Assembly: GCA_963717525.1 (NCBI GenBank)
Contig: OY970343.1
Location: forward strand, 128,001 to 192,000
Length of the DNA: 64,000 nucleotides
Origin: an uncultured Methanoregulaceae archaeon
GTDB taxonomy: Archaea > Halobacteriota > Methanomicrobia > Methanomicrobiales > Methanospirillaceae
Direction: 5' to 3'
This document shows, one piece after another, positions 1 through 64,000 of the stretch. Position 1 is the first letter of the stretch, and the number at the start of each line of letters is the position of its first letter. The notes below the pieces were generated by a model. That model did no database searches. It was not told where the DNA came from and saw only the letters and a list, made by a program, of their open reading frames with translations. The position numbers were made by a program, and so were the translations under genes.

Positions 1-373
1 TATCACCGGCGTTTGCCCTGGCGATTGTCATATTGATGATGTGAGGCGTACCTGGACTAATAGAAATTTCTGTTGCCGCTATTGGTACGAGAAGGATAAT
101 AATTGCAATGACCAGAGCGCAAGGCCAGACAAAATTTCGGAGAAGATTCTGAATGGGACAAAACGGATTAAAAAGAATACTATTGTAAGGTACCTTCGTT
201 AATGGGAGAAATATCACCTGATCTTTTTCTCGAACTGCCACCTGACAATTATTTGAACGCCGACAAAATCGGGAAGACCATTCGTGGATTCTCAATATGT
301 TTAGAGATTTATTTCACAGTATTTATAATGTATCCATCTGATATACAGGAAACGGAACATATCGAGGAATTAT

Positions 374-1645
374 ATGAACCCTGGTGATTCACCCTCAGGA
401 AACGGATTCATCCACCCAATCCCATTTTGGATTTTTGTCTGTACCGCCCTCGGACTTATCCTTCTTATGGTAGGTCAGGTATCGGCACTAAATTTCAGCC
501 AAACCGGAGGCACCAACGGGTTGGAGGGCAAAGCAGCAGTTGTCAATTATCTTATGAGTTCTAACGGAACCCTTTACGCCGCTACGGGAAACGGTGTTTG
601 GACGTGGGACGGCTCGTCATGGTCTGAAGTGGGAGGATCTTCCGGGCTGACTGGCTATGCTCTCGTCGTTAACCAACTAGTTAGTTCAAATGGACTTCTC
701 TATGCCGCGACAGCCGGGAGCGGAGTCTGGGCATGGGACGGCTCTTTGTGGTCCCAAGTCGGCGGCCCTCAGGGACTACCTGGAATGTCGTCAAGTGTCA
801 ATTGTCTTCTCATTTTTAAAGGAACTCTTTATGCAGGAACATGGAACGATGTATGGGCCTGGAACGGAGCTTCATGGTCGTTAGTAGATAAAGTTGGATC
901 TTCCCCGAGCACCAGGACATTGTATAATGTCATTAGTTTGGTTGATAAGGATGGGACCATCTATGCAGGGACGGATAACGGCGTATGGATGTGGGACGAC
1001 TCATCTTGGGAAACTGTTGGAAACACATCTCTAGCTGTGCATGACGGATCTGAAATTTCCAATCTTTACGTTTCCGATGGCACTCTTTATGCGTCAACAT
1101 TCGGGGGCGTTTTATCCTGGGATGGCACGTCTTGGAATAAGGTTGGTAGCTTCACCGGGTCAATAGCAAACCCGCTTACTATCTTTCAACTGAGCAGTTC
1201 TCAAGGAAATCTTTACGCGGGAACAACTTATGGTGTATATGAATGGGACGGATCATCTTGGTCCTCAATTAGCGAATTTAACGGGAATAAAACGATTGAT
1301 CCATCTATTTTGGCGAGTTCGTTCGGGGTGAATTTAACAACTGCTCCAACGACATTCAGGAATCAAACCTTGATTTCTAGCATATTGATTACACCAGACG
1401 GGATTTTGTATGCTGGAGTTGCGGGAGGTGGGGTTTGGGCTGCTCCTCTTCAGACTCTGAATCAAACCGCCGTTAATCATGAACCAATATCCAATAATAC
1501 AACAGAACCGACAACCGCTGAGGGGACCGGAGCTGTCCCAAATCAAATGACGACTGCTACCGCTGCACCCGTCCCTCTTCAGATTCCCCTTGCCGGAATT
1601 GGCACAGTGATAGTTTTATCAATGATCGCGAAAAGAAGAAAATAA
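374..1645 (+). CDS. Secreted beta-propeller-like repeat surface protein with C-terminal TM/basic sorting tail
   Basis: N-terminal hydrophobic signal; repeated LYAxT..GVWxWDGSSW blades; Thr/Pro-rich linker; C-terminal hydrophobic helix ending AKRRK. Confidence 0.75.
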   Translation: MNPGDSPSGNGFIHPIPFWIFVCTALGLILLMVGQVSALNFSQTGGTNGLEGKAAVVNYLMSSNGTLYAATGNGVWTWDGSSWSEVGGSSGLTGYALVVNQLVSSNGLLYAATAGSGVWAWDGSLWSQVGGPQGLPGMSSSVNCLLIFKGTLYAGTWNDVWAWNGASWSLVDKVGSSPSTRTLYNVISLVDKDGTIYAGTDNGVWMWDDSSWETVGNTSLAVHDGSEISNLYVSDGTLYASTFGGVLSWDGTSWNKVGSFTGSIANPLTIFQLSSSQGNLYAGTTYGVYEWDGSSWSSISEFNGNKTIDPSILASSFGVNLTTAPTTFRNQTLISSILITPDGILYAGVAGGGVWAAPLQTLNQTAVNHEPISNNTTEPTTAEGTGAVPNQMTTATAAPVPLQIPLAGIGTVIVLSMIAKRRK

Positions 1646-1733
1646 AATTTTCAAGAAGTTTCATTCACTATTTGCCGAAGTTTAATATGCATTAAAATTT
1701 TAAATTGGGATGAAAAGAAATTTCCTATAAATT

Positions 1734-1761
1734 TTTTCCATTAATCTGAATTAAAAGAATG
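1734..1761. repeat. dif-like 11-6-11 site A1
   Basis: TTTTCCATTAA-TCTGAA-TTAAAAGAATG. Confidence 0.6.
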
Positions 1762-1780
1762 ACGATACGATCCACCCATA

Positions 1781-1808
1781 TTTTCCTTTTATTTGCATAA
1801 AAGGCAAG
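1781..1808. repeat. dif-like 11-6-11 site A2
   Basis: TTTTCCTTTTA-TTTGCA-TAAAAGGCAAG. Confidence 0.75.
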
Positions 1809-1877
1809 CAGAATTTTTGACTTCATAGAAAAAGCTCAATCGGTATACTGTTGCGTTTACGGTCAGTGATCGATTTT

Positions 1878-3727
1878 TTACTGCACATCGGCGAGCCGGT
1901 ACGTCCCCTTCGGCACGAGGATCTCAAAGCGTGCTCCCTTGCCCGGTTTACCGGTCTCACGGATTGTGATTTTGGAGATAGCAAGAATTTCCCGGGACAG
2001 GGCCAGACCGAGCCCGGTGTTCTTCCCAAAACCCCAATCGAAGATATGCCCCTTATCCTCGCCAAGGATGCCTTCACCATCGTCCTCACACACCACGATA
2101 TAAACGCCATCGACTTCCTCAGCAAAGAACTGGATGGTGGTAATCTTCCTGCCATACCGTACTGCATTCTCAATCAGGTTGTAAAATACCTTAAAAATCA
2201 GCGGATCAGCAAATAATTCTATTCCGGCAGATAGATCGTTTTTCACCTGGATATTTCCGAGTGAGGCTTGCTTTGCTGCAGTATCCACAAGAGTGCGTAT
2301 ATCCTGCCATGCAGGAGCAGTTTCTCCTATTATAGTATATGTTTTCGCGAACAGACTTATAGAGGAAATACGAGTACTTACCTGCTTGATCCACGTGAAA
2401 TACTTCTCAAGAGCTGGATCCGGGATCTTCTCGTGAAGTAATTCAACAAATCCATTCAAAGCCAGAATCTGATTGTCGATGTCATGCCGCGTGATGTTGG
2501 TAAGGAGGGCAAGCTTCCTGTTCGCCTGCCGAAGCGCCTCCTCCGCTCGCTTGCGCTCGGTGATGTCAATGATGATGCCCCGAAGCCCGGTGATCCTGCC
2601 ATTCACGACAATCGGTGACGAGTAGATGGTGACGGGAAACGTGCTCCCGTCTTTCCGCAGGGCCAGATATTCACCTGTATGTTCCGTTCCTCCCTTTCCT
2701 TCAATCATGGTGCGGAAATCCACCGAGACCCGTTTCAGGTCATCGGGAGCAATCATCTGCCAGATGGTAAGCCCATGCGTGAAATCATCCTCTCTATACC
2801 CGAATCGTTCGAATGCAGTGTGGTTCGAGTACGTCAGGTTACCCTCTGTGTCCGCTTCATAGACAACCTGGGGCAGGAGGTCTGCAAGCTCGCGGAATCG
2901 ATTCTCGCTCTCCCGCAACGCCCCCTCTGCCTGTTCCCGTTCGGTAAGGTCCCGGATCGACTCGATCGCACCGATGACCTCATCTTGCCGGTTGTAAAGC
3001 GGGCTTGCTTTGCCCATAAGCGTGACCGGTTTTCCCTGAGGACGAGGAAGGGTTGTTTCGGCGATCAGGACATCCTTCCTGTGAATGATATGGGTATATT
3101 TTTTGGCGATGATCTCGTCGGATTCATAGATCAGATTGATAAGTATTGGTTGCCGTTGCCCGTAGAACGGGATTGCGTACTCGTAATCTCCCTTCCCCAG
3201 CATCGCCGCGGCCGAAACCCCTGTCATCTCTTCAATGGCCCGGTTCCAGCTATTACTACGCCCTTGGTATCGATTGCAAAGGTTGCGTCAGGCAGGAAGT
3301 TGATGATATCCGCTTCCCGGCGCTCAAGGTCCCGGATACTGATTTCCGCCTTTCTCTGCTGGACAGCTTGTCGGATCTGGTGCGCGAGCTCGGTGAACTG
3401 TGACTTAGGTTCACCACCCTTCTGGAGGTAAAAGTCAGCGCCTTCATTTAATGCCTGGATGGCAATCTCTTCACGTCCTCGTCCGGTGAAAAGGATGAAC
3501 GGGATGGTATTTCCCGAAGTTCTTACCTTCTTTAAAAATTCGATTCCATCCATGTCCGGCATCTGGTAATCGGAGATGATCGCAGCATATGGCCGCTTCA
3601 CGAGCATACCGATCGCCTCTTTGGCAGAGGTTGCGGTATCCACGCTGAACTCACCGCTCAGCTCCATGTAGAGCTTGGTTAGGTCAAGCAGGGAATCTTC
3701 ATCATCAACATAAAGAAGATTATACAA
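1878..3727 (-). CDS. Hybrid receiver-PAS-histidine kinase (one gene split by a 1-nt frameshift near 3250)
   Basis: Receiver (LLYVDD..DYQMP..K) in 3224-3727; PAS, HisKA (TRHDIDN) and HATPase (NLIENA, DDGEG, GLGL) in 1878-3227; adding one base restores the PAS motif VIAWNRAIEEMTG. Confidence 0.85.
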
Positions 3728-4058
3728 AATACGACATCCGTAATTGGCAGCATAGGGTATTTTCCTTTCTGCGGTTATTATACGTTTTTTTAATCTTTAG
3801 ATTCTATAAAATCAAACCTTATCGGCAGCTTTCCGAAACCGTCTGATGGACTCTCAGACGTTGGCGTTGGCTTTCAGCGGCAGGGACAGGATTGAGGAAG
3901 GGCAAGAATAATCGGTGTCCCGTTTACAAAAGACTTTTACAATGTGTAATGTCGGCCATCAGTCACCAACCGCAACATCATCAGAATGGGAAATCCCAAC
4001 AAATGCGGATATCTTTGGTATTGATCCGGAAAAAAGAAGGGCTGGATGGGATTCGTGA

Positions 4059-4646
4059 TCACCCGAGCGGTGCGACCGTGCTTTTGTACATTTCGTTGAG
4101 CACCTGCGCAAGACCCGTGTAGATCGCAGAGAGCCCACAGATGATACCTATGTAGCCTGCGGTCACCACGATCGTCCCGTTCCCTGTTGCTTCCCCGAGT
4201 GCGAGAAGGAAGAACAGGATGGTCAGCGTGCCAAAGACTACCTGGAGGGCCCGGTTCGCTCTCAGGGTCCCGATGAACATGACCGCCGTGAACAGACCCC
4301 ACATAAAGAGGTACGCTGCCATTGCATTTCCTGAACTCGCATCGGCAAGTCCCATCTTCGGAAGGACGAGCAGGCCGACCAGAGTGAGCCAGAACACCCC
4401 ATAAGAGGTAAACGCCGTTGCCCCGAACGTATTGTTCTTCTTCCACTCCTGGATACCTGCGATGATCTGTGCGAGGCCACCGTAGAAGATCCCCATAGCA
4501 AGGATCATCGATCCCAGTTCGATGAACCCGGCATTGTGCAGGTTCAAGAGAACGGTGGTCATGCCGAATCCCAGCAGGCCCAGAGGCGCGGGATTGGCAG
4601 TCAGGTCGAGGTTTTTCACGTTCGTTACGATTTCATTTGCATTCAT
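4059..4646 (-). CDS. satP: Acetate uptake transporter (SatP/GPR1/FUN34/YaaH family)
   Basis: [15 protein letters not shown] signature, [12 protein letters not shown], multiple TM helices; adjacent to acs. Confidence 0.92.
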
Positions 4647-4715
4647 AGTTCTTCAGTTCCTTTTTTTGTTGAGTGGTTTTACATCCGTATCCGTTGTTTC
4701 ACCGGTTCCGGGAGT

Positions 4716-6615
4716 CTATTCTTCCAACGTTGAGATATCGCCGGGGTCCATACCCAGCTCCTTTGCCTTAAGGACCCGGCGCATGATCTTGCCGCTGCGG
4801 GTCTTAGGGAGCTTGTCGACAAACTCGATCTCATGGGGGACTGCGATGGGCCCCAGTGTCATCCTTACGTGATAGATCAGATCCTGCATGAGCTTGTCAC
4901 CGGGTTTGTTCCCGACTCTCAGGATGACAAATGCCTTGATGGAGTTCCCTTTCACCGGGTCGGGTTTGCCAATCACCGCGGCCTCAGCAACGGCACTGTG
5001 GGAAACGAGGGCGCTTTCTACTTCTGCGGTCCCGATATTATGGCCGGCAACGATGATGATATCGTCGGCACGACCGAGCACCATGATATACCCGTCCCTG
5101 CCCTTTACTGCAAGGTCACCTGCTGCATAAACCCCGTCGATGGTCTCCCAGTATTTCCGGTACCGCTCGTCGTTTTTATAAACGGTGCGGAACATTGCCG
5201 GCCAAGGTGCCTTGATCGCAAGGAAGCCACCGGTGCCCGGTGGTACGGAATTTCCTTCCTTGTCCACGACATCGGCAATGACACCCGGTACAGCTTTTCC
5301 AGCAAACCCGGGTCGCATAGGCTCCCCTACCATGGTGGTGATCATATGCATTCCTGTCTCCGTCTGCCACCAGGTATCGACGATCGGGCACCGGTCCTTC
5401 CCTATGGCATGGTGGTACCACACGAATGCCTCGGGGTTCAGGGGTTCACCGACAGACCCGATGATCCGCAGGGAATGCAGGTCGTACCTGTCCGGCCACT
5501 CCTCTCCCATCTTCATGAACATCCTGATTGCAGTCGGCGCGGTATAGAAAACATTGATCTTCTGCTCCTCGATCAGTTTCCACCAGATGCCCGGATCCGG
5601 GTAATCGGGCGTCATCTCGGTCACAAACACCGTGGCCCCGACAGCGAGCGGGCCGTAGACGATGTCAGCTGTGGCCGGTGATCCAACCGGGATCTGCTGT
5701 ACACCAGTAGATGTCATTCTCTTTGAGATCGAAGACGAATTTGGTCGTGTAGTAGGTGCCCACCATATAGCCCGCGCTCGTGTGCACGATGCCCTTGGGC
5801 GTCCCGGTGGAACCGCTGGTATACAGCATGAACAAAGGGTCTTCTGCATCCATCACTTCCGGCTTGCATTCTGACGGCATACCCTCCATGAGGCCATAGA
5901 AATCTTTCTCGAAATCCGCCCTGATCTCGACCGGGGGCTCTTTTCTCCTCCGGTAGATGATGAGGTGCTCGACACTTGGGGCGTTGAGGATCGACTCCTG
6001 GACTGTCGTAATAAGCGGGATCGCCTTCCCCCTGCGGATGGAGATATCCGCAGTTATGACGACCTTTGCCTCTGCTTCCCGGATACGCAGGTTCAGGGCA
6101 GTCACACCGAATCCGGCGAAGACTACGCTGTGGATGGCCCCAATACGTGCACATGCCAGCATTGCAATGATCTGTTCAGGTACCATGGGCATGTAGATAC
6201 AGACCCGATCACCTTTCTTCACGCCGATCTTCCTGAGGCCATTTGCAAAGCGGCTCACTTCTGAAAGAAGTTTCTGGTACGTGTAGATTCTCTCCGCACC
6301 CTCTTCTCCCTGCCAGAGGAGCGCAACCTTGTTGCGCCGGTGGTTCTTTACATGGCGATCGAGGCAGTTCGCTGTTATGTTCAGTTTTGCATTGACGAAC
6401 CATCTCGCATAGGGATACTTCCATTCCTTTACGGCATCCCATGGCCGGATCCAGTCAAGTTCCCGTGCAATCCTGTCCCAGAATCCATCAGGATCGGCCA
6501 GGAAAGCCTGGTACGCGGTCTCGTAGTCACCCAGCCAGGAATCCGCTTTGTATTCCGGACCGGGCGTATAACGGACATCGCTCTCAACCAGTTTGACATC
6601 AAAGTCTTCGGTCAT
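4716..6615 (-). CDS. acs: AMP-forming acetyl-CoA synthetase (frameshift near 5666)
   Basis: [17 protein letters not shown](YIVYGPL), [20 protein letters not shown]; removing one base joins the two ORFs. Confidence 0.93.
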
Positions 6616-6797
6616 ACGTTCTCCTATTCTACATTATTAATCATGTTAAAAGTACTATTTATAACTGTCGAAAAGAAGTTCGGCAATTGCCGATTCTCTA
6701 GGATGGGTTTATCATAAAGCCAAGGTTGAAATCGTGGGAAAATCCGTCTCTATAGTGTCAGGAGGATTACGGAAATGTGATAAAAATAAAACCCGAA

Positions 6798-8252
6798 TCA
6801 TCCTACCACTTCCCGACAGGTATCGCTTCCGGATCCTAAGCCAAAAGACCAGTATGCAGGCCCTCGTGCGGCACCAACATCCCGGCATGGTTTTTTACGG
6901 CGGGGATGCGGCCACCAATCAGTAATATCCCTGATGGATTCGATTGCCCCAGTGATCTGGTGGGTCTGGTCATAAAACGGAGAAGCCTTCAGCCATAGGA
7001 TCCGCTCCTTACATTCCAGCCGGTCCAAGAGTGTCTCCGCCGTAAAGGTACATTCATACTTATGGAGGTGGCGGTACAGCTTGCGCACTTCCGGATCATC
7101 GTTAAAGATGAGATCAACGAGAAGCGGACGGTTCTTCCCGTATATGGCAACCGAACACTCGTAATTCGTTTTCCCTACAATGTCGCTTGTTTTAACACCG
7201 GTCATCTCCTCGATGGCGCAGTTCCAGGCGATAACTCTTCCCTCGCTGTCCACAACAAACGTCGGATCGGGAAGAAAATTGATGATATCCGCAAATCTCT
7301 GGTTGCTTTCCCTGAGGACACGTTCTGCCTTTTTTCGCTCGGATATATCGGTAGCGATAGTGATGATCACTTCCCGGTCGCCCCACCGGACGACCCTGGC
7401 GTGGATTTCAAGAGGGATGTGCCGGCCATCCTTGTGGCAATAAAGAACCTCGTACGTTACCTCTTCTCCATTCCTGATCTCCTTTATCCGTTCCGCAATA
7501 TTGTCTGCAGACCCGGGGATATTGATCCGGCTGCTGTCCAGTTCAAGGAACTCTGCAAGCGAATACCCGAGAAGATTAAGGTTTTTCTTATTCGAGTACA
7601 GGACCTTCCCTCTGAAATCGTACACAACAATAGCAGCCGGTGAGGCATCGACCAGATCGGCAAGAAGAGCGTTTTCTTCTTCTGCCATCATCCCGTCTGT
7701 CCGATCTTCAAACTCAACAAGAATTCCTTTGTCGCCCCAGCTAAATACCAGTGGAATTATCCGGATTTGAAACGCCTTCCATTCTTTCCCGACCGGGATC
7801 CATGTATTCACGACACTCTTGATTCCTGACAGTCCCTTTCGCGCGGGATCGCGGATACGGTCAAACAGGTCGGCGCCGATGGAGGTTGCAGCGATATTTT
7901 TGTGTTTGAGATCCTCTATCGCGATCCCGAACATCTGGGAAAATGAATCGCTGATGTCTCGGACAATAGAGAACTCATCGAGAATGAGAAGAAGATCTGA
8001 GGATTGGCTGAGAATCTGATCGACCGGGAGCCTTTTTGAGAGAGTGAATACCTTTGCCGGGCCGGTCTTTCTCATATCCACATGGCCGGCGACAAAGAGC
8101 GAGCTGAGATACTTAGTCGTTGTTATCCGGCTCAGGCCTGTCTTTTTGGAAATTTCCTCGATAGTAAGCCCTTTTTGCACATCCTTCAAAAGGCCAATGA
8201 TATCCCGACAGTGGTTCTCGTCCAAGGTAATCCCCGCCTCAAATAATGCCAT
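6798..8252 (-). CDS. Winged-HTH plus multi-PAS sensor/regulator
   Basis: N-terminal LTIEEISKKTGLSRITTTKYL HTH followed by PAS/PAC repeats; no kinase domain seen. Confidence 0.8.
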   Translation of the reverse strand: MALFEAGITLDENHCRDIIGLLKDVQKGLTIEEISKKTGLSRITTTKYLSSLFVAGHVDMRKTGPAKVFTLSKRLPVDQILSQSSDLLLILDEFSIVRDISDSFSQMFGIAIEDLKHKNIAATSIGADLFDRIRDPARKGLSGIKSVVNTWIPVGKEWKAFQIRIIPLVFSWGDKGILVEFEDRTDGMMAEEENALLADLVDASPAAIVVYDFRGKVLYSNKKNLNLLGYSLAEFLELDSSRINIPGSADNIAERIKEIRNGEEVTYEVLYCHKDGRHIPLEIHARVVRWGDREVIITIATDISERKKAERVLRESNQRFADIINFLPDPTFVVDSEGRVIAWNCAIEEMTGVKTSDIVGKTNYECSVAIYGKNRPLLVDLIFNDDPEVRKLYRHLHKYECTFTAETLLDRLECKERILWLKASPFYDQTHQITGAIESIRDITDWWPHPRRKKPCRDVGAARGPAYWSFGLGSGSDTCREVVG

Positions 8253-8424
8253 CTCTGATTTCGGGACGGAAATCCACTTTAAGAGAAATAATCGTCATGC
8301 CCCCCACAACGAATGCATTTGATAACTAAATGTACAAGTCTTTATATATATAATATGCCATTTTCATTAAACAGTGAAGCATTGAAGGGAATACCGGGGA
8401 TGTGATTGCACGAGAACAAAGAAG

Positions 8425-8784
8425 GTGACGTATTTTACGGAGGAGGAGGAAGAACTTGGCAGTCTTTTCATGCAGATTGGCATAAAAAAGAACGCGGCAA
8501 AAGTGCTGGTATTTTTAGCCAATAGTTCAGAAGCGACCTCCCATGCGATTGAGCGGGGGACAGACCTGCGCCAACCCGAAGTTAGTCTCGCCATGCGTTA
8601 CCTGATGGATCAGGGTTGGATCATGAGCTGGGAGAGCAAGGCCGAGAGCAAGGGACGACCGGTCAAGATCTACGCGCTTGCAAAGCCCATCGCAAATATC
8701 ATGGATTGTATCGAAAAGGAGAATAACGAAAAAGCCACCAATCAGCTCAAACTCATCAAGGAATTACGGGATTACCTTCATTAA
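8425..8784 (+). CDS. Archaeal winged-helix transcriptional regulator
   Basis: IERGTDLRQPEVSLAM..KGRPVKIY pattern typical of a methanogen wHTH regulator family. Confidence 0.8.
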   Translation: MTYFTEEEEELGSLFMQIGIKKNAAKVLVFLANSSEATSHAIERGTDLRQPEVSLAMRYLMDQGWIMSWESKAESKGRPVKIYALAKPIANIMDCIEKENNEKATNQLKLIKELRDYLH

Positions 8785-8833
8785 TCCTCAAACAACAGAG
8801 ACGTGTTTTCTGGTTATTTATTTCTACCAAAAC

Positions 8834-8861
8834 CGGACTTTTAATTGTTATAAAAGGAAAA
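8834..8861. repeat. dif-like 11-6-11 site B1
   Basis: CGGACTTTTAA-TTGTTA-TAAAAGGAAAA. Confidence 0.7.
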
Positions 8862-8877
8862 CTTGGCAATCAGCATC

Positions 8878-8905
8878 TTTTCATTTAATTTCTATTAAAG
8901 GAACA
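8878..8905. repeat. dif-like 11-6-11 site B2
   Basis: TTTTCATTTAA-TTTCTA-TTAAAGGAACA. Confidence 0.7.
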
Positions 8906-9048
8906 ACGCAATATCTAAAATTTTGAGAGATTCCTCCCCGGAAAATTACCGGAAAAATCCGACCCGGGAATCTGATCAGGACATCGACAACCGCAGACGC
9001 ATCAGAATCCTAAAGGAGGGGGAAAAGAATGGAAATTCAGAGAGTGTA

Positions 9049-9537
9049 TTAACCGAAAAAATTCATTTTTTCATAACCGACCAGAGTCAGTTTTTCATTG
9101 ATTATTTTCTCTGTGAATGGTTTGTATCCACGTCGTTTATAGAACACATCGTTTCTTTTGCTTTCCCGGCCGGTGAATAATTCAAATCTCTTAATGTGGG
9201 GAAAACTTTGTTCAATGCTCGTTAGAAGTAATGAACCAATCCCACGATTCTGGTAATCCGGGTGGACTATTAATTTTTTTATTAAACAGGTTCCCTCATG
9301 TACTTCCGCTCGAATTGACCCGACAATCTGTTTATCAATTTCAGCTTTTAGAACGTGAGTATGCCGGAATTCATCCCGGATATCAATAATATCTTGTTTT
9401 AACGGAGGAATTGAATAATCATCGATCAGTGCAGCTTCGCTTAGGAATGCGATCTTCTGAAGTTCAAGGATGGATTCGAGATCTTCGGATGATGCGACAG
9501 ATATGCAAATATCTTGCACGGTATGGATTTTGTTCAT
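9049..9537 (-). CDS. GNAT family N-acetyltransferase
   Basis: VHPDYQNRGIGSLLL acetyl-CoA motif; N..FYKRRGY. Confidence 0.9.
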   Translation of the reverse strand: MNKIHTVQDICISVASSEDLESILELQKIAFLSEAALIDDYSIPPLKQDIIDIRDEFRHTHVLKAEIDKQIVGSIRAEVHEGTCLIKKLIVHPDYQNRGIGSLLLTSIEQSFPHIKRFELFTGRESKRNDVFYKRRGYKPFTEKIINEKLTLVGYEKMNFFG

Positions 9538-9604
9538 CAGGTAACCTATGGTGAAATTATTTCTTATCTTATCCTGCCATTCATTGATGAAACTATCGCC
9601 ATGA

Positions 9605-9632
9605 TTTTCCGTTTATGTAAATAAAAGGAAAA
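9605..9632. repeat. dif-like 11-6-11 site C1 (degenerate partner C2 at ~9651-9680)
   Basis: TTTTCCGTTTA-TGTAAA-TAAAAGGAAAA, 10/11 arm symmetry. Confidence 0.8.
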
Positions 9633-9941
9633 TAGGGCAAAAACCTACAAATTCTTGTTAATTAAGCAGATTGACAGAATATTTCATTCAATCTTCTGGA
9701 ATTTATTCGGAGTGATATTGTCAACGTTCTCCATTGGGTTCTGTAAAGTATTGGCAGCTATTGAAGTTCGATACTTCTATGCGGGAAACTGAACTGCCGA
9801 CACCTTGACAGAACCTTATCTCGCAGCATTAATAATGAGACACGTCGCAGTTCAATTTAATCTTTTCCGGCACACACTGACAGACATGGCGGGATCATCC
9901 TGTGGAAAGCGCGGGGACGTTCAGCCGAAAGAAGAGGATGC

Positions 9942-11537
9942 ATGACCCAGAGGATGCCACTTAGATACGGTTTGGTTATAGTTCTGCTTTTGATCGCGGC
10001 AGTGGGGCAGATGGCATCCGTGGGAGCTGCGGTTATTCCTATTGATACCACCTACCCCGGAGGGATCACTGCGGCGGTCTCCGCTGCGGGGAGTGGAGGT
10101 ACGGTTATCCTTGCGCCGGGCACCTACGAAGAGCACGCTATTTCTGTCGGGAATTCAGTTACCATTGAAGCCAATGCCTCACTCGGAGGAAACGAGGATA
10201 ACACCATTATCGATGCACAGCACCTTGACAGGATCTTTTCGGTAGCGGGCAGTTACACGCTGGTAATCGACAACCTGACACTGGAGAATGGCCAGGTCCC
10301 CAGTGGCTTCTCCGGTGGTAATGGTGGCGCCGTTGATGCAGGTAACGGCGGCAGTGTAACGGTGACCTCCTCCTCCATTACCGCATGCCAGGCAGGAGAC
10401 GCCACCGGCAGTCCCGGAAATGGCGGTGATGGCGGTGCCATTTTTGCAACAGGTGGTGTATCAGTGACCTCCTCCTCCATCACCGCATGCCGGGCGGGAG
10501 ATGCCCGCAACAATGGCGGCAATGGCGGCGATGGCGGTGCCATTTTTGCAGCAGGGAGTGTGTCGGTGACCTCCTCCACCTTCACCGGGTGCCGGGCGGG
10601 AGATGCCAGTGGCAGTCCCGGCCATAACGGCAATGGCGGCGATGGCGGTGCCATCTTCACACAGACCGGAACGGTCAGCATCACCAACGCCACAATTACC
10701 GGATGCCGGGCGGGAGATGCGGTCTTCGGTCCAGGCATAGATGGATCCGGCGGTGCCATCACCACCCACGGGGGCCAGATTACGTTCAGCCGTCTACTGG
10801 ATAACAGCGCACACGGAGGTGCAAATGAAATTAGCGGCCCGGTCACAGCAACCGACGACTGGTGGGGGAGCAACAACGGCCCGTCGCCATCGTCAGATTT
10901 CAATAACGGTGCTTCTGCGGGGACGTGGCTGGTGCTAGGAGCGACCGCGTCGCCGTTATCCCTTACCGCAGCGCAGGCGTCCCAGATAACCGCCAACCTC
11001 ACCTTTAACAACACCGGGTCTAACCTGGCATCTTTTGGCACGGTCCCAGACGGCATCCCGGTTGCCTTTGGGTTGGTCAGCGATTCCGGAACCTTCTCCC
11101 CCGTGACCGGGAGCACTTCGGCCGGGATAAATATGACCGAGTTCTCTCCCAGCTCGGCGGGTCTCGCAAATGTGAGTATCACTGTAGACAGCCAGACGGT
11201 CTACATGGATTTCACGGTAACCGCTGCTCCAACCGCGACCCCCACATCCTTCAGCTCCGGTGGCGGTGCAGCCCGGCTGGATTACTGGGCCAACACCGGC
11301 GGTTCCAGCGAGCCGGGGTATACCGGCCCTGCTGTCACACCTATCATGAAAAATCCAACCATGGCACCTACGGTTCAACCCTCGGTAGTCCATACGCTTG
11401 AACCTTCATACCCCTCAACCACGCTGCCACCGTTACCCACAAATACGCCCCGGGCTGGCCTTGATATTCTACCCGTTCTCGGAGCACTTGGCCTGTGTTG
11501 CGGGATTTTCTTCCTGTTCCGGAAGAAAGGGAATTAA
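9942..11537 (+). CDS. Secreted adhesin-like beta-helix protein with C-terminal sorting tail
   Basis: Signal peptide; repeated GNGGDGGAIF / TxCRAGDA units (Pmp-like GGAI); WWGSN; C-terminal TM plus FRKKGN. Confidence 0.75.
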   Translation: MTQRMPLRYGLVIVLLLIAAVGQMASVGAAVIPIDTTYPGGITAAVSAAGSGGTVILAPGTYEEHAISVGNSVTIEANASLGGNEDNTIIDAQHLDRIFSVAGSYTLVIDNLTLENGQVPSGFSGGNGGAVDAGNGGSVTVTSSSITACQAGDATGSPGNGGDGGAIFATGGVSVTSSSITACRAGDARNNGGNGGDGGAIFAAGSVSVTSSTFTGCRAGDASGSPGHNGNGGDGGAIFTQTGTVSITNATITGCRAGDAVFGPGIDGSGGAITTHGGQITFSRLLDNSAHGGANEISGPVTATDDWWGSNNGPSPSSDFNNGASAGTWLVLGATASPLSLTAAQASQITANLTFNNTGSNLASFGTVPDGIPVAFGLVSDSGTFSPVTGSTSAGINMTEFSPSSAGLANVSITVDSQTVYMDFTVTAAPTATPTSFSSGGGAARLDYWANTGGSSEPGYTGPAVTPIMKNPTMAPTVQPSVVHTLEPSYPSTTLPPLPTNTPRAGLDILPVLGALGLCCGIFFLFRKKGN

Positions 11538-11577
11538 TCTTTTTCTCAATAGAGTGTCTTAAACGAGAGGGAGTGAT

Positions 11578-11635
11578 GGCATTTGTCGAAACTTCCTAGA
11601 GGATTTCCTACTAAAATAAGGAATTCTACAGAGCC
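11578..11635. mobile_element. Possible minimal MITE / IS-end remnant
   Basis: Imperfect terminal IRs GGCATTTGTCGAAACTTCC vs rc GGCTCTGTAGAATTCC; GAT on both flanks (possible 3-bp target duplication). Confidence 0.35.
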
Positions 11636-11661
11636 GATTTTTAATTGTTATTAACGGAATT
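11634..11661. repeat. dif-like 11-6-11 site D1
   Basis: CCGATTTTTAA-TTGTTA-TTAACGGAATT (same spacer as B1). Confidence 0.65.
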
Positions 11662-11684
11662 AAGTACAATTTTTAAGTACGGAT

Positions 11685-11712
11685 GTCCTGTTTTATGTAA
11701 ATAAAAGGAAAA
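11685..11712. repeat. dif-like 11-6-11 site D2
   Basis: GTCCTGTTTTA-TGTAAA-TAAAAGGAAAA (same spacer and right arm as C1). Confidence 0.7.
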
Positions 11713-11882
11713 AGATAGATTTTATCGTAATGAAAATTTGTCCTATACTTAAAAATAACTACTAACGGTGCTGTCAAGTCTGCTGGAGGTAAGATATAGC
11801 TCTTCGATGGAGCTGTTATCATAACTCCCGAAGACTGACAGCACCTTCTTGATCTCATAAGTCAGCGAGGCATCGTCAATAT

Positions 11883-12821
11883 TCAAATTATCGGTCTAAC
11901 CATAATTAGAGCTTCTATAGGATGATATCGAATATAACTATCAATCATCTCACCAGTTTCTAGATCCTTAATAGGATGTGGTTTGTATGCGGGAATCGCC
12001 TCGTGTATTTCTTGCACATAACCAAAAGATAACTTTGCAATGATTTTGTACGGTTTGCTATTCTCCGCTCTATACAAAAATTCACATAAGTCATCTTCAG
12101 CGTACAGATTTTTTAAAACACTATAAGCTCTAACGGAATCGTCATTTGGTTCTATTATTTTTATTCTCCGTTGAACTGATGCACCGTATGTCAATTTTAA
12201 TGCGCGACAAATTTTTTGGTCAATCGCAAATGGTGAATTTGTGAATTCAATGATTAATTCAATTTCTGTTCCATCCAGTCTTTTTGGCATAACCCAAAAT
12301 TTCTTAATTATTTCGATTGTTGTTTTATCATCAGATAATGGTTCTAATTTGTCTTGATCAATAGCAATATCTTTCTCTCTCATCAATCGAACAAGGTCCC
12401 TCTCAATTTTATTTGCCAAATCGTCAGGGGTGGTAAATTTTTCTACAGTATGGGTATCCCCCAAATATTTCTTAAATTCTTGTAATTTTTTTGCATTTTC
12501 ATTTTTGTCGACGTGAACTGGAGAGATGAGTGCCTTATCTTCATCAATAACATAGATTAGAGTTTCAATGTTTTCCTTTAATGCAGTTTCATATTCAATT
12601 TGAACGAAGGATTTACCGCTTTCGGAATCGATAGACCCATATCGCATTCCAAGAATCCCAATAAATATATTGCTTTTTTTTACCTCTTCTACACAGGTTT
12701 GAATAGGCTCCGTGGTCCTTGCTCCGAATATTTCCATCCCATTGATCCCAAGTTTTAATTTATCTAACAAATTTGAGACAGCTTTTCGATATGGAATTAA
12801 ATCGGTATATGTAGAGCTCAC
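11883..12821 (-). CDS. DUF4062 domain protein (true start probably slightly upstream)
   Basis: (IF)VSSTYTDL..R..GME.F..C.EEV..SNIFIGILGMRYGS..S..EYE.A pattern of DUF4062; AT-rich. Confidence 0.8.
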   Translation of the reverse strand: MSSTYTDLIPYRKAVSNLLDKLKLGINGMEIFGARTTEPIQTCVEEVKKSNIFIGILGMRYGSIDSESGKSFVQIEYETALKENIETLIYVIDEDKALISPVHVDKNENAKKLQEFKKYLGDTHTVEKFTTPDDLANKIERDLVRLMREKDIAIDQDKLEPLSDDKTTIEIIKKFWVMPKRLDGTEIELIIEFTNSPFAIDQKICRALKLTYGASVQRRIKIIEPNDDSVRAYSVLKNLYAEDDLCEFLYRAENSKPYKIIAKLSFGYVQEIHEAIPAYKPHPIKDLETGEMIDSYIRYHPIEALIMVRPII

Positions 12822-12947
12822 AAAAATTGGAATGTATTGTTTAGCTGATGAAATACAACATCCTCCTAATATCTTTTTAGATCGGTCGTACTTATTTTAC
12901 TTTTTATTAGTTTTCTTGGTATTGGTGCGTTATCGTAATTTAAAGAA

Positions 12948-13011
12948 AATGATATCGTCGTAATCGACACCTTTCTGATATTGCAAGAGTCACGACGACG
13001 CACCAGAATCC
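12948..13011 (+). repeat. Second repeat family, copy 1 (inverted copy at 15043-15105)
   Basis: AATGATATCGTCGT..ACACC..AAGAGTCACGACGACGCACCAGAATCC aligns by eye with the reverse complement of 15043-15105. Confidence 0.6.
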
Positions 13012-13156
13012 TTCATGTCAAGTTTATTAATATGTTCAAAAAGTCGAACGGGCGCATCATGCAACCTGACTGATTACTTTCACTTTTCATGGAACGTGTA
13101 TAGTTATCAGAAAGCGCCATAGAGAATTTTTAACCTTATGGGACGAGGATGATAAC

Positions 13157-13516
13157 ATGAAACGCGATTGAGATTTGGTAAGAAAAATACTGTTACTGTT
13201 GGAAGAGAAAACATGACCTATAATTACGATGCCGATAATTGAGGGATATTCCTCAGATCAGGTAGGTTATCATGCGTATCTTACGAAAATGAATGGCCTC
13301 ATCGAAGCTGCTGAGGTTACATCACACGAAAGTTCAGTACCATCGGCAATTCCTTACGAATTGACCTCGAAGGGGTACGATTTTCTTGACGCTTGCCGCA
13401 ATGAAACTGTATGGAACAAAGCAAAAGAGAAACTGAAATCAATGGCTAGCGATGTTTCTTTTGAAGTTATGAAAGCGTTACTCGTCGGAATAGCAAGTAA
13501 AATGTTAGGGATCTGA
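13157..13516 (+). pseudogene. DUF2513 domain protein with two in-frame TGA codons
   Basis: MKRD*DLVRKILLLLEEKT*P.. in frame with LTSKGYDFLDACRNETVWNKAK. Confidence 0.7.
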
Positions 13517-13586
13517 AAGATATTATTGACCGGCTGATTTTTTTGAATCATATTTATAATATCGAATAAACAAGTGATTTTCTATT

Positions 13587-14957
13587 ATGGATCAATATGT
13601 AGAGCTAAAAGAAAAAATTCAACTATTCATCGAAGAAGCATTACCAATCTCCGAGAAAACCGCATATAAAGATAATTATGCCATTCCGCAATATCATATA
13701 GAGACGAAAGGAACTAATAATTTAATTTCGTGCCATTATAGTGATATACTATGGAATGACGAAAAATTAATGGGGGATATAACTGTTCTCAGCGGGTTGA
13801 AAACGTACAAAGATGCATTAGACTTATGTAAAAAAACCAAAGGATCTGAAATATTAAATAACAAAATGATTTCAGGGCTTGGATTAGGACGTGGAATGTC
13901 TTATATTTACATGCCTTATCAGTTTTTAATGTCAATGCTATTTAACGAAAGAAGTTACAATTTTCGACAAGAAATTTTTGACAGAATTTTTTCCGATTTT
14001 ATGACTATTGTTTCTGAGGATCACTTTTCGAATGCGCGTATAATTGTTCCACTTATTGGTTTTAACATGGCAGAGGAAGTTATAGAATTAGAAAAAGGAA
14101 AACGAATCCGAAAAGTGAACCTTGATGAGGTAGTTAATCTCTTAAACAGATTTACAAATTTAAATTGTTATTATACTACATATCCCCCAGAGCAATTCAC
14201 ATATGTTTTAGAAATTGACTTTAAGATTAATTGGAGAATTGAAGATTTTGGAGTTTCTACGTCGCTGAAAGATGCTCAAAAAGATTCAGCCGCTATTTTT
14301 ATTATGAGAATGAAAATTAATGAAGAACTAATGATATTAAGAGCTTTAACAAAATCCTGTGTTTCCGTAAAGAATTTTTGTACTGATTATCAAGGTTGGC
14401 TATCGAATAATTATCAAGGAGGGTTTGCTAATGGTTATCATTGCTTTCCATGGAGTTTGCCGAAATTTTCATCTCCTTCGACTTCAAGCATGCAGTATAT
14501 AGAATATCGCAAAAAATATCTAAATTTGCCGGAAAACGCATCTAAACACAAAATATTTTTTGCAATGCGGAAATTGGCATTCGGATTAGAAAAGTTATAT
14601 GGATGTGACGAAATTTTTGATACTATTTCTGGATTGGAAGGACTTTTAGTTCCACCAATAACCAACGGAAAACCAACTCCTCAAAAACCAATGAAATGTA
14701 TTAATGCTGTATCATCAATACTTACTGGGAAAATTCAAGATATTGCCGCTCTTAGAAAAGATTTAGAAAAGGCATATGATTTTAGAAATGATGTTGCGCA
14801 TGGGGATTTTACTTTAGATGACCCGGATTTAGATTTTACCTATGATAAAGAAATTTCCAAAACGATTTGCCGAATTCGAAAATATCGTCAAATTACCAGA
14901 AATTCATTACATGAAGCAATTAAAAGTTGTATAGATAATCCATCCCTTATCCCTTAA
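13587..14957 (+). CDS. HEPN (Apea-like) RNase-domain protein, candidate defence toxin
   Basis: C-terminal ISGLEGLL...LEKAYDFRNDVAHG containing the HEPN R-x4-H motif; very AT-rich. Confidence 0.75.
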   Translation: MDQYVELKEKIQLFIEEALPISEKTAYKDNYAIPQYHIETKGTNNLISCHYSDILWNDEKLMGDITVLSGLKTYKDALDLCKKTKGSEILNNKMISGLGLGRGMSYIYMPYQFLMSMLFNERSYNFRQEIFDRIFSDFMTIVSEDHFSNARIIVPLIGFNMAEEVIELEKGKRIRKVNLDEVVNLLNRFTNLNCYYTTYPPEQFTYVLEIDFKINWRIEDFGVSTSLKDAQKDSAAIFIMRMKINEELMILRALTKSCVSVKNFCTDYQGWLSNNYQGGFANGYHCFPWSLPKFSSPSTSSMQYIEYRKKYLNLPENASKHKIFFAMRKLAFGLEKLYGCDEIFDTISGLEGLLVPPITNGKPTPQKPMKCINAVSSILTGKIQDIAALRKDLEKAYDFRNDVAHGDFTLDDPDLDFTYDKEISKTICRIRKYRQITRNSLHEAIKSCIDNPSLIP

Positions 14958-15042
14958 CTTTTAGCATAATATCCATCCCGTATAAGGCCTTCATATCTTA
15001 GTTCTATTAGTAGATCTCATAAAAAACAGTCTAGAGTACTCT

Positions 15043-15105
15043 GGGTTCTGTGACGTTGTCGGAATCTTTAAATAGTCAACAGTGGTGTGCCACGACGATA
15101 TCATT
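15043..15105 (-). repeat. Second repeat family, copy 2 (inverted)
   Basis: Reverse complement AATGATATCGTCGTGGCACACC..AAGATTCCGACAACGTCACAGAACCC. Confidence 0.55.
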
Positions 15106-15135
15106 ATTATTAAGCCCCGTTAACGCAACAGCATC

Positions 15136-15163
15136 CTTTCCTTTTATTTGCATAAAAACGACT
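15136..15163. repeat. dif-like 11-6-11 site E1
   Basis: CTTTCCTTTTA-TTTGCA-TAAAAACGACT (same spacer as A2). Confidence 0.7.
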
Positions 15164-15198
15164 CATTCTGTGTTGACTGGAAATATAAGGTCGGGATG

Positions 15199-15226
15199 TT
15201 TTCGGTTAATTCCAATTAAAATTGCC
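15199..15226. repeat. dif-like 11-6-11 site E2
   Basis: TTTTCGGTTAA-TTCCAA-TTAAAATTGCC; reverse complement resembles D1. Confidence 0.6.
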
Positions 15227-15476
15227 CTGACAAGTTCTATTGTAGCTACAAGACATTAAAACGGTCAACATTGAGGGGTCATGACGAGGCATTTTGTTGG
15301 TTTCTCGTTAACGCGACATCACCATTTTAAAATTTTTAATGCTATTTTAATTTTTAAAGCCATTATACTTTAAAAATATAAAACACAAGATTTTTATTAT
15401 TGAATTATAATACATCTTATCATAGTCCCAAGAAAATCATATTTCGGTACAGTCATTGAAGAGAATTTGGAAAATG

Positions 15477-15575
15477 GAGAGGTGGGCTCCCCGATCCTGA
15501 AAATCAGATGAACCCCTCTTGCTCGAAGGCATGAACTAATCCTCTTCTGATATTGAAGAATTATCTGGTCATGCC
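15477..15575 (+). promoter_or_regulatory. Candidate structured 5' leader RNA, copy 1
   Basis: Two nested hairpins: GAGAG..GGGCTC/GAACCC-CTCTT enclosing CTGA/TCAG, and GGCATGA/TCATGCC enclosing TCTTC/GAAGA; ends ~30 nt before the start codon. Confidence 0.5.
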
Positions 15576-15605
15576 CTGAAAAACAGCACTGGAGACAATG
15601 AAAAG

Positions 15606-18450
15606 ATGAAATTATTGAAATCTTGCGTAATACTGCTCGCGATAGTACTTGCAGTTATCGTAATAGCACCGATAGTGTATGCCGTAAATTACCCGGGTCC
15701 TTCAGTGACGCTCACTGACGCACAAGTGGCAGCACTTGATGTAAATACCATCCAATTGCCACAACTTCATTTCGATAATTCGCAAGCAAAAGTGATTGTC
15801 AATGCTGAGCTCAATCCTGTCGAAACTACACAGTCAACTCAAGTTACCTCGATGGCAGTGTCATCCCAAAGCACTTCGGGTTCAACAGCCCCGGTTGGCG
15901 CAATTATTTATCATTCGCAGGGAGGAGTAACAAGCGTATTTGATTCGAATGGCAATCAGCTGTTTGCTACAAACGACGCCACCGCGGCACTCGTTGCAAC
16001 TCCAAACGGTGAAGCTCCTGCAACATTTGTCCATGAGATTCCTTCCGGCTCCATTGTAAAATATGGAACGAATGGAACGTTTGTTTTCTACAATAGTCAA
16101 TTGATATTAACTCTCGTGAATGAGGGGGGATCTAATTTAGTAAATGAAAATTCCATTGCCGTTCCCTCAGCTGTGTCAGTTCCCGTATCTAGTTGCGGTA
16201 ATTTAAACGGCAATAATTATATAGGCTGGATCGAAGATGCAGAAACCAGTGCCAGTGCTCCAACATCATTGACCAGATTTGAAGCGACGTGGAAAGCGCC
16301 TGAACAAACACCTAATACCACGGAATCGCAGGCTGGACCTCTTGCTATATTTAATGGGATTCAGAATGCGAGCACAGGCGTTACAGATGGGATTATGCAA
16401 CCGGTCCTCAGTTGGGACTATATTCCAAAGGACTTTCCTACCACACCCCGCCTATATTACACAGGCGCTGCTTGGGATTTTCACACACCCAATTCTGGAG
16501 AAGATTCCCTCCATTCCACCCCGATATCGGTTTCCCCCGGAGATACTGTTCGTGGAACTATGGAGTGGAGTCCGTACCTCAAAACGTGGATTATTCAATT
16601 TAGTGACATAAATAACGGAAGGACAACTGAATTTCATTCAAACAGATTTACGACAACCAATCTTCAGTTGTTTATGGCTGTTGAAGCCTCGCAACAAGGG
16701 GTAATAATAAATCCAACTCCAACTGTCCCTAGTTTAAACAATGGATTGACCGGATCTATTCAGCTTCAATAATATCATTATACAAAACAATGGGCAATCA
16801 GTTCCGGTCATATTTTCCCCGGATATTTGTTCATTAGCAACGCAACATTTTAACAGTTTAAATGTCGTTATTAATCCAACCCCATTGAGCGTTTCGCTCA
16901 TTACCCAACCGATTTCCTATACAATCACCGCAACAGCAAACTTCAATGGAGCGATTAGTCCCTCTGGATCTGTTATAGTAGTGGATGGAGCAAGTCAGAC
17001 CTTCACTATCACGGCAAATCAGTGGTATGTGATCGATGATGTCGAAGTTGATGGAACCTCTGTTGGCGGATCTGACCTGCAAACGTTTTCATATACGATA
17101 CCCGATGTAACAGAAGATCATATGATCCATGCGTCGTTCAAACGTGCACAAATCTACACGATAACACCAAATGCCGGATCTGGCGGTTCTATCACGCCGT
17201 CAACCACAGTCAGAGTTCGACAGGGTCAAAGTCAGACGTTCACGATAACACCAGACACCGGTTACGCTATTGAGGATGTCCAGATTGACGCGGGAACTCC
17301 TAATGCCATAGACGCCGGGGCTACAAGCAGTTACACATTTCCCAATGTACAAGCAGACCAAACCATCAGCGCCACCTTTATTCCTACCTATACGATAACA
17401 CCAAGTGCCGGATCTGGCGGTTCTATCACGCCGTCAACAGCAGTCAGGGTTCAACAGGGTCAAAGTCAGACGTTCACGATAACACCAGACACCGGTTACG
17501 CTATTGAGGATGTCCAGATTGACGCGGGAACTTCTAACGCTATAGACGCCGGCGCTGTAAGCAGTTACACATTTCCCAATGTACAAGCAGACCACACCAT
17601 CAGTGCCACGTTCATTCCTACCTATACGATAACACCAAGTGCCGGATCGGACGGTACTATCACGCCGTCAACAGCAGTTACGGTTCGACAGGGTCAAAGT
17701 CAGACGTTCACGATAACACCAGACACCGGTTACGCTATTGAGGATGTCCAGATTGACGCGGGAACTCCTAATGCCATAGACGCCGGGGCTACAAGCAGTT
17801 ACACATTTCCCAATGTACAAGCAGACCAAACCATCAGCGCCACTTTTAATCTGATTCAACCCAATAATCCGATGACGTGGGACTGGTCTTCGCAAGGTTG
17901 GGGTAACTGGCAGTACACCTGGACAGTGTCAGGAACGCAGACTGGGCCCAATTCCCCATTAGGTCCCGAGATCGATAATGGCGTTGGCGTGTTTGGAACA
18001 AACACCAATCTTCTGGCCGGTTCGACTGAGTCTGATGTTACGAATACCTTTACCGATCCTACCGGCACCGGATGGAATACCCTCATATTCAACGGGGCGC
18101 TTGGTGCGAGTGATGTTCCCGGTGGGCGATGGATGACGATTACCGTTAATGGCCAGGAGGTGTTTGGCGCAACAGAATTACAGACACCACCAGGGGATGC
18201 CGATCAGCCGTTTACGATTGTTGCATCATTCCCCCAGACTTCTTCAGCAATGGTTACCCTCTCCCAAGGGCAAGATCCTGCCTGGGGGCCAGATTTCCCG
18301 ATGTATTGCAATAGTTTAACTATTGGCGAAGAAAACACCCAACAAATGAGTACTATGACTGCACTTGTGTCAAAGCCGAAGATCACCTTCACTATACCGG
18401 ACGGTAGTGAATGGAGTGGAAATAAGACGACCTCTAAAGTCGGAGCTTGA
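15606..18450 (+). CDS. Large secreted protein: putative glutamic-peptidase/ConA-like domain, InlB-B-like repeats and C-terminal domain (1-nt frameshift near 16759)
   Basis: Signal peptide; IMQPVLSW..SVSPGDTV..AVE pattern; removing one T joins the two ORFs in frame; YTITP..GGSITPS..SQTFTITPDTGY repeats. Confidence 0.65.
17155..17846 (+). repeat. Three near-identical 234-bp coding tandem repeats
   Basis: Units start near 17155, 17389 and 17623 (78 aa each). Confidence 0.9.
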
Positions 18451-18611
18451 AAGGAGGATACATCGAGCGAGATAGATACCTTCAACGACAATATGGGATA
18501 AATGAGCACCTCCCTTTTCGATAGATAAATTCATGAAGATAAGGAAGGACGATTTACAATACTTACTCCACAAATAGCAAAAAAGTCTGCTGAATATGAA
18601 AAGAGGAAACC

Positions 18612-19175
18612 ATGTTTAATAATTCGTTGACGATCCTTCTGCTAGTCTCCTGCATTCTTATTTCAGGATGCGTTTTCACTCCCTCAGTCAACAATCTTTC
18701 AACCAATGTATCGATTAATCAATTCACCCTTAACGAGTCAGTCTCAGGAAACGTAACCCCAATTATTCCTCCAATCCCTGGAGACTTTCCTGTTTATATC
18801 AGTGAAAAATATATCAACAACGGTTCTGGGACTATTGTCATGAATTATTCTGAGATCGTTGCTCATGACTATACTAATATTCCGGTTTCGCCAAGGTTTC
18901 CCGGTGGAAAACTTGCACCATTTTGTGGGTATTCAGGTAATCTTTCTAAAATCTCCGAGATTGCTATGAATGATAACCGAACTCAAAAAATTCTCAAGGA
19001 TGGTGGGATAATTGAGGATGTGAATGTATACGCCGCTCAACAAATGCTAACACATAATGAAAATCCTTGCGATGGTCTATATTTAGCTCTATATATTAAT
19101 ATTTACATCAGTCAAACAAAGGTCATTGTGGTGAATGAGAGCGCGATGAATGTTGTTGATATAGAAACATTATAA
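18612..19175 (+). CDS. Predicted lipoprotein of unknown function
   Basis: LLVSCILISGC lipobox-like signal. Confidence 0.7.
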   Translation: MFNNSLTILLLVSCILISGCVFTPSVNNLSTNVSINQFTLNESVSGNVTPIIPPIPGDFPVYISEKYINNGSGTIVMNYSEIVAHDYTNIPVSPRFPGGKLAPFCGYSGNLSKISEIAMNDNRTQKILKDGGIIEDVNVYAAQQMLTHNENPCDGLYLALYINIYISQTKVIVVNESAMNVVDIETL

Positions 19176-19340
19176 AATAGCGAGAGACGGGTGTTGATAT
19201 TGGCGGAGGTATTTCCTTTGAGTCACGATAACGCATCAGAATCGCACGGTATATTGCTATTCACCCATTCAAGATTCTAATATAACGCTCTGGAGGTAAT
19301 ACTGATCCTCCCCATGGTTTCCAAAGAGAAAGAGATTCAT

Positions 19341-19807
19341 ATGTTAATAATTCGTTGACGATCCTTCTGCTAGTCTCCTGCATTCTTATTTCAGGATGCG
19401 TTTTCACTCCCTCAGTCAACAATCTTTCAACCAATGTATCGATTAATCAATCCGCACTTAACAAGTCAGTCTCAGGAAACCTAACCCCAATTATTCCTCC
19501 AATCCCAAGAGACTTTCCTGTTTATATCAGTGAAAAATACATCGACAACGGTTCTGGCACTATTGTCATGAATTATTCTGAGATCGTTGCTCATGACTAT
19601 ACTGATATTCCGGTTTCACCAGAGTTTGTTAATCCTCATGCTCCTTTTTGTGGATACTCGGGTAATTCCTCCGATTTTTCCGAGATCGCTATGAACGATT
19701 ACCGCGTTCAAAACATACTCAGAGGTGGTGGAATAATTGAGGATATAGATGAATGGGTAATTTTTCGAAGCCATTTATTTTTCGCGCACCAGAACCCTTT
19801 CCTTTAA
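19341..19807 (+). pseudogene. Truncated paralogue of the upstream lipoprotein
   Basis: Near-identical 5' half to 18612-19175; 1-nt deletion just after ATG; homology lost after GGIIED, shortly before site F1. Confidence 0.75.
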
Positions 19808-19824
19808 TAACAATTAAAAATGTC
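19797..19824. repeat. dif-like 11-6-11 site F1
   Basis: CTTTCCTTTAA-TAACAA-TTAAAAATGTC; spacer is the reverse complement of the B1/D1 spacer. Confidence 0.75.
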
Positions 19825-20076
19825 TTGGCAAGTTCTGTTGTAGGGGTAGTATATTAAACGGTCAACATTTGGGGTCATGTTGAAGGTCATTTTATTGGAT
19901 CTCGTTAACGCATCATCGCCCATTAAAATTTTTAATGTAATTATAATTTTAATATGTTGTTATAACGTTAAAATAAAAAACACAATATTTTTATTTATCC
20001 ATTTACAAACCATTCTCTTGCCAGTCCTAGACAAATCAAAGTTTGGTAGTGTCGTTCAAACAGAATTGAAAAAACA

Positions 20077-20174
20077 GAGAGACGGGTTCACCAGTCCTGA
20101 ACGTCAGATGAACCCTTCTTGCCCAAGGCATGAATCAATACTCTTCAGACAATGAAGAATTTTCTGGTCATGCC
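20077..20174 (+). promoter_or_regulatory. Candidate structured 5' leader RNA, copy 2
   Basis: GGGTTCA/TGAACCC enclosing CTGA/TCAG, and GGCATGA/TCATGCC enclosing TCTTCA/TGAAGA; upstream of GGAGG and ATG. Confidence 0.5.
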
Positions 20175-20197
20175 TCTAAAAAGCAACACCGGAGGTA

Positions 20198-22744
20198 ATG
20201 ATTGACATGAAATTGGTAGATTGAGGAGTTATACTTCTTGTATTGATTCTTGTGACCATTTTTGTAGTGCCCGGGGTGGGGGCAACCCAGAACAACCCAA
20301 CTCCTGACAACGGGATATGTGATAACAATCACGGTCAAGGATGTGCCGTCAAGCAGCCTTATCCGCCATGTGACAACGATCAAAACAATCACTATTGTGA
20401 TTGGCATGCGGATGATAGCTGGTGTAAAAATCACGGACAAGGTAAAAATTTTGTCAGTGTCAAAAACGCAACCGTTGCTGCATCATATCTCGTGGGCGAA
20501 ATATCCAATGAACAATCGACTGATTACACAGATTGGAATGGGGCAACAGTAGTAGAAAATACGACATATTACGATGTGAATGGCGTTGAATCCGCGTACT
20601 CGTTCGATGTCATTGTCAACGGCCAATATGATGGATATATCATGGTCTCTGCAACTCGGGATAATTTTCCCATCCTCGAATTCTCAAAAGGAATTACCCC
20701 GGACAAAGATCCAGGGACTCTCATTAATGCAGAGAAACTGGCTCAAACTCAAATAAAAGATCCCAGAGAAGTTTTGGGCGAAGGGCAGCCAATTTATCTC
20801 GGCGCAACATTCTTCGATATGGCATATCCGGTAGAACTCAATAATACAAGATCCGGCCCGCAACCAATCCCTGATGACCAAATACTGGTTGATCTCATTA
20901 GGGGGGCCATTGCAGAACAAACACCAGAACAACTAAACGCAACCGAAAGACAAGAACTGGCGCAAATACAGCAGCAGAATATTGCCGAAGCAAACTCCGA
21001 ATGGAATGCTCTTGATACTGCAGGAAATTCCAATTCCGGTTCAACCACATCTATGAATGCAAATTCCGTAAAAGCAAATGTTGCAGTAATCGGGGGTGGT
21101 GGTCAGCCCACTAATTCCAATCCTATAGTCGGTGTTCCGGCGTATTTATGGAGATATGGTTGTGCCCCAACTTCCACAGCTATGGTCTTGGGATATTGGG
21201 AGAACCAAGGATTGACAGAATTACCCGCTGTTACCGATACTACTTACGGAAATCCATTAAATGTTGACTTAGCAGAGGTTATGGGTACAGACATTGTGGA
21301 GTCGGGATATTGGTGGGATTGTATACTCAATCCCTTGGATAAAAATTGTGGTGGCACATCGCCTGAGGGGATATCTACAGGAATAACAGATATTTTAAGT
21401 AATAACCTTATCAGTGGATGGTCACAATCATCAAACTTTGAACATGTTGAAGGTTACAGTGGCGATATAAATGAGATAAATAATGGATATCCGTTCCTCC
21501 TTAGTCTGGATGGAGGGGGTGCTCCTGTGGGGAGCACTACAAGCTATGGACAACATGTTATTGCCGTCATCGGTTACGATTCTTCTGAGAACACTTTAAT
21601 AGTTGATGATACATTTCATACTGTTCCGGTCGAGATAAGGTATGGTAATTGGCAGAATGCAATGTATTATAAAATCGAACATGGGGGTGATTATACGATC
21701 ATCGCAAGTGCAGGACCTGGAGGTAATATTTATCCTTCTGGTTCTCAATTAGTTGTGCCAGATTTTAGTCAATCTTTCAGTATCGTTCCGAACACGGGTT
21801 ACGTTATTCAAAATGTTGAAACGGATAATGATGTAGACCATGGGCCTATAGTTATTTACACCTTTAGCAATGTAGTGGCAGATCATTCCATCAGCGCTAC
21901 ATTCACACCTATTACCTATACCATCAGCGCCAGCGCAGGAACGGGGGGTAGTATCACTCCCTCCGGATCTGTTAGTGTTCCGTTTGACGGAAGTCAAACG
22001 TTCACCATTACGCCAGCCTCCGGTTACGTTATCAGCGATGTCCAAGTTGATGCGGGAACCCCTGAGTTTGTAGATGCTGGGGCTGCAAGCAGTTACACCT
22101 TTAGCAATGTAATTGCAAGCCATACCATCAGTGCCACATTCCAGCAGATCCCCACCACCTACTCCTCGTCATGGGACTGGTCATCACAAGGTTGGGGTAA
22201 CTGGCTGTTCAATTGGTCGGTATCAGGAGATCAAACAGGCCCCAATTCTGCGTTAGGTCCCGAAATCGGTAACGGTGAAGGCGTATTTGGCACAAATACC
22301 AATCTCCTTGCCGGTTCGACTCAGTCAACTGTCACGAATACCTTCATCGATCCGACCGGAGTCGGATGGAATACCCTCACATTCAGTGGTGCGCTTGGTC
22401 CGAGTGACGTCCCCGGCGGACGTTGGATGACGATTACCGTCAATGGTCAGCAGGTATTTGGCGCAACAGAATTAGATACGCCACCGGGAGATTCCGGTCA
22501 ACCGTTCACGATTACTGCCTCATTCCCGCAAACATCTTCCGCTTTAATTACCATCTCTCAGGGGCAGGATCCCGCGTGGGGTCCAGATTTCCCGATGTAT
22601 TGCGATAATTTGGCACTGAGTAATGAAAACACTCAAGAAGCAAACACAATGACCGCTCAGGTGTCAAGTCCGAAAACAACCTTCACTATCCCTGATGGGA
22701 GCGAATGGGCCGGAAACACGACGAATTCCTCTATCAAAACCTGA
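20198..22744 (+). CDS. Secreted papain-fold (C39/C10-like) peptidase with InlB-B-like repeats and shared C-terminal domain; in-frame TGA at 20222 in the signal peptide
   Basis: Prodomain-like GYIMVSATRDNFPILEFS; catalytic-like YGCAPTSTAMVLGYW and GQHVIAVIGYD; ATGs at 20198/20207 in frame with ORF 20243 across a TGA. Confidence 0.7.
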
Positions 22745-22834
22745 AAAGAATGTAAATAGACCGAAGTGAATAACGTCACTTGAATAAAGGATCCAATTAA
22801 TCCTTTTTCAATCAGTCTGACCGGTAGATGAGAT

Positions 22835-24143
22835 ATGAAAACGCGAAGGTATTTTGGATTTCGTGGTGTCAGCACAGGATATACCCGGCGAGCTGTAAAA
22901 TTATTCCTTGGCTTCTTCCTGCTGATCCTGCTTCTAATCCCGACTGCATCAGCGCAGGATATGATGTTCCGATACGACGCCAGTCGGTACTGGAGATTAC
23001 AGTCCAGTCGCCGGCACGACAGGCACCACGATATCGCAGATCTGGAGTTATGCGACCGGAAACGCTGTGTTTTCTGGCCCGACGATAGCGAATGGTGTCG
23101 TATATATCGGAAGTTTTGATGACAAGGTATACGCGCTGAATGCTTCTACCGGGCTGCAGCTCTGGAATTTTACGAATGGAGGTGATTCGCATTCCAGCCC
23201 TGCGGTAGCGAACGGCGTGGTGTATGTCGGGAGTGGGAATTACAACGTATACGCACTGAACGCTTCTACCGGCATGAAACTTTGGAATTATACGACCGGA
23301 AGCACTGTGGCATCCAGCCCTGCGGTAGCGAACGGCGTGGTATATGTCGGGAGCGAGGATCACAACGTATACGCACTGAACGCTTCTACCGGCATGAAAC
23401 TTTGGAATTATACGACCGGAAGCACTGTGGCATCCAGCCCTGCGGTAGCGAACGGCGTGGTGTATGTCGGGAGCGAGGATCACAACGTATACGCACTGAA
23501 CGCTTCTACCGGCATGAAACTTTGGAATTATACGACCGGAAGCACTGTGGCATCCAGCCCTGCGGTAGCGAACGGTGTTGTATATATCGGGGACGGGAAT
23601 GGAAAAGTATATGCGCTGAACGCCTCCACCGGGACGCAGATCTGGAATTATACGACTGAAAACTCTGAGTATTATGAGTATATCACCAGCCCTGCGGTAG
23701 CGAACGGCGTGGTGTATGTCGGAAGTGATGATGGCAAGGTATATGCGCTGAACGCCTCCACCGGGACGCAGATCTGGAATTATACGACTGAAAACTCTGA
23801 GTATTATGAGTATATCACCAGCCCTGCGGTAGCGAACGGCGTGGTGTATGTCGGAAGTGATGATGGCAAGGTATATGCGCTGAATGCTTCTACCGGGCTG
23901 CAGCTCTGGAACTATGCAACCGGAACATTTGTAAGTTCCGACCCGGCGGTAGTGAACGGCGTTGTATATATCGGGGACGGGAATGGAAAAGTATACGCGC
24001 TCAACACCAGGGTCCCAAATGCAATCTCCCCCATAATATATATTGTTTTTTTTGCATTTATCGTGCTTCTTTGTGTGTATTTTGCTTATCAGATTGTAAA
24101 AAAAAGGAGGAGAAGGGTGCTGATAAGTTCGCGGGACGATTGA
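22835..24143 (+). CDS. Membrane-anchored PQQ-like (BamB-type) beta-propeller repeat protein (frameshifted near the 5' end)
   Basis: Signal peptide then MMFRYD; repeated SSPAVANGVVYVGS.D..VYALNASTG..LW; C-terminal TM plus KKRRRR. Confidence 0.85.
23193..23873 (+). repeat. Near-perfect 120-bp and 132-bp coding tandem repeats
   Basis: 120-bp units near 23193, 23313, 23433, 23553; 132-bp duplicate ~23610-23873. Confidence 0.85.
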
Positions 24144-24359
24144 ACCGGATGCAAATCCATCAGATATTCCTCAAGAAATCTGGTTCTGATAAGTTAGCGT
24201 TGTTGACCGATTTTTCATATCGTTAAAATTATCCTGTCGACCACCGAAGTAACAAGACCTATAACCTCCTTTAACTGTTATCGCCCGGACCCGGTTTACG
24301 GGCCAGATTTTTCTGGCGGTTTTCCCGATATAAAATTCTCTAAAGTTTTGGATATTACA

Positions 24360-24387
24360 CATTCCTTTAATAGGAATTCAAGGAAAA
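24360..24387. repeat. dif-like 11-6-11 site G1
   Basis: CATTCCTTTAA-TAGGAA-TTCAAGGAAAA; reverse complement closely matches B2. Confidence 0.75.
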
Positions 24388-24458
24388 ACACAGTCCAAGA
24401 GATCCATATACCCTAAAATAAGATCATTTTTGAGTGGGGAATAGAGAATATCGAATTT

Positions 24459-24923
24459 CTAGACCTTCGAATTTTCCGGTGAGTTAATACGATTTGTTGG
24501 AGGAGACGGTTTTCGGGTTTTACATTCTCCATGACCCCATGTGCTAAATGCCTCTTTCAATTTGGGGTAAATTTTTGTTTTCCAGTTTGAATGCTTGGAT
24601 GATAACGTCAAAGGTTTTCCACAAATGGAGCAGGGGACAATAAATTTTTCTTCATTCTCTAATTCCTTGTTCTTTGTTTCTAATTCGAGTGCATATTCTC
24701 GAAAATTATCACATTTATTTGCCAATTTCGATGTTTCCTCATTGAGGTCCATCTTTTCATGAATAAAATCAGTCATCCACTGTGAAAGCGGTTTACCTGA
24801 TGCCGCAATAATCGAATCAAGCCGTTGTTTATCTTCTTTCTTCACCCTGAATGTTGTCGAAGGATTATTCTCCCGATACTTGATTTGAGAAGGGTACTCC
24901 TCTTTCTTTGTCTCTTTTTTCAT
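24459..24923 (-). CDS. Putative ribbon-helix-helix DNA-binding protein with coiled coil and Zn finger
   Basis: TTFRVKKEDKQRLDSII..KPLSQWMTDFI (RHH-like); CSIC...HGEC. Confidence 0.55.
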   Translation of the reverse strand: MKKETKKEEYPSQIKYRENNPSTTFRVKKEDKQRLDSIIAASGKPLSQWMTDFIHEKMDLNEETSKLANKCDNFREYALELETKNKELENEEKFIVPCSICGKPLTLSSKHSNWKTKIYPKLKEAFSTWGHGECKTRKPSPPTNRINSPENSKV

Positions 24924-24982
24924 ACTGGGCCTTCCGAATGCTCAAGGTGACTTTACATATCATACTATAAAATGCCACTAGA

Positions 24983-25050
24983 AATCTATACTGCAATCTA
25001 TCGGAGAATCTAGATGGAAATCTGTATGAGAATCTATGCGTAGCAATCTA
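24983..25050. repeat. AATCTR hexamer array with 12-bp period
   Basis: Copies at 24983, 24995, 25007, 25019, 25031 and 25045. Confidence 0.75.
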
Positions 25051-25294
25051 TACTTTGAGCATAAAATTTTGCATGCTCGATTTGGAGTATTATAGAGACA
25101 GAAAACCACCTCGTTCATAACACGTAGTTGTCCATGGTTCTCCCACTCTTTCGGAGTGTAAGGAAAGATTCAGATTATAACATCCAAAAGGTACTAAACC
25201 ATAATATCCCTCACTGGAGAGTGCCTGGTGACCTGCATTGAGCGCTTGAAAGGGTAAATGATTATTTTCTGAAGACCAGCAGGATAGTAAAAAA

Positions 25295-26663
25295 TTATGT
25301 TTTCTTTGATTTTTTCTTTGATGCCAACAGCGTTGCTGCTATTCTCCCGCCTTCTGCAATTGATTCGTCTTCTTGTTTTCTCATATCCTCAGACATCAGG
25401 TCTCTCTTCTGGTAATCGAGAGTGTCCACGATATCTGCAAGCAGGTGAAGTTCTTCTTTCAGGGTGTCAATCTGTTCAGTTTGTGCTTTCAATTCAGCGA
25501 TCTGCGCGGTTTGTTCTTTCAATGCGGCAATTTCATCCGCTTGCTTCTTTACGACTTCCCTCAGCTGATCCTTTTCTATCAGGAGAGAAAGCATCTGGGA
25601 GTTAGCTTTGTTCTGATCGTCTTTGACGGCGAGGAGTTCTTTCTTCGTGCTTGTGGCACTTTCCCGGATCTCCCGGATGGCCTCAATGTAAAGTGTATGT
25701 TCGCCCTTGAGGTATTCTTCCTTGAGTTGAGCGACGGTGTACCGGCGGTAGTTCCCCGTTAAGTAGCCGGCGTGACCTGCAAGACACTCCGCAATTTCCT
25801 TCGATACGGCGAGAGAAAGCTGAGACAGAAAAAATTTTCGAAGCTGATGAACGTGATGGGTTGATCGCAAGGTATTGGGATCTACGGCGTTCTTTCCGAA
25901 TACTGCGATTACGGCCTCCCGGAAAAGTTCGTTCACGGTGTTCCCGCTAAATGGGAATAACCTGGGGTCGTTGATGTCCTTCGGCGTCGTTCGGTTTTTT
26001 AATCCGGTTCCCTTGTTCGCAACCGATGCGAGATATGCCGCGCGGATCTTCATCCATTCCCGTACTGCAGCGGTTGCTTCACTGGAAATAAACGTGATCC
26101 GGCCTTCCCCATTTTTTGTCTTTCCGTGTTCTGTCTTTGCTCGGATCTTGAGCACCGCAGGTATTGAGGTGAGATCCACATCATCGCACCGGATTTGAAG
26201 TAGTTCCCCGACGCGCATTCCCCCGGACGCTAAACAAAGGATCAGAGCTTTCCCCTTAATGTCCGTGTGCTGAATGAGGTTACGGATCGTTTCCGTGTCC
26301 ATGTCATCTTCCATAGTCATGACCCCACCCTTCGGGAGCTGGTTCTTGAGCTGCTTGATTTGCTTATCCGTGAAGGTTACATCACACAACCGGAGAAATG
26401 AATGAATCGTGTTGAACGTTTGAAGGGCAGACAATCCCGGTTTGTCTTTCTGCGTAACCTGGATAAACTTCTTGAAATCGGTGTGGTAATCCCTGCCTTC
26501 ATTGAAGTACTTCTCTACATATTCCCCGCAGTGCTCCCTTGTTGCCTCGGGGTAGATGAATCCCATGTACTGCGAGATTGCCGTGCGGTACCCCTTTATC
26601 GGTACTCTTTGACTTGTTTCCAAGGTCGTCAAAGAATTGGTCCAACCTTGTCATTGTGGCCAT
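25295..26663 (-). CDS. Tyrosine recombinase/integrase with C-terminal coiled coil
   Basis: GGMRVGELL, KTK, HQLRKFF, LAGH, NYRRY catalytic set; probable start ATG at 26663 (MATMTRLDQFFDDLGNKSKST..) with a 1-nt indel near 26595. Confidence 0.9.
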
Positions 26664-26688
26664 ACTTTAGCATGATACGTCTGAATAT

Positions 26689-26721
26689 AAAAAGTACTCC
26701 CTAGATTTAGGGAGACTTTTT
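26689..26721. promoter_or_regulatory. Palindrome adjoining the integrase TATA-like box
   Basis: AAAAAGTACTCCCTA-GATT-TAGGGAGACTTTTT beside minus-strand TTTATA. Confidence 0.5.
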
Positions 26722-26965
26722 TGAAAATCTTCAGCTGCTGAATCATACATTTTCCGGAATTTTCAGATCATGACCCGTTCTTTTTAGGAATCTTAAGCTG
26801 CCGGACTCTTGACCCATCATTGTCCAGTGCAGGAAGGAGATCGATTATCTCCGCGACATGAAGCCCGGTTATCGCAGTTCCGGAAGATGATCCTGAAGTG
26901 TGGTGGGGAAAAATCAGGCCGTCTTTATCGGCTGCAGCGGGTCTCTTCCCGGAACAGGGGAGGGA

Positions 26966-28236
26966 TCAGAGCGGCTTGTCCGCTATAGTGATCCCCGCCG
27001 CCACCATCCGCTCGCGGATCAGGTCCGCAACCGCGAACTGCTTTTGTGCCCGCAGTTCCGCCCGGATTTCATGGAGGACGCTCAGTGGGGCACTTGTCTC
27101 CTTTAGGAAATTGATCCCGAGGATCTCCCCGTATCCCCTGAGTGCCTCAAGGTCCCCGCTTCCCGCGAGTTTCTGGATCGCCGCAAGGGCCATGGGCGTA
27201 TTGAGATCGGATTCCATAGCCTTGACGAAGGCTTTACGTCCCTCCGCATCGGCCCCTTTGTCTTGGGTCGCAATCGCCCGGATATGGTCGAGCCCCTTTG
27301 CTGCATTCGCTAATCCATCATCGGTGGCCTGGAGCGGGGACCGGTAATGGGAGAGGAGGATGAAATACCGCAGAACATCCTTGTTCCAGGCCTTGAGCGC
27401 ATCCCGGATTGTAATGAAGTTCCCGAGCGATTTTGACATCTTTTCGCCTTTTACCGTGAGAAATCCCGTGTGCACCCAGTACCCGGACCATCGGGTGCTT
27501 CCCTTCCAGTGACTCCATCTGGGCGATCTCTGCCTCATGGTGGGGGAAGATCAGGTCAAGACCGCCGCCATGGATGTCGTACTGCTGCCCGAAGTACTTC
27601 TCGGATATTGCCGTGTCTTCGATATGCCACCCGGGCCTGCCCCTGCCCCAGGGAGAGTCCCAGGTGTACTCACCGGTACTCCCCGAGTTTCCAGAGCGCG
27701 AAATCCAGCGGGTTGTGTTTTGTTGCATCGGTAACGCGGCTGACCCGTAGTGCACGTTCCTGCCCCGACAGTTCCCCGTTGTGTTCGAACGTATCGAGAT
27801 TGAAATAGACCCCGGACTCCGTGACGTAGGCCACCTCTTTTTCGATGAGGCGCCGGACCTGTCCGATGATCTCCGGGATGTGGGTCGTGGCCCGGGCATA
27901 GTAACTGACAGCGTCTATCCCAAGGGACTTCATGTCCCGGAGGTATTCGGCCTCGAACCTCCGTGCAAGGGTGGACTGGGATATGCCGTCTTCCTTTGCA
28001 CGGTTGATGATCTTGTCGTCCACGTCCGTGATGTTCTGGAGGTAGAATACCTCTTTTCCGGTCCACCGGAGGTACTTTGCAAGCACGTCGAAGACCACGT
28101 AGGTCCGGGCATGACCCAGGTGCGAATAATCATAGACAGTCGGACCACAGACAAAGAGTGCCACCCGGCCCGGGTGAAGGGTTTCGAGCGGCTCAACGGT
28201 CCGTGACAAGGTGCTGTACAGTTCCATAACGATCAT
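26966..28236 (-). CDS. cysS: Cysteinyl-tRNA synthetase (two 1-nt insertions near 27680 and 27482)
   Basis: [51 protein letters not shown] across three frames. Confidence 0.92.
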
Positions 28237-28251
28237 CCCCTGGTTATCTGA

Positions 28252-28324
28252 CGCCGGCGGGTGGAGTCGAACCCCCAGACATTCGCTTTGCAGGCGAAGG
28301 CATTAACCGTTCTGCCACACCGGC
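28252..28324 (-). tRNA. tRNA-Cys(GCA), atypical (G73, A37, T-stem mismatch)
   Basis: Cloverleaf with acceptor GCCGGTG/CGCCGGC, anticodon arm TTCGC-CTGCAAA-GCGAA and T loop TTCGACT. Confidence 0.88.
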
Positions 28325-29023
28325 CCAATGTTCGTTTCTGTGATGTGATACTATCCCCTGCACTCCCGGGTACTGTGGGATGAGAAGTAAAAATTATCGG
28401 ACCGGGGAACCGGATGATTTCCCGGGATCACAGCAGGTGCGTGCTGTGCTGCATGAGGCGATATTCTCCGTAAGGATCACGACAGCCCTGTGGTACAGCC
28501 GTGGATCCGGGAGGATATGAGGACGTGAAATCAGGATATAATTCTCACGGACACATACCAGGGACTGCAGATCGTCCGCGGGTTATGCGGTGTACGGTCA
28601 TTAATGCGCCGATCCTGGTTCGCGCCGGAGGCGTACAGGTACTGCCCGGAGCTCCGGATACCGCTGAGCCATTCCACCGGCCTTCCCGGCAGGATGCCGG
28701 CAGAGGACCCGGCAGCACCGGGTACATCCGGGCCGGCCCCGTGTCCAGCGATATTCGCGTGGTGTGTGTTCATGGCTGTTGTCCTGTTCACTACGGTGAA
28801 CAACAAAGTTAGGGCATGCAGGCTCTTATATCCTGATTTTGTGTCATGTTTTGCCGCAAGATATGTATCTTCCTGCAGGAATGGGATCACAGAGCATTGG
28901 ATCAGGAAGATGTTTTTTGCCGGAAACCAAGGTATAATAACAGGCTCCGGACAATTAACAATTGTGAACTTCCGGGTCCCAACGGTTCGTGAGGGGAAAT
29001 CCCGGATTCATGAAGGGAACAGC

Positions 29024-29956
29024 ATGGCAAAAATATATGATAATATCACGGCAACCATCGGCAACACCCCGCTTGTACGGCTGAACCGCCTTCCCGGTGG
29101 TGCAGGTGCAACAGTGCTTGCAAAGCTTGAGTCATTCAACCCGTTGAGCAGTGTCAAGGACCGGATCGGTGTTGCAATGCTCGACGAGGCTGAAAAGCGC
29201 GGGTTGATCAAAAAGGATACGATCATTCTCGAACCAACGAGCGGCAACACCGGTGTGGCGCTTGCGTTCGTGAGTGCGGCCCGGGGATACAAGCTGACGC
29301 TGGTTATGCCGGAGACCATGAGTGTCGAGCGGAGGAGACTCGCAAAAGCATTCGGGGCAGAGCTGGTGCTTACACCGGGTGCTGAAGGGATGAAAGGGGC
29401 TGTTGCCCGGGCCGAGAAGATGGCAGCCGAGAACCCGAAGTACTTTTACATTCCCCAGCAGTTCAACAACCTGGCGAACCCTGCCATCCACCGGAAGACC
29501 ACCGCCGAAGAGATATGGCGGGACACGGACGGGAAGGTCGATATTCTCGTTGCCGGTGTGGGGACGGGAGGAACGATCACCGGCATCGCAGATGTCATCA
29601 AGAAGAAAAAACCCTCGTTTCAGGCAATAGCCGTCGAACCCGATGCATCGCCGGTCCTCTCCGGCGGGTCTCCCGGCCCCCACCGGATCCAGGGAATCGG
29701 CGCGGGCTTTGTCCCGGCAGTGCTCCAGCGCGAGCTCGTGGACGAGATCATCCGTGTCAAAAACGAGGATGCATTCGAGACGACACGGAGACTTGCAAAA
29801 GGGGAGGGCATCCTCGCAGGGATCTCCAGTGGCGCTGCGACCTACGCGGCACTTGCGGTGGCAGCACGCCCGGAGAACAAGGGCAAGACCATTGTCGTTA
29901 TCCTGCCGGATACCGGTGAACGCTACCTGAGTATTCCTGACCTGTTTGTGGAATAA
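29024..29956 (+). CDS. cysK: Cysteine synthase A
   Basis: [14 protein letters not shown] lysine, [22 protein letters not shown]. Confidence 0.96.
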
Positions 29957-29967
29957 GTGAGAGAACC

Positions 29968-30933
29968 ATGGTTTTTGACCGCCTACGGGAAGACATACGG
30001 GCAATCTTTTCCCGGGACCCCGCCGCCCGCTCCACGCTTGAGATCCTCGTCTGCTACCCGGGGCTCCACGCCCTCTGGTTCCACCGGAGGGCCCACTGGC
30101 TCCAGGCCCACAACCTGAAATTCTGGGCCCGGTTTGTCTCCCATATCAGCAGGTTCCTTACGGGAATTGAGATCCATCCCGGAGCCGTGATCGGCCGGCG
30201 GGTGGTCATCGACCACGGGATGGGGGTCGTTATCGGCGAGACAGCGGAGGTGGGAAACGACGTCCTCATCTACATGGGGGTGGTGCTGGGCGGTACTGCA
30301 CTCGAGAATGTCAAGCGCCACCCGACTATAGAGGACGGTGTGATCCTTGGTTCAGGCGCCATCGTCCTTGGTCCCATCCGGATTGGCAAGGGCGCAAAGG
30401 TCGGTGCCGGGTCAGTCGTGGTCCGGTCTGTCCCGCCCGGCGCGACGGTTGTCGGTGTCCCGGGTAGGATCGCCGGCCCGGAGCATAGCTCTGCGGTAGA
30501 AACCATCGAAGAAGTCATGCCTGACCCGATGCTCCGGGTGGTGAGCCGGCTGCTGGACCGGCAGAACCAGCTTGAAGAGCGGCTCCGCGCCTTTGAGCAG
30601 GTGCAGCCCGGCCCAATCTCTCCCGCAGCCCGGCAGGAGATTGTCTGTGAGAACGAGATCCGTGAAGCGTTGAGGGAAGTCATTGATCCCGAGGTAGGTA
30701 TCGATATCGTAGACCTCGGGCTTATCAAGGAGATACGGGTGAAGGGCGACAGCGTGGAGATTGACATGGTTCTCACCTGCAAAGCCTGCCCGCTCTCCGA
30801 TCACCTCTCCGGACAGGTGCAGCGCAGGGTACTGGGGGTCTGCGGTATCGGGCACGTGACCGTGAACGTGCTTGACGAGCCATGGAACTGGGACCGGTTT
30901 GTGAAACAGCGGGGAAACCTTAAACAGGTCTGA
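29968..30933 (+). CDS. cysE: Serine O-acetyltransferase fused to a C-terminal DUF59 (FeS assembly) domain
   Basis: [19 protein letters not shown] hexapeptide region; C-terminal [16 protein letters not shown]...LTCKACP..W. Confidence 0.92.
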
Positions 30934-31192
30934 TTTCAGCCCTCGTCCGCCATTGTACGCCATACGTAGTGGCATCAGGACGGGAAGATCATTTCGTGAT
31001 CAAATATTTTTGCCGCGTATAGTATCTCATCGGTATCCTTGCCGCGAAAGGCGATTTGGGCAGGGGCTTTGTAGGTTCCCACCCTCTCCTGGTCTTCGGT
31101 CTGGATCCGAAAACAGCAATCGACCCGGGAGAGAATTATGGATCCAGAGAAAATGCTTTTTAAAAAGCCAGGAAAACAAACAGAACCCAATA

Positions 31193-31531
31193 TTAAGTGC
31201 CGCACCTGCGGCTCTCCGTGCTGCTCCCGCACTGGTACTCCTCACCCTCACGGAGCTGGTGGCAGATATCGCAGGTGCGCTGCACGAGGTTTATGCCCTT
31301 TCCCTCTTTTAAATCCCGGGCAAGCTGTTCTATTGACTGCTTCACATCGTTCTCGAACTCGATACGGTAACCGCGTTTCCCGGAGAGATACTGGGAGACC
31401 GCTGAAGGTGCAATTTCCAGCATCCGTGCTGCTTCGACCTGCGACACGCCACATTTCACGAGCTCCACCGCTATAGCTGCACGGATCGCCGGCAGTACAT
31501 CCCATACGATCTTCTGGCAGGGGGCTTCCAT
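31193..31531 (-). CDS. Cys-containing HTH transcriptional regulator
   Basis: PC..VLPAIRAAIA.EL..SQVEAARMLEIAPSAVSQYLSGKRG; CDIC. Confidence 0.85.
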   Translation of the reverse strand: MEAPCQKIVWDVLPAIRAAIAVELVKCGVSQVEAARMLEIAPSAVSQYLSGKRGYRIEFENDVKQSIEQLARDLKEGKGINLVQRTCDICHQLREGEEYQCGSSTESRRCGT

Positions 31532-31757
31532 TATATCACAACCTTTAAGTTATCACAATTGTTACATAATAGATTGTATTCACAATTGTGAATTTGCTGC
31601 GGAACCTTAAAAAAGTACCCCAAATGCATCGTTCACGCGGGAGCTTGAATGGAATACGAACCAATCCTGCCCAAAAAGGCCGCCCGCATCTTCAGGATAA
31701 CAAAAGAATAATCAGACGATAAGCGCACATATTCACGTAAAGACAAGGAAAGAGAGC

Positions 31758-32954
31758 ATGGGAAAACCGCGTATCATCTACATGGACCATTCCGCAACGA
31801 CCTACACAAAAGAGGAGGTTGTCGATGCAATGCTTCCCTACTTCACCCGGCACTTTGGCAACCCTTCGTCCATCTACGGTATCGCACGCGAATCAAAGAC
31901 TGCCATCGATACGGCCCGGGCCCAGGTGGCAAAAGCAATCGGGGCACAACCCGATGAGATCTATTTCACCTCGTGCGGAAGTGAATCCGACAACTGGGCG
32001 ATAAAAGGCGTTGCGTACGCCAACCGGAAGCGGGGCAACCATATCATCACCACAAAGATCGAGCACCATGCCGTCCTCCATACCTGCCAGTTCCTCGAAA
32101 AAGAGGGATTTATCGTAACGTACCTCCCGGTGGACCAGTACGGTCGTGTCGATCCGGCAGACCTTGAAAAAGCCATCACCGATAAGACGATCCTCGTCTC
32201 GATCATGTACGCGAACAACGAGATTGGCACTATCGAACCGATCCGCGAACTCGCGGCGATCGCACAGAAGCACAAGGTGTACTTCCACACCGACGCGGTC
32301 CAGGCGATCGGGAATGTCCCTATTGACGTGAAGGCGCAGAATATCGACCTGCTCTCACTTTCTGCCCACAAGTTCTATGGCCCCAAGGGGGTCGGGGCGC
32401 TCTATATCAGGAACGGCGTCCGTATCGAGAACCTGATCCACGGCGGTGGCCAGGAACGGAAGAAGCGGGCCGGTACCGAGAACATTGCCGGGATTGTCGG
32501 GTGCGGGAAGGCTATCGAACTTGCTACGGCCGATATTGAGGGCCATAATGCCCGGATCCGGGCGATGCGCGACCGGCTCTTAAAAGGCGTTCTTGCGAAG
32601 ATCCCGAATGCCCGTCTCAACGGCCACCCGACAGAACGTCTGGCAGGGAACTTCAACGTCAGTTTCGAATTCATTGAAGGGGAATCGATGCTCCTGTGGC
32701 TGGATGACGAGGGTATCTGCGCTTCGACCGGCAGCGCCTGCACGTCCGGTTCGCTCGAACCTTCGCACGTGCTGCTCGCTACCGGCCTTCCCGTGGAGAT
32801 CTCGCACGGCTCGCTGCGGCTGACGCTCGGCGATGCCAACACCGACGAGGATGTCGATATCGTGCTTGAGGTACTGCCGAAAGTGGTATCCCGCCTGCGG
32901 GATATGTCTCCCCTGTACCAGAAAGCAGCAAAGGATGGAGGATGCAATGTATAG
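31758..32954 (+). CDS. nifS: Cysteine desulfurase
   Basis: YMDHSATT, GNPSS, SAHKFYGPKG, STGSACTSG. Confidence 0.95.
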   Translation: MGKPRIIYMDHSATTYTKEEVVDAMLPYFTRHFGNPSSIYGIARESKTAIDTARAQVAKAIGAQPDEIYFTSCGSESDNWAIKGVAYANRKRGNHIITTKIEHHAVLHTCQFLEKEGFIVTYLPVDQYGRVDPADLEKAITDKTILVSIMYANNEIGTIEPIRELAAIAQKHKVYFHTDAVQAIGNVPIDVKAQNIDLLSLSAHKFYGPKGVGALYIRNGVRIENLIHGGGQERKKRAGTENIAGIVGCGKAIELATADIEGHNARIRAMRDRLLKGVLAKIPNARLNGHPTERLAGNFNVSFEFIEGESMLLWLDDEGICASTGSACTSGSLEPSHVLLATGLPVEISHGSLRLTLGDANTDEDVDIVLEVLPKVVSRLRDMSPLYQKAAKDGGCNV

Positions 32955-33381
32955 CGAAACCGTGATGGATCACTTCAAAAACCCGCGCAACGTAGGGGAG
33001 ATCGAGAACCCGGATGGCGTCGGCGAAGTCGGGAACCCGGTCTGCGGCGATATCATGAAGATCTTTTTGAAGATCGAGAACAACATTGTTGTCGATGCGA
33101 AGTTCAAGACCTTTGGCTGCGGGGCGGCAATTGCATCGAGCAGCATGGCCACCGAACTGGTGCGGGGAAAGAGTCTTGAAGAGGCATGGCAGCTCTCCAA
33201 CAAGGCAGTGGCCGAGGCGCTCGACGGCCTGCCCCCGATAAAAATGCACTGCTCGGTGCTTGCAGAAGAGGGCATCCATAAGGCAATCAACGATTACCGC
33301 ATCAGGCACGGCCTCGAACCGTGGCAGGAAACATCCGCCCATTCCCACGATCACGGTGAAGAAACTGAGTGCCAGCAGTAG
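32947..33381 (+). CDS. nifU: Fe-S cluster scaffold protein
   Basis: DHFKNPRNVG, GNPVCGD, FGCGAAIAS, KMHCS. Confidence 0.95.
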   Translation: MYSETVMDHFKNPRNVGEIENPDGVGEVGNPVCGDIMKIFLKIENNIVVDAKFKTFGCGAAIASSSMATELVRGKSLEEAWQLSNKAVAEALDGLPPIKMHCSVLAEEGIHKAINDYRIRHGLEPWQETSAHSHDHGEETECQQ

Positions 33382-33424
33382 GGTGACATCCATCGTATCA
33401 GATCCGGTCAGCCAGGTGAAACAG

Positions 33425-34210
33425 ATGCTTTCTGAACGCGAACGAGAACGATATAAACGCCAGATGATGCTCTTTGGCGACGAAGGGCAGGAACGTCTTA
33501 AAAAGGCCCATATCTTTATTGCCGGGGCCGGGGGGCTTGGCTCGCCGGTCTCGATCTACCTTGCGGTCGCCGGAGTGGGCACCCTCACGGTGGTGGACAA
33601 GGATGTCGTGGAACTGACCAATCTCAACCGGCAGATCCTGCACTACGACCGGGATATCGGCCGGAAGAAGACCGCATCGGCTGAAGAAAAACTCAGGGCG
33701 ATCAATCCTGATATTATCGTTAAGGTGATCGACACCACTATCGAAGAATCCAATGGTGCACAGCTCGTGGGCAGTGCGGATGGTATTGTCGATGCGATGG
33801 ACAACTACCCGACCCGGTACCTCCTCAACGATATCGCACAGGAAAAGAAGATCCCGCTCTTCCATGGCGCGATACGGGGGTTCTACGGTCAGGCAACGAC
33901 TATCCTCCCGGAAAAGACCGCGTGCCTGCGCTGTATCTTTCCCTGTGCCCCCCCGAAAGAAGTGTTCCCCGTGGTCGGGGTGACACCGGGATTCATCGGG
34001 ATGATCCAGGTAAATGAAGTGCTCAAGTACCTGCTTGGTACAGGGGATCTCCTTGCAAATCGTCTCCTGATCTGGGATGGGATGACAGCGCACGCGGAAG
34101 AAATTGCTGTGATAAAAAACCCGGCCTGCATATCATGCGGAACAGGGCATGCGTCAAAGAATGCATCTGCGGTAAAAGCAAAGAATGTGCACGAGAGGAA
34201 GAAAAAATGA
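33425..34210 (+). CDS. moeB: MoeB/ThiF family E1-like adenylyltransferase
   Basis: RYKRQ, GAGGLG, NLNRQ, CLRC..CISC. Confidence 0.88.
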   Translation: MLSERERERYKRQMMLFGDEGQERLKKAHIFIAGAGGLGSPVSIYLAVAGVGTLTVVDKDVVELTNLNRQILHYDRDIGRKKTASAEEKLRAINPDIIVKVIDTTIEESNGAQLVGSADGIVDAMDNYPTRYLLNDIAQEKKIPLFHGAIRGFYGQATTILPEKTACLRCIFPCAPPKEVFPVVGVTPGFIGMIQVNEVLKYLLGTGDLLANRLLIWDGMTAHAEEIAVIKNPACISCGTGHASKNASAVKAKNVHERKKK

Positions 34211-34485
34211 CGGTCAGGATACGGTTTTTCGCCCGGTTCCGGGAACTGCTCGGGACAGATATCGTGGTCGATGCGAAGGAAGGTACGGTGCTCTCCGGGC
34301 TGGTAAAGGATGTGGCCGGAAAGAACAAGGAAGGGTACGATGCGATCTTCGATGAGAAAGGCATCTTCCGCGAGTTTGTCATCATAATGCAGAATGGCAA
34401 GCGGGTGGAAACGACCGCTGCGGGGACGACCCGGGTTGCAGACGGCGACGAGATCGCGGTATTCCCCCCGGTTGCGGGCGGGTAA
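34207..34485 (+). CDS. moaD: MoaD/SAMP ubiquitin-like sulfur carrier
   Basis: FFARFRE; C-terminal DEIAVFPPVAGG. Confidence 0.9.
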   Translation: MTVRIRFFARFRELLGTDIVVDAKEGTVLSGLVKDVAGKNKEGYDAIFDEKGIFREFVIIMQNGKRVETTAAGTTRVADGDEIAVFPPVAGG

Positions 34486-34502
34486 AACGCAGTGGTGCGG
34501 CC

Positions 34503-34947
34503 ATGATTGCGATCCAAACGGAAGACGTTGATATCGGGAAACTGATAACCGGGGCAAAGAAGCAGGGAACCGGTGCGATCGTTGTCTTTGACGGGATCGT
34601 CAGGGACGATGATATCCGCGAGATGGAACTGGAGGCGTACGGTGAGGTTGCAGTGCCCGAACTTGAGAAGATTGCATCAGAGGCAAAAGAGACCTACAAC
34701 CTCCTCTCCGTCGATATCATCCACCGGATCGGCCGCCTTGCCATCGGAGAGAACATCCTTGTCATCGTCGTGAGCGCAGGGCACCGCACAGGAGGCGTAC
34801 GAAGGCTCACGGTTTATCATCGAGGCGATCAAGGCCGGTGTCCCGATCTGGAAAAAGGAGCTGCGCCGGGACGGGGATCGCTGGGTGCCCGGCGAGCACC
34901 GGCACGGGTCCGGACACGAAAAGCTGACCGGTGTGGCCCCTGTGTAA
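34503..34947 (+). CDS. moaE: Molybdopterin synthase catalytic subunit (1-nt insertion near 34788)
   Basis: GAIVVFDGIVR, HRIG, SAGHR, then in shifted frame EAY...PIWKKE..W to TAA at 34947. Confidence 0.88.
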
Positions 34948-34960
34948 ATCCTGTTTTTTG

Positions 34961-35197
34961 TCAGGCCACTCTCTTTTCCGTGAGTTTCCGGTACATCTCC
35001 TCGCCCACGCATTCCCGGGCATGTTTGCACCACTGCACGCACGATGCGATATCGTTGTAGATCACAAACCCGCACTTACTGCATTTTACCGAAATGTCGT
35101 TGGAAAAGATCTCGACTTCCTCACCGCACTGCGGGCACTTCTTGATCGCAAGCGTTGGTGTCCGTACATTGGCCGCGCCGGGACAGTGATCGAACAT
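34961..35197 (-). CDS. Small Cys-rich zinc-ribbon protein
   Basis: CPG..CPQCG..CSKCG..CVQWC..C. Confidence 0.7.
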   Translation of the reverse strand: MFDHCPGAANVRTPTLAIKKCPQCGEEVEIFSNDISVKCSKCGFVIYNDIASCVQWCKHARECVGEEMYRKLTEKRVA

Positions 35198-35329
35198 GGT
35201 ACACTTCCTCTGACATATGTTGTTTTCCCGGCACATGAACCGGATGGATCAGACAATGGCCTGGACCGGAACGTCAGTGCGATAAGCAGCATCGTGGAAT
35301 CTCTGCTCCTCCGGCAGTAACACGGAATC

Positions 35330-36886
35330 ATGTGCCATCCAAAGATGTATGAGCGCCTGCGGCAAAGATTCCGGCAGATTATGGCCGCAAAGCAGTTTCT
35401 TTCAACGGTAAAATACGTGGCCGGCACAAAACCATCCTTCCTGCTTTCCGAGATTGCGGCCTACCTCGACGAACCATTGACCGTGGGGCAGATGTACGCG
35501 GCGCTCCGGCCGCATCTTGCCGGGCTCGGGCTTACCGTACAAAAGACCGGTGAAGACTACACGATCTCGCGGCTGCTGCCATCCCCTCCCTATATCCTGA
35601 ACCCTGCCGAGGAAAAGCGCATTGATGCATACCTTTCCCTCGACTCCATGCCCTCGGTTCTTGAAACGGCCATCGAGCAGTATATCACCCGAAAAACCGG
35701 CAAAGACTGGTCTGATCCGGTCATCCTCGAACGGCTCCGCCGTGCGATCGTCGCCCAGAAGGATGATTACTGGAAACCGGCGGGCAAACGGTCGCTCCAG
35801 TACACGAAAGGCTATTCGGTTCTCGGCTACCTTGCGTACCATTTCCCGGTCTACTTCATGCAGACCCGGCACCTGCTTGCGCAGCTCGCCCGTGACGGCC
35901 TGCTGAAACAGGAGATGACGATCCTCGATCTCGGCACCGGGCCGGGTGTCATCCCCCTTGCCATTGAGGATTTCTGGATGTGCCTGGACACGGCAAAGGC
36001 CACAGTCTGTTCGGTAGAACGCTCAAAAGAGCACATCGAGGCGTTTGGTGCTCTTGCCACGAGCATCGCCACAACTAATAACCAGGTGACAATAGAGCCC
36101 CCGCGGGAAGCGGATATCACCTCACCCCGGGACGTGCCGCTCCCTGACAGCGTCGACCTGATGATCTTCTCCAACATGCTCAACGAACTGGCCGGCCTGC
36201 CGGTCGCGGCTCGTGCGGATATCGTCATGGAATATGTAAAACGGCTCGCACCTGACGGCACGGTCCTCATCATCGAACCCGCGGAAGAGGCGACTTCCAC
36301 CGGCCTGCGTGTCCTTGCCCTTGCGTTAAAGAAGCGGGGACTCTCGATCTATGCGCCCTGCACATTTGTCTGGGGCACGAACTGCACGCCGGACCGGTGC
36401 TGGAGTTTCCAGACTGCCCCCTCCCTCCGGCCCACCCGGATCATGAACACGCTTGCAGCATGCAATGAGCCGTTCCGGTACGTGAACACCGATATCAAGT
36501 ACAGTTACGTGATGCTGCGGAAGGACGGGGAGGTACGTACCTCCTGCACCATCCCAAAGGATATGAAAGCACTGCGGCTTTCCAAAGTACACCTCAACGT
36601 GGGAAAACGGATCACGGTGGTGGCAGCGAAGATGTCCGAGGATCTTGGCGATAAGGAGACCCATATATTCAGGCTCTGCGACGGTTCGGCGGAAAAGCCG
36701 GTGTATGCGGTGCTGCCCGCGTTCCATATTATGCCGTCCAACCGGGAGCTGGGATCTTCGCCGTACGGGACCGTGCTTGAGATCCGGAACGTGCTGGTGC
36801 GGTATAACCCGGCGCACGATGCGTATAACCTGCTGGTGAACCGGGATTCGGGGGTAACCCCCTTCCCTCTGAGTAGGGAGATCTGA
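35330..36886 (+). CDS. Class I SAM-dependent methyltransferase (Rsm22-like); start may be 35381
   Basis: ILDLGTGPG, FSNMLNEL, LIIEPA, APC..C..C. Confidence 0.8.
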   Translation: MCHPKMYERLRQRFRQIMAAKQFLSTVKYVAGTKPSFLLSEIAAYLDEPLTVGQMYAALRPHLAGLGLTVQKTGEDYTISRLLPSPPYILNPAEEKRIDAYLSLDSMPSVLETAIEQYITRKTGKDWSDPVILERLRRAIVAQKDDYWKPAGKRSLQYTKGYSVLGYLAYHFPVYFMQTRHLLAQLARDGLLKQEMTILDLGTGPGVIPLAIEDFWMCLDTAKATVCSVERSKEHIEAFGALATSIATTNNQVTIEPPREADITSPRDVPLPDSVDLMIFSNMLNELAGLPVAARADIVMEYVKRLAPDGTVLIIEPAEEATSTGLRVLALALKKRGLSIYAPCTFVWGTNCTPDRCWSFQTAPSLRPTRIMNTLAACNEPFRYVNTDIKYSYVMLRKDGEVRTSCTIPKDMKALRLSKVHLNVGKRITVVAAKMSEDLGDKETHIFRLCDGSAEKPVYAVLPAFHIMPSNRELGSSPYGTVLEIRNVLVRYNPAHDAYNLLVNRDSGVTPFPLSREI

Positions 36887-37037
36887 TAAAAAAATAAGAT
36901 GATTCGGAAGGACAAGGACTGTCCCTTCGATCAAAAGATGTTTTTCAATTGGCTAAAAACAATTGTTTTCACTAGGGTCGACGGCAGTCTGTGGCTGAAA
37001 TTTTCTTTCTGCTATATCAACCGGCCACTATCTGAGA

Positions 37038-39677
37038 TTAATAATATTTGAGGATGACAATACCGGAGCCGCCAGTTGCCCCTCTAACGGACGTCGCCCC
37101 ACTACCGCCACCGCCGCCACCCGTGTTTGTTGTGCCGGGAGTTGGTGTAGCAGTATTAAGAGCACCTGCGCCACCGCCACCGGAACCTCCAGAGCCGCCA
37201 GATCCTCCACCCGAAGCAGCTCCACCACCGCCTCCACCACCATACGTCACCGATGAACCGGATATATTCGATGAGACGCCGGCGCCACCAGATCCGGCAG
37301 TAGTACCGCTGCGAGTACCACCAGTACCTCCAGCTCCTCCACCACCGCCGCCATAAGTGCGCGAGCTGTATGATCCCAAACCACCATTATTTCCTTGACC
37401 AGCGGTGCCCGAGCCGACAGTACCTGCAGTATGCGCACCATTGGATAATGTGGAGGAACCGCCACCGGAACCTCCAGTTACTCCGTTCGTTGTGGCGGCA
37501 GTGGTACTAGAGGTACCGCCGCCACCGCCGCCGGTTGCTGTAATAGATGCAAATACAGAGTTGCCTCCACTTGAACCTTGAGCGGTTGTCCCCCCTGCTC
37601 CACCGGCACCAACAGTTACCGCATAAGAACTGGATAATCCTGTTAATGTGCTGGTGAGGACTCCGCCAGCGCCTCCGCCTCCACCTAAACCCCCTCCACC
37701 ACCGCCTCCTGCTACTACAAGATATTGGACGGTAGTGGCACCTGAGGGTACTGTCGATGTGCCTGATGAGGTGAACGTCTGGATGATATAGTAATCGTAT
37801 ACGTTAGTCCCGGTAGCGCTGCCACCAGCGGTGGTAATAACAACGTTTGCTAACCCGGCTGAACCTGATGGCGAAGACGCCGGAGTTACCGCAGTGAGTG
37901 TCGTACTGCTACTTACAGAGACACTGGTTGCCGCTGTACCATCAATGGTTACAGTGGTCGCTCCGGTAACAAAGTTTGTCCCGGTGATCGTTACGCTTGT
38001 TCCACCTGATGAAGGGCCGGTTGCGGGTGAGATACTGACGAATGTCGGGGCGACCACGTAGGTGTATGCTCCTGTCCCGGTAGCGCTGCCACCGGCGGTA
38101 GTTACGACAACGTTAACGACCCCGGCCGAACCTGATGGAGTGATCGCGGTGAGTGTAGTACTACTGCTTACGGAGATGCTGGTCGCGGCGTTACCTCCAA
38201 TGGAAACACTGGTTGCCCCGATAACGAAGTTCGTCCCGGTGATAGTTACTGACTGGCCTCCTGCCAAAGGACCGGCCGCCGGTAAGATGCTGACGAAGGT
38301 CGGGGCTACGATGTAGGTGTATGCGTTGGTACCGGTTGCGCTTCCTCCGGGAGTGGTAACAACAACGTTAACAACCCCGGCCCCATGGGCTGGTGTGGTT
38401 GCTGTGATTGAAGTGTCATTGTTTACTGTGAATGACGCTGATGTACCCCCAATGGTCACTACTGTGGCACCTGTAAAGGCTGTCCCGGTGATCGTTACAG
38501 CTTGGCCGCCTGCTAACGGACCGGCTGAAGGAGTGATGCTGGTAAAGGTCGGGACGATAACTGCAAAGGAAGCAGAGATGTTATGTACTGCCTGGACGTT
38601 CGTGAACGTATAACTCGTTATCGCTCCCTGTGACACCAAATCGACGGAAACACCGGAAATGGAATATCCGGTATTCGGGGTAATATTAAAGGTCTGGTTG
38701 CCGCCAAAGGCCACATTCACAGAACCGTTCGGGGTGATCGTACCACCGGTTCCCGCCGATGCTGTGATCGTGTAGGTGTTGATCGCAAAGGAAGCGGCAA
38801 TGGTATGATTTGCTGTTATATTTGTGAATGTATACGTTGAGACGCTGCCCACAGAAGAATTATCGACCAGTACACTGGTAATGGAGTACCCTAAATTCGG
38901 TGTAATAGTGAAGGTCTGATTACTGCCATAATTCACGTTCACAGATCCTGACGGGGATATTGAGCCATCGATTCCCGCGGATGCCGTAATCGTGTAGGTA
39001 TTGATAGCAAAGGATGCAGAGATGTTATGTGCTGCCTGAACGTTCGTGAACGTATACGATGAAACGCTGCCCACTGAAAAACCATCGACAAGGACACCAG
39101 CTATAGAATATCCATAGTTCGGTGTAATGGTAAACGGCTGGCTGGCCCCGCTCATAACGGAGACTGTGCCAGACGGGGAGATACCACCGCCAGCCGACGC
39201 AGATGCATTTATATTGTAATATATTGTCGGTGTGGGAGTGGGGGTAACAGTAATGCTTCCAATAGCGGAGAGCATCCCGAAATAGGAAGCTGCAATAACA
39301 ACCGGTGAACCCCCACCAGTATAAACGATCTGTACACTTGAAGGGGGGGTAGTTCCGGGTTTGGTATACGTAATGAGGTCACCAATCGACCATGCGGAAG
39401 GGGAACCTGTTTTATTGATACCTGATGTCACATCAGTACCGTCGACCAGGATCTCATACGTCCCGTTTGATAGCGCATCCCCTCCGTTATGCTTGATGTA
39501 CACAATCTGGCTCTGGTTTGAGATGAGGGCACTGAGTGCCGGGATCTTCTGCGCCTGGGGATGGGACAGGACGGCAACGGCAATAATCGATCCCGCAAGG
39601 ACGACGATCGAGATCAAGAGGACGGTTCCGATGACTTCGGACGCCGCGTGTTCCCGGTTCCTGCCCAAACTTCTCAT
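37038..39677 (-). CDS. Type IV pilin-like adhesin with InlB-B-like, IPT/TIG and glycine-rich domains
   Basis: Class III signal HAASEVIG; HNGGD; three IPT-like repeats (GP.AGGQ.VTITGT.F); YLVVAGGGGG...GGSGIVILKY. Confidence 0.85.
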   Translation of the reverse strand: MRSLGRNREHAASEVIGTVLLISIVVLAGSIIAVAVLSHPQAQKIPALSALISNQSQIVYIKHNGGDALSNGTYEILVDGTDVTSGINKTGSPSAWSIGDLITYTKPGTTPPSSVQIVYTGGGSPVVIAASYFGMLSAIGSITVTPTPTPTIYYNINASASAGGGISPSGTVSVMSGASQPFTITPNYGYSIAGVLVDGFSVGSVSSYTFTNVQAAHNISASFAINTYTITASAGIDGSISPSGSVNVNYGSNQTFTITPNLGYSITSVLVDNSSVGSVSTYTFTNITANHTIAASFAINTYTITASAGTGGTITPNGSVNVAFGGNQTFNITPNTGYSISGVSVDLVSQGAITSYTFTNVQAVHNISASFAVIVPTFTSITPSAGPLAGGQAVTITGTAFTGATVVTIGGTSASFTVNNDTSITATTPAHGAGVVNVVVTTPGGSATGTNAYTYIVAPTFVSILPAAGPLAGGQSVTITGTNFVIGATSVSIGGNAATSISVSSSTTLTAITPSGSAGVVNVVVTTAGGSATGTGAYTYVVAPTFVSISPATGPSSGGTSVTITGTNFVTGATTVTIDGTAATSVSVSSSTTLTAVTPASSPSGSAGLANVVITTAGGSATGTNVYDYYIIQTFTSSGTSTVPSGATTVQYLVVAGGGGGGGLGGGGGAGGVLTSTLTGLSSSYAVTVGAGGAGGTTAQGSSGGNSVFASITATGGGGGGTSSTTAATTNGVTGGSGGGSSTLSNGAHTAGTVGSGTAGQGNNGGLGSYSSRTYGGGGGGAGGTGGTRSGTTAGSGGAGVSSNISGSSVTYGGGGGGGAASGGGSGGSGGSGGGGAGALNTATPTPGTTNTGGGGGGSGATSVRGATGGSGIVILKYY

Positions 39678-41092
39678 GTACTCCCCAGACTCTGCACACT
39701 GACCGAAAGATTCGCTGTTTTTCCGGAGAGGGTAATGTGCGGGTTACCATCGTTTACCCCGTATAAATAAATATAACTCCCGGTCGTGGTATTGCCTGCA
39801 GTATAATATGTGGTCGGGATCCCCCCCGTCTGGTTTGCCGCCGCGTTCAGGTAGGCTGCCCACATGATGGCAGCATTCGGGTCCGATGTGGTGATATTGA
39901 TGCTTGCATTCCAGGTATTGGGATTTACCGGTGCATAGGGGAGACTGCCTGCATCGGGTTTCAGGGAGGTTGATACCTGCGCCGGGCTGCTGCCACCAAG
40001 TACACCCGAATCTGAGGGGTCGTATGCGATCGCTACAATATTTACGGTAATGTTTCCATTCCCATTGTTCGCAAAGGTTATCTCCGGCGGGAGTTTGTAC
40101 GTGATCCCGTCAATCTGGGAGAGGAACACCCCCCCCATCTGGTAATAATATGACTGGGGAATCCAGTAATTGTTATTGGTGCTGTATTCAAGCGAACCGA
40201 GGGGTACAGAATAGGTGTAGTTTGACTGGAACTGATAGGCATACTGGGCGGTTATAGTTGGAGAAGTAAGTGTCCCGTTTGTCAAAAAGGTCATTTTTGA
40301 AGGATACGTCATGAACGATTGTAATCCATAAGCCGAATCAAGGAGGTTGACAGAATAGGCTGTATTTGGATTAATATTGGAATAAACAACAGCCCGGTTC
40401 AGGGTTGTAACGCCATTTTTCACCACGGTGACCGTAATATCTGATCCAGAACAACCGGGTATAAATGACGAATTTACGTAACCTCCTGTATTTATATTGC
40501 TCAGGCAATCGGCAATATCCGGGGTAACATTGACAGTGGTGTTCCAACCACTTCCCATGATTTGGACACTCCCTGGAGTTTGGTAATTCCAGGATGCATT
40601 TGTAGTTGAGATATTTATCAACAGGCTCGATGGAGCATTGGAATAAGTCTGCGTTGTGGGAATCGGTATTGGGCCAACCGATGTCATCGAAGTCGAGTTG
40701 CTGATATAAGAGTTCGACGAGACCGTGAAAATTTCCGGTGTTATTGTTCGCTGGTTGATTACGAGTGCTCCGCTTGACCCGACTGGCTGTAGGACCGGAA
40801 TGATACTGGTGCTTCCCTGCGCAGTCTGGCCGGCGGTGCCAAGCGGGAAGGTGGTACTTATCGAGAGCCCGGTCTGCTGGTTTGTCACGAGCGAATCGAT
40901 ACCGATCTTGTAACTGACAAACTGATCGTTAATGGCACTCATATGATTGATCTCGTTTTCGCGGCCCTGTACCGGTACGCCATAGACCAGGTACAGGGAG
41001 AATGCAACCATAATGATCCCGATGATAAGGACAAACCCGATTACTTCAGAAAGAGCCTGTTCCCTGCAGGACCCCGCAGTACCACGTCTCAT
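39674..41092 (-). CDS. Archaeal pilin-like protein
   Basis: QALSEVIGFVLIIGII class III signal; GSLEY..NNYW...YYYQMGGVFLSQ. Confidence 0.8.
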   Translation of the reverse strand: MRRGTAGSCREQALSEVIGFVLIIGIIMVAFSLYLVYGVPVQGRENEINHMSAINDQFVSYKIGIDSLVTNQQTGLSISTTFPLGTAGQTAQGSTSIIPVLQPVGSSGALVINQRTITPEIFTVSSNSYISNSTSMTSVGPIPIPTTQTYSNAPSSLLINISTTNASWNYQTPGSVQIMGSGWNTTVNVTPDIADCLSNINTGGYVNSSFIPGCSGSDITVTVVKNGVTTLNRAVVYSNINPNTAYSVNLLDSAYGLQSFMTYPSKMTFLTNGTLTSPTITAQYAYQFQSNYTYSVPLGSLEYSTNNNYWIPQSYYYQMGGVFLSQIDGITYKLPPEITFANNGNGNITVNIVAIAYDPSDSGVLGGSSPAQVSTSLKPDAGSLPYAPVNPNTWNASINITTSDPNAAIMWAAYLNAAANQTGGIPTTYYTAGNTTTGSYIYLYGVNDGNPHITLSGKTANLSVSVQSLGST

Positions 41093-41256
41093 GTTCAGAT
41101 TATCCGTTTATGGCTTGGTTTATAAAGTTGTTAGTGTCCGTTTTTTGCGCTGCGTTGTAATATCAGGAATAATTCCTGAGAAATCCGTAGCCTCCGGACC
41201 GTGAGGTATCAGGTTGTTATGATCTCTCTACCATGATGGCCCGAACCGGCCCGGGA

Positions 41257-41367
41257 CCTGAGGGGGAGGGGGGTGACCCCCCTGTTGGCCCGGCACATGG
41301 GAGGAGGGTACCCCCCCACGTGAAAAAAAGAAGGGAGGGGGGTAGGGATCACCCCCCTCCCCCCAGG
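41257..41367. repeat. G/C-tract inverted repeat (REP/MITE-like hairpin)
   Basis: CCTGAGGGGGAGGGGGGTGACCC pairs with GGGATCACCCCCCTCCCCCCAGG. Confidence 0.7.
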
Positions 41368-41513
41368 CGCCGGAAAACTCAGGTTCCTGCATGGGGTCGA
41401 CCGGCATTTCGCGTGGAATTATCGTCACGCGTTACTTTCACTCTGCCCGCACCCGCACCTTTAAGGAAGTTCCCGTAAACGGTATGGAGCACAAAAAAAG
41501 GAAGTGAAAACGC

Positions 41514-41915
41514 ATGAATGCGCAAAGAATCGAGTCCGGTACACCCGAAGGGGAGGCGCTGGGGTTTGTCGAATCCCTCTATTCCGGCTGGCTTGAACTG
41601 AGGGAGAACCACCGGCTCTACCTTCATTTCATCATTTCCCGGAACAAAAACGGCGGTAATACCCAGGCTTTGATCCGGCAGTGGCTTGTGCAGGGGTATG
41701 ATGTACGGGTAGTGATGCCCCGGCCCATCATGCAGCACATCCTCGATAAATTACATTTTGTCCCGGCGGTGGAGTCCCTGCCTGAATGGTATGACGAAAT
41801 TGTTGAATGCTGGCGCAGGCCAAAGGCGTGGCTGCTGCCCGCCTTGCCTGATGAGGAGGCAGGCGCAGGAAACCGGATAAAGGCCCCTGGGAATGCTGAC
41901 GGGCGCAGGGGATAA
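41514..41915 (+). CDS. Hypothetical protein
   Basis: Plausible ORF with purine-rich upstream sequence; no recognised motif. Confidence 0.5.
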   Translation: MNAQRIESGTPEGEALGFVESLYSGWLELRENHRLYLHFIISRNKNGGNTQALIRQWLVQGYDVRVVMPRPIMQHILDKLHFVPAVESLPEWYDEIVECWRRPKAWLLPALPDEEAGAGNRIKAPGNADGRRG

Positions 41916-42155
41916 CGAGCCGTGCGAGATAAGAGCCGGTGATTTTTTCCGCCCTTACAGAAGTGCCGGGTCCAGCGCTCCCCTCCCCTCATCCATGAAT
42001 CCGGGAAAAAACAAGTATAAGAAGTTTATAAAGGGAAGATCAGATTTACTCAGCAGGATATTGACATGGCAAAAACCGCAAAAAAAGGTTCCGATACTGC
42101 ACGGGATGCCTCCCATGAAGATGTCTTCAGGAACTTTGAGAAGATGAAAAACCCG

Positions 42156-43079
42156 TCACTCCCCGATCAGCGTCTTTGATACGATATATTCCCCTTTTGC
42201 CTCGCGGGTCGTCCCGACAATGAGCCAGCGTTCTGTTCCGTGCTGCTCTATGACGCCGCAGGCTTCGATCGTCTCCCCTGCAAGAGCCTGACCGCTGTAC
42301 GTATGGGTAAACGAGAGGACCCTGCTCACCGATTCGTGTTCCACGTTATACACCGCCGGGTTGTCAAACGCACGTGAGGCATCGGTCACCTTTGCGACGA
42401 TCGTTTCCTTCCCGAGGATCTCTCCTCTGCCGGCAGGGACTCCCTCAAGGTTATCGTAGGATCGCGTGTATAGGATATCAAAATAGGTGCCCTCGATCTG
42501 GCCCCGATTCCCTTTCCGCTGTTCGTGGAGCACAAAGACTTCATACGGGATACCGGGTTTGCGTTTCTCGTACACCTTGCGCCACATCTCCGGGGACATG
42601 CCCTCGATTTTACCCCCGGCAATACCCTTCCTGACGAGCTCCTGCGCGGCAAACCAGTGCCTGCCGTATATTACCACGTCGATATCCGAACTCTCGTTTT
42701 CAAGCCCGCAAAGGAGCGACCCGGTGCAGCCGACCGCACCCGGCGGCAGCCGGAACAGGTCGAGCAGCCGTCTGACCCGGTCGTGCGATGCTGCGATGCG
42801 GGAGATCTCCTGATCCGGTTTTAGGACCCGGCGCACATCTCCGACGGGAATGCGCTGGACAAGTCCTGCATAGGCCGGTTTTTCGCGTGCAATCCGCGCA
42901 TAGGCCTCCTCGAAATCGTATTTACGGTACCGCTGGCCGGACCGGCCGATCCGCTCCCCCCCGGTCTCCGGGACATAGCGGAGCACGCACCCGACATTTC
43001 GTTCGTTGTCGTAGGCAGAGACCGCATAGATCCACCCATCGGGGTCTGCAACAAAATCGCGGAGGCGGATCGGGAGCAT
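42156..43079 (-). CDS. Predicted archaeal nucleotidyltransferase (pol-beta fold)
   Basis: RLRDF, LRYVP, GCTGSLL..SSDIDVVIYG, VGTTREAKGE. Confidence 0.8.
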   Translation of the reverse strand: MLPIRLRDFVADPDGWIYAVSAYDNERNVGCVLRYVPETGGERIGRSGQRYRKYDFEEAYARIAREKPAYAGLVQRIPVGDVRRVLKPDQEISRIAASHDRVRRLLDLFRLPPGAVGCTGSLLCGLENESSDIDVVIYGRHWFAAQELVRKGIAGGKIEGMSPEMWRKVYEKRKPGIPYEVFVLHEQRKGNRGQIEGTYFDILYTRSYDNLEGVPAGRGEILGKETIVAKVTDASRAFDNPAVYNVEHESVSRVLSFTHTYSGQALAGETIEACGVIEQHGTERWLIVGTTREAKGEYIVSKTLIGE

Positions 43080-43095
43080 GAAGACGACCTCGGTA

Positions 43096-43668
43096 TCAGC
43101 AGGACCGGAGAAATGCCTCGATAGCTTCTGCATCTGTGCCGCGGCGGATAATGGATTTTTGGGTAAGATCGATGACCGTGCTGGGTGTCCCGGCAAGCCT
43201 CCCCCCATCGATGAGAAGATCGCGGGGCACCGTGCACTCTTCCGGGGTCTGTGGATCTTTTCCTCCCGAGAGGTTCGCGCTCGTGGCGGTTATGGGTGCA
43301 TCAAATCGTTCGATGATCTGGAGGGCCACCCCGTGGGCCGGGATGCGGATGCCGATCATTCCTGTACCCCCGGTCAGGATCCCCGGGATCGTCCTCCGTG
43401 CCGGCACCACCACCGTCACCGGCCCGGGCAGGAATTTTTCAATAAACTCCTCCATCGCGCTGTCGATGTGGGAGACTGCAGCAAGCATCTCGAAATCAGA
43501 GACAGCAATGGAGATCGGCTTTGCGAGATCCCGCTTCTTTGCCTCGTAGACTTTCTCTATGGCCTCGTCAGAAAAGGCGTCGGCCCCAATGCCATAGAGC
43601 GTATCGGTCGGATAGACAATAAGGCCGTCATGCATCAGCACCGAGACGGCCCTCTCGATAATATCCAT
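43096..43668 (-). CDS. sua5: L-threonylcarbamoyladenylate synthase (Sua5/TsaC)
   Basis: YPTDTLYGIG, KKR..KP, PGPVT, GIRIP, TSANLSG, PSTVID. Confidence 0.92.
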   Translation of the reverse strand: MDIIERAVSVLMHDGLIVYPTDTLYGIGADAFSDEAIEKVYEAKKRDLAKPISIAVSDFEMLAAVSHIDSAMEEFIEKFLPGPVTVVVPARRTIPGILTGGTGMIGIRIPAHGVALQIIERFDAPITATSANLSGGKDPQTPEECTVPRDLLIDGGRLAGTPSTVIDLTQKSIIRRGTDAEAIEAFLRSC

Positions 43669-44345
43669 TAAAATTCCCTGCCGCGGATCCGGTTTATATC
43701 GAATACCGCTTTGCTGCTCACCTGCATGACAGCAAACACTCCCGCCTGGATCGGGTCGGTGACAACCAGATCTGCGTGCTCGGGTACGGTGCCCACCATC
43801 TTGAGCGCGATGACCGGGATACCGGCCTCACGGACACGGTCGACCGCGTTTGAGATCTCACCTCCCATGATTGACCCGGCAAGCACAAGGATAGACGCAC
43901 GGGGGAGACGCGAGACGGCATCGACCGCGAGGGCCAGCGTCCTTTCGCCGACAAGGGGGATGGTATCAACAGAGATCCGCTCGCCGCGGATATTGTGCCG
44001 GTCGGCTTCGTTGACGGCGCCAAGCGCTACCTGGGCAACCTGTGCCCCGCCTCCGATGATGATCACCCGTGAACCGAAGATATCCCCAAAAGGCTGGAAG
44101 TTTTTCACGTCCCGGACAGACTTTATCGCTTCAAGATCGCGCACCAGCTGTTCGCGGTCGGGGCCCGGTTCGTATTCAATGTAGAGTTCTCCCATCCCTG
44201 CATAAGGGCCGGAATCGAAGATCTCTTGGTTAACCATGAGGATGTTTGCCCCGTGTTCGGCAATCACCGTCGCGATATCCCGCAGAACGCCTCGGGTGTT
44301 CTCTGCTATGATCCGCATCGCACAGCGTTCGGTTTCTGTTTCCAT
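43668..44345 (-). CDS. ACT-domain protein (DUF5612-type)
   Basis: N-terminal ACT (GVLRDIATVIAEHGANI); GGGAQVAQVALGA..EADRHNIRGERISVDT. Confidence 0.85.
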   Translation of the reverse strand: METETERCAMRIIAENTRGVLRDIATVIAEHGANILMVNQEIFDSGPYAGMGELYIEYEPGPDREQLVRDLEAIKSVRDVKNFQPFGDIFGSRVIIIGGGAQVAQVALGAVNEADRHNIRGERISVDTIPLVGERTLALAVDAVSRLPRASILVLAGSIMGGEISNAVDRVREAGIPVIALKMVGTVPEHADLVVTDPIQAGVFAVMQVSSKAVFDINRIRGREF

Positions 44346-44354
44346 AACACCGGA

Positions 44355-44425
44355 TGCGATAGCCGGGGATCGAACCCGGGTTAGAAGCTTGGGAAGCTCC
44401 TGTCCTGCCGCTAGACTACTATCGC
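44355..44425 (-). tRNA. tRNA-Gly(CCC)
   Basis: Acceptor GCGATAG/CTATCGC-A, anticodon arm GGAGC-TTCCCAA-GCTTC, T loop TTCGATC. Confidence 0.95.
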
Positions 44426-44635
44426 TTGTAAATACCGCTCTATGATATTGCCTTATTTCGAAGATAAATATAGTGTTCCCTCAAAAGCCGGGCTGGTTTC
44501 TGGTCGATATTTTTATGAACGGCGGTGGAGCATACTATGAATACATTGCATGTGAATGTTTTCGCACCGGTTCCTGTAACAGGGCAAACATCCTCATAAT
44601 CAGAACTACATAATCACTCACCGGAGATAAAATCC

Positions 44636-45557
44636 ATGAAACCACAATGTATTTTCCTGACACTTATGCTGGCTGTGGCAGTCATCATCCTGGCGTGCCC
44701 GGCACAGGCGGATTCAGGGACACCAGGAGTACTCTACCAGAGTAATTTTGTCACCGATCCCCACTGGACGACCAACAACCCCTCGTCAGATTACTGGGAT
44801 CCGACCGAGGAAATGTACCATTTCGCTATTCAGCCCAGTACCGGGAATTATGCGTACTCATCTCCCATCAACTACAACGGCGGATCGTTCACCCTGGAAT
44901 ATGATGTCATCATTGAGCAGATGGATCCTGGCGCAACATTCCGGATGGGCTTTACCAGTGACAATATGGACTTCAACAAAGGCCCCAACGTGATAACTGC
45001 GTTCACTAACTCAAAGTATGGCATGATCATGATCCTTCATACCGTCACCCAGAGTGCCATTCAAACAGAGGTTACCAGTGATACGTCCTCATATGGGGGA
45101 CCGACGGTCACGTACCAGTCTGAATACCACCTATCATGTCAAAGCTGATTACAACAACGATACGAATATCGTCACCGAAACCGTCACCAACAAACAGACC
45201 GGTCAGCTGCTCTGGAGTTACTATACGCCCTCCCCGTCCCCTCTCAAGGGTATGAACCGGGTCTATCTCGGCAATGTCGGCGATTATGGCACGATGGGCA
45301 TATATGCCGTCGGGTGGATCGATAACGTTCAGCTCATGGTACCGGCCTCCGCGACCCCGGCAACCCCGACCCCGCTGCCCATCTCGTCCCAACCTACGTA
45401 TGCCATTAACCAGACAACAATGGTGAGCACGCTTGCGACCTATACTCCCATCCCGACCGTTACCCATAAATCCCCGTTGTCCGAAATGATCGCGTTTGCG
45501 GCGCTTGGGATCATCGGAGTCATTGTTGTCGCGCGTTCTGCGAATAAGAAGAGATGA
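44636..45557 (+). CDS. Secreted protein with C-terminal TM/basic tail (frameshift near 45118)
   Basis: Signal peptide in the first ORF; Thr/Pro linker, SPLS..TM..KKR in the overlapping second ORF. Confidence 0.7.
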
Positions 45558-46006
45558 AGATGGTTCATGAGGTGCTCTGGCAACAACCAGCGCCTCCCCC
45601 GTAATTTTCTTTTTCCGTATCATTGGTCCGTATGATCCGGTTTTCCCGGAATAATATTGATGGCAGGATCTGTTACCTGAGCCACCGCATCGGGCAATTT
45701 TATTTTAGTAAAAAGGCGGGCTCGCTGATTGTTCCGTATGGTACCAGAACTTCGTTTTGAGATCCAAAATGCGATGGGGATCCTTAACTCCCTCATCCGG
45801 CACAGACCGGCTCAGGAAAGTTCACTGGTGAGCTTGTGAATCGCGATCGGTGTCTGGTGATTTTTACGGGAACCAAAAAAAAAAGAGTATGGGGTGGTTT
45901 TCCTAATGAAGCCTGGAGGATGTGCATCAGGGTTTTCCCGGCCGGATGGCTGCATGCTTTTTGCGCCTCTTCCGGGCATGTGTGGATATTTCTGCTCAAA
46001 TGCCTG

Positions 46007-46291
46007 TCAGACCGTCCGTTCCGCTCTCCATGGGTGGTTTACCGGATATCCGGAAATGGTTGCAGGTGTTGTGGTCAGTCGTTCGTACGGGTGCGTGGCG
46101 GGGCCGGATGCAAGGCCCGGTTGCGCAAGGTATGCGTCACTGCCAGCCGGGGCCTGCCCTGAGCCTCCGCCGGCAGTTACCTGCCCAACCGGGATCATGT
46201 CACCGGTTTTTGCAGCACCCACAGGATGTACCAGGAGGCCGATCATGAGCAGGAGCATTGCCGTTCCCATCAGGATCTTTCCGGTATCCAT
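46007..46291 (-). CDS. Small hypothetical secreted protein
   Basis: Signal-peptide-like N terminus (MDTGKILMGTAMLLLMIGLLVHPVGA). Confidence 0.45.
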   Translation of the reverse strand: MDTGKILMGTAMLLLMIGLLVHPVGAAKTGDMIPVGQVTAGGGSGQAPAGSDAYLAQPGLASGPATHPYERLTTTPATISGYPVNHPWRAERTV

Positions 46292-46534
46292 GCGAGTGCC
46301 TCCGTTTTGTTCTGTTCATGGGTCGGTGACACGCCGAAATGCTTCCCGGGTATCACCTGATCTCATAGTTACATGCAGAGCCACATATATTGCCCCCATG
46401 ATGACGGTTAGTCAATTGAACCTGCTGGTTACATGGTAGTTACGAAAAGTACAGCCCTTACAGAGGCATGTGATTGCATGCAGTACGTGCATAGGGTTAT
46501 AGGACGGCAAAGCGACGTACCTCTCAGGAAGAAT

Positions 46535-47320
46535 ATGGACCCTGCAGACAAATCTCCTACCATTGTCGTTGAGGATACGGAGGATTCTCTTGATGAACTC
46601 TCAGAATACCTGGACGTGCTTTCCAGCAGCGCCCGGCTCAGGATTGTGAAATTCCTCGAAAAGAAGCCCCGCGACGCGCGGGCGATCTCCCACGAGATCG
46701 AGACCAGCTACGAAAATACCAAAAAGCACCTTGACAAGCTCATGAGCATCGGGGTGATAAAAAAAGAGGCGGGCCTCGGGTCCCCCACATCCAAAGGAAT
46801 TCATCCGGTCTGGCAGTATTCCCTTGTCCCGGGGGGCCTGGAATCCATCATACGGAACCTCGGGCTTTTCTCCAACACACGGGTTCAGATCATCGGTGGG
46901 GAGATCTCACGGAGACTGGAATCGGTCAAAAACACGCTCTCCAAGGAAGTCCTCGGGAACGTTCCTGCCGTCATTGTCCTTGGCGGGTATGATGATGGCA
47001 GGACATTCCTGTTGAGGAATGACGGTGTGCGGGTTGGACGCAGCGATCCGGAGCGTCCTGCAGGTGCGACCGGAGACGGGGATGTCGAGATCTCCGGGAC
47101 GTATACTGCGGTAACCCGGATCTCAAAACCACATGGAAAATTTATCCAGAAAAAAGACGGGTGGTATTATGAAGACGCCGGGAGTACTGGCGGATCGGTA
47201 CTGAACAACGCGCGGCTGGAACGCAACGTGCCCACCGCTGTCCACGATGGCGATCTGCTCGAGCTTGCCAAAGGAGCGGGCGGGGCAAGGCTTCTGTTAA
47301 TTATCCCAAAAAACCCATAA
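46535..47320 (+). CDS. ArsR-type HTH plus FHA domain regulator
   Basis: LSSSARLRIVKFL..HLDKL HTH; FHA motifs VGR, ISKPHG, DAGSTGGS.LN, DGDLLEL. Confidence 0.85.
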   Translation: MDPADKSPTIVVEDTEDSLDELSEYLDVLSSSARLRIVKFLEKKPRDARAISHEIETSYENTKKHLDKLMSIGVIKKEAGLGSPTSKGIHPVWQYSLVPGGLESIIRNLGLFSNTRVQIIGGEISRRLESVKNTLSKEVLGNVPAVIVLGGYDDGRTFLLRNDGVRVGRSDPERPAGATGDGDVEISGTYTAVTRISKPHGKFIQKKDGWYYEDAGSTGGSVLNNARLERNVPTAVHDGDLLELAKGAGGARLLLIIPKNP

Positions 47321-47379
47321 CCTCTGTAATCATGGTGAGCGGGCATGCCGGTGCTTCCTTTTGCCCCTTGCCATAACAG

Positions 47380-49500
47380 ATGAATACGAATATGATCCAG
47401 AAAACCGTTACCCCGATCATGATGCGCCCTTCGGCCCTGGCCTTTTTCTGCTGTGCAACCGTGCTGCTCATGAGTGCGGCCTGCGTGCCTCCGGTATCCG
47501 GGGCACAATATGTCGTTGCACCCTCGGGGGGAAGTTTTACCAGCATCCAGAATGCGGTCACGTGGGCCTCCCCTCTTGATACTATTATCGTGTGGAGCGG
47601 GACGTACCCGGGCACGGTCAAAATTGACAAGAAGATCACGCTTCTCGGTCTGGACACCGGCGCGGGGGCGCCGGTCATTGACCCGGGAAATAAGGGGGCA
47701 GCTCTCGAAATTGATGCTGATGGGTGTACAGTCGAGGGTTTTACTATCCAGAACAGTGCGACAGCAAGCGGGATTCTTGTCACTTCTAACGGAAATACGA
47801 TCGAAAATAATACGCTCACCGGCAACGCGGTGGGAATCCAGATCTCTTCTTCAGACAGCAATTCCATTACCGGTAACAGCATCACGGGCAGCAGTCGTGC
47901 AGGCATTGTGCTCAGGAATGCAAAAAATAACCTGATAGAAGGAAACCGGGTGACACAAAACACCCTTGGGATATCGATCGACGACCTCTCTACCGCCAAC
48001 ACGATAACTTACAACACATTCTCCAATACCGAGAACGTCCTTTCGCGGGGTTCCGATCAGCAATGGGAATCGCCGTCTTTTCTCTCCTATGTCTATATGG
48101 GGCGGTCCTTTACCGGAAGGCTGGGAAATTACTGGAGCGATTACCGGGGCAGTGACCAGAACTCCGATGGTATCGGGGATACACCATATGTGGTGAGATC
48201 AGGGTTAATCCCCACGTCTGGAACTGCGGTCATCCCGAATGAGGTCGACCCTGCACCCCTGATGGATCCCATTGATTATTATCTGCAGATCCGGCCTGCG
48301 GTGTCAGGAACAGGCACAACACCTGTCCCGACCCCTCTCCCGGTGACAGCCCCGACCGGGCAGGGAACGTCACCTGCGGGTGCCGGATCCCCGGCCACAG
48401 GCGAGCGGGGACTGGTCACGCTTGTGGTGCTGATCCTGCTGATCTGTATCATCGGTGCTGGTGGGGTGCTCTTTATCCGGTCCCGTACAAACCGCGAGGG
48501 GCAGGTTCCTGACGCTCTGTCAGCGTCCGGAGATACGAACCCTCGTCCGGTGCCGGACCTGCGTGAAAAAGAAAAATCGCCGGGGAATAATCAGCAGTCT
48601 CAGGAGATCAGTGCAGAGGTAACCTCCCCCACCCTTGAGACCGAAATAGTTCCCGCACCAAGGGAAACTCCGCCGGCAGCAGGGCCCAAATGTTATTTTC
48701 CTCCCGAGCTCGAGAGCCGGTACGGGGATATCAGGCATATCGGCCGCGGGGGGGTGGCGCATGTCTTTGCCGCACACCGCAAATCGGATAACCTGCTGGT
48801 CGCCGTCAAGATCCCCATCAGTTTTGACGAAGTGACCGGCAAATGTTTCTTAAACGAGATCGCCGCATGGCAGACGCTCCGGCACAAAAATATCGTCGAG
48901 GTGCTCGAGGTTAACATCCTCCCCGTTCCCTATGTCGAGATGGAGTACGTGCCTGGATCGCTTGAATCGGTGGCAAAACCCCTGCCGGTTTGGAAGGCTG
49001 TGCACCTGGTGCACGGTATCGCAGACGGCCTCGCGTACGCCCATGCCCATGGCATCATCCACCGCGACATCAAGCCGCACAACATCCTCGTAACCGGTGA
49101 TTTTGTCCCGAAGATTACGGACTGGGGCATGAGCAAGGTTATCGCCACCACGATGGAGAAATCAAGCGTCGCCGGGTTTTCCCTCTCGTATGCCGCACCG
49201 GAGCAGGTGTCACCGGCCGAGTTCGGGAGGACGGACGTCCGTACCGATATCTACCAGCTGGGGGCACTCTTTTACGAACTGGTCACCGGATCGATACCGT
49301 TTGGAGGGGAGAGTATTGTGGAGGTCGGAAATGCGATTGTCAGGGAAGAACCGATACCCCCGACCGAATATAATCCCGATGCGGAGGCCGTTGAGAAGAT
49401 CATCCTGAAATGCCTCGCCAAGAATCCCGCGGACCGATACCAGACTGCCGGCGAGCTGCTGGATGCGCTGTCCCGCTATCTCGATGAGGATGATGAGTAA
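47380..49500 (+). CDS. Receptor-type Ser/Thr protein kinase with extracellular NosD-like beta-helix
   Basis: Signal; CASH/NosD repeats with GNYWSDY..DGIGDTPY; TM; GRGG, VAVK, HRDIKPHN, DWG, YAAPE. Confidence 0.92.
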   Translation: MNTNMIQKTVTPIMMRPSALAFFCCATVLLMSAACVPPVSGAQYVVAPSGGSFTSIQNAVTWASPLDTIIVWSGTYPGTVKIDKKITLLGLDTGAGAPVIDPGNKGAALEIDADGCTVEGFTIQNSATASGILVTSNGNTIENNTLTGNAVGIQISSSDSNSITGNSITGSSRAGIVLRNAKNNLIEGNRVTQNTLGISIDDLSTANTITYNTFSNTENVLSRGSDQQWESPSFLSYVYMGRSFTGRLGNYWSDYRGSDQNSDGIGDTPYVVRSGLIPTSGTAVIPNEVDPAPLMDPIDYYLQIRPAVSGTGTTPVPTPLPVTAPTGQGTSPAGAGSPATGERGLVTLVVLILLICIIGAGGVLFIRSRTNREGQVPDALSASGDTNPRPVPDLREKEKSPGNNQQSQEISAEVTSPTLETEIVPAPRETPPAAGPKCYFPPELESRYGDIRHIGRGGVAHVFAAHRKSDNLLVAVKIPISFDEVTGKCFLNEIAAWQTLRHKNIVEVLEVNILPVPYVEMEYVPGSLESVAKPLPVWKAVHLVHGIADGLAYAHAHGIIHRDIKPHNILVTGDFVPKITDWGMSKVIATTMEKSSVAGFSLSYAAPEQVSPAEFGRTDVRTDIYQLGALFYELVTGSIPFGGESIVEVGNAIVREEPIPPTEYNPDAEAVEKIILKCLAKNPADRYQTAGELLDALSRYLDEDDE

Positions 49501-49520
49501 GGAATTACGGTTGGTTTAGT

Positions 49521-49712
49521 ATGGCGGATAAACCAAAAACCTATGAACCTGCGACCTGCGGTCATTGCGGCGGAATCGGGTGCACCTACTGCAACAAAAC
49601 GGGAACCGTTCTCGTGCAGTCGCCCAAAAAGGCCTGTCCTGAGTGCGAAGGGGTCGGCTGTCTCTACTGCGGGTTTACCGGGTGGTCACACCCGAAAGGC
49701 AAGTACGACTAA
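49521..49712 (+). CDS. Small DnaJ-like zinc-finger protein
   Basis: CGHCGGIGCTYC..TG and CPECEGVGCLYCGFTG. Confidence 0.7.
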   Translation: MADKPKTYEPATCGHCGGIGCTYCNKTGTVLVQSPKKACPECEGVGCLYCGFTGWSHPKGKYD

Positions 49713-49719
49713 TACAGAC

Positions 49720-50934
49720 TCACCGGAAGGCTCCCTCGATCCGGTGAGGAAGCACGCATTCCTCAAAACGTTTCAGGAAATACCGGTCGGTCATGCCGGC
49801 AACAAAATCCCGGGCAAGCCCGGCCGGAGAAGTTTCACGCAGGTAGTCCCGGCTGACCCAGGGAGCCTCGGTAAAGTCCGTAAAAATTTTCGAGCTGTGC
49901 CGGTCTGCTTCAATATCGGCGAGATAGGTCGAAAACAGGACGCGGTACATGGTCCTGATCTTCTCCCGCTCCGCGGTCAGTTTCGGGTTGTTGTAAATAT
50001 GGTCCCGCGAGAATGCGCGGAGGGTGGCAAGCGCGTGTTCGACCTCGCTGCTATAAGAAACAAAACATTCGTTGTCCGCATCGCTGTTGTCCAGCAGGTC
50101 ATGGATTAGGGTATCGATGATAGTACGGTTGTCGGCCCCGAGGACCTTCCGGCATTCACGGGGTATCTCTGCCAGACCTTTGATAAGGCCTACCTCCTGC
50201 GCGTCCTGGAGATCGCGCCCGATGAAGGCGATCGTGTCAGCGAATTTCACGATGCACCCTTCCAGGGTCATGGGAGGCCCGGCCCGATTCCCTTTCTCGT
50301 TTGCCCCGATTTTCCGGTCAAACGCCGGCCAGTCCGGACAGGGTTCCGGGGAGATACGGAGATCATCGGCCTCGCCGTTGTGGCAGAGGATCCCGTCCAG
50401 CACCTGCATGGTCAGGTCCTGGTCCTCGATCCGGTCAAGGGACCTTACGCTCTGAACGTTATGGAAAAATTTCCCGAGGCCGTGTTCTTCGCAGAGATCC
50501 GAGAGGCAGGATTCGCCGAAGTGGCCGTACGGGATGTGGCCGATGTCGTGCCCGAGCGCGATCGCCTCAATCAGGTCCTCGTTGAGGCGCAGGCACCGGC
50601 CGATTGTGCGTGCGATCTTCGAGACGAGCTGGACATGAATCACCCGGTGGGTGATGTGATCGTTCTCCACAAGGTAAAAGACCTGGGTCTTGTCGATGTA
50701 CCGTGTGTATGCCCGCGTATGGATGATCCGGTCCGCATCCCGTGAATACGGTGTGCGGATATCTGCCGGTTTCCGGTTCTTCCGCCGCAGTGCCTGGTCG
50801 GTCCGTGATGCATGGGAGGATAGCAGGGCTTCGCGTTCGCGGGTATACCGGTGGATCGCCGGGTTGCGGCGCTCTTCACGGTGCTCACCCTGTCGTACCA
50901 TACACATTGTCAATTCTTTGGAGGGGGGCGGCAT
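49720..50934 (-). CDS. dGTPase-like HD-domain phosphohydrolase
   Basis: RDADRI, KTQV, HDIGH.PYGH.GE, DFVAGMTD. Confidence 0.88.
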   Translation of the reverse strand: MPPPSKELTMCMVRQGEHREERRNPAIHRYTREREALLSSHASRTDQALRRKNRKPADIRTPYSRDADRIIHTRAYTRYIDKTQVFYLVENDHITHRVIHVQLVSKIARTIGRCLRLNEDLIEAIALGHDIGHIPYGHFGESCLSDLCEEHGLGKFFHNVQSVRSLDRIEDQDLTMQVLDGILCHNGEADDLRISPEPCPDWPAFDRKIGANEKGNRAGPPMTLEGCIVKFADTIAFIGRDLQDAQEVGLIKGLAEIPRECRKVLGADNRTIIDTLIHDLLDNSDADNECFVSYSSEVEHALATLRAFSRDHIYNNPKLTAEREKIRTMYRVLFSTYLADIEADRHSSKIFTDFTEAPWVSRDYLRETSPAGLARDFVAGMTDRYFLKRFEECVLPHRIEGAFR

Positions 50935-50959
50935 TAAGGCTGACGACCCGTTTGTGCAT

Positions 50960-51442
50960 TTATCTCCCGTAGGTCACAAAGGTCTCGCCGAACTGGACAA
51001 CATGCCCGCCCATGGCCTGTACCATCTGCGCTTTTGTGGCACCGGGTGCGAGATCGATTTCGGTGTCCAGCCCGTAGATCTTGAAGAAATACCGGTGTGT
51101 CTGCCCGTGGGGAGGGCAGGGACCGGAATACCCGATCGTCCCGAAACTGTTGGTCCCCTGGACTGCCCGGATCGGAAAGGTGACCTCAGGATCTTTTGGT
51201 ATCTTTTCGGGTATGAATCTGACCAGTTCTATATTCCACGCAATCCAGTGGACAAATCCTCCGCCACCCGGTGCATCAGGATCGGTGCAGATGATGGCAA
51301 GACATTTCGAGCGCCCGACGTTCACTCCCCCAACCTCAATCTCGGGCGATTTGTCCTCACCATCACAGGTGTATGCGCTCGGCAGGTCCTTGACAGAGAT
51401 CCGTATGCTTAATGATTCCATATGCTCTTCACATCCCTGCAT
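50960..51442 (-). CDS. YbhB/YbcL (PEBP, Raf kinase inhibitor-like) protein
   Basis: YTCDG..SP, DPDAP..FVHW, GYSGPCPP..HRYFFKIY. Confidence 0.92.
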   Translation of the reverse strand: MQGCEEHMESLSIRISVKDLPSAYTCDGEDKSPEIEVGGVNVGRSKCLAIICTDPDAPGGGGFVHWIAWNIELVRFIPEKIPKDPEVTFPIRAVQGTNSFGTIGYSGPCPPHGQTHRYFFKIYGLDTEIDLAPGATKAQMVQAMGGHVVQFGETFVTYGR

Positions 51443-51652
51443 GCATCATGAACGGCGCGACTCATAAAAATTCTGTTCATACCTACCTGTGGTGAACATT
51501 ATAGTTTACAAGGACGTTCCGGCCTTCCTTGTATGAAGTGCCGGATTACCCCTGCCTCCTGTACCCGTGCTGTTGCCTGCTCCACATATTTATTGTCTCA
51601 CAAGGAGAATGTTAGAGGAAAGAAGTACCTTTACGTACTCCAGAGGCAACCC

Positions 51653-52546
51653 ATGGAAAAGAAACCTGCCGGCACCCTGCCGGAGAAACCTACCAAAGAA
51701 TCCTGCTCCCACGAATGCTCCAGCTGTGCAACGGCGGGAACCTGTTCTGACGTGAAAGCCGGCCTCCCGCCCAAGGCGGACATTGACGTAAAGCACGTTA
51801 TTTTAGTCCTCTCGGGAAAAGGGGGGGTGGGAAAATCGACCGTATCCGTGAACCTTGCGTACGCGCTCTCCAGCCACGGCTACAAAGTCGGGCTCCTGGA
51901 CCTTGATATGCATGGTCCCAACATTCCCAAGATGCTCGGGATCGAGGATCACAAGCTCTCCACGATCGGGAACATGATAGAACCGGTCCATGTCACCGGG
52001 GCGCTCTCGGTGATATCCATGGCCTTCCTCCTGCCCGACACGAGCACGCCGATCATCTGGCGTGGACCCATGAAGATGGCAGCGATCAACCAGTTCCTCA
52101 CCGAAGTCAACTGGGGATCCCTGGACTATCTTGTCGTGGATCTCCCCCCGGGTACCGGTGACGAGGCACTCACGATTGCACAACTCGCACCCAATGTGCG
52201 TGGTGCCGTTATCGTAACTACTCCCCAGGATGTTGCCACGCTGGACTCGAAAAAGGCCATAAAATTTGTGGAAAAACTCGGCCTGCCGGTCCTCGGCGTC
52301 ATCGAGAACATGAGCGGGATGATCTGCCCCCACTGCGGACAGGAGATCGATCTTTTCGGCAAAGGCGGAGGCAGAAAGATTGCTGATGAGCTCTCGGTAC
52401 CGTTCCTTGGAGCCATTCCCATCGATATAGATATGCGCAAGGCCGGCGATGAAGGCCGCCCGTTCATCATCCGGCGGGGTGACAGTCCAACATGGGCGAG
52501 CGTGGACAAAATCATGGAAGAGCTCATAAAAGTCGTCGAGGGATAA
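51653..52546 (+). CDS. mrp: Mrp/NBP35 (ApbC) Fe-S carrier ATPase
   Basis: SGKGGVGKST, WRGP, DLPPGTGD, ENMS..CPHC. Confidence 0.93.
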   Translation: MEKKPAGTLPEKPTKESCSHECSSCATAGTCSDVKAGLPPKADIDVKHVILVLSGKGGVGKSTVSVNLAYALSSHGYKVGLLDLDMHGPNIPKMLGIEDHKLSTIGNMIEPVHVTGALSVISMAFLLPDTSTPIIWRGPMKMAAINQFLTEVNWGSLDYLVVDLPPGTGDEALTIAQLAPNVRGAVIVTTPQDVATLDSKKAIKFVEKLGLPVLGVIENMSGMICPHCGQEIDLFGKGGGRKIADELSVPFLGAIPIDIDMRKAGDEGRPFIIRRGDSPTWASVDKIMEELIKVVEG

Positions 52547-52552
52547 GCCGGT

Positions 52553-52861
52553 ATGGACTACCTGCGGATCCTCTCCGGAAAAGCCGCACCTCTCCCCATC
52601 TATGAGCCGGTCATCGCCTGCCTGGAAAACCCCCAGGCATTTCCCGATCTTCTGGAACCCGTATACCGGCAGGCGATGAAACTCGACGATGAAACGCTCG
52701 ACCAGTTCCGTTTTGCGCTCCTTCGCCTCCAGCTCTATGCGGACATCCACAGGAACGAGGATCTGGAGAAAGCCATGCATATCCGTTACGTATCGCAGGT
52801 GCTTGAGAAGGTCATCTTCGGTACCCTGGTCATGGAACCGCAGGAACCCGAAGCCTCCTGA
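52553..52861 (+). CDS. Conserved hypothetical protein
   Basis: Operonic spacing after mrp; FRFALLRLQLYADIHR..RYVSQVLEKVIFG. Confidence 0.65.
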   Translation: MDYLRILSGKAAPLPIYEPVIACLENPQAFPDLLEPVYRQAMKLDDETLDQFRFALLRLQLYADIHRNEDLEKAMHIRYVSQVLEKVIFGTLVMEPQEPEAS

Positions 52862-52990
52862 TCATTTCCCGTACCACAAAGCTCTTATCGGCGTGAATGT
52901 GTACGGATGATACCTATAAGTGCCCCTCCGGCACATGTATAATCCAGCAAACAACAGAACCCTACAATCTTCTTTCTTCTTTCAGGTTGA

Positions 52991-53479
52991 ATGCGCGAAG
53001 AGAACAAAAACGAAAAGATACCCATGACATCACGCATGCATGCCCCCCACACCACCTGCCCGGGCTGTCAGGAAGAGGTTTTTCTTGATGAGTTAGTGGG
53101 CGGCAAATGCCCGCTGTGCGGCTGTTCACTGGAAGAATTCGAAGAGTCCATCGGCGAGTACGAGGGCATTCTCGATCGCTCCGACCTTTCATGGCTGATT
53201 TTCAATTATTTTGTCTTCAAAAAATTCGTCGATCTGGGTGTTCCGCCCTCGCAGATCATGGATTTTATCTCCAGTTACGAGGAGAACGCAGAGAAACCCC
53301 GGGAAGAGTGGACCAAAACGGAGTTCTCCCTGGAACTCCCGATGGGGATACCCGACAGGATCCGACCCAAGCGGTGCGCAAAATGCAACCGGCTCTTTGT
53401 GAGGGGCGGACGAAAGCAGATTATTGGTGATATGCGCTCCACCTTAGTGCATATCCAGTATGTATGCAACCGCTGCTGA
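52991..53479 (+). CDS. Hypothetical zinc-ribbon protein
   Basis: CPGC, CPLC, CAKC and CNRC pairs. Confidence 0.65.
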   Translation: MREENKNEKIPMTSRMHAPHTTCPGCQEEVFLDELVGGKCPLCGCSLEEFEESIGEYEGILDRSDLSWLIFNYFVFKKFVDLGVPPSQIMDFISSYEENAEKPREEWTKTEFSLELPMGIPDRIRPKRCAKCNRLFVRGGRKQIIGDMRSTLVHIQYVCNRC

Positions 53480-53607
53480 TATCCCGCACCTCTTTTTTAT
53501 TTCATTCATCATCCGGTTTTATTCAGTGACCGGTGGTCTGGAAGTTCCCGCACGGGACGCATACGGGTTATAACAGGATATAATCCAGTATGGGGATATA
53601 CTAACGC

Positions 53608-54570
53608 TCATTTCCGCAACGAGACCAGCATGATGATCCCGATAATTGCAAGAGCGGCACCGCTGATGAGCAGGGGGAGGAGGACACCATAGGGAGTCAT
53701 CCCGGCCGGCAGCTCAGGCTGAGGGATAAACGTGGAGTTGCCCGCAATCAGGTATTCCCGAACCGTGAGTTGTGCGGATGCACTGCCTTGCGTGGTGTAT
53801 TTTTGCTCTCCAACCGTCACGTTATATATCCCCGCTGGCAGGCCGGGTTCCTCGAGCGAATAGGTCCACTGGTTGGAATTGGAGCCTTCCACCACCGGGA
53901 TGGTTTGTGAGGTTATCAGATCGCCGGATGTCGCATTTCTGACAGAAACCTGAAGCTGATCTTCGGGCCCGACGTTTGTGGTCCCGGTGATCAGCAGAGA
54001 CTCACCGGTTGTCTGGTCGGGCAGGTTACCGGCGTCGTTCACCCGATTGAAATGCACGGCCGGCTCCTCAACGTAAAAATAATATGGGGTAAAGATATCG
54101 TCAACGTCAGGCCGTACCGAAGCATTGAGAATGATGGCGGCTACCGGGCTGATGTCCACGGGAAAAGATGATATTGCGCCGATGTTGGCAATGACTTTTC
54201 CCCGATCGGTAATGCGCATGCTGCCATCGTTCCAGAGCAGCGGGCCGATCTCAAAACTCCTGTCCGAACCCGGATCCTGGATCAGGAATGCATACTCTCC
54301 CGCGGAAAACCGCGTCGTCTCTTCCGGTTTGATAATGAAGGTATAATTTCCCTTTTTATCCGGGGCGATCGTTTTTGTTGCAAAATAGTTCTGCCCGAGT
54401 ATCCAGAGGGTTATCGAACCATTCACTGCACCTGTACCCGAGAGAGTTACGGTATCCGCCTTCACAATAGTACCGGGACCACTGGTCACGGCAGTAAGCG
54501 CGGCAGATGCCGGCAGACCCAGCACTACCAACAGTACAAGCAGGGTTACGACCGTGGTTCCTGGTTTCAT
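53608..54570 (-). CDS. Secreted membrane-anchored protein
   Basis: MKPGTT.. signal peptide; ITGTTN; C-terminal TM plus RK. Confidence 0.7.
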   Translation of the reverse strand: MKPGTTVVTLLVLLVVLGLPASAALTAVTSGPGTIVKADTVTLSGTGAVNGSITLWILGQNYFATKTIAPDKKGNYTFIIKPEETTRFSAGEYAFLIQDPGSDRSFEIGPLLWNDGSMRITDRGKVIANIGAISSFPVDISPVAAIILNASVRPDVDDIFTPYYFYVEEPAVHFNRVNDAGNLPDQTTGESLLITGTTNVGPEDQLQVSVRNATSGDLITSQTIPVVEGSNSNQWTYSLEEPGLPAGIYNVTVGEQKYTTQGSASAQLTVREYLIAGNSTFIPQPELPAGMTPYGVLLPLLISGAALAIIGIIMLVSLRK

Positions 54571-54721
54571 ATATGCCTCTGGTACTTCCGGGATGTGCCA
54601 CCCGGTATTTTGATCGCTTGTGTAAATAGGGGAGTATTCTCTTTTAACATTAACGCCCGGAGCCCCTCTGAACGCTTCGGGAGTTTCCCTGTGATCCCTC
54701 GCCGAAAGGCGTAAAAATAGT

Positions 54722-56158
54722 TTAGTATGTCCTGCCAACAAGGGTTGCCTTGCCCGGCTTGTTACAGATAATGCAGGGTCCGTCTGTGGCTTCGATGTAG
54801 TCAGACCGTACCTCGGTTCCAAGAAGGCTCGAGTTCGCTTTCTCCTCGATGGCATCCCCGCACGCCCGATCCCGGCACCAGTGGACAACCGCAACTTTCC
54901 CGTCATTAAGGGCTGCGTTCAGGGCATCAACAGAATGTACCGTACAAAGGCGGGATTTCATGTGCTCCTCGGCTTTTGCCTGGATCTCCCCGGTAATATC
55001 TCCAAGTACCCGTATGACATCACCGGCCGCAGTTGCAAGGGATATCGCGGTCTTCTCCCTGGTTCGTTTGACTGCCATCGCTTTTCCGGCATCGAGATCC
55101 CGTGGCCCCAGCTCAAGCCTGAGCGGTACGCCCCGGAGTTCCCACCAGTAGTATTTTGCTCCGGGGCGCATGTCCCGGCTATCCATCATCACCCGGAAGC
55201 CAGCCGCCTCAAGGTCCGTTTTGAGTTTTTCTGCGGCTGCGAGTACGTCATCACGGCGTTTCCCGATGGTGATCGGAACAATAACAGCCTGGAATGTTGC
55301 GACAGCAGGAGGGAGGATCAGGCCCTTATCATCTCCATGAACGGAAATCAGCGCTGCGATACAGCGCTCCGAGATCCCGTAACAGGTCTGGTACGCAACT
55401 TTCTGCTCCCCGTTTTTATCCTCGTACAGGATTGCAAACGTGCGGGAGAAGTGGTCGCCGAGATGGTGGACGGTGCCGATCTGGAGGGTTTTACCGTTCG
55501 GCATGATCGTGTCAACCGCGATCGTATAATCAGCCCCGGGAAACTTGTCCCAGTCGGGGCGTTTCGAGATGATGATCGGGATGCAGAGGCTCCGGTAAAA
55601 TTCGCGGGTGAGCGCGATCTCGGATTCCACCTGTGCTTCGGCCTCGTCCCAGCTCGCGTGGACGGTGTGCGATTCCATGAACGAGGTGATCTCGCGGAGA
55701 CGGATCAGCGGCCGGGTCTGCTTGGTTTCGTACCGGAAGGTATTCACAACCTGGTAGATCTTTATGGGGAGATCGGCATGGGAACGTACCCAGAGGGCAA
55801 ACATCGGGTAGATTGCCGTTTCGCTTGTGGGCCGAAGCGCCAGTTTCACATCAAGCGGCGTCGTGCCCCCGTGGGTGACCCAGTAGACCTCGTTCTCGAA
55901 CCCCTTGATATGCTCGGCCTCTTTCATGAACTCCTGTTCCGGGATCAACAGGGGGAATAGTGTTTCCTTGTGATCCCGGTCGAGCAGTTCGCGCAGGAGC
56001 TGGTACACAAATTTGCGGATCGCAAACCCGTACGGGAACCAGACATAGAGCCCTTTTACCGGATAGCGGACGTCCATGATCTCCGCACGCCATAAAAGTT
56101 CGTTGTACCATTCGGAAAAATCCGCTTTTTTTGGCAGGGCGCCCGCATCCTCGTCCAT
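54722..56158 (-). CDS. proS: Prolyl-tRNA synthetase (archaeal type)
   Basis: FSEWY, LRPTSET, FRYETK, YGISER, C-terminal RTY. Confidence 0.96.
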
Positions 56159-56167
56159 AAAAACCCC

Positions 56168-56761
56168 TTAAGCTACTATCTGTATGATTGCCGGCGTAAT
56201 AAATGACTCGACCACTGCTGCGACGGCGATCAGGGGAAGCACGTACAGGAGAAAGAGCCGGGCCAGGCGCCCCGCATCGGCCGCGGTATCAGCTGCCCCG
56301 TACCATTCTGCGATCAGTGACTGCGCCATGCAGAACCCGAGCGCAGAGGCGATAATGAAGGCAGGTACTTCAAAGATCCCGTGGGGGACAATGGCGGCGG
56401 CAATAAAAAGTGCGGAATGTCCCTTGCTGATGATCTCGGTGACCGCACCGATCACAATCCCGTTCAGGCTCAGGATAACCAGCGTCAGTATGCCAAAGGT
56501 GGCCCCCCCGAGGAAGAGCAGGATACAGGCTTCAAGGTTGTTTGCGAAGATCTTCAGGCACATATCAACAGGATTTTGAATGGTGATCTGTCCGGCGATC
56601 TCTTTCTGGAACAGGGAGAGCAACTCGTTACCGATCGCGGGATTGTGTACCGTCCCGATCCACCCTACGATCATGGAGATGATAAAAAGGAGGATCGTGA
56701 CCGTGGTGGTCGTGCCAAGCAGGGAACGCTCAGAAAGTGGCGATACACCCGGATCAGACAT
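56168..56761 (-). CDS. Stage II sporulation protein M family membrane protein
   Basis: IFANN, LNG..IG, PHGIFE, AAVVESFITP. Confidence 0.88.
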   Translation of the reverse strand: MSDPGVSPLSERSLLGTTTTVTILLFIISMIVGWIGTVHNPAIGNELLSLFQKEIAGQITIQNPVDMCLKIFANNLEACILLFLGGATFGILTLVILSLNGIVIGAVTEIISKGHSALFIAAAIVPHGIFEVPAFIIASALGFCMAQSLIAEWYGAADTAADAGRLARLFLLYVLPLIAVAAVVESFITPAIIQIVA

Positions 56762-57620
56762 AAAGGACCATCCGGATCATGTCGCGCACACCCGGGGCAA
56801 GGCCGACCACGATCATCGCCAGAAGCACCAGGTGCCAGAAGGCCGGGTTGGCCTCCTTGCGGTAGAGCTGCATGATATAGATGGCCGGGAAGAGGATGAC
56901 CAGCTTGAGCGGGTACATGACAAATGCGGTACCGGTCATCGCGATCAGGTTTGACCCTACCACGTGCTGCTCTATGTAATGAACGGCAGGGTGAAAGGTA
57001 AGCCCGTAACTGGTGGCACTGGCGTCCAGCATCTGCCCGAAGATGAGCGCAATATAGAGCGGATCCCGCACATATTCCCAGGAGAGGACATACCTCATGC
57101 AGCCCCAGACCAGCACCGAAGCAGTGACCGCCATGAGCAGGATCACCGCAAGGATGAAGAGATCGACATGGCCGTGGGCCATCCCCCAGGAAAGCAGGAT
57201 AAGCGAAACGACAAAGACCGCCATGCAGCCGATGAATGCATAGAATGACAGGAAGTCTTTTATAAGCCCATTTTTCTTCAGGGTGCCCCCGATAAAGATC
57301 ATCCCGAGCGTAAAGAAGAACAGTACGAAATAGATGGGAGGGGTGACAATCAGGTACTGCCAGTCGCCTGTCACCATGCCGGCATCCTGGATCACCCGGA
57401 GCACGCCGCCGAGCACTACGTAAGGCAGCGTGGCAAGAAGAAACGAGGAATCAAGTTTTATCCCGTGCTCTGAAAGCCATGTAGAATTCGAGAACCACCG
57501 GTATAACAAATAAACGCCGATAATGAGAATGACCGCATAGGTGAGTGTCTCGACAATATTGTAGGGCTCGCCATACTTCACGGGATCGATGTAGTATTTG
57601 TATATGAAATCACTAATCAT
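56754..57620 (-). CDS. DUF63 family membrane protein
   Basis: YNIVETLTY, GGVLRV..D, QMLDASAT, EQH, GLAPGVRD. Confidence 0.85.
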   Translation of the reverse strand: MISDFIYKYYIDPVKYGEPYNIVETLTYAVILIIGVYLLYRWFSNSTWLSEHGIKLDSSFLLATLPYVVLGGVLRVIQDAGMVTGDWQYLIVTPPIYFVLFFFTLGMIFIGGTLKKNGLIKDFLSFYAFIGCMAVFVVSLILLSWGMAHGHVDLFILAVILLMAVTASVLVWGCMRYVLSWEYVRDPLYIALIFGQMLDASATSYGLTFHPAVHYIEQHVVGSNLIAMTGTAFVMYPLKLVILFPAIYIMQLYRKEANPAFWHLVLLAMIVVGLAPGVRDMIRMVLYV

Positions 57621-57631
57621 TCATAATCCGG

Positions 57632-58711
57632 ATGAGCCCAAATACTATAAAATTACTTAAAGAGAAGGTCTTTGACAAGTCCAAATGGATGCAGTTACCC
57701 CGGGATGTGGTGATCGGCCACGATGTCCTTGGCCAGATTATACCGGTCTGCACAGATCTCAAAATGGGCAGGTCAGCCCTCCTGATCTCTGGTAAAAATA
57801 CGATGGAGCGTGCCGGAAAAACCGTCCGGGACCTGCTCCTTCAATCGGGAACTGTGAATGTTTTTATTGCAGAGGAGATCAGCCCGGAGATCATTGCGAA
57901 AGCGGAGCGGATCGCAGAGGGAATGGACTTTGTGGTCGGTGTCGGCGGAGGGCGTGTGATCGATACGGCAAAGATTGTGTCATACAACGTCGACCGCCAG
58001 TTTATTTCTGTACCGACCGCTGCATCCCATGATGGCATCGCGTCGGCCCGGGCGTCAGTTCCCACAGGGGAGGGTAATGTCTCGCTTGAAGCACATCCGC
58101 CATCAGCTATTATTGCGGACACAGGCATCATCGCATCCGCGCCACACCGGCTTCTTGCCGCAGGCTGTGCAGATGTGATCTCCAATTATACAGCGATCCT
58201 TGACTGGGAGATGGCCCACCGGATCAAGGGCGAACCCATGAGTGAATACGCGGTTGCGCTTTCGAAGATGACCGCTGAAATCCTTGTCAGGAATGCCGAT
58301 CTCATAAAACCGAACCAGGAACAGTCGGCATGGTTTGTGACAAAAGCGCTTGTATCGAGCGGTGTCGCAATGAGCATCGCGGGTTCGTCGCGGCCTGCAA
58401 GCGGCGGGGAGCACAAGTTCTCCCATGCCATTGACCGGCTTGCCCCGGGGAAAGCGCTGCATGGGGAGAGCTGTGGGATCGGTACGATCATCTCGATGTA
58501 CCTCCATGGCGGCGACTGGCGGGGGATCCGTGAATCGCTCCGGACGATTGGTGCCCCGGTGACACCGGCGGATGTGGGCATCCCTGACGAGATCGCGGTT
58601 GAGGCGCTTTTGATGGCAAAGACTATCCGCCCGGAACGCTTTACCATCTTTGATATGGGCATCACAAAAGAATCTGCAGAAAAGCTCGTCCAGATGCTCT
58701 ACGTGGAATGA
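57632..58711 (+). CDS. egsA: Glycerol-1-phosphate dehydrogenase
   Basis: GGGRVID, PTAASHDG, SSRPASGGEHKFSH, HGE. Confidence 0.95.
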   Translation: MSPNTIKLLKEKVFDKSKWMQLPRDVVIGHDVLGQIIPVCTDLKMGRSALLISGKNTMERAGKTVRDLLLQSGTVNVFIAEEISPEIIAKAERIAEGMDFVVGVGGGRVIDTAKIVSYNVDRQFISVPTAASHDGIASARASVPTGEGNVSLEAHPPSAIIADTGIIASAPHRLLAAGCADVISNYTAILDWEMAHRIKGEPMSEYAVALSKMTAEILVRNADLIKPNQEQSAWFVTKALVSSGVAMSIAGSSRPASGGEHKFSHAIDRLAPGKALHGESCGIGTIISMYLHGGDWRGIRESLRTIGAPVTPADVGIPDEIAVEALLMAKTIRPERFTIFDMGITKESAEKLVQMLYVE

Positions 58712-58748
58712 TCCAGAATAATCACATGAAACGTGCAGGAATGGAGCC

Positions 58749-59195
58749 ATGGCTGAGACAAAAACCAAAGTGACCCTCGTGGGAACGGTGCTTGCAAAAC
58801 CCGGCATCGAGTTCGTCTATGAAGGAGAATCCCCCGGGTGCGAAACATGCAAGGTCAAAAAAGCGTGCAACAATCTGAACAGGGGCCACCGGTACCGGAT
58901 CGTTACGGTCCGAAGCACACACCACGAATGTGCGGTTCACCTCAATGGGGCGACGGCAGTCGAGGTAATGGAGGCACCGGTAACCATGCTCATTTCTGCC
59001 GACATGGCGATGGTTAACTCGAAGATAAAAGTGGAATTCTCCTGCAACAAGACGGACTGCAGGAGTTATCCTCTCTGCCGACCGGACGGTGTGGTCGAGG
59101 GAGAAAAATATGTCATCGCCGATGTGCTGGGCAATGCGTCCGATATCTGCGGTAAAGGCCGTGCACTGAAGCTTGTCGAGATCAGACCCGCGTAA
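58749..59195 (+). CDS. UPF0179 family protein
   Basis: VTLVG..LAKPG.EF, C..C...C.NL..G.RY; adjacent to egsA. Confidence 0.85.
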   Translation: MAETKTKVTLVGTVLAKPGIEFVYEGESPGCETCKVKKACNNLNRGHRYRIVTVRSTHHECAVHLNGATAVEVMEAPVTMLISADMAMVNSKIKVEFSCNKTDCRSYPLCRPDGVVEGEKYVIADVLGNASDICGKGRALKLVEIRPA

Positions 59196-59238
59196 GTGAT
59201 CGGCCGGATTTTCCCGTCAGCTATACGCCTGTTTTTTA

Positions 59239-60180
59239 TCAAGCCGCACATCCCAGAGTGCATCCGCAAGCCGGAGAAGATCCTCCCTGTCTTCGAGTAC
59301 CTGTAGTCCACCGCTCCGGGGCGGTATCGATCCCCCAGCACGATCCTGCAAGCGCACCGCAGCACGCCCCGACCGTGTCCGCATCCCCCCCAAGATTTAC
59401 TGCCGAAAGGAGTGCATTTTCAAACGTGCGGGCGGTCATGAAACAATAAAGGGCCGCATGCGAACACTGCACCGCATCAAGCGAGGGAACGGGCCTGTAC
59501 CGTTCATAACTCCCCAGCACCGCGAGCACCTCTACGTCCTGACACCGCGAGCGGGCATGTACGAATGCCCGTTTCCTTGTGGCACCCCGGCACAGGTCGG
59601 CTGCCATCATGGTCATCCACGCGGAGCAATGGGCGGCGACCGTATCGTAATGGGTGAGCCGGGAACATTCCATGCTGATCCCGTAGGCTATATCAGCTGG
59701 ATAATAAATGCCAATGGGGAAGCCCCGCATCACGCTCCCATTCGTCCGGCTTCCGTGATGGCGCCGGTGAACGAGCCATGCAGCCCGGTGCGGTGGGGTG
59801 CCGGAACTGATCAGGCTGAAGAATGCAGAAGATGTCGGGCCGTACCATTCCGGCCGCTCCCGGTACCCGGAAAGAAATCTCGTTACGATGTCGGATGGCT
59901 GAAAACCCCTGCATGCAAGAAGGGATTCTGCGACCGCACGTGCCTGCAGGGTATCATCCGTGTACTGGCCGGCCTTCCGGAAATGGCGCCCTCCGGGCCG
60001 CATATTTGTCACCCAGACTTCAGGCTGGGGAGATCCTTCCAAGGGCGCACCCAACGCGTCCCCAATTGCGAGTCCAGCAAGCAATCCCCTTGGGTGAATG
60101 TATTCTCTTATAAATCTCACCAAAAAGGTATATCTGTCGTACAGAAAAATTAACTTTTCAGAGAAGGCGATAGTGTGCAA
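59239..60180 (-). CDS. ADP-ribosylglycohydrolase family protein (start and extreme C terminus uncertain)
   Basis: GLAIGDALGAPLE, YTDDT, NGSVMR, TH, GGDADTVG. Confidence 0.88.
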   Translation of the reverse strand: MHTIAFSEKLIFLYDRYTFLVRFIREYIHPRGLLAGLAIGDALGAPLEGSPQPEVWVTNMRPGGRHFRKAGQYTDDTLQARAVAESLLACRGFQPSDIVTRFLSGYRERPEWYGPTSSAFFSLISSGTPPHRAAWLVHRRHHGSRTNGSVMRGFPIGIYYPADIAYGISMECSRLTHYDTVAAHCSAWMTMMAADLCRGATRKRAFVHARSRCQDVEVLAVLGSYERYRPVPSLDAVQCSHAALYCFMTARTFENALLSAVNLGGDADTVGACCGALAGSCWGIDTAPERWTTGTRRQGGSSPACGCTLGCAA

Positions 60181-60453
60181 AAAGAAGAGTTACTGCATCT
60201 CCATATGCTGATGGTACACATCAGGAAGTATTACGAGAACACCACGAACGAAGAAATAGAAACCGAACGCTATGATGCGCTCGAAATATCGCCAGTCCAT
60301 ATTCACAAAGATAAAAAAGCCCATAAAGATGCTCTTCTCACCCTGGGTGAAGAGGTCGTGACCCATATAAGCGGACACCACCGCGTTCATGTGGTGAACT
60401 ATTCTCCTGAGACTGCAACTGCCCCTACTCAGCAAGTCGCAGTCGAACATTAA
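60175..60453 (+). CDS. UPF0058 family protein
   Basis: KEELLHLH..Y..ISPVHIHK.K..HK. Confidence 0.85.
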   Translation: MQKEELLHLHMLMVHIRKYYENTTNEEIETERYDALEISPVHIHKDKKAHKDALLTLGEEVVTHISGHHRVHVVNYSPETATAPTQQVAVEH

Positions 60454-60456
60454 GTC

Positions 60457-62038
60457 ATGGATGAGGCTCTTGCAATCCGGGAGATCATCTCCCGCATCCT
60501 CTCCCTGCCGCCCGGTAACAGCGGGATTGCAGCAGTAAAGGTTGAGATCTGCCGGAGGTACCGGCTGGGTGCTGTTCCCAAGAATTCAGCGATACTTGCC
60601 GCTGCCACCCCGGAAGAACGGGAATCCCTGCGCCGTGCCCTGCTGGTCAAGCCCACCCGTACTCTTTCTGGTGTCGCGCCGGTCGCGGTCATGACCTCGC
60701 CCTATCCATGCCCGCACGGCAAGTGCCTGCCCTGCCCGGGCGGGCCTTCCCACCCGTTCAGCTCGCCGCAGAGTTACACAGGTGAGGAACCGGCGGCAAA
60801 GCGGGCCCGGGAGCATGGCTACGATCCATTCGCCCAGGTCCACGCCCGGCTCGGGCAGTTCGAGACGCTGGGGCACCGGGTCGAGAAGGTGGAACTGATC
60901 GTGATGGGCGGAACGATGACTGCCCGCCCGATCGAGTACCAGTATGAGTTTGTTGCCCGGTGCATTGAAGCGATGAATGTGTACCCGGAAGATACACCGG
61001 CAGCAGCAGTGCCTTCCGTTGAGGCGGTCGAAGCCGCAAATGAAACTGCGGATGTCCGGTGCGTCGGGATCACGTTTGAGACGCGCCCGGACTGGTGCAG
61101 GAAAGAGCACATCGACCGGATGCTCGATCTCAGGTGTCACCAAGGTGGAGCTGGGCGTCCAGCACCTTGACGATGCGATCCTTGCCTTTAATCGCCGGGG
61201 GTGCACCGTTGCAGATACTGTCGAGGCAAACCGGCTCCTGCGGGACGCCGGGATCAAGGTCGGGTTCCACATGATGCCCAACCTGCCGCATTCGACTATC
61301 GCAGCGGATAAGGAGATGTTTGAAACCCTCTTTTCCGATCCCCGGTTCAAACCGGATTTTTTAAAGATCTACCCGACGCTTGTCACCCCGGGCTCCGAGA
61401 TCGAGGAACTCTGGGAACTCAGGAGGTATGCTCCGTACGATGAGGAGGATCTCATCGATCTTATAGCGTACGTAAAAACACTTATACCGGAGTACACGCG
61501 GCTCTCGCGGGTGCAGCGCGACATCCCGGCCAAACTGATCGTGGCCGGGTCCCGGCATTCCAACTTCCGGCAGCTGGCCCAGAACCGGCTTGCCGCGCAG
61601 GGCCGGCACTGCCGATGCATCCGGTGCCGGGAGATTGGCCGGCTCCCCTCGGCAATCGAAGCGGAGATGCGGGTGACCACGTACGAGTGCTGCGGCGGCA
61701 TGGAACATTTCATATCCGCAGTCTCGGGAGACTCGCTGATCGGGTTTGCCCGGCTCCGGTTCCCCTCGTCCGAATTCCGTCCCGAGATATCCGGTGCCGC
61801 CCTTCTTCGCGAGCTCCATGTCTACGGGAGCCTTGTCCCGGTGGGTCTTGATGCTGCACAGCAGGAGGAGTGGCAGCACCGGAATTTCGGGAAAATACTC
61901 CTCTCACGTGCCGAGGAGATCGCAAAAGCATCAGGGTTCAGGCGCATGGCGATCATGAGCGGCATCGGTGTCCGCCCCTACTACCGGAGACAGGGATATG
62001 AGCGCAGGGGCCCCTATATGGTAAAGGAGATGCCATGA
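60457..62038 (+). CDS. elp3: Elp3 tRNA uridine(34) acetyltransferase, radical SAM (frameshift near 61130)
   Basis: RTLSGVAPV, CPHGKCLPCPGG, ETRPD, then VELGVQ, KIYPT, RELHVYG, GIGVRPYY. Confidence 0.93.
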
Positions 62039-63160
62039 ACCCGGCAACCACGGAGTTTGTACGGCAGCGGTTTACGGACTATTACCGGAAGGCATTGCTT
62101 GTCTCCCCGTCATCGCTTGCGCAGCGGGAATGGGGTTTTGTCCTTTTTAACCCGGGAGCTGCCGAGATGAGGATGCGCCGGCATATCGCATTCTCCGAAC
62201 GCGCGGAGCTCTTCGATTACATCAAAAATCTCGTCCCCTCGCATATCTATTACTCGAGCGCATACTACGAGAAACCGGATGCACCCACCATGGCTGAAAA
62301 GGGCTGGTGCGGCGCCGATCTGATCTTCGATCTCGACGCGGATCATATCGTCAAAGGGCCTTACGACCAGATGCTCTCCCGAGTCAAGATCGAGACAGAG
62401 AAACTGCTTGCCATGCTCACCGAAGAACTGGGGATCGATCCAAAACAGATTGAGCTGGTCTTTTCCGGTGGGCGTGGATACCATGTGCATGTACGGGATC
62501 TCGCTTTCCGCGGGTGGGGGAGCGCTGAGCGGCGGGAACTGATCGATTACATCTGCGGCATCGGGATCGATCCCGCCGTATTGCTGAACGGATCATCATC
62601 GCCCGGGTGGCCTGCCAGGTTCCGCAGCGCGCTGACCGGGTATATGACATGGCTGGGGAGCCTTAGCGAGGAAGAGGCAATGACCTATCTTACTTCCCTT
62701 GAGGGGGTGGGAAAAGAATCGGCGGCCGGGTTTTTGAAAAAGCGCGAGGAGATGATCGCCGGCCTCCACGGGGAGGTTGACCCGACTTTGCTCAAGGACC
62801 GGGTCATAAAGGCGGTGGTGAACGAGACCCAAGGCGAGTTCCGGAAGCGGCTCAATGAAGAGGCTGCGCTTGCAGATGAGCCGGTCACTACGGACATCAA
62901 GCGCCTGATCCGGATGCCAACATCCCTCCATGGCGGCAGTGGGATGCGGGTGCAGTCACTTGAGATGCGGGATCTTCCCGGTTTTGACCCGCTGGTGGAT
63001 GCTGTGGTCTTTTCATCCCGTGATGTGCGGGTGGACGCCCGGTTCCCGCTTGCCATGCCAATGCTGGGAAGCACTTATCAGATCCAAAAAGGGATCTCTA
63101 CAGTACCCTGAGGCCGTGGCAGTCTTCCTCTGCTGCCGCGGCATCGCGGAAATTGTATAA
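62035..63160 (+). CDS. priS: DNA primase small subunit (apparent frameshift near 63105)
   Basis: REWGF, DLIFDLDAD, FSGGRGYHVH, DEPVTTDIKRLIR; tail PEAVAVFLCCRG in another frame. Confidence 0.93.
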
Positions 63161-63187
63161 AACTATCCCTTACCTCGAGTGCCTGCC

Positions 63188-63871
63188 ATGGGATTTGATG
63201 ATCTGCGCAGCATCCTGCTCACCGAACGCGAAACCGGCAAACTGGTCCAGATATCCCCGGATATTTTCGACCGCACCCATGTAGAGATCGCAGCACTTCT
63301 CAAGAAGGTCTATGCGGTTGAGGACCCGCTCTCCGATGAGGCCCGGGCGCTCATCGAAGAAACGATCGCGATGAAAGAGACAATGCACGAGCTCTTCTCT
63401 ATCCGCTCACGCAAGATCCTCGCTCTCGCCCTCATGCATGCGGAGGGTAATTACTATGACCGGGAGGAGGTCAAGAGGATGCTGCCGGCCGAGCACGGGA
63501 TGTTTGACCGAGTGGCGGCCGGCCTCCTTGAATGCCAGGATACCCTGCTCCACAACGCAAAACAGCCCCTTGTGCCTTCACCAAAGGCAGCCCCTGCAGT
63601 CATCGAGGTAGCAGAAAATGACGGGGAAGTACATGATGAAGAATATCTGTCCGGTGAGGAGCAGTCAGTCTCCCAATCTCCCGCCGCACCCACTCTCACC
63701 CCGCCTTACCTGCTGGTGCGGGTGCTTGAGGGGATGGATACGTTCATGGGTGTTGATGGGAGGATCTATGGGCTTGCCAAAGGGGACATCGTCACGCTTC
63801 CCGAGCGAAACGCATCTGTCCTTTCCGACCGGAACCTTGTCTGTCCCGTCTCCCTCCCGACCGGAAAATAA
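63188..63871 (+). CDS. GINS family (Gins51-like) replication protein
   Basis: Follows priS; R.RKI helix domain; C-terminal VRVLE..FMGVDG..Y.L.KGDIVTLP..NA B-domain. Confidence 0.75.
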   Translation: MGFDDLRSILLTERETGKLVQISPDIFDRTHVEIAALLKKVYAVEDPLSDEARALIEETIAMKETMHELFSIRSRKILALALMHAEGNYYDREEVKRMLPAEHGMFDRVAAGLLECQDTLLHNAKQPLVPSPKAAPAVIEVAENDGEVHDEEYLSGEEQSVSQSPAAPTLTPPYLLVRVLEGMDTFMGVDGRIYGLAKGDIVTLPERNASVLSDRNLVCPVSLPTGK

Positions 63872-64000
63872 CCGGAATTTTTTTTAGATACTCTGCCCCA
63901 AAATCCCGAACGGCCGGCATAAGTGTCTGGAATTTCTTGTTCGGATCTTTCAGGAAGGCCGGCCTATCCTAATCTTTTTAACATCCCGGCACCAAAACCT

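Follow-up and report, generated by a model that had tools for sequence, protein, structure and literature searches.

Accessory genes are known to reach archaeal chromosomes as whole elements integrated at tRNA genes, and a few integrons are known from metagenome bins, but the assembly and re-sorting of such genes in archaea are poorly understood. The attC sites of integrons are 57-141 bp long and have a conserved structure with GTTRRRY ends. Bacterial REP/BIME (REPIN) elements, which are paired with RAYT transposases, are short imperfect intergenic palindromes, which often lie between convergent genes and occur as singletons and doublets. Archaeal dif is described, in the available portions of two reports, as unique or nearly so on each chromosome, located at the terminus and conserved among relatives (PMC2958812, PMC8371274). 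The accessible part of a report on Acinetobacter pdif sites, which are served by XerC/XerD, describes 28-bp sites bounding small accessory modules, with the junctions inside the site (PMC13141974). For M. maripaludis, the available sections of a further report state that efficient binding of aCPSF1 needs at least two U4 tracts, and that termination strengthens with more of them (PMC8716108).

Here, we describe a family of 28-bp palindromic sites in the accessory DNA of a Methanoregula genome, starting from a window of 64,000 nucleotides, the whole stretch of DNA that was analyzed (Table 1). We consider it about an even chance that these sites are module-end palindromes, acting both as bidirectional terminators and as joints of module exchange. 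No description of such elements was found in the literature on archaeal integrons, XerA/dif and Methanoregula islands, and the word 'cassette' is absent from the available part of a review of archaeal tyrosine recombinases.

Table 1. Palindromic sites, rejected candidates and neighboring features in the window
Feature	Position	Strand	Basis
Site, one conserved arm (TTTTCCATTAAT-CTGA-ATTAAAAGAATG), first of doublet, convergent genes	1734..1761	+	PWM 25.5 bits, + strand only
A-type site (TTTTCCTTTTAT-TTGC-ATAAAAGGCAAG), both strands usable	1781..1808		29.2 / 22.1 bits; DNA hairpin -5.2 kcal/mol, z -2.3
MreA/Lrs14-family winged-helix regulator gene, stop codon 50 bp before site 8834	8425..8784	+	NF053756, 136 bits
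Hybrid site, left arm B-type, right arm A-type, conserved arm on - strand	8834..8861	-	28.4 bits, - strand only
B-type site, both strands usable	8878..8905		22.5 / 22.9 bits; hairpin z -3.65
Conserved 'B flank' (ACGyAAAATCyAAAATTTTrAGAG...CCGGAAAA), between site 8878 and GNAT 3' end	8906..9012	+	Homology
GNAT acetyltransferase module, 89.6% identical to 1121889-1122513	9014..9632	-	Homology ends at outer edge of site 9605
A-type site, best palindrome (10/11 arm positions complementary), divergent intergenic region	9605..9632		27.0 / 26.7 bits; hairpin -7.9 kcal/mol, z -4.66
Rejected weak candidate	9651..9678		12 mismatches, 3/11 arm positions complementary
B-like site, one conserved arm, first of doublet behind minus-strand DUF4062 gene	11634..11661	-	20.6 bits, - strand only
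A-type site, one conserved arm	11685..11712	-	25.1 bits; repeat family D18
Rejected weak candidate	11714..11741		12 mismatches, 5/11 arm positions complementary
Not a site: inverted partner (77%, pair I1) of right half of 95-nt element 15040-15133	12923..12961		Repeat search
Second repeat family: ~95-nt MITE-like element, terminal inverted repeats CTGTkrCGTT...AACGCAACAG, abuts site 15136	15040..15133		Repeat search
A-type site, one conserved arm, behind plus-strand gene 13587-14957	15136..15163	+	25.5 bits, + strand only
B-like site, one conserved arm, start of 415-bp repeat common to 19798-20214	15199..15226	+	74% identity; PWM
B-type site, one conserved arm, overlaps stop codon of ORF 19355-19807	19797..19824	+	PWM, gene context
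B flank, inverted relative to 8906-9012, behind PQQ-repeat gene 23067-24143	24260..24359	-	Homology
B-type site; 99% identity of integrase module to second copy starts here	24360..24387		28-mer match, PWM, alignment
Integrase module (site, 154-aa ORF, integrase), 99% identical to 1271502-1273907	24362..26726	-	Far end 26726 without site
154-aa ORF, no Pfam or NCBIfam match	24459..24923	-	58%-identical paralogue at 53287-53655
445-aa tyrosine recombinase; R140, K173, H262, R265, H287, Y295/Y298 invariant	25295..26632	-	Family is Methanoregula wherever sources name it

All 11 main positions singled out in the preliminary description belong to one motif family and are far from chance. The motif has an invariant core, TTWAT-N4-ATWAA, with TTCC and GGAA outside it, forming a 12-4-12 palindrome (TTCC-TTWAT-N4-ATWAA-GGAA); the full 28-bp element is T4CC-TTWAT-N4-ATWAA-GGA4, and at many sites one outer arm alone is conserved. 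The 11-6-11 architecture first proposed fits in its total of 28 bp, but its division appears to be different, and arm complementarity is no more than 4-6/11 in six of the main sites (at least 8/11 in four others, 7/11 in one). The 28-mer consensus of that description, allowing up to three mismatches, recovered four of the 14 named positions (1781, 8878, 9605 and 24360; 0/100 shuffles) but not the other 10, and the weak candidates at 9651, 11714 and 12922, with 12, 12 and 8 mismatches, were discarded. Two arm subtypes, TTTTAT-TTRC-ATAAAA and TTTAAT-ARSA-ATTAAA, define A- and B-type sites, and 16 of 89 sites are A/B hybrids in which the type switches on either side of N4. The spacers do recur as claimed, but their recurrence follows these two arm subtypes. 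Moreover, the palindrome reaches into the supposed 6-bp spacer, so that only 4 nt are free, and with 40 forms of this centre among the 89 sites the notion of orthogonal spacer classes could not be upheld. The W and W' positions are complementary in 72/89 sites, where about 45 would be expected. A conserved flank, some 100 nt long and with many T4 runs, often extends the palindrome; homologs of the B flank lie at 121527-121655, 1121654-1121783 and 1105001-1105094 as well as on many metagenome contigs. DNA hairpins are weak (five of eight folded sites beat shuffles with z < -2), and an Rfam search with the 11 window sites gave no match.

Genome-wide, there are about 35-42 copies by PWM and 26 copies when the 24-nt palindrome is sought with up to three mismatches (control 0). 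At 16 bits or more, the PWM finds 35 sites against one with the reversed matrix. The sites cluster in three low-GC, foreign-looking islands, and of 18 strand-hits to the pattern TTCCNTTWATNNNNATWAA in 2.29 Mb, 10 are within window positions 1-27000. There is some circularity in the census and in the island comparison, since the sites of the window themselves served to train the PWM and site clustering partly set the island limits. In low-GC intergenic DNA, the islands hold 25 sites in 20.4 kb (1.22 per kb) versus three in 49.7 kb (0.06 per kb) outside them at the same GC (0.36), so that the density is 20 times that of equally AT-rich intergenic DNA elsewhere, and shuffled island sequence contains 0.07 sites in all. 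The proposed restriction to islands therefore holds in a PWM scan against an AT-matched background, the sites being unlike ordinary AT-rich intergenic DNA, and the core-like 27-64 kb is indeed free of them, with no PWM match of at least 14 bits in window positions 24388-64000. Among 60 congeners, each genome has 0-8 copies (24-nt palindrome, up to three mismatches), most have 0-4, and 27 have none.

It was further proposed that gene modules are bounded by the sites, and the duplicated modules of this genome bear this out at base resolution. In four of them (thiC, GNAT, integrase and a 1043-bp module), each present in different contexts, about 90-99% identity gives way to unrelated sequence in a site. 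The point at which 97-99% identity is lost to unrelated sequence can be placed to the base, and lies inside the site, at both thiC ends and for one end each of the 1043-bp and integrase modules. At one thiC end, the adjoining arm is B-type in one island and A-type in the other. In the island at 1117-1122 kb, the order is MreA, site, two modules, site and GNAT; in the window it is MreA, site, site and GNAT. Among 20 dispersed repeats of at least 88% identity and at least 300 bp, a site centre is within 20 bp of eight of the 80 ends, compared with about 0.06 expected; against a role as joints, 16 of the 20, many of them IS copies, have no end at a site. Because near-identical palindromes stand at every module boundary, they also look like the points at which modules have been put together, copied and reassorted between the three islands. 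The crossover lies at or next to the 4-nt centre, and it could be made by the tyrosine recombinase at the island edge, by host XerA or by ordinary recombination between dispersed palindromes.

The four site clusters between convergent genes and the site pairs 44-63 bp apart that had been reported are both present. By intergenic context, 15 of 35 sites are convergent, 14 tandem and six divergent, compared with 13%, 47% and 40% of low-GC intergenic bp, respectively, and a gene 3' end faces 29 of the 35. The T-rich arm is on the strand of the upstream gene in nine of 10 one-armed tandem sites, and the sense strand carries T4-CC-T3/4 at 3-260 bp past stop codons. In its sequence, the T4-CC-T4 arm corresponds to the double-U4 signal published for archaeal terminators. 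Judged from sequence, the position at 3' ends and the sense-strand arm, both overlooked in the preliminary description, fit a terminator. In RNA, the sense-strand arm would give U4-CC-U3/4, the double U-tract used by the archaeal termination factor aCPSF1; a full palindrome between convergent genes would stop transcription from both sides, and a one-armed site from one side. T-runs also follow the stop codons of core genes in this genome, with 537 occurrences of TTTTTT downstream versus 143 upstream, and 133 versus 53 of TTTTCC. Compact T...A palindromes are present in just one of 138 core convergent regions, and thus are not the general terminator design of this genome. The terminator half of the proposal has against it the six of 35 sites in divergent regions and the weakness of the hairpins. 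A promoter reading of the A-type sites was rejected, since, of these, it suits just the two in divergent regions, and the majority are at 3' ends.

Compared with U-tract terminators as described in the available sections of the M. maripaludis report (PMC8716108), the sites are alike in the sense-strand T4-CC-T3/4 past stop codons, and their doublets could act as successive terminators. However, known aCPSF1 terminators have no palindrome and no conserved sequence beyond the U-tracts, whereas the present family is island-restricted, is common to unrelated genes and marks duplication breakpoints. The preliminary description had also drawn on Xer/dif systems and integrons, and neither identity was retained. 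With archaeal XerA/dif, as far as it is set out in the accessible portions of the reports, the sites have in common a 28-bp inverted repeat of similar geometry; they differ in that there are 26-42 island-confined copies, without a conserved single copy in congeners, and membership of Xer/dif was rejected. The likeness to pdif, within the available part of that report, is that a given module is found in more than one context, its junction inside the site, and that like centres recur. In contrast to pdif, one consensus serves both arms and only 4 nt are free at the centre; there is no XerC/XerD arm asymmetry and hence there are no alternating C and D modules. The sites are, moreover, chromosomal, archaeal, equipped with U-tracts and oriented by the neighboring gene. 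Like an integron, the array has a common palindromic element behind the 3' ends of unrelated genes and a tyrosine recombinase gene at its edge, but its sites are 28 bp long, conserved in sequence and not attC-like, its integrase points into the array, its genes lie on both strands, and the match of this integrase to the IntI model TIGR02249, at 18.4 bits, is below the cut-off of 265. Unlike REP/BIME elements, the sites number tens rather than hundreds, are island-confined and belong to an archaeal host. A REP/RAYT system was rejected: PF01797 (Y1 transposase) is unmatched in the genome, and the control search matched six of 14 reference genomes.

Other Methanoregula genomes contain small low-GC inserts, of one or two genes, that are bordered by sites at transitions between core and low-GC DNA. 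In one of these (G130), a 2.8-kb insert lies between direct repeats that have 21 nt in common, including the centre TGCT. Against a role as joints, only three of the 51 ends internal to cross-genome matches coincide with sites. Likewise, on contig L286, a 90%-identical thiC loses homology at the stop codon rather than at a site. A candidate pair of empty and occupied sites (G201 versus G197) was set aside, since homology ends at the gene end and the replaced segment has no sites. A donor lineage rich in such sites did not emerge among the matches listed in a scan with a 22-nt pattern, at least 120, which are mostly single ones in AT-rich bacteria, together with three Methanoregulaceae MAGs; the conserved flank is absent from 60 viral-contig matches to the site pattern.

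It is conceivable, although we would not favor it, that the sites are true site-specific recombination sites, with the integrase family or XerA binding both arms and exchanging strands across the centre. We likewise lean against gene cassettes being inserted, excised and inverted here, in an archaeal counterpart of the Acinetobacter dif modules or of the integron. As originally noted, a tyrosine recombinase stands beside the sites: three paralogs of one family, 0.9-2.3 kb from each island's first site, edge the three site-rich islands, and their invariant R-K-H-R-H-Y residues suggest that they are catalytically intact. However, two of the three loci are one duplicated module, which leaves only two independent associations. 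Strand exchange would account for module ends inside sites, for the hybrid sites with their switch on either side of N4, for the G130 insert between repeats of identical centre, and for the direct repeats of 21 nt (9612-9632 and 11692-11712) around a single gene in the window; the genome encodes a candidate host XerA (1387441-1388287, split in the assembly), and the integrase module itself terminates in a site. Yet the other end of that module has none, the same breakpoints are expected from recombination between dispersed palindromes, and site direction tracks the neighboring gene rather than the array. Within 38 kb of a 78%-identical integrase in another genome (G080) there is neither a site nor a repeated palindrome, and the 72 members of the integrase family stand against the low site numbers of most congeners. 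The contigs of four runs, which drop rare forms, show neither excision nor inversion joints at the sites in window positions 1500-16500. A loose contig end at 1783 was a cross-match to a look-alike site at genome position 126353.

Two further explanations were considered. That they are operators or boundary sites of a dimeric island-encoded protein, for example one of the MreA/Lrs14-like winged-helix paralogs, silencing or insulating acquired genes, appears improbable to us. The strict palindrome with its free 4-nt centre, the two symmetric site types and the complementarity of W and W' would suit such a protein, and in two islands, as well as on contig L210, a gene of the MreA family precedes a site by 50-60 bp (the paralogs at 1117241 and on L210 are likewise followed by a site). 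This explanation nevertheless leaves the module breakpoints unaccounted for, most sites lie behind genes and not at promoters, and ten MreA homolog loci in other genomes have no site; in five site-bearing genomes the MreA matches end with the gene, in a comparison whose query region differed from the one intended. We think it just as improbable that the sites represent what is left of a non-autonomous foldback transposon (MITE) of about 170-200 bp (flank, site, flank), inserted between genes and later broken. Full two-flank copies at 1290383 and on contig L295 would be intact examples, the same element is found behind unrelated genes, and the same intergenic regions hold the second, clearly MITE-like 95-nt family. 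But most copies have one flank or none, the genome is without a Y1 (IS200/RAYT) transposase, and half-elements are joined precisely at the palindrome centre.

Should the sites be module-end palindromes, a short palindrome at the close of each acquired gene, doubling as the joint for its exchange, would give a simple, testable mode of modular island growth in methanogens, and would tie mobility to the insulation of transcription. The terminator function by itself would be unusual for archaea, as a portable, sequence-conserved bidirectional terminator common to unrelated genes. Only tentatively can this be extended to an undescribed Methanoregula gene-cassette system, in which modules of one gene would each end in a 12-4-12 palindrome; a genus-specific tyrosine recombinase family or XerA would cross these palindromes at the 4-nt centre, so assembling and reshuffling the accessory islands, and the same palindromes would insulate the cassettes as bidirectional U-tract terminators.

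Replication-origin boxes were dropped as an identity because the sites spread over 30-50 kb. In Rfam, one thiC A-site outside the window resembles CRISPR-DR57 (25.7 bits, gathering score 39). A CRISPR repeat was rejected, as this score is below gathering, k-mer spacing scans gave no array, and DR57 is unmatched in 40 congeners and in control genomes; cas1 is present at 1.398 Mb. For the 95-nt element, 16 copies of AACGYAACAG were counted genome-wide, and the element also occurs in a MAG locus (L203).

The 28-bp elements of the window are real, restricted to islands and belong to the accessory gene pool of Methanoregula. All 14 positions named in a preliminary description were read, and its eleven main positions are indeed members of a single motif family; the three weaker candidates, with 8-12 mismatches to its 28-mer consensus, were dropped. 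That consensus, matched by 0 of 100 shuffles, describes sites 1781, 8878, 9605 and 24360 (at most three mismatches; 8-10 of 11 arm positions complementary) and fails for the remaining main sites, one with 7 of 11 and six with 4-6 of 11 complementary positions. Repeat finding showed a near-unchanged 21-22-nt core, with 9612-9632 identical to 11692-11712 and 1781-1802 similar to 15137-15157. A set of 89 distinct sites, drawn from this genome and from related contigs, hardly varies at positions 8-9 and 11-12 or at their partners, which pair in 81-88 of the sites. Pairing drops to 65-71 sites at positions 3-5 and 7 and to 46 at position 6, and 40 versions of the central 4 nt occur. From this pattern, the site is a 12-4-12 palindrome, T4CC-TTWAT-N4-ATWAA-GGA4, of which many copies retain a single outer arm only. 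Position 10 covaries with its partner (A-T in 43 sites, T-A in 29, non-complementary in 17, against about 45 complementary pairs expected from marginal frequencies), and thus there are two site types, A (TTTTAT...ATAAAA, centres mainly TTGC or TTAC) and B (TTTAAT...ATTAAA). The spacer classes described previously are real, but they track the A and B lineages. Directly abutting many B sites, on their left flank, is a GC-rich hairpin, GTCC-NNNN-GG-ATTAT-CC-NNNN-GGAC, whose stem letters vary between copies with complementarity kept (CCTCTAGG/CCTAGAGG, CCTAGCGG/CCGCTAGG); these compensating changes point to a putative folded strand.

The genome is a single contig of 2.29 Mb and 54.5% GC, and the window (bases 128001-192000), found in soil and bog metagenome runs, encodes proteins nearest to Methanoregula in protein comparison; its GC content is patchy over the first 27 kb (34-55%) and 51-58% over the remainder. 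A position weight matrix made from the window sites, which these match by construction, found 42 sites genome-wide with a threshold of 14 bits and 35 with one of 16 bits, versus 12 and 1 for the reversed matrix. They form three clusters with a few scattered elsewhere, and window 24388-64000 has none. In intergenic DNA below 42% GC there are 25 sites in 20.4 kb of islands versus 3 in 49.7 kb of equally AT-rich DNA elsewhere, a contrast somewhat inflated by islands being bounded partly by site clustering; shuffled island sequence gave 0.07 sites in all. The preliminary description had named, as an outcome that would speak against its proposal, motifs just as frequent in common AT-rich intergenic DNA; this was not seen.

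Coordinates of the features discussed (w, window; g, genome, i.e. full contig)
Feature	Coordinates	Remarks
Site clusters	g 121-152 kb; 1105-1156 kb; 1273-1312 kb	first is the window's island
Island-edge recombinase 1	g 153.3-154.6 kb	
Island-edge recombinase 2	g 1271.6-1272.9 kb	99% copy, frameshifted
Island-edge recombinase 3	g 1101.5-1102.6 kb	33-36% identity
thiC module	g 121527-123247 = 1121782-1120062	1721 bp, 97.2%
1043-bp module	switch at g 1117683 vs 1306136	97.3%
Integrase module	w 24362-26726	99%
GC-rich hairpin, examples	g 121500-121524; 1156237-1156262	also loci L220, L231, L232, L259, L285
A site upstream of thiC	g 123214-123248	outside the window
MITE-like 95-nt element	w 15040-15133	inverted partner w 12923-12961
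Segment bracketed by inverted MITE-like copies	w 12923-15130	DUF2513 gene and 456-aa ORF
1026-bp insertion sequence	g 125156-126181 (w -2844 to -1819); 1094738-1095763; 1739973-1740994	100% identical
Acetyl-CoA synthetase ORFs	w 4716-5849; 5665-6615	frameshift at w 5666
XerA candidate	g 1387441-1388287	split
CysRS	w 26966-28236	split
tRNA-Cys genes	g 114625-114697 (+); w 28252-28324 (-)	inverted
Region upstream of surface-protein clusters	w 15200-15613 vs 19798-20214	415 bp, 74%
Repeated segment	w 18616-19019 vs 19344-19744	88%
234-nt tandem repeats	w 17154-17851	in ORF 16885-18450
TATA-binding-protein gene	g 1293237-1293815 (L333:5237-5815)	third island; E 1e-46
22-nt pattern in viral contigs	first 160 bases	L128, L145, L148, L149, L151, L152, L164, L169, L170, L174, L179

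A 19-nt pattern gave 18 strand-hits in this genome versus 0-2 in each of 40 relatives. The 24-nt palindrome, with at most three mismatches, occurs at 26 sites here (control 0) and 0-8 times in each of 60 congeners (controls 0-4), 27 of which have none; this copy number and absence rule out a conserved chromosomal dif. Methanoregula-like metagenome contigs carry 1-6 sites each with the same flanks, and in other Methanoregula genomes the sites lie at core/low-GC transitions, bordering one-gene or two-gene inserts; in one of them (G130), direct repeats with 21 nt in common, including the centre TGCT, enclose a 2.8-kb insert. Pairs of sites 37-63 bp apart are seen repeatedly, in this genome as well as in metagenome contigs and other congeners; frequently an A type is paired with a B type, as is expected if every module carries its own ends. 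A 22-nt palindrome pattern also lies near the start of each of a set of viral contigs about 2.6 kb long (GC 0.44-0.53), in which the Methanoregula flank is absent; it is probably an unrelated small-virus stem-loop.

Genome self-comparison yielded 20 dispersed repeats (at least 88% identity and 300 bp; 80 ends), with 8 of the 80 ends lying 20 bp or less from a site centre, versus about 0.06 expected, and two more, of the integrase module, within 40 bp; none of the ends of the other 16 repeats, which include many IS copies, falls at a site. The thiC module copies are identical at one end as far as the first base of the site centre, and at the other identity starts just inside the far arm; outside both sites the sequences are unrelated, and the same module end meets a B-type arm in one of the islands and, in the other, an A-type arm. 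In the 1043-bp module the switch falls inside a B site, in its left arm, and the other end of the module stops at AACGCAACAGAACC, which is the terminal repeat in a MITE-like 95-nt family. Identity of the integrase module sets in among the first bases of site 24360, its far end having no site, and GNAT module homology (89.6%) reaches no further than the outer edge of site 9605. The order at 1117-1122 kb is MreA, site, 1043-bp module ... thiC module, site, GNAT; in the window it is MreA, site, site, GNAT, with thiC located elsewhere. Comparison between genomes gave a weaker signal: of 51 internal match ends, 25 of which are in islands, 3 fall at sites. In a MAG locus (L202) a thiC-upstream fragment starts at the site centre, and in locus L286, with a 90% identical thiC, homology is lost at the stop codon. 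An empty site sought between two relatives (G201 and G197) proved to be a replaced segment, and contigs of four runs, which hide rare forms, showed no joints at sites over window 1500-16500. It is reasonably established that, where gene modules were recently duplicated or rearranged, the crossovers fell inside sites.

That the sites stand at the 3' ends of genes, their terminator-like arm being on the sense strand, is reasonably established as well. The 35 sites divide into 15 convergent, 14 tandem and 6 divergent, versus 13%, 47% and 40% of low-GC intergenic bp. In tandem regions the T-rich arm is on the upstream gene's strand in 9 of 10 one-armed sites, and both arms are kept by 10 of the 15 convergent sites and by 5 of the 14 tandem ones. 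Towards the gene, B-type sites are extended by roughly 100 nt of conserved flank, ACGTAAAATCCAAAATTTTAGAG...CCGCCGGAAAA, which faces a gene 3' end in 8 of 9 genome copies and, read in the sense direction, supplies more T4-T5 runs. Passages of PMC8716108 state that Methanococcus maripaludis terminators contain U4 tracts, that more tracts give stronger termination, and that at least two are needed for the termination factor aCPSF1 to bind efficiently; the T4-CC-T4 arm matches this signal exactly. Core genes of the genome likewise have T-runs 3' of their stops. Compact T...A palindromes are rare in core convergent regions (1 of 138), and this, like the six sites in divergent regions, counts against a plain terminator.

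The 3'-end placement and the crossovers inside sites together lead us to a reading to which we give about even chances, namely that the sites are module-end palindromes that would serve as bidirectional terminators and would also serve as exchange joints. The preliminary description had instead proposed cassettes shuffled by a recombinase, an attractive explanation that we regard as possible, though rather doubtful. The 445-aa tyrosine recombinase is distantly XerA-like (50.6 bits vs a cut-off of 220) and is not IntI (18.4 vs 265); its family numbers 72 proteins, from Methanoregula wherever the source is named, and R140, K173, H262, R265, H287 and Y295/Y298 are invariant across 14 aligned members. 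Among nine tyrosine recombinase matches genome-wide, the three of this family each lie at the edge of a site-rich island; as two of them are one duplicated module, the independent associations number two. Within 38 kb of an integrase homologue in the relative G080 (78% identical in DNA) there is no site or repeated palindrome, and none of ten MreA homologue loci has a site. That the sites are operators, or are themselves MITEs, is less likely. Comparison with the dif, integron, REP/RAYT and CRISPR-repeat families gave no membership, and the likeness to dif modules is functional only. The A site upstream of thiC, with its flank, aligns to all 37 positions of Rfam CRISPR-DR57 (25.7 bits vs a gathering score of 39), sharing UUUCC, a UUGC loop and AAAAGGUAGGGAU. 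The genome has no CRISPR array, though cas1 exists, and 40 congeners gave no DR57 match; the resemblance is probably coincidence.

The frameshift that splits the acetyl-CoA synthetase gene is probably an assembly error, because every covering contig of four runs lacks one base there (changed depth equal to total depth in each run). Splits also affect the XerA candidate, CysRS and the second integrase copy, a sign that the assembly may contain indel errors.

The window's island starts 6.5 kb upstream of the window and is mostly absent from 150 genomes of the family, where only an MreA-like gene, a PQQ-repeat gene and one integrase homologue are common. It encodes a Reg_prop-repeat protein, a PAS histidine kinase and response regulator, an acetate transporter and acetyl-CoA synthetase, an MreA-family regulator and GNAT, DUF4062 and DUF2513 proteins, InlB-B-repeat surface proteins with a C39-like peptidase, a PQQ-repeat protein, and a 154-aa ORF beside the recombinase. 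The two surface-protein gene clusters have an upstream region in common, and the tandem repeats encode Flg_new_2/InlB B-repeat domains. Two tRNA-Cys genes bracket the island, one adjoining CysRS and the other a SepSecS/class-V aminotransferase-family gene, possibly SepCysS. The MITE-like family has terminal inverted repeats ending AACGCAACAG, with 16 such ends genome-wide, and is also present in a Methanoregula MAG (L203); the insertion sequence encodes an rve (DDE) transposase. The islands further carry TIR-STAND NTPase, HEPN and DUF4411 genes and an archaeal pilin operon, and BREX BrxC/D adjoin the broken integrase copy.
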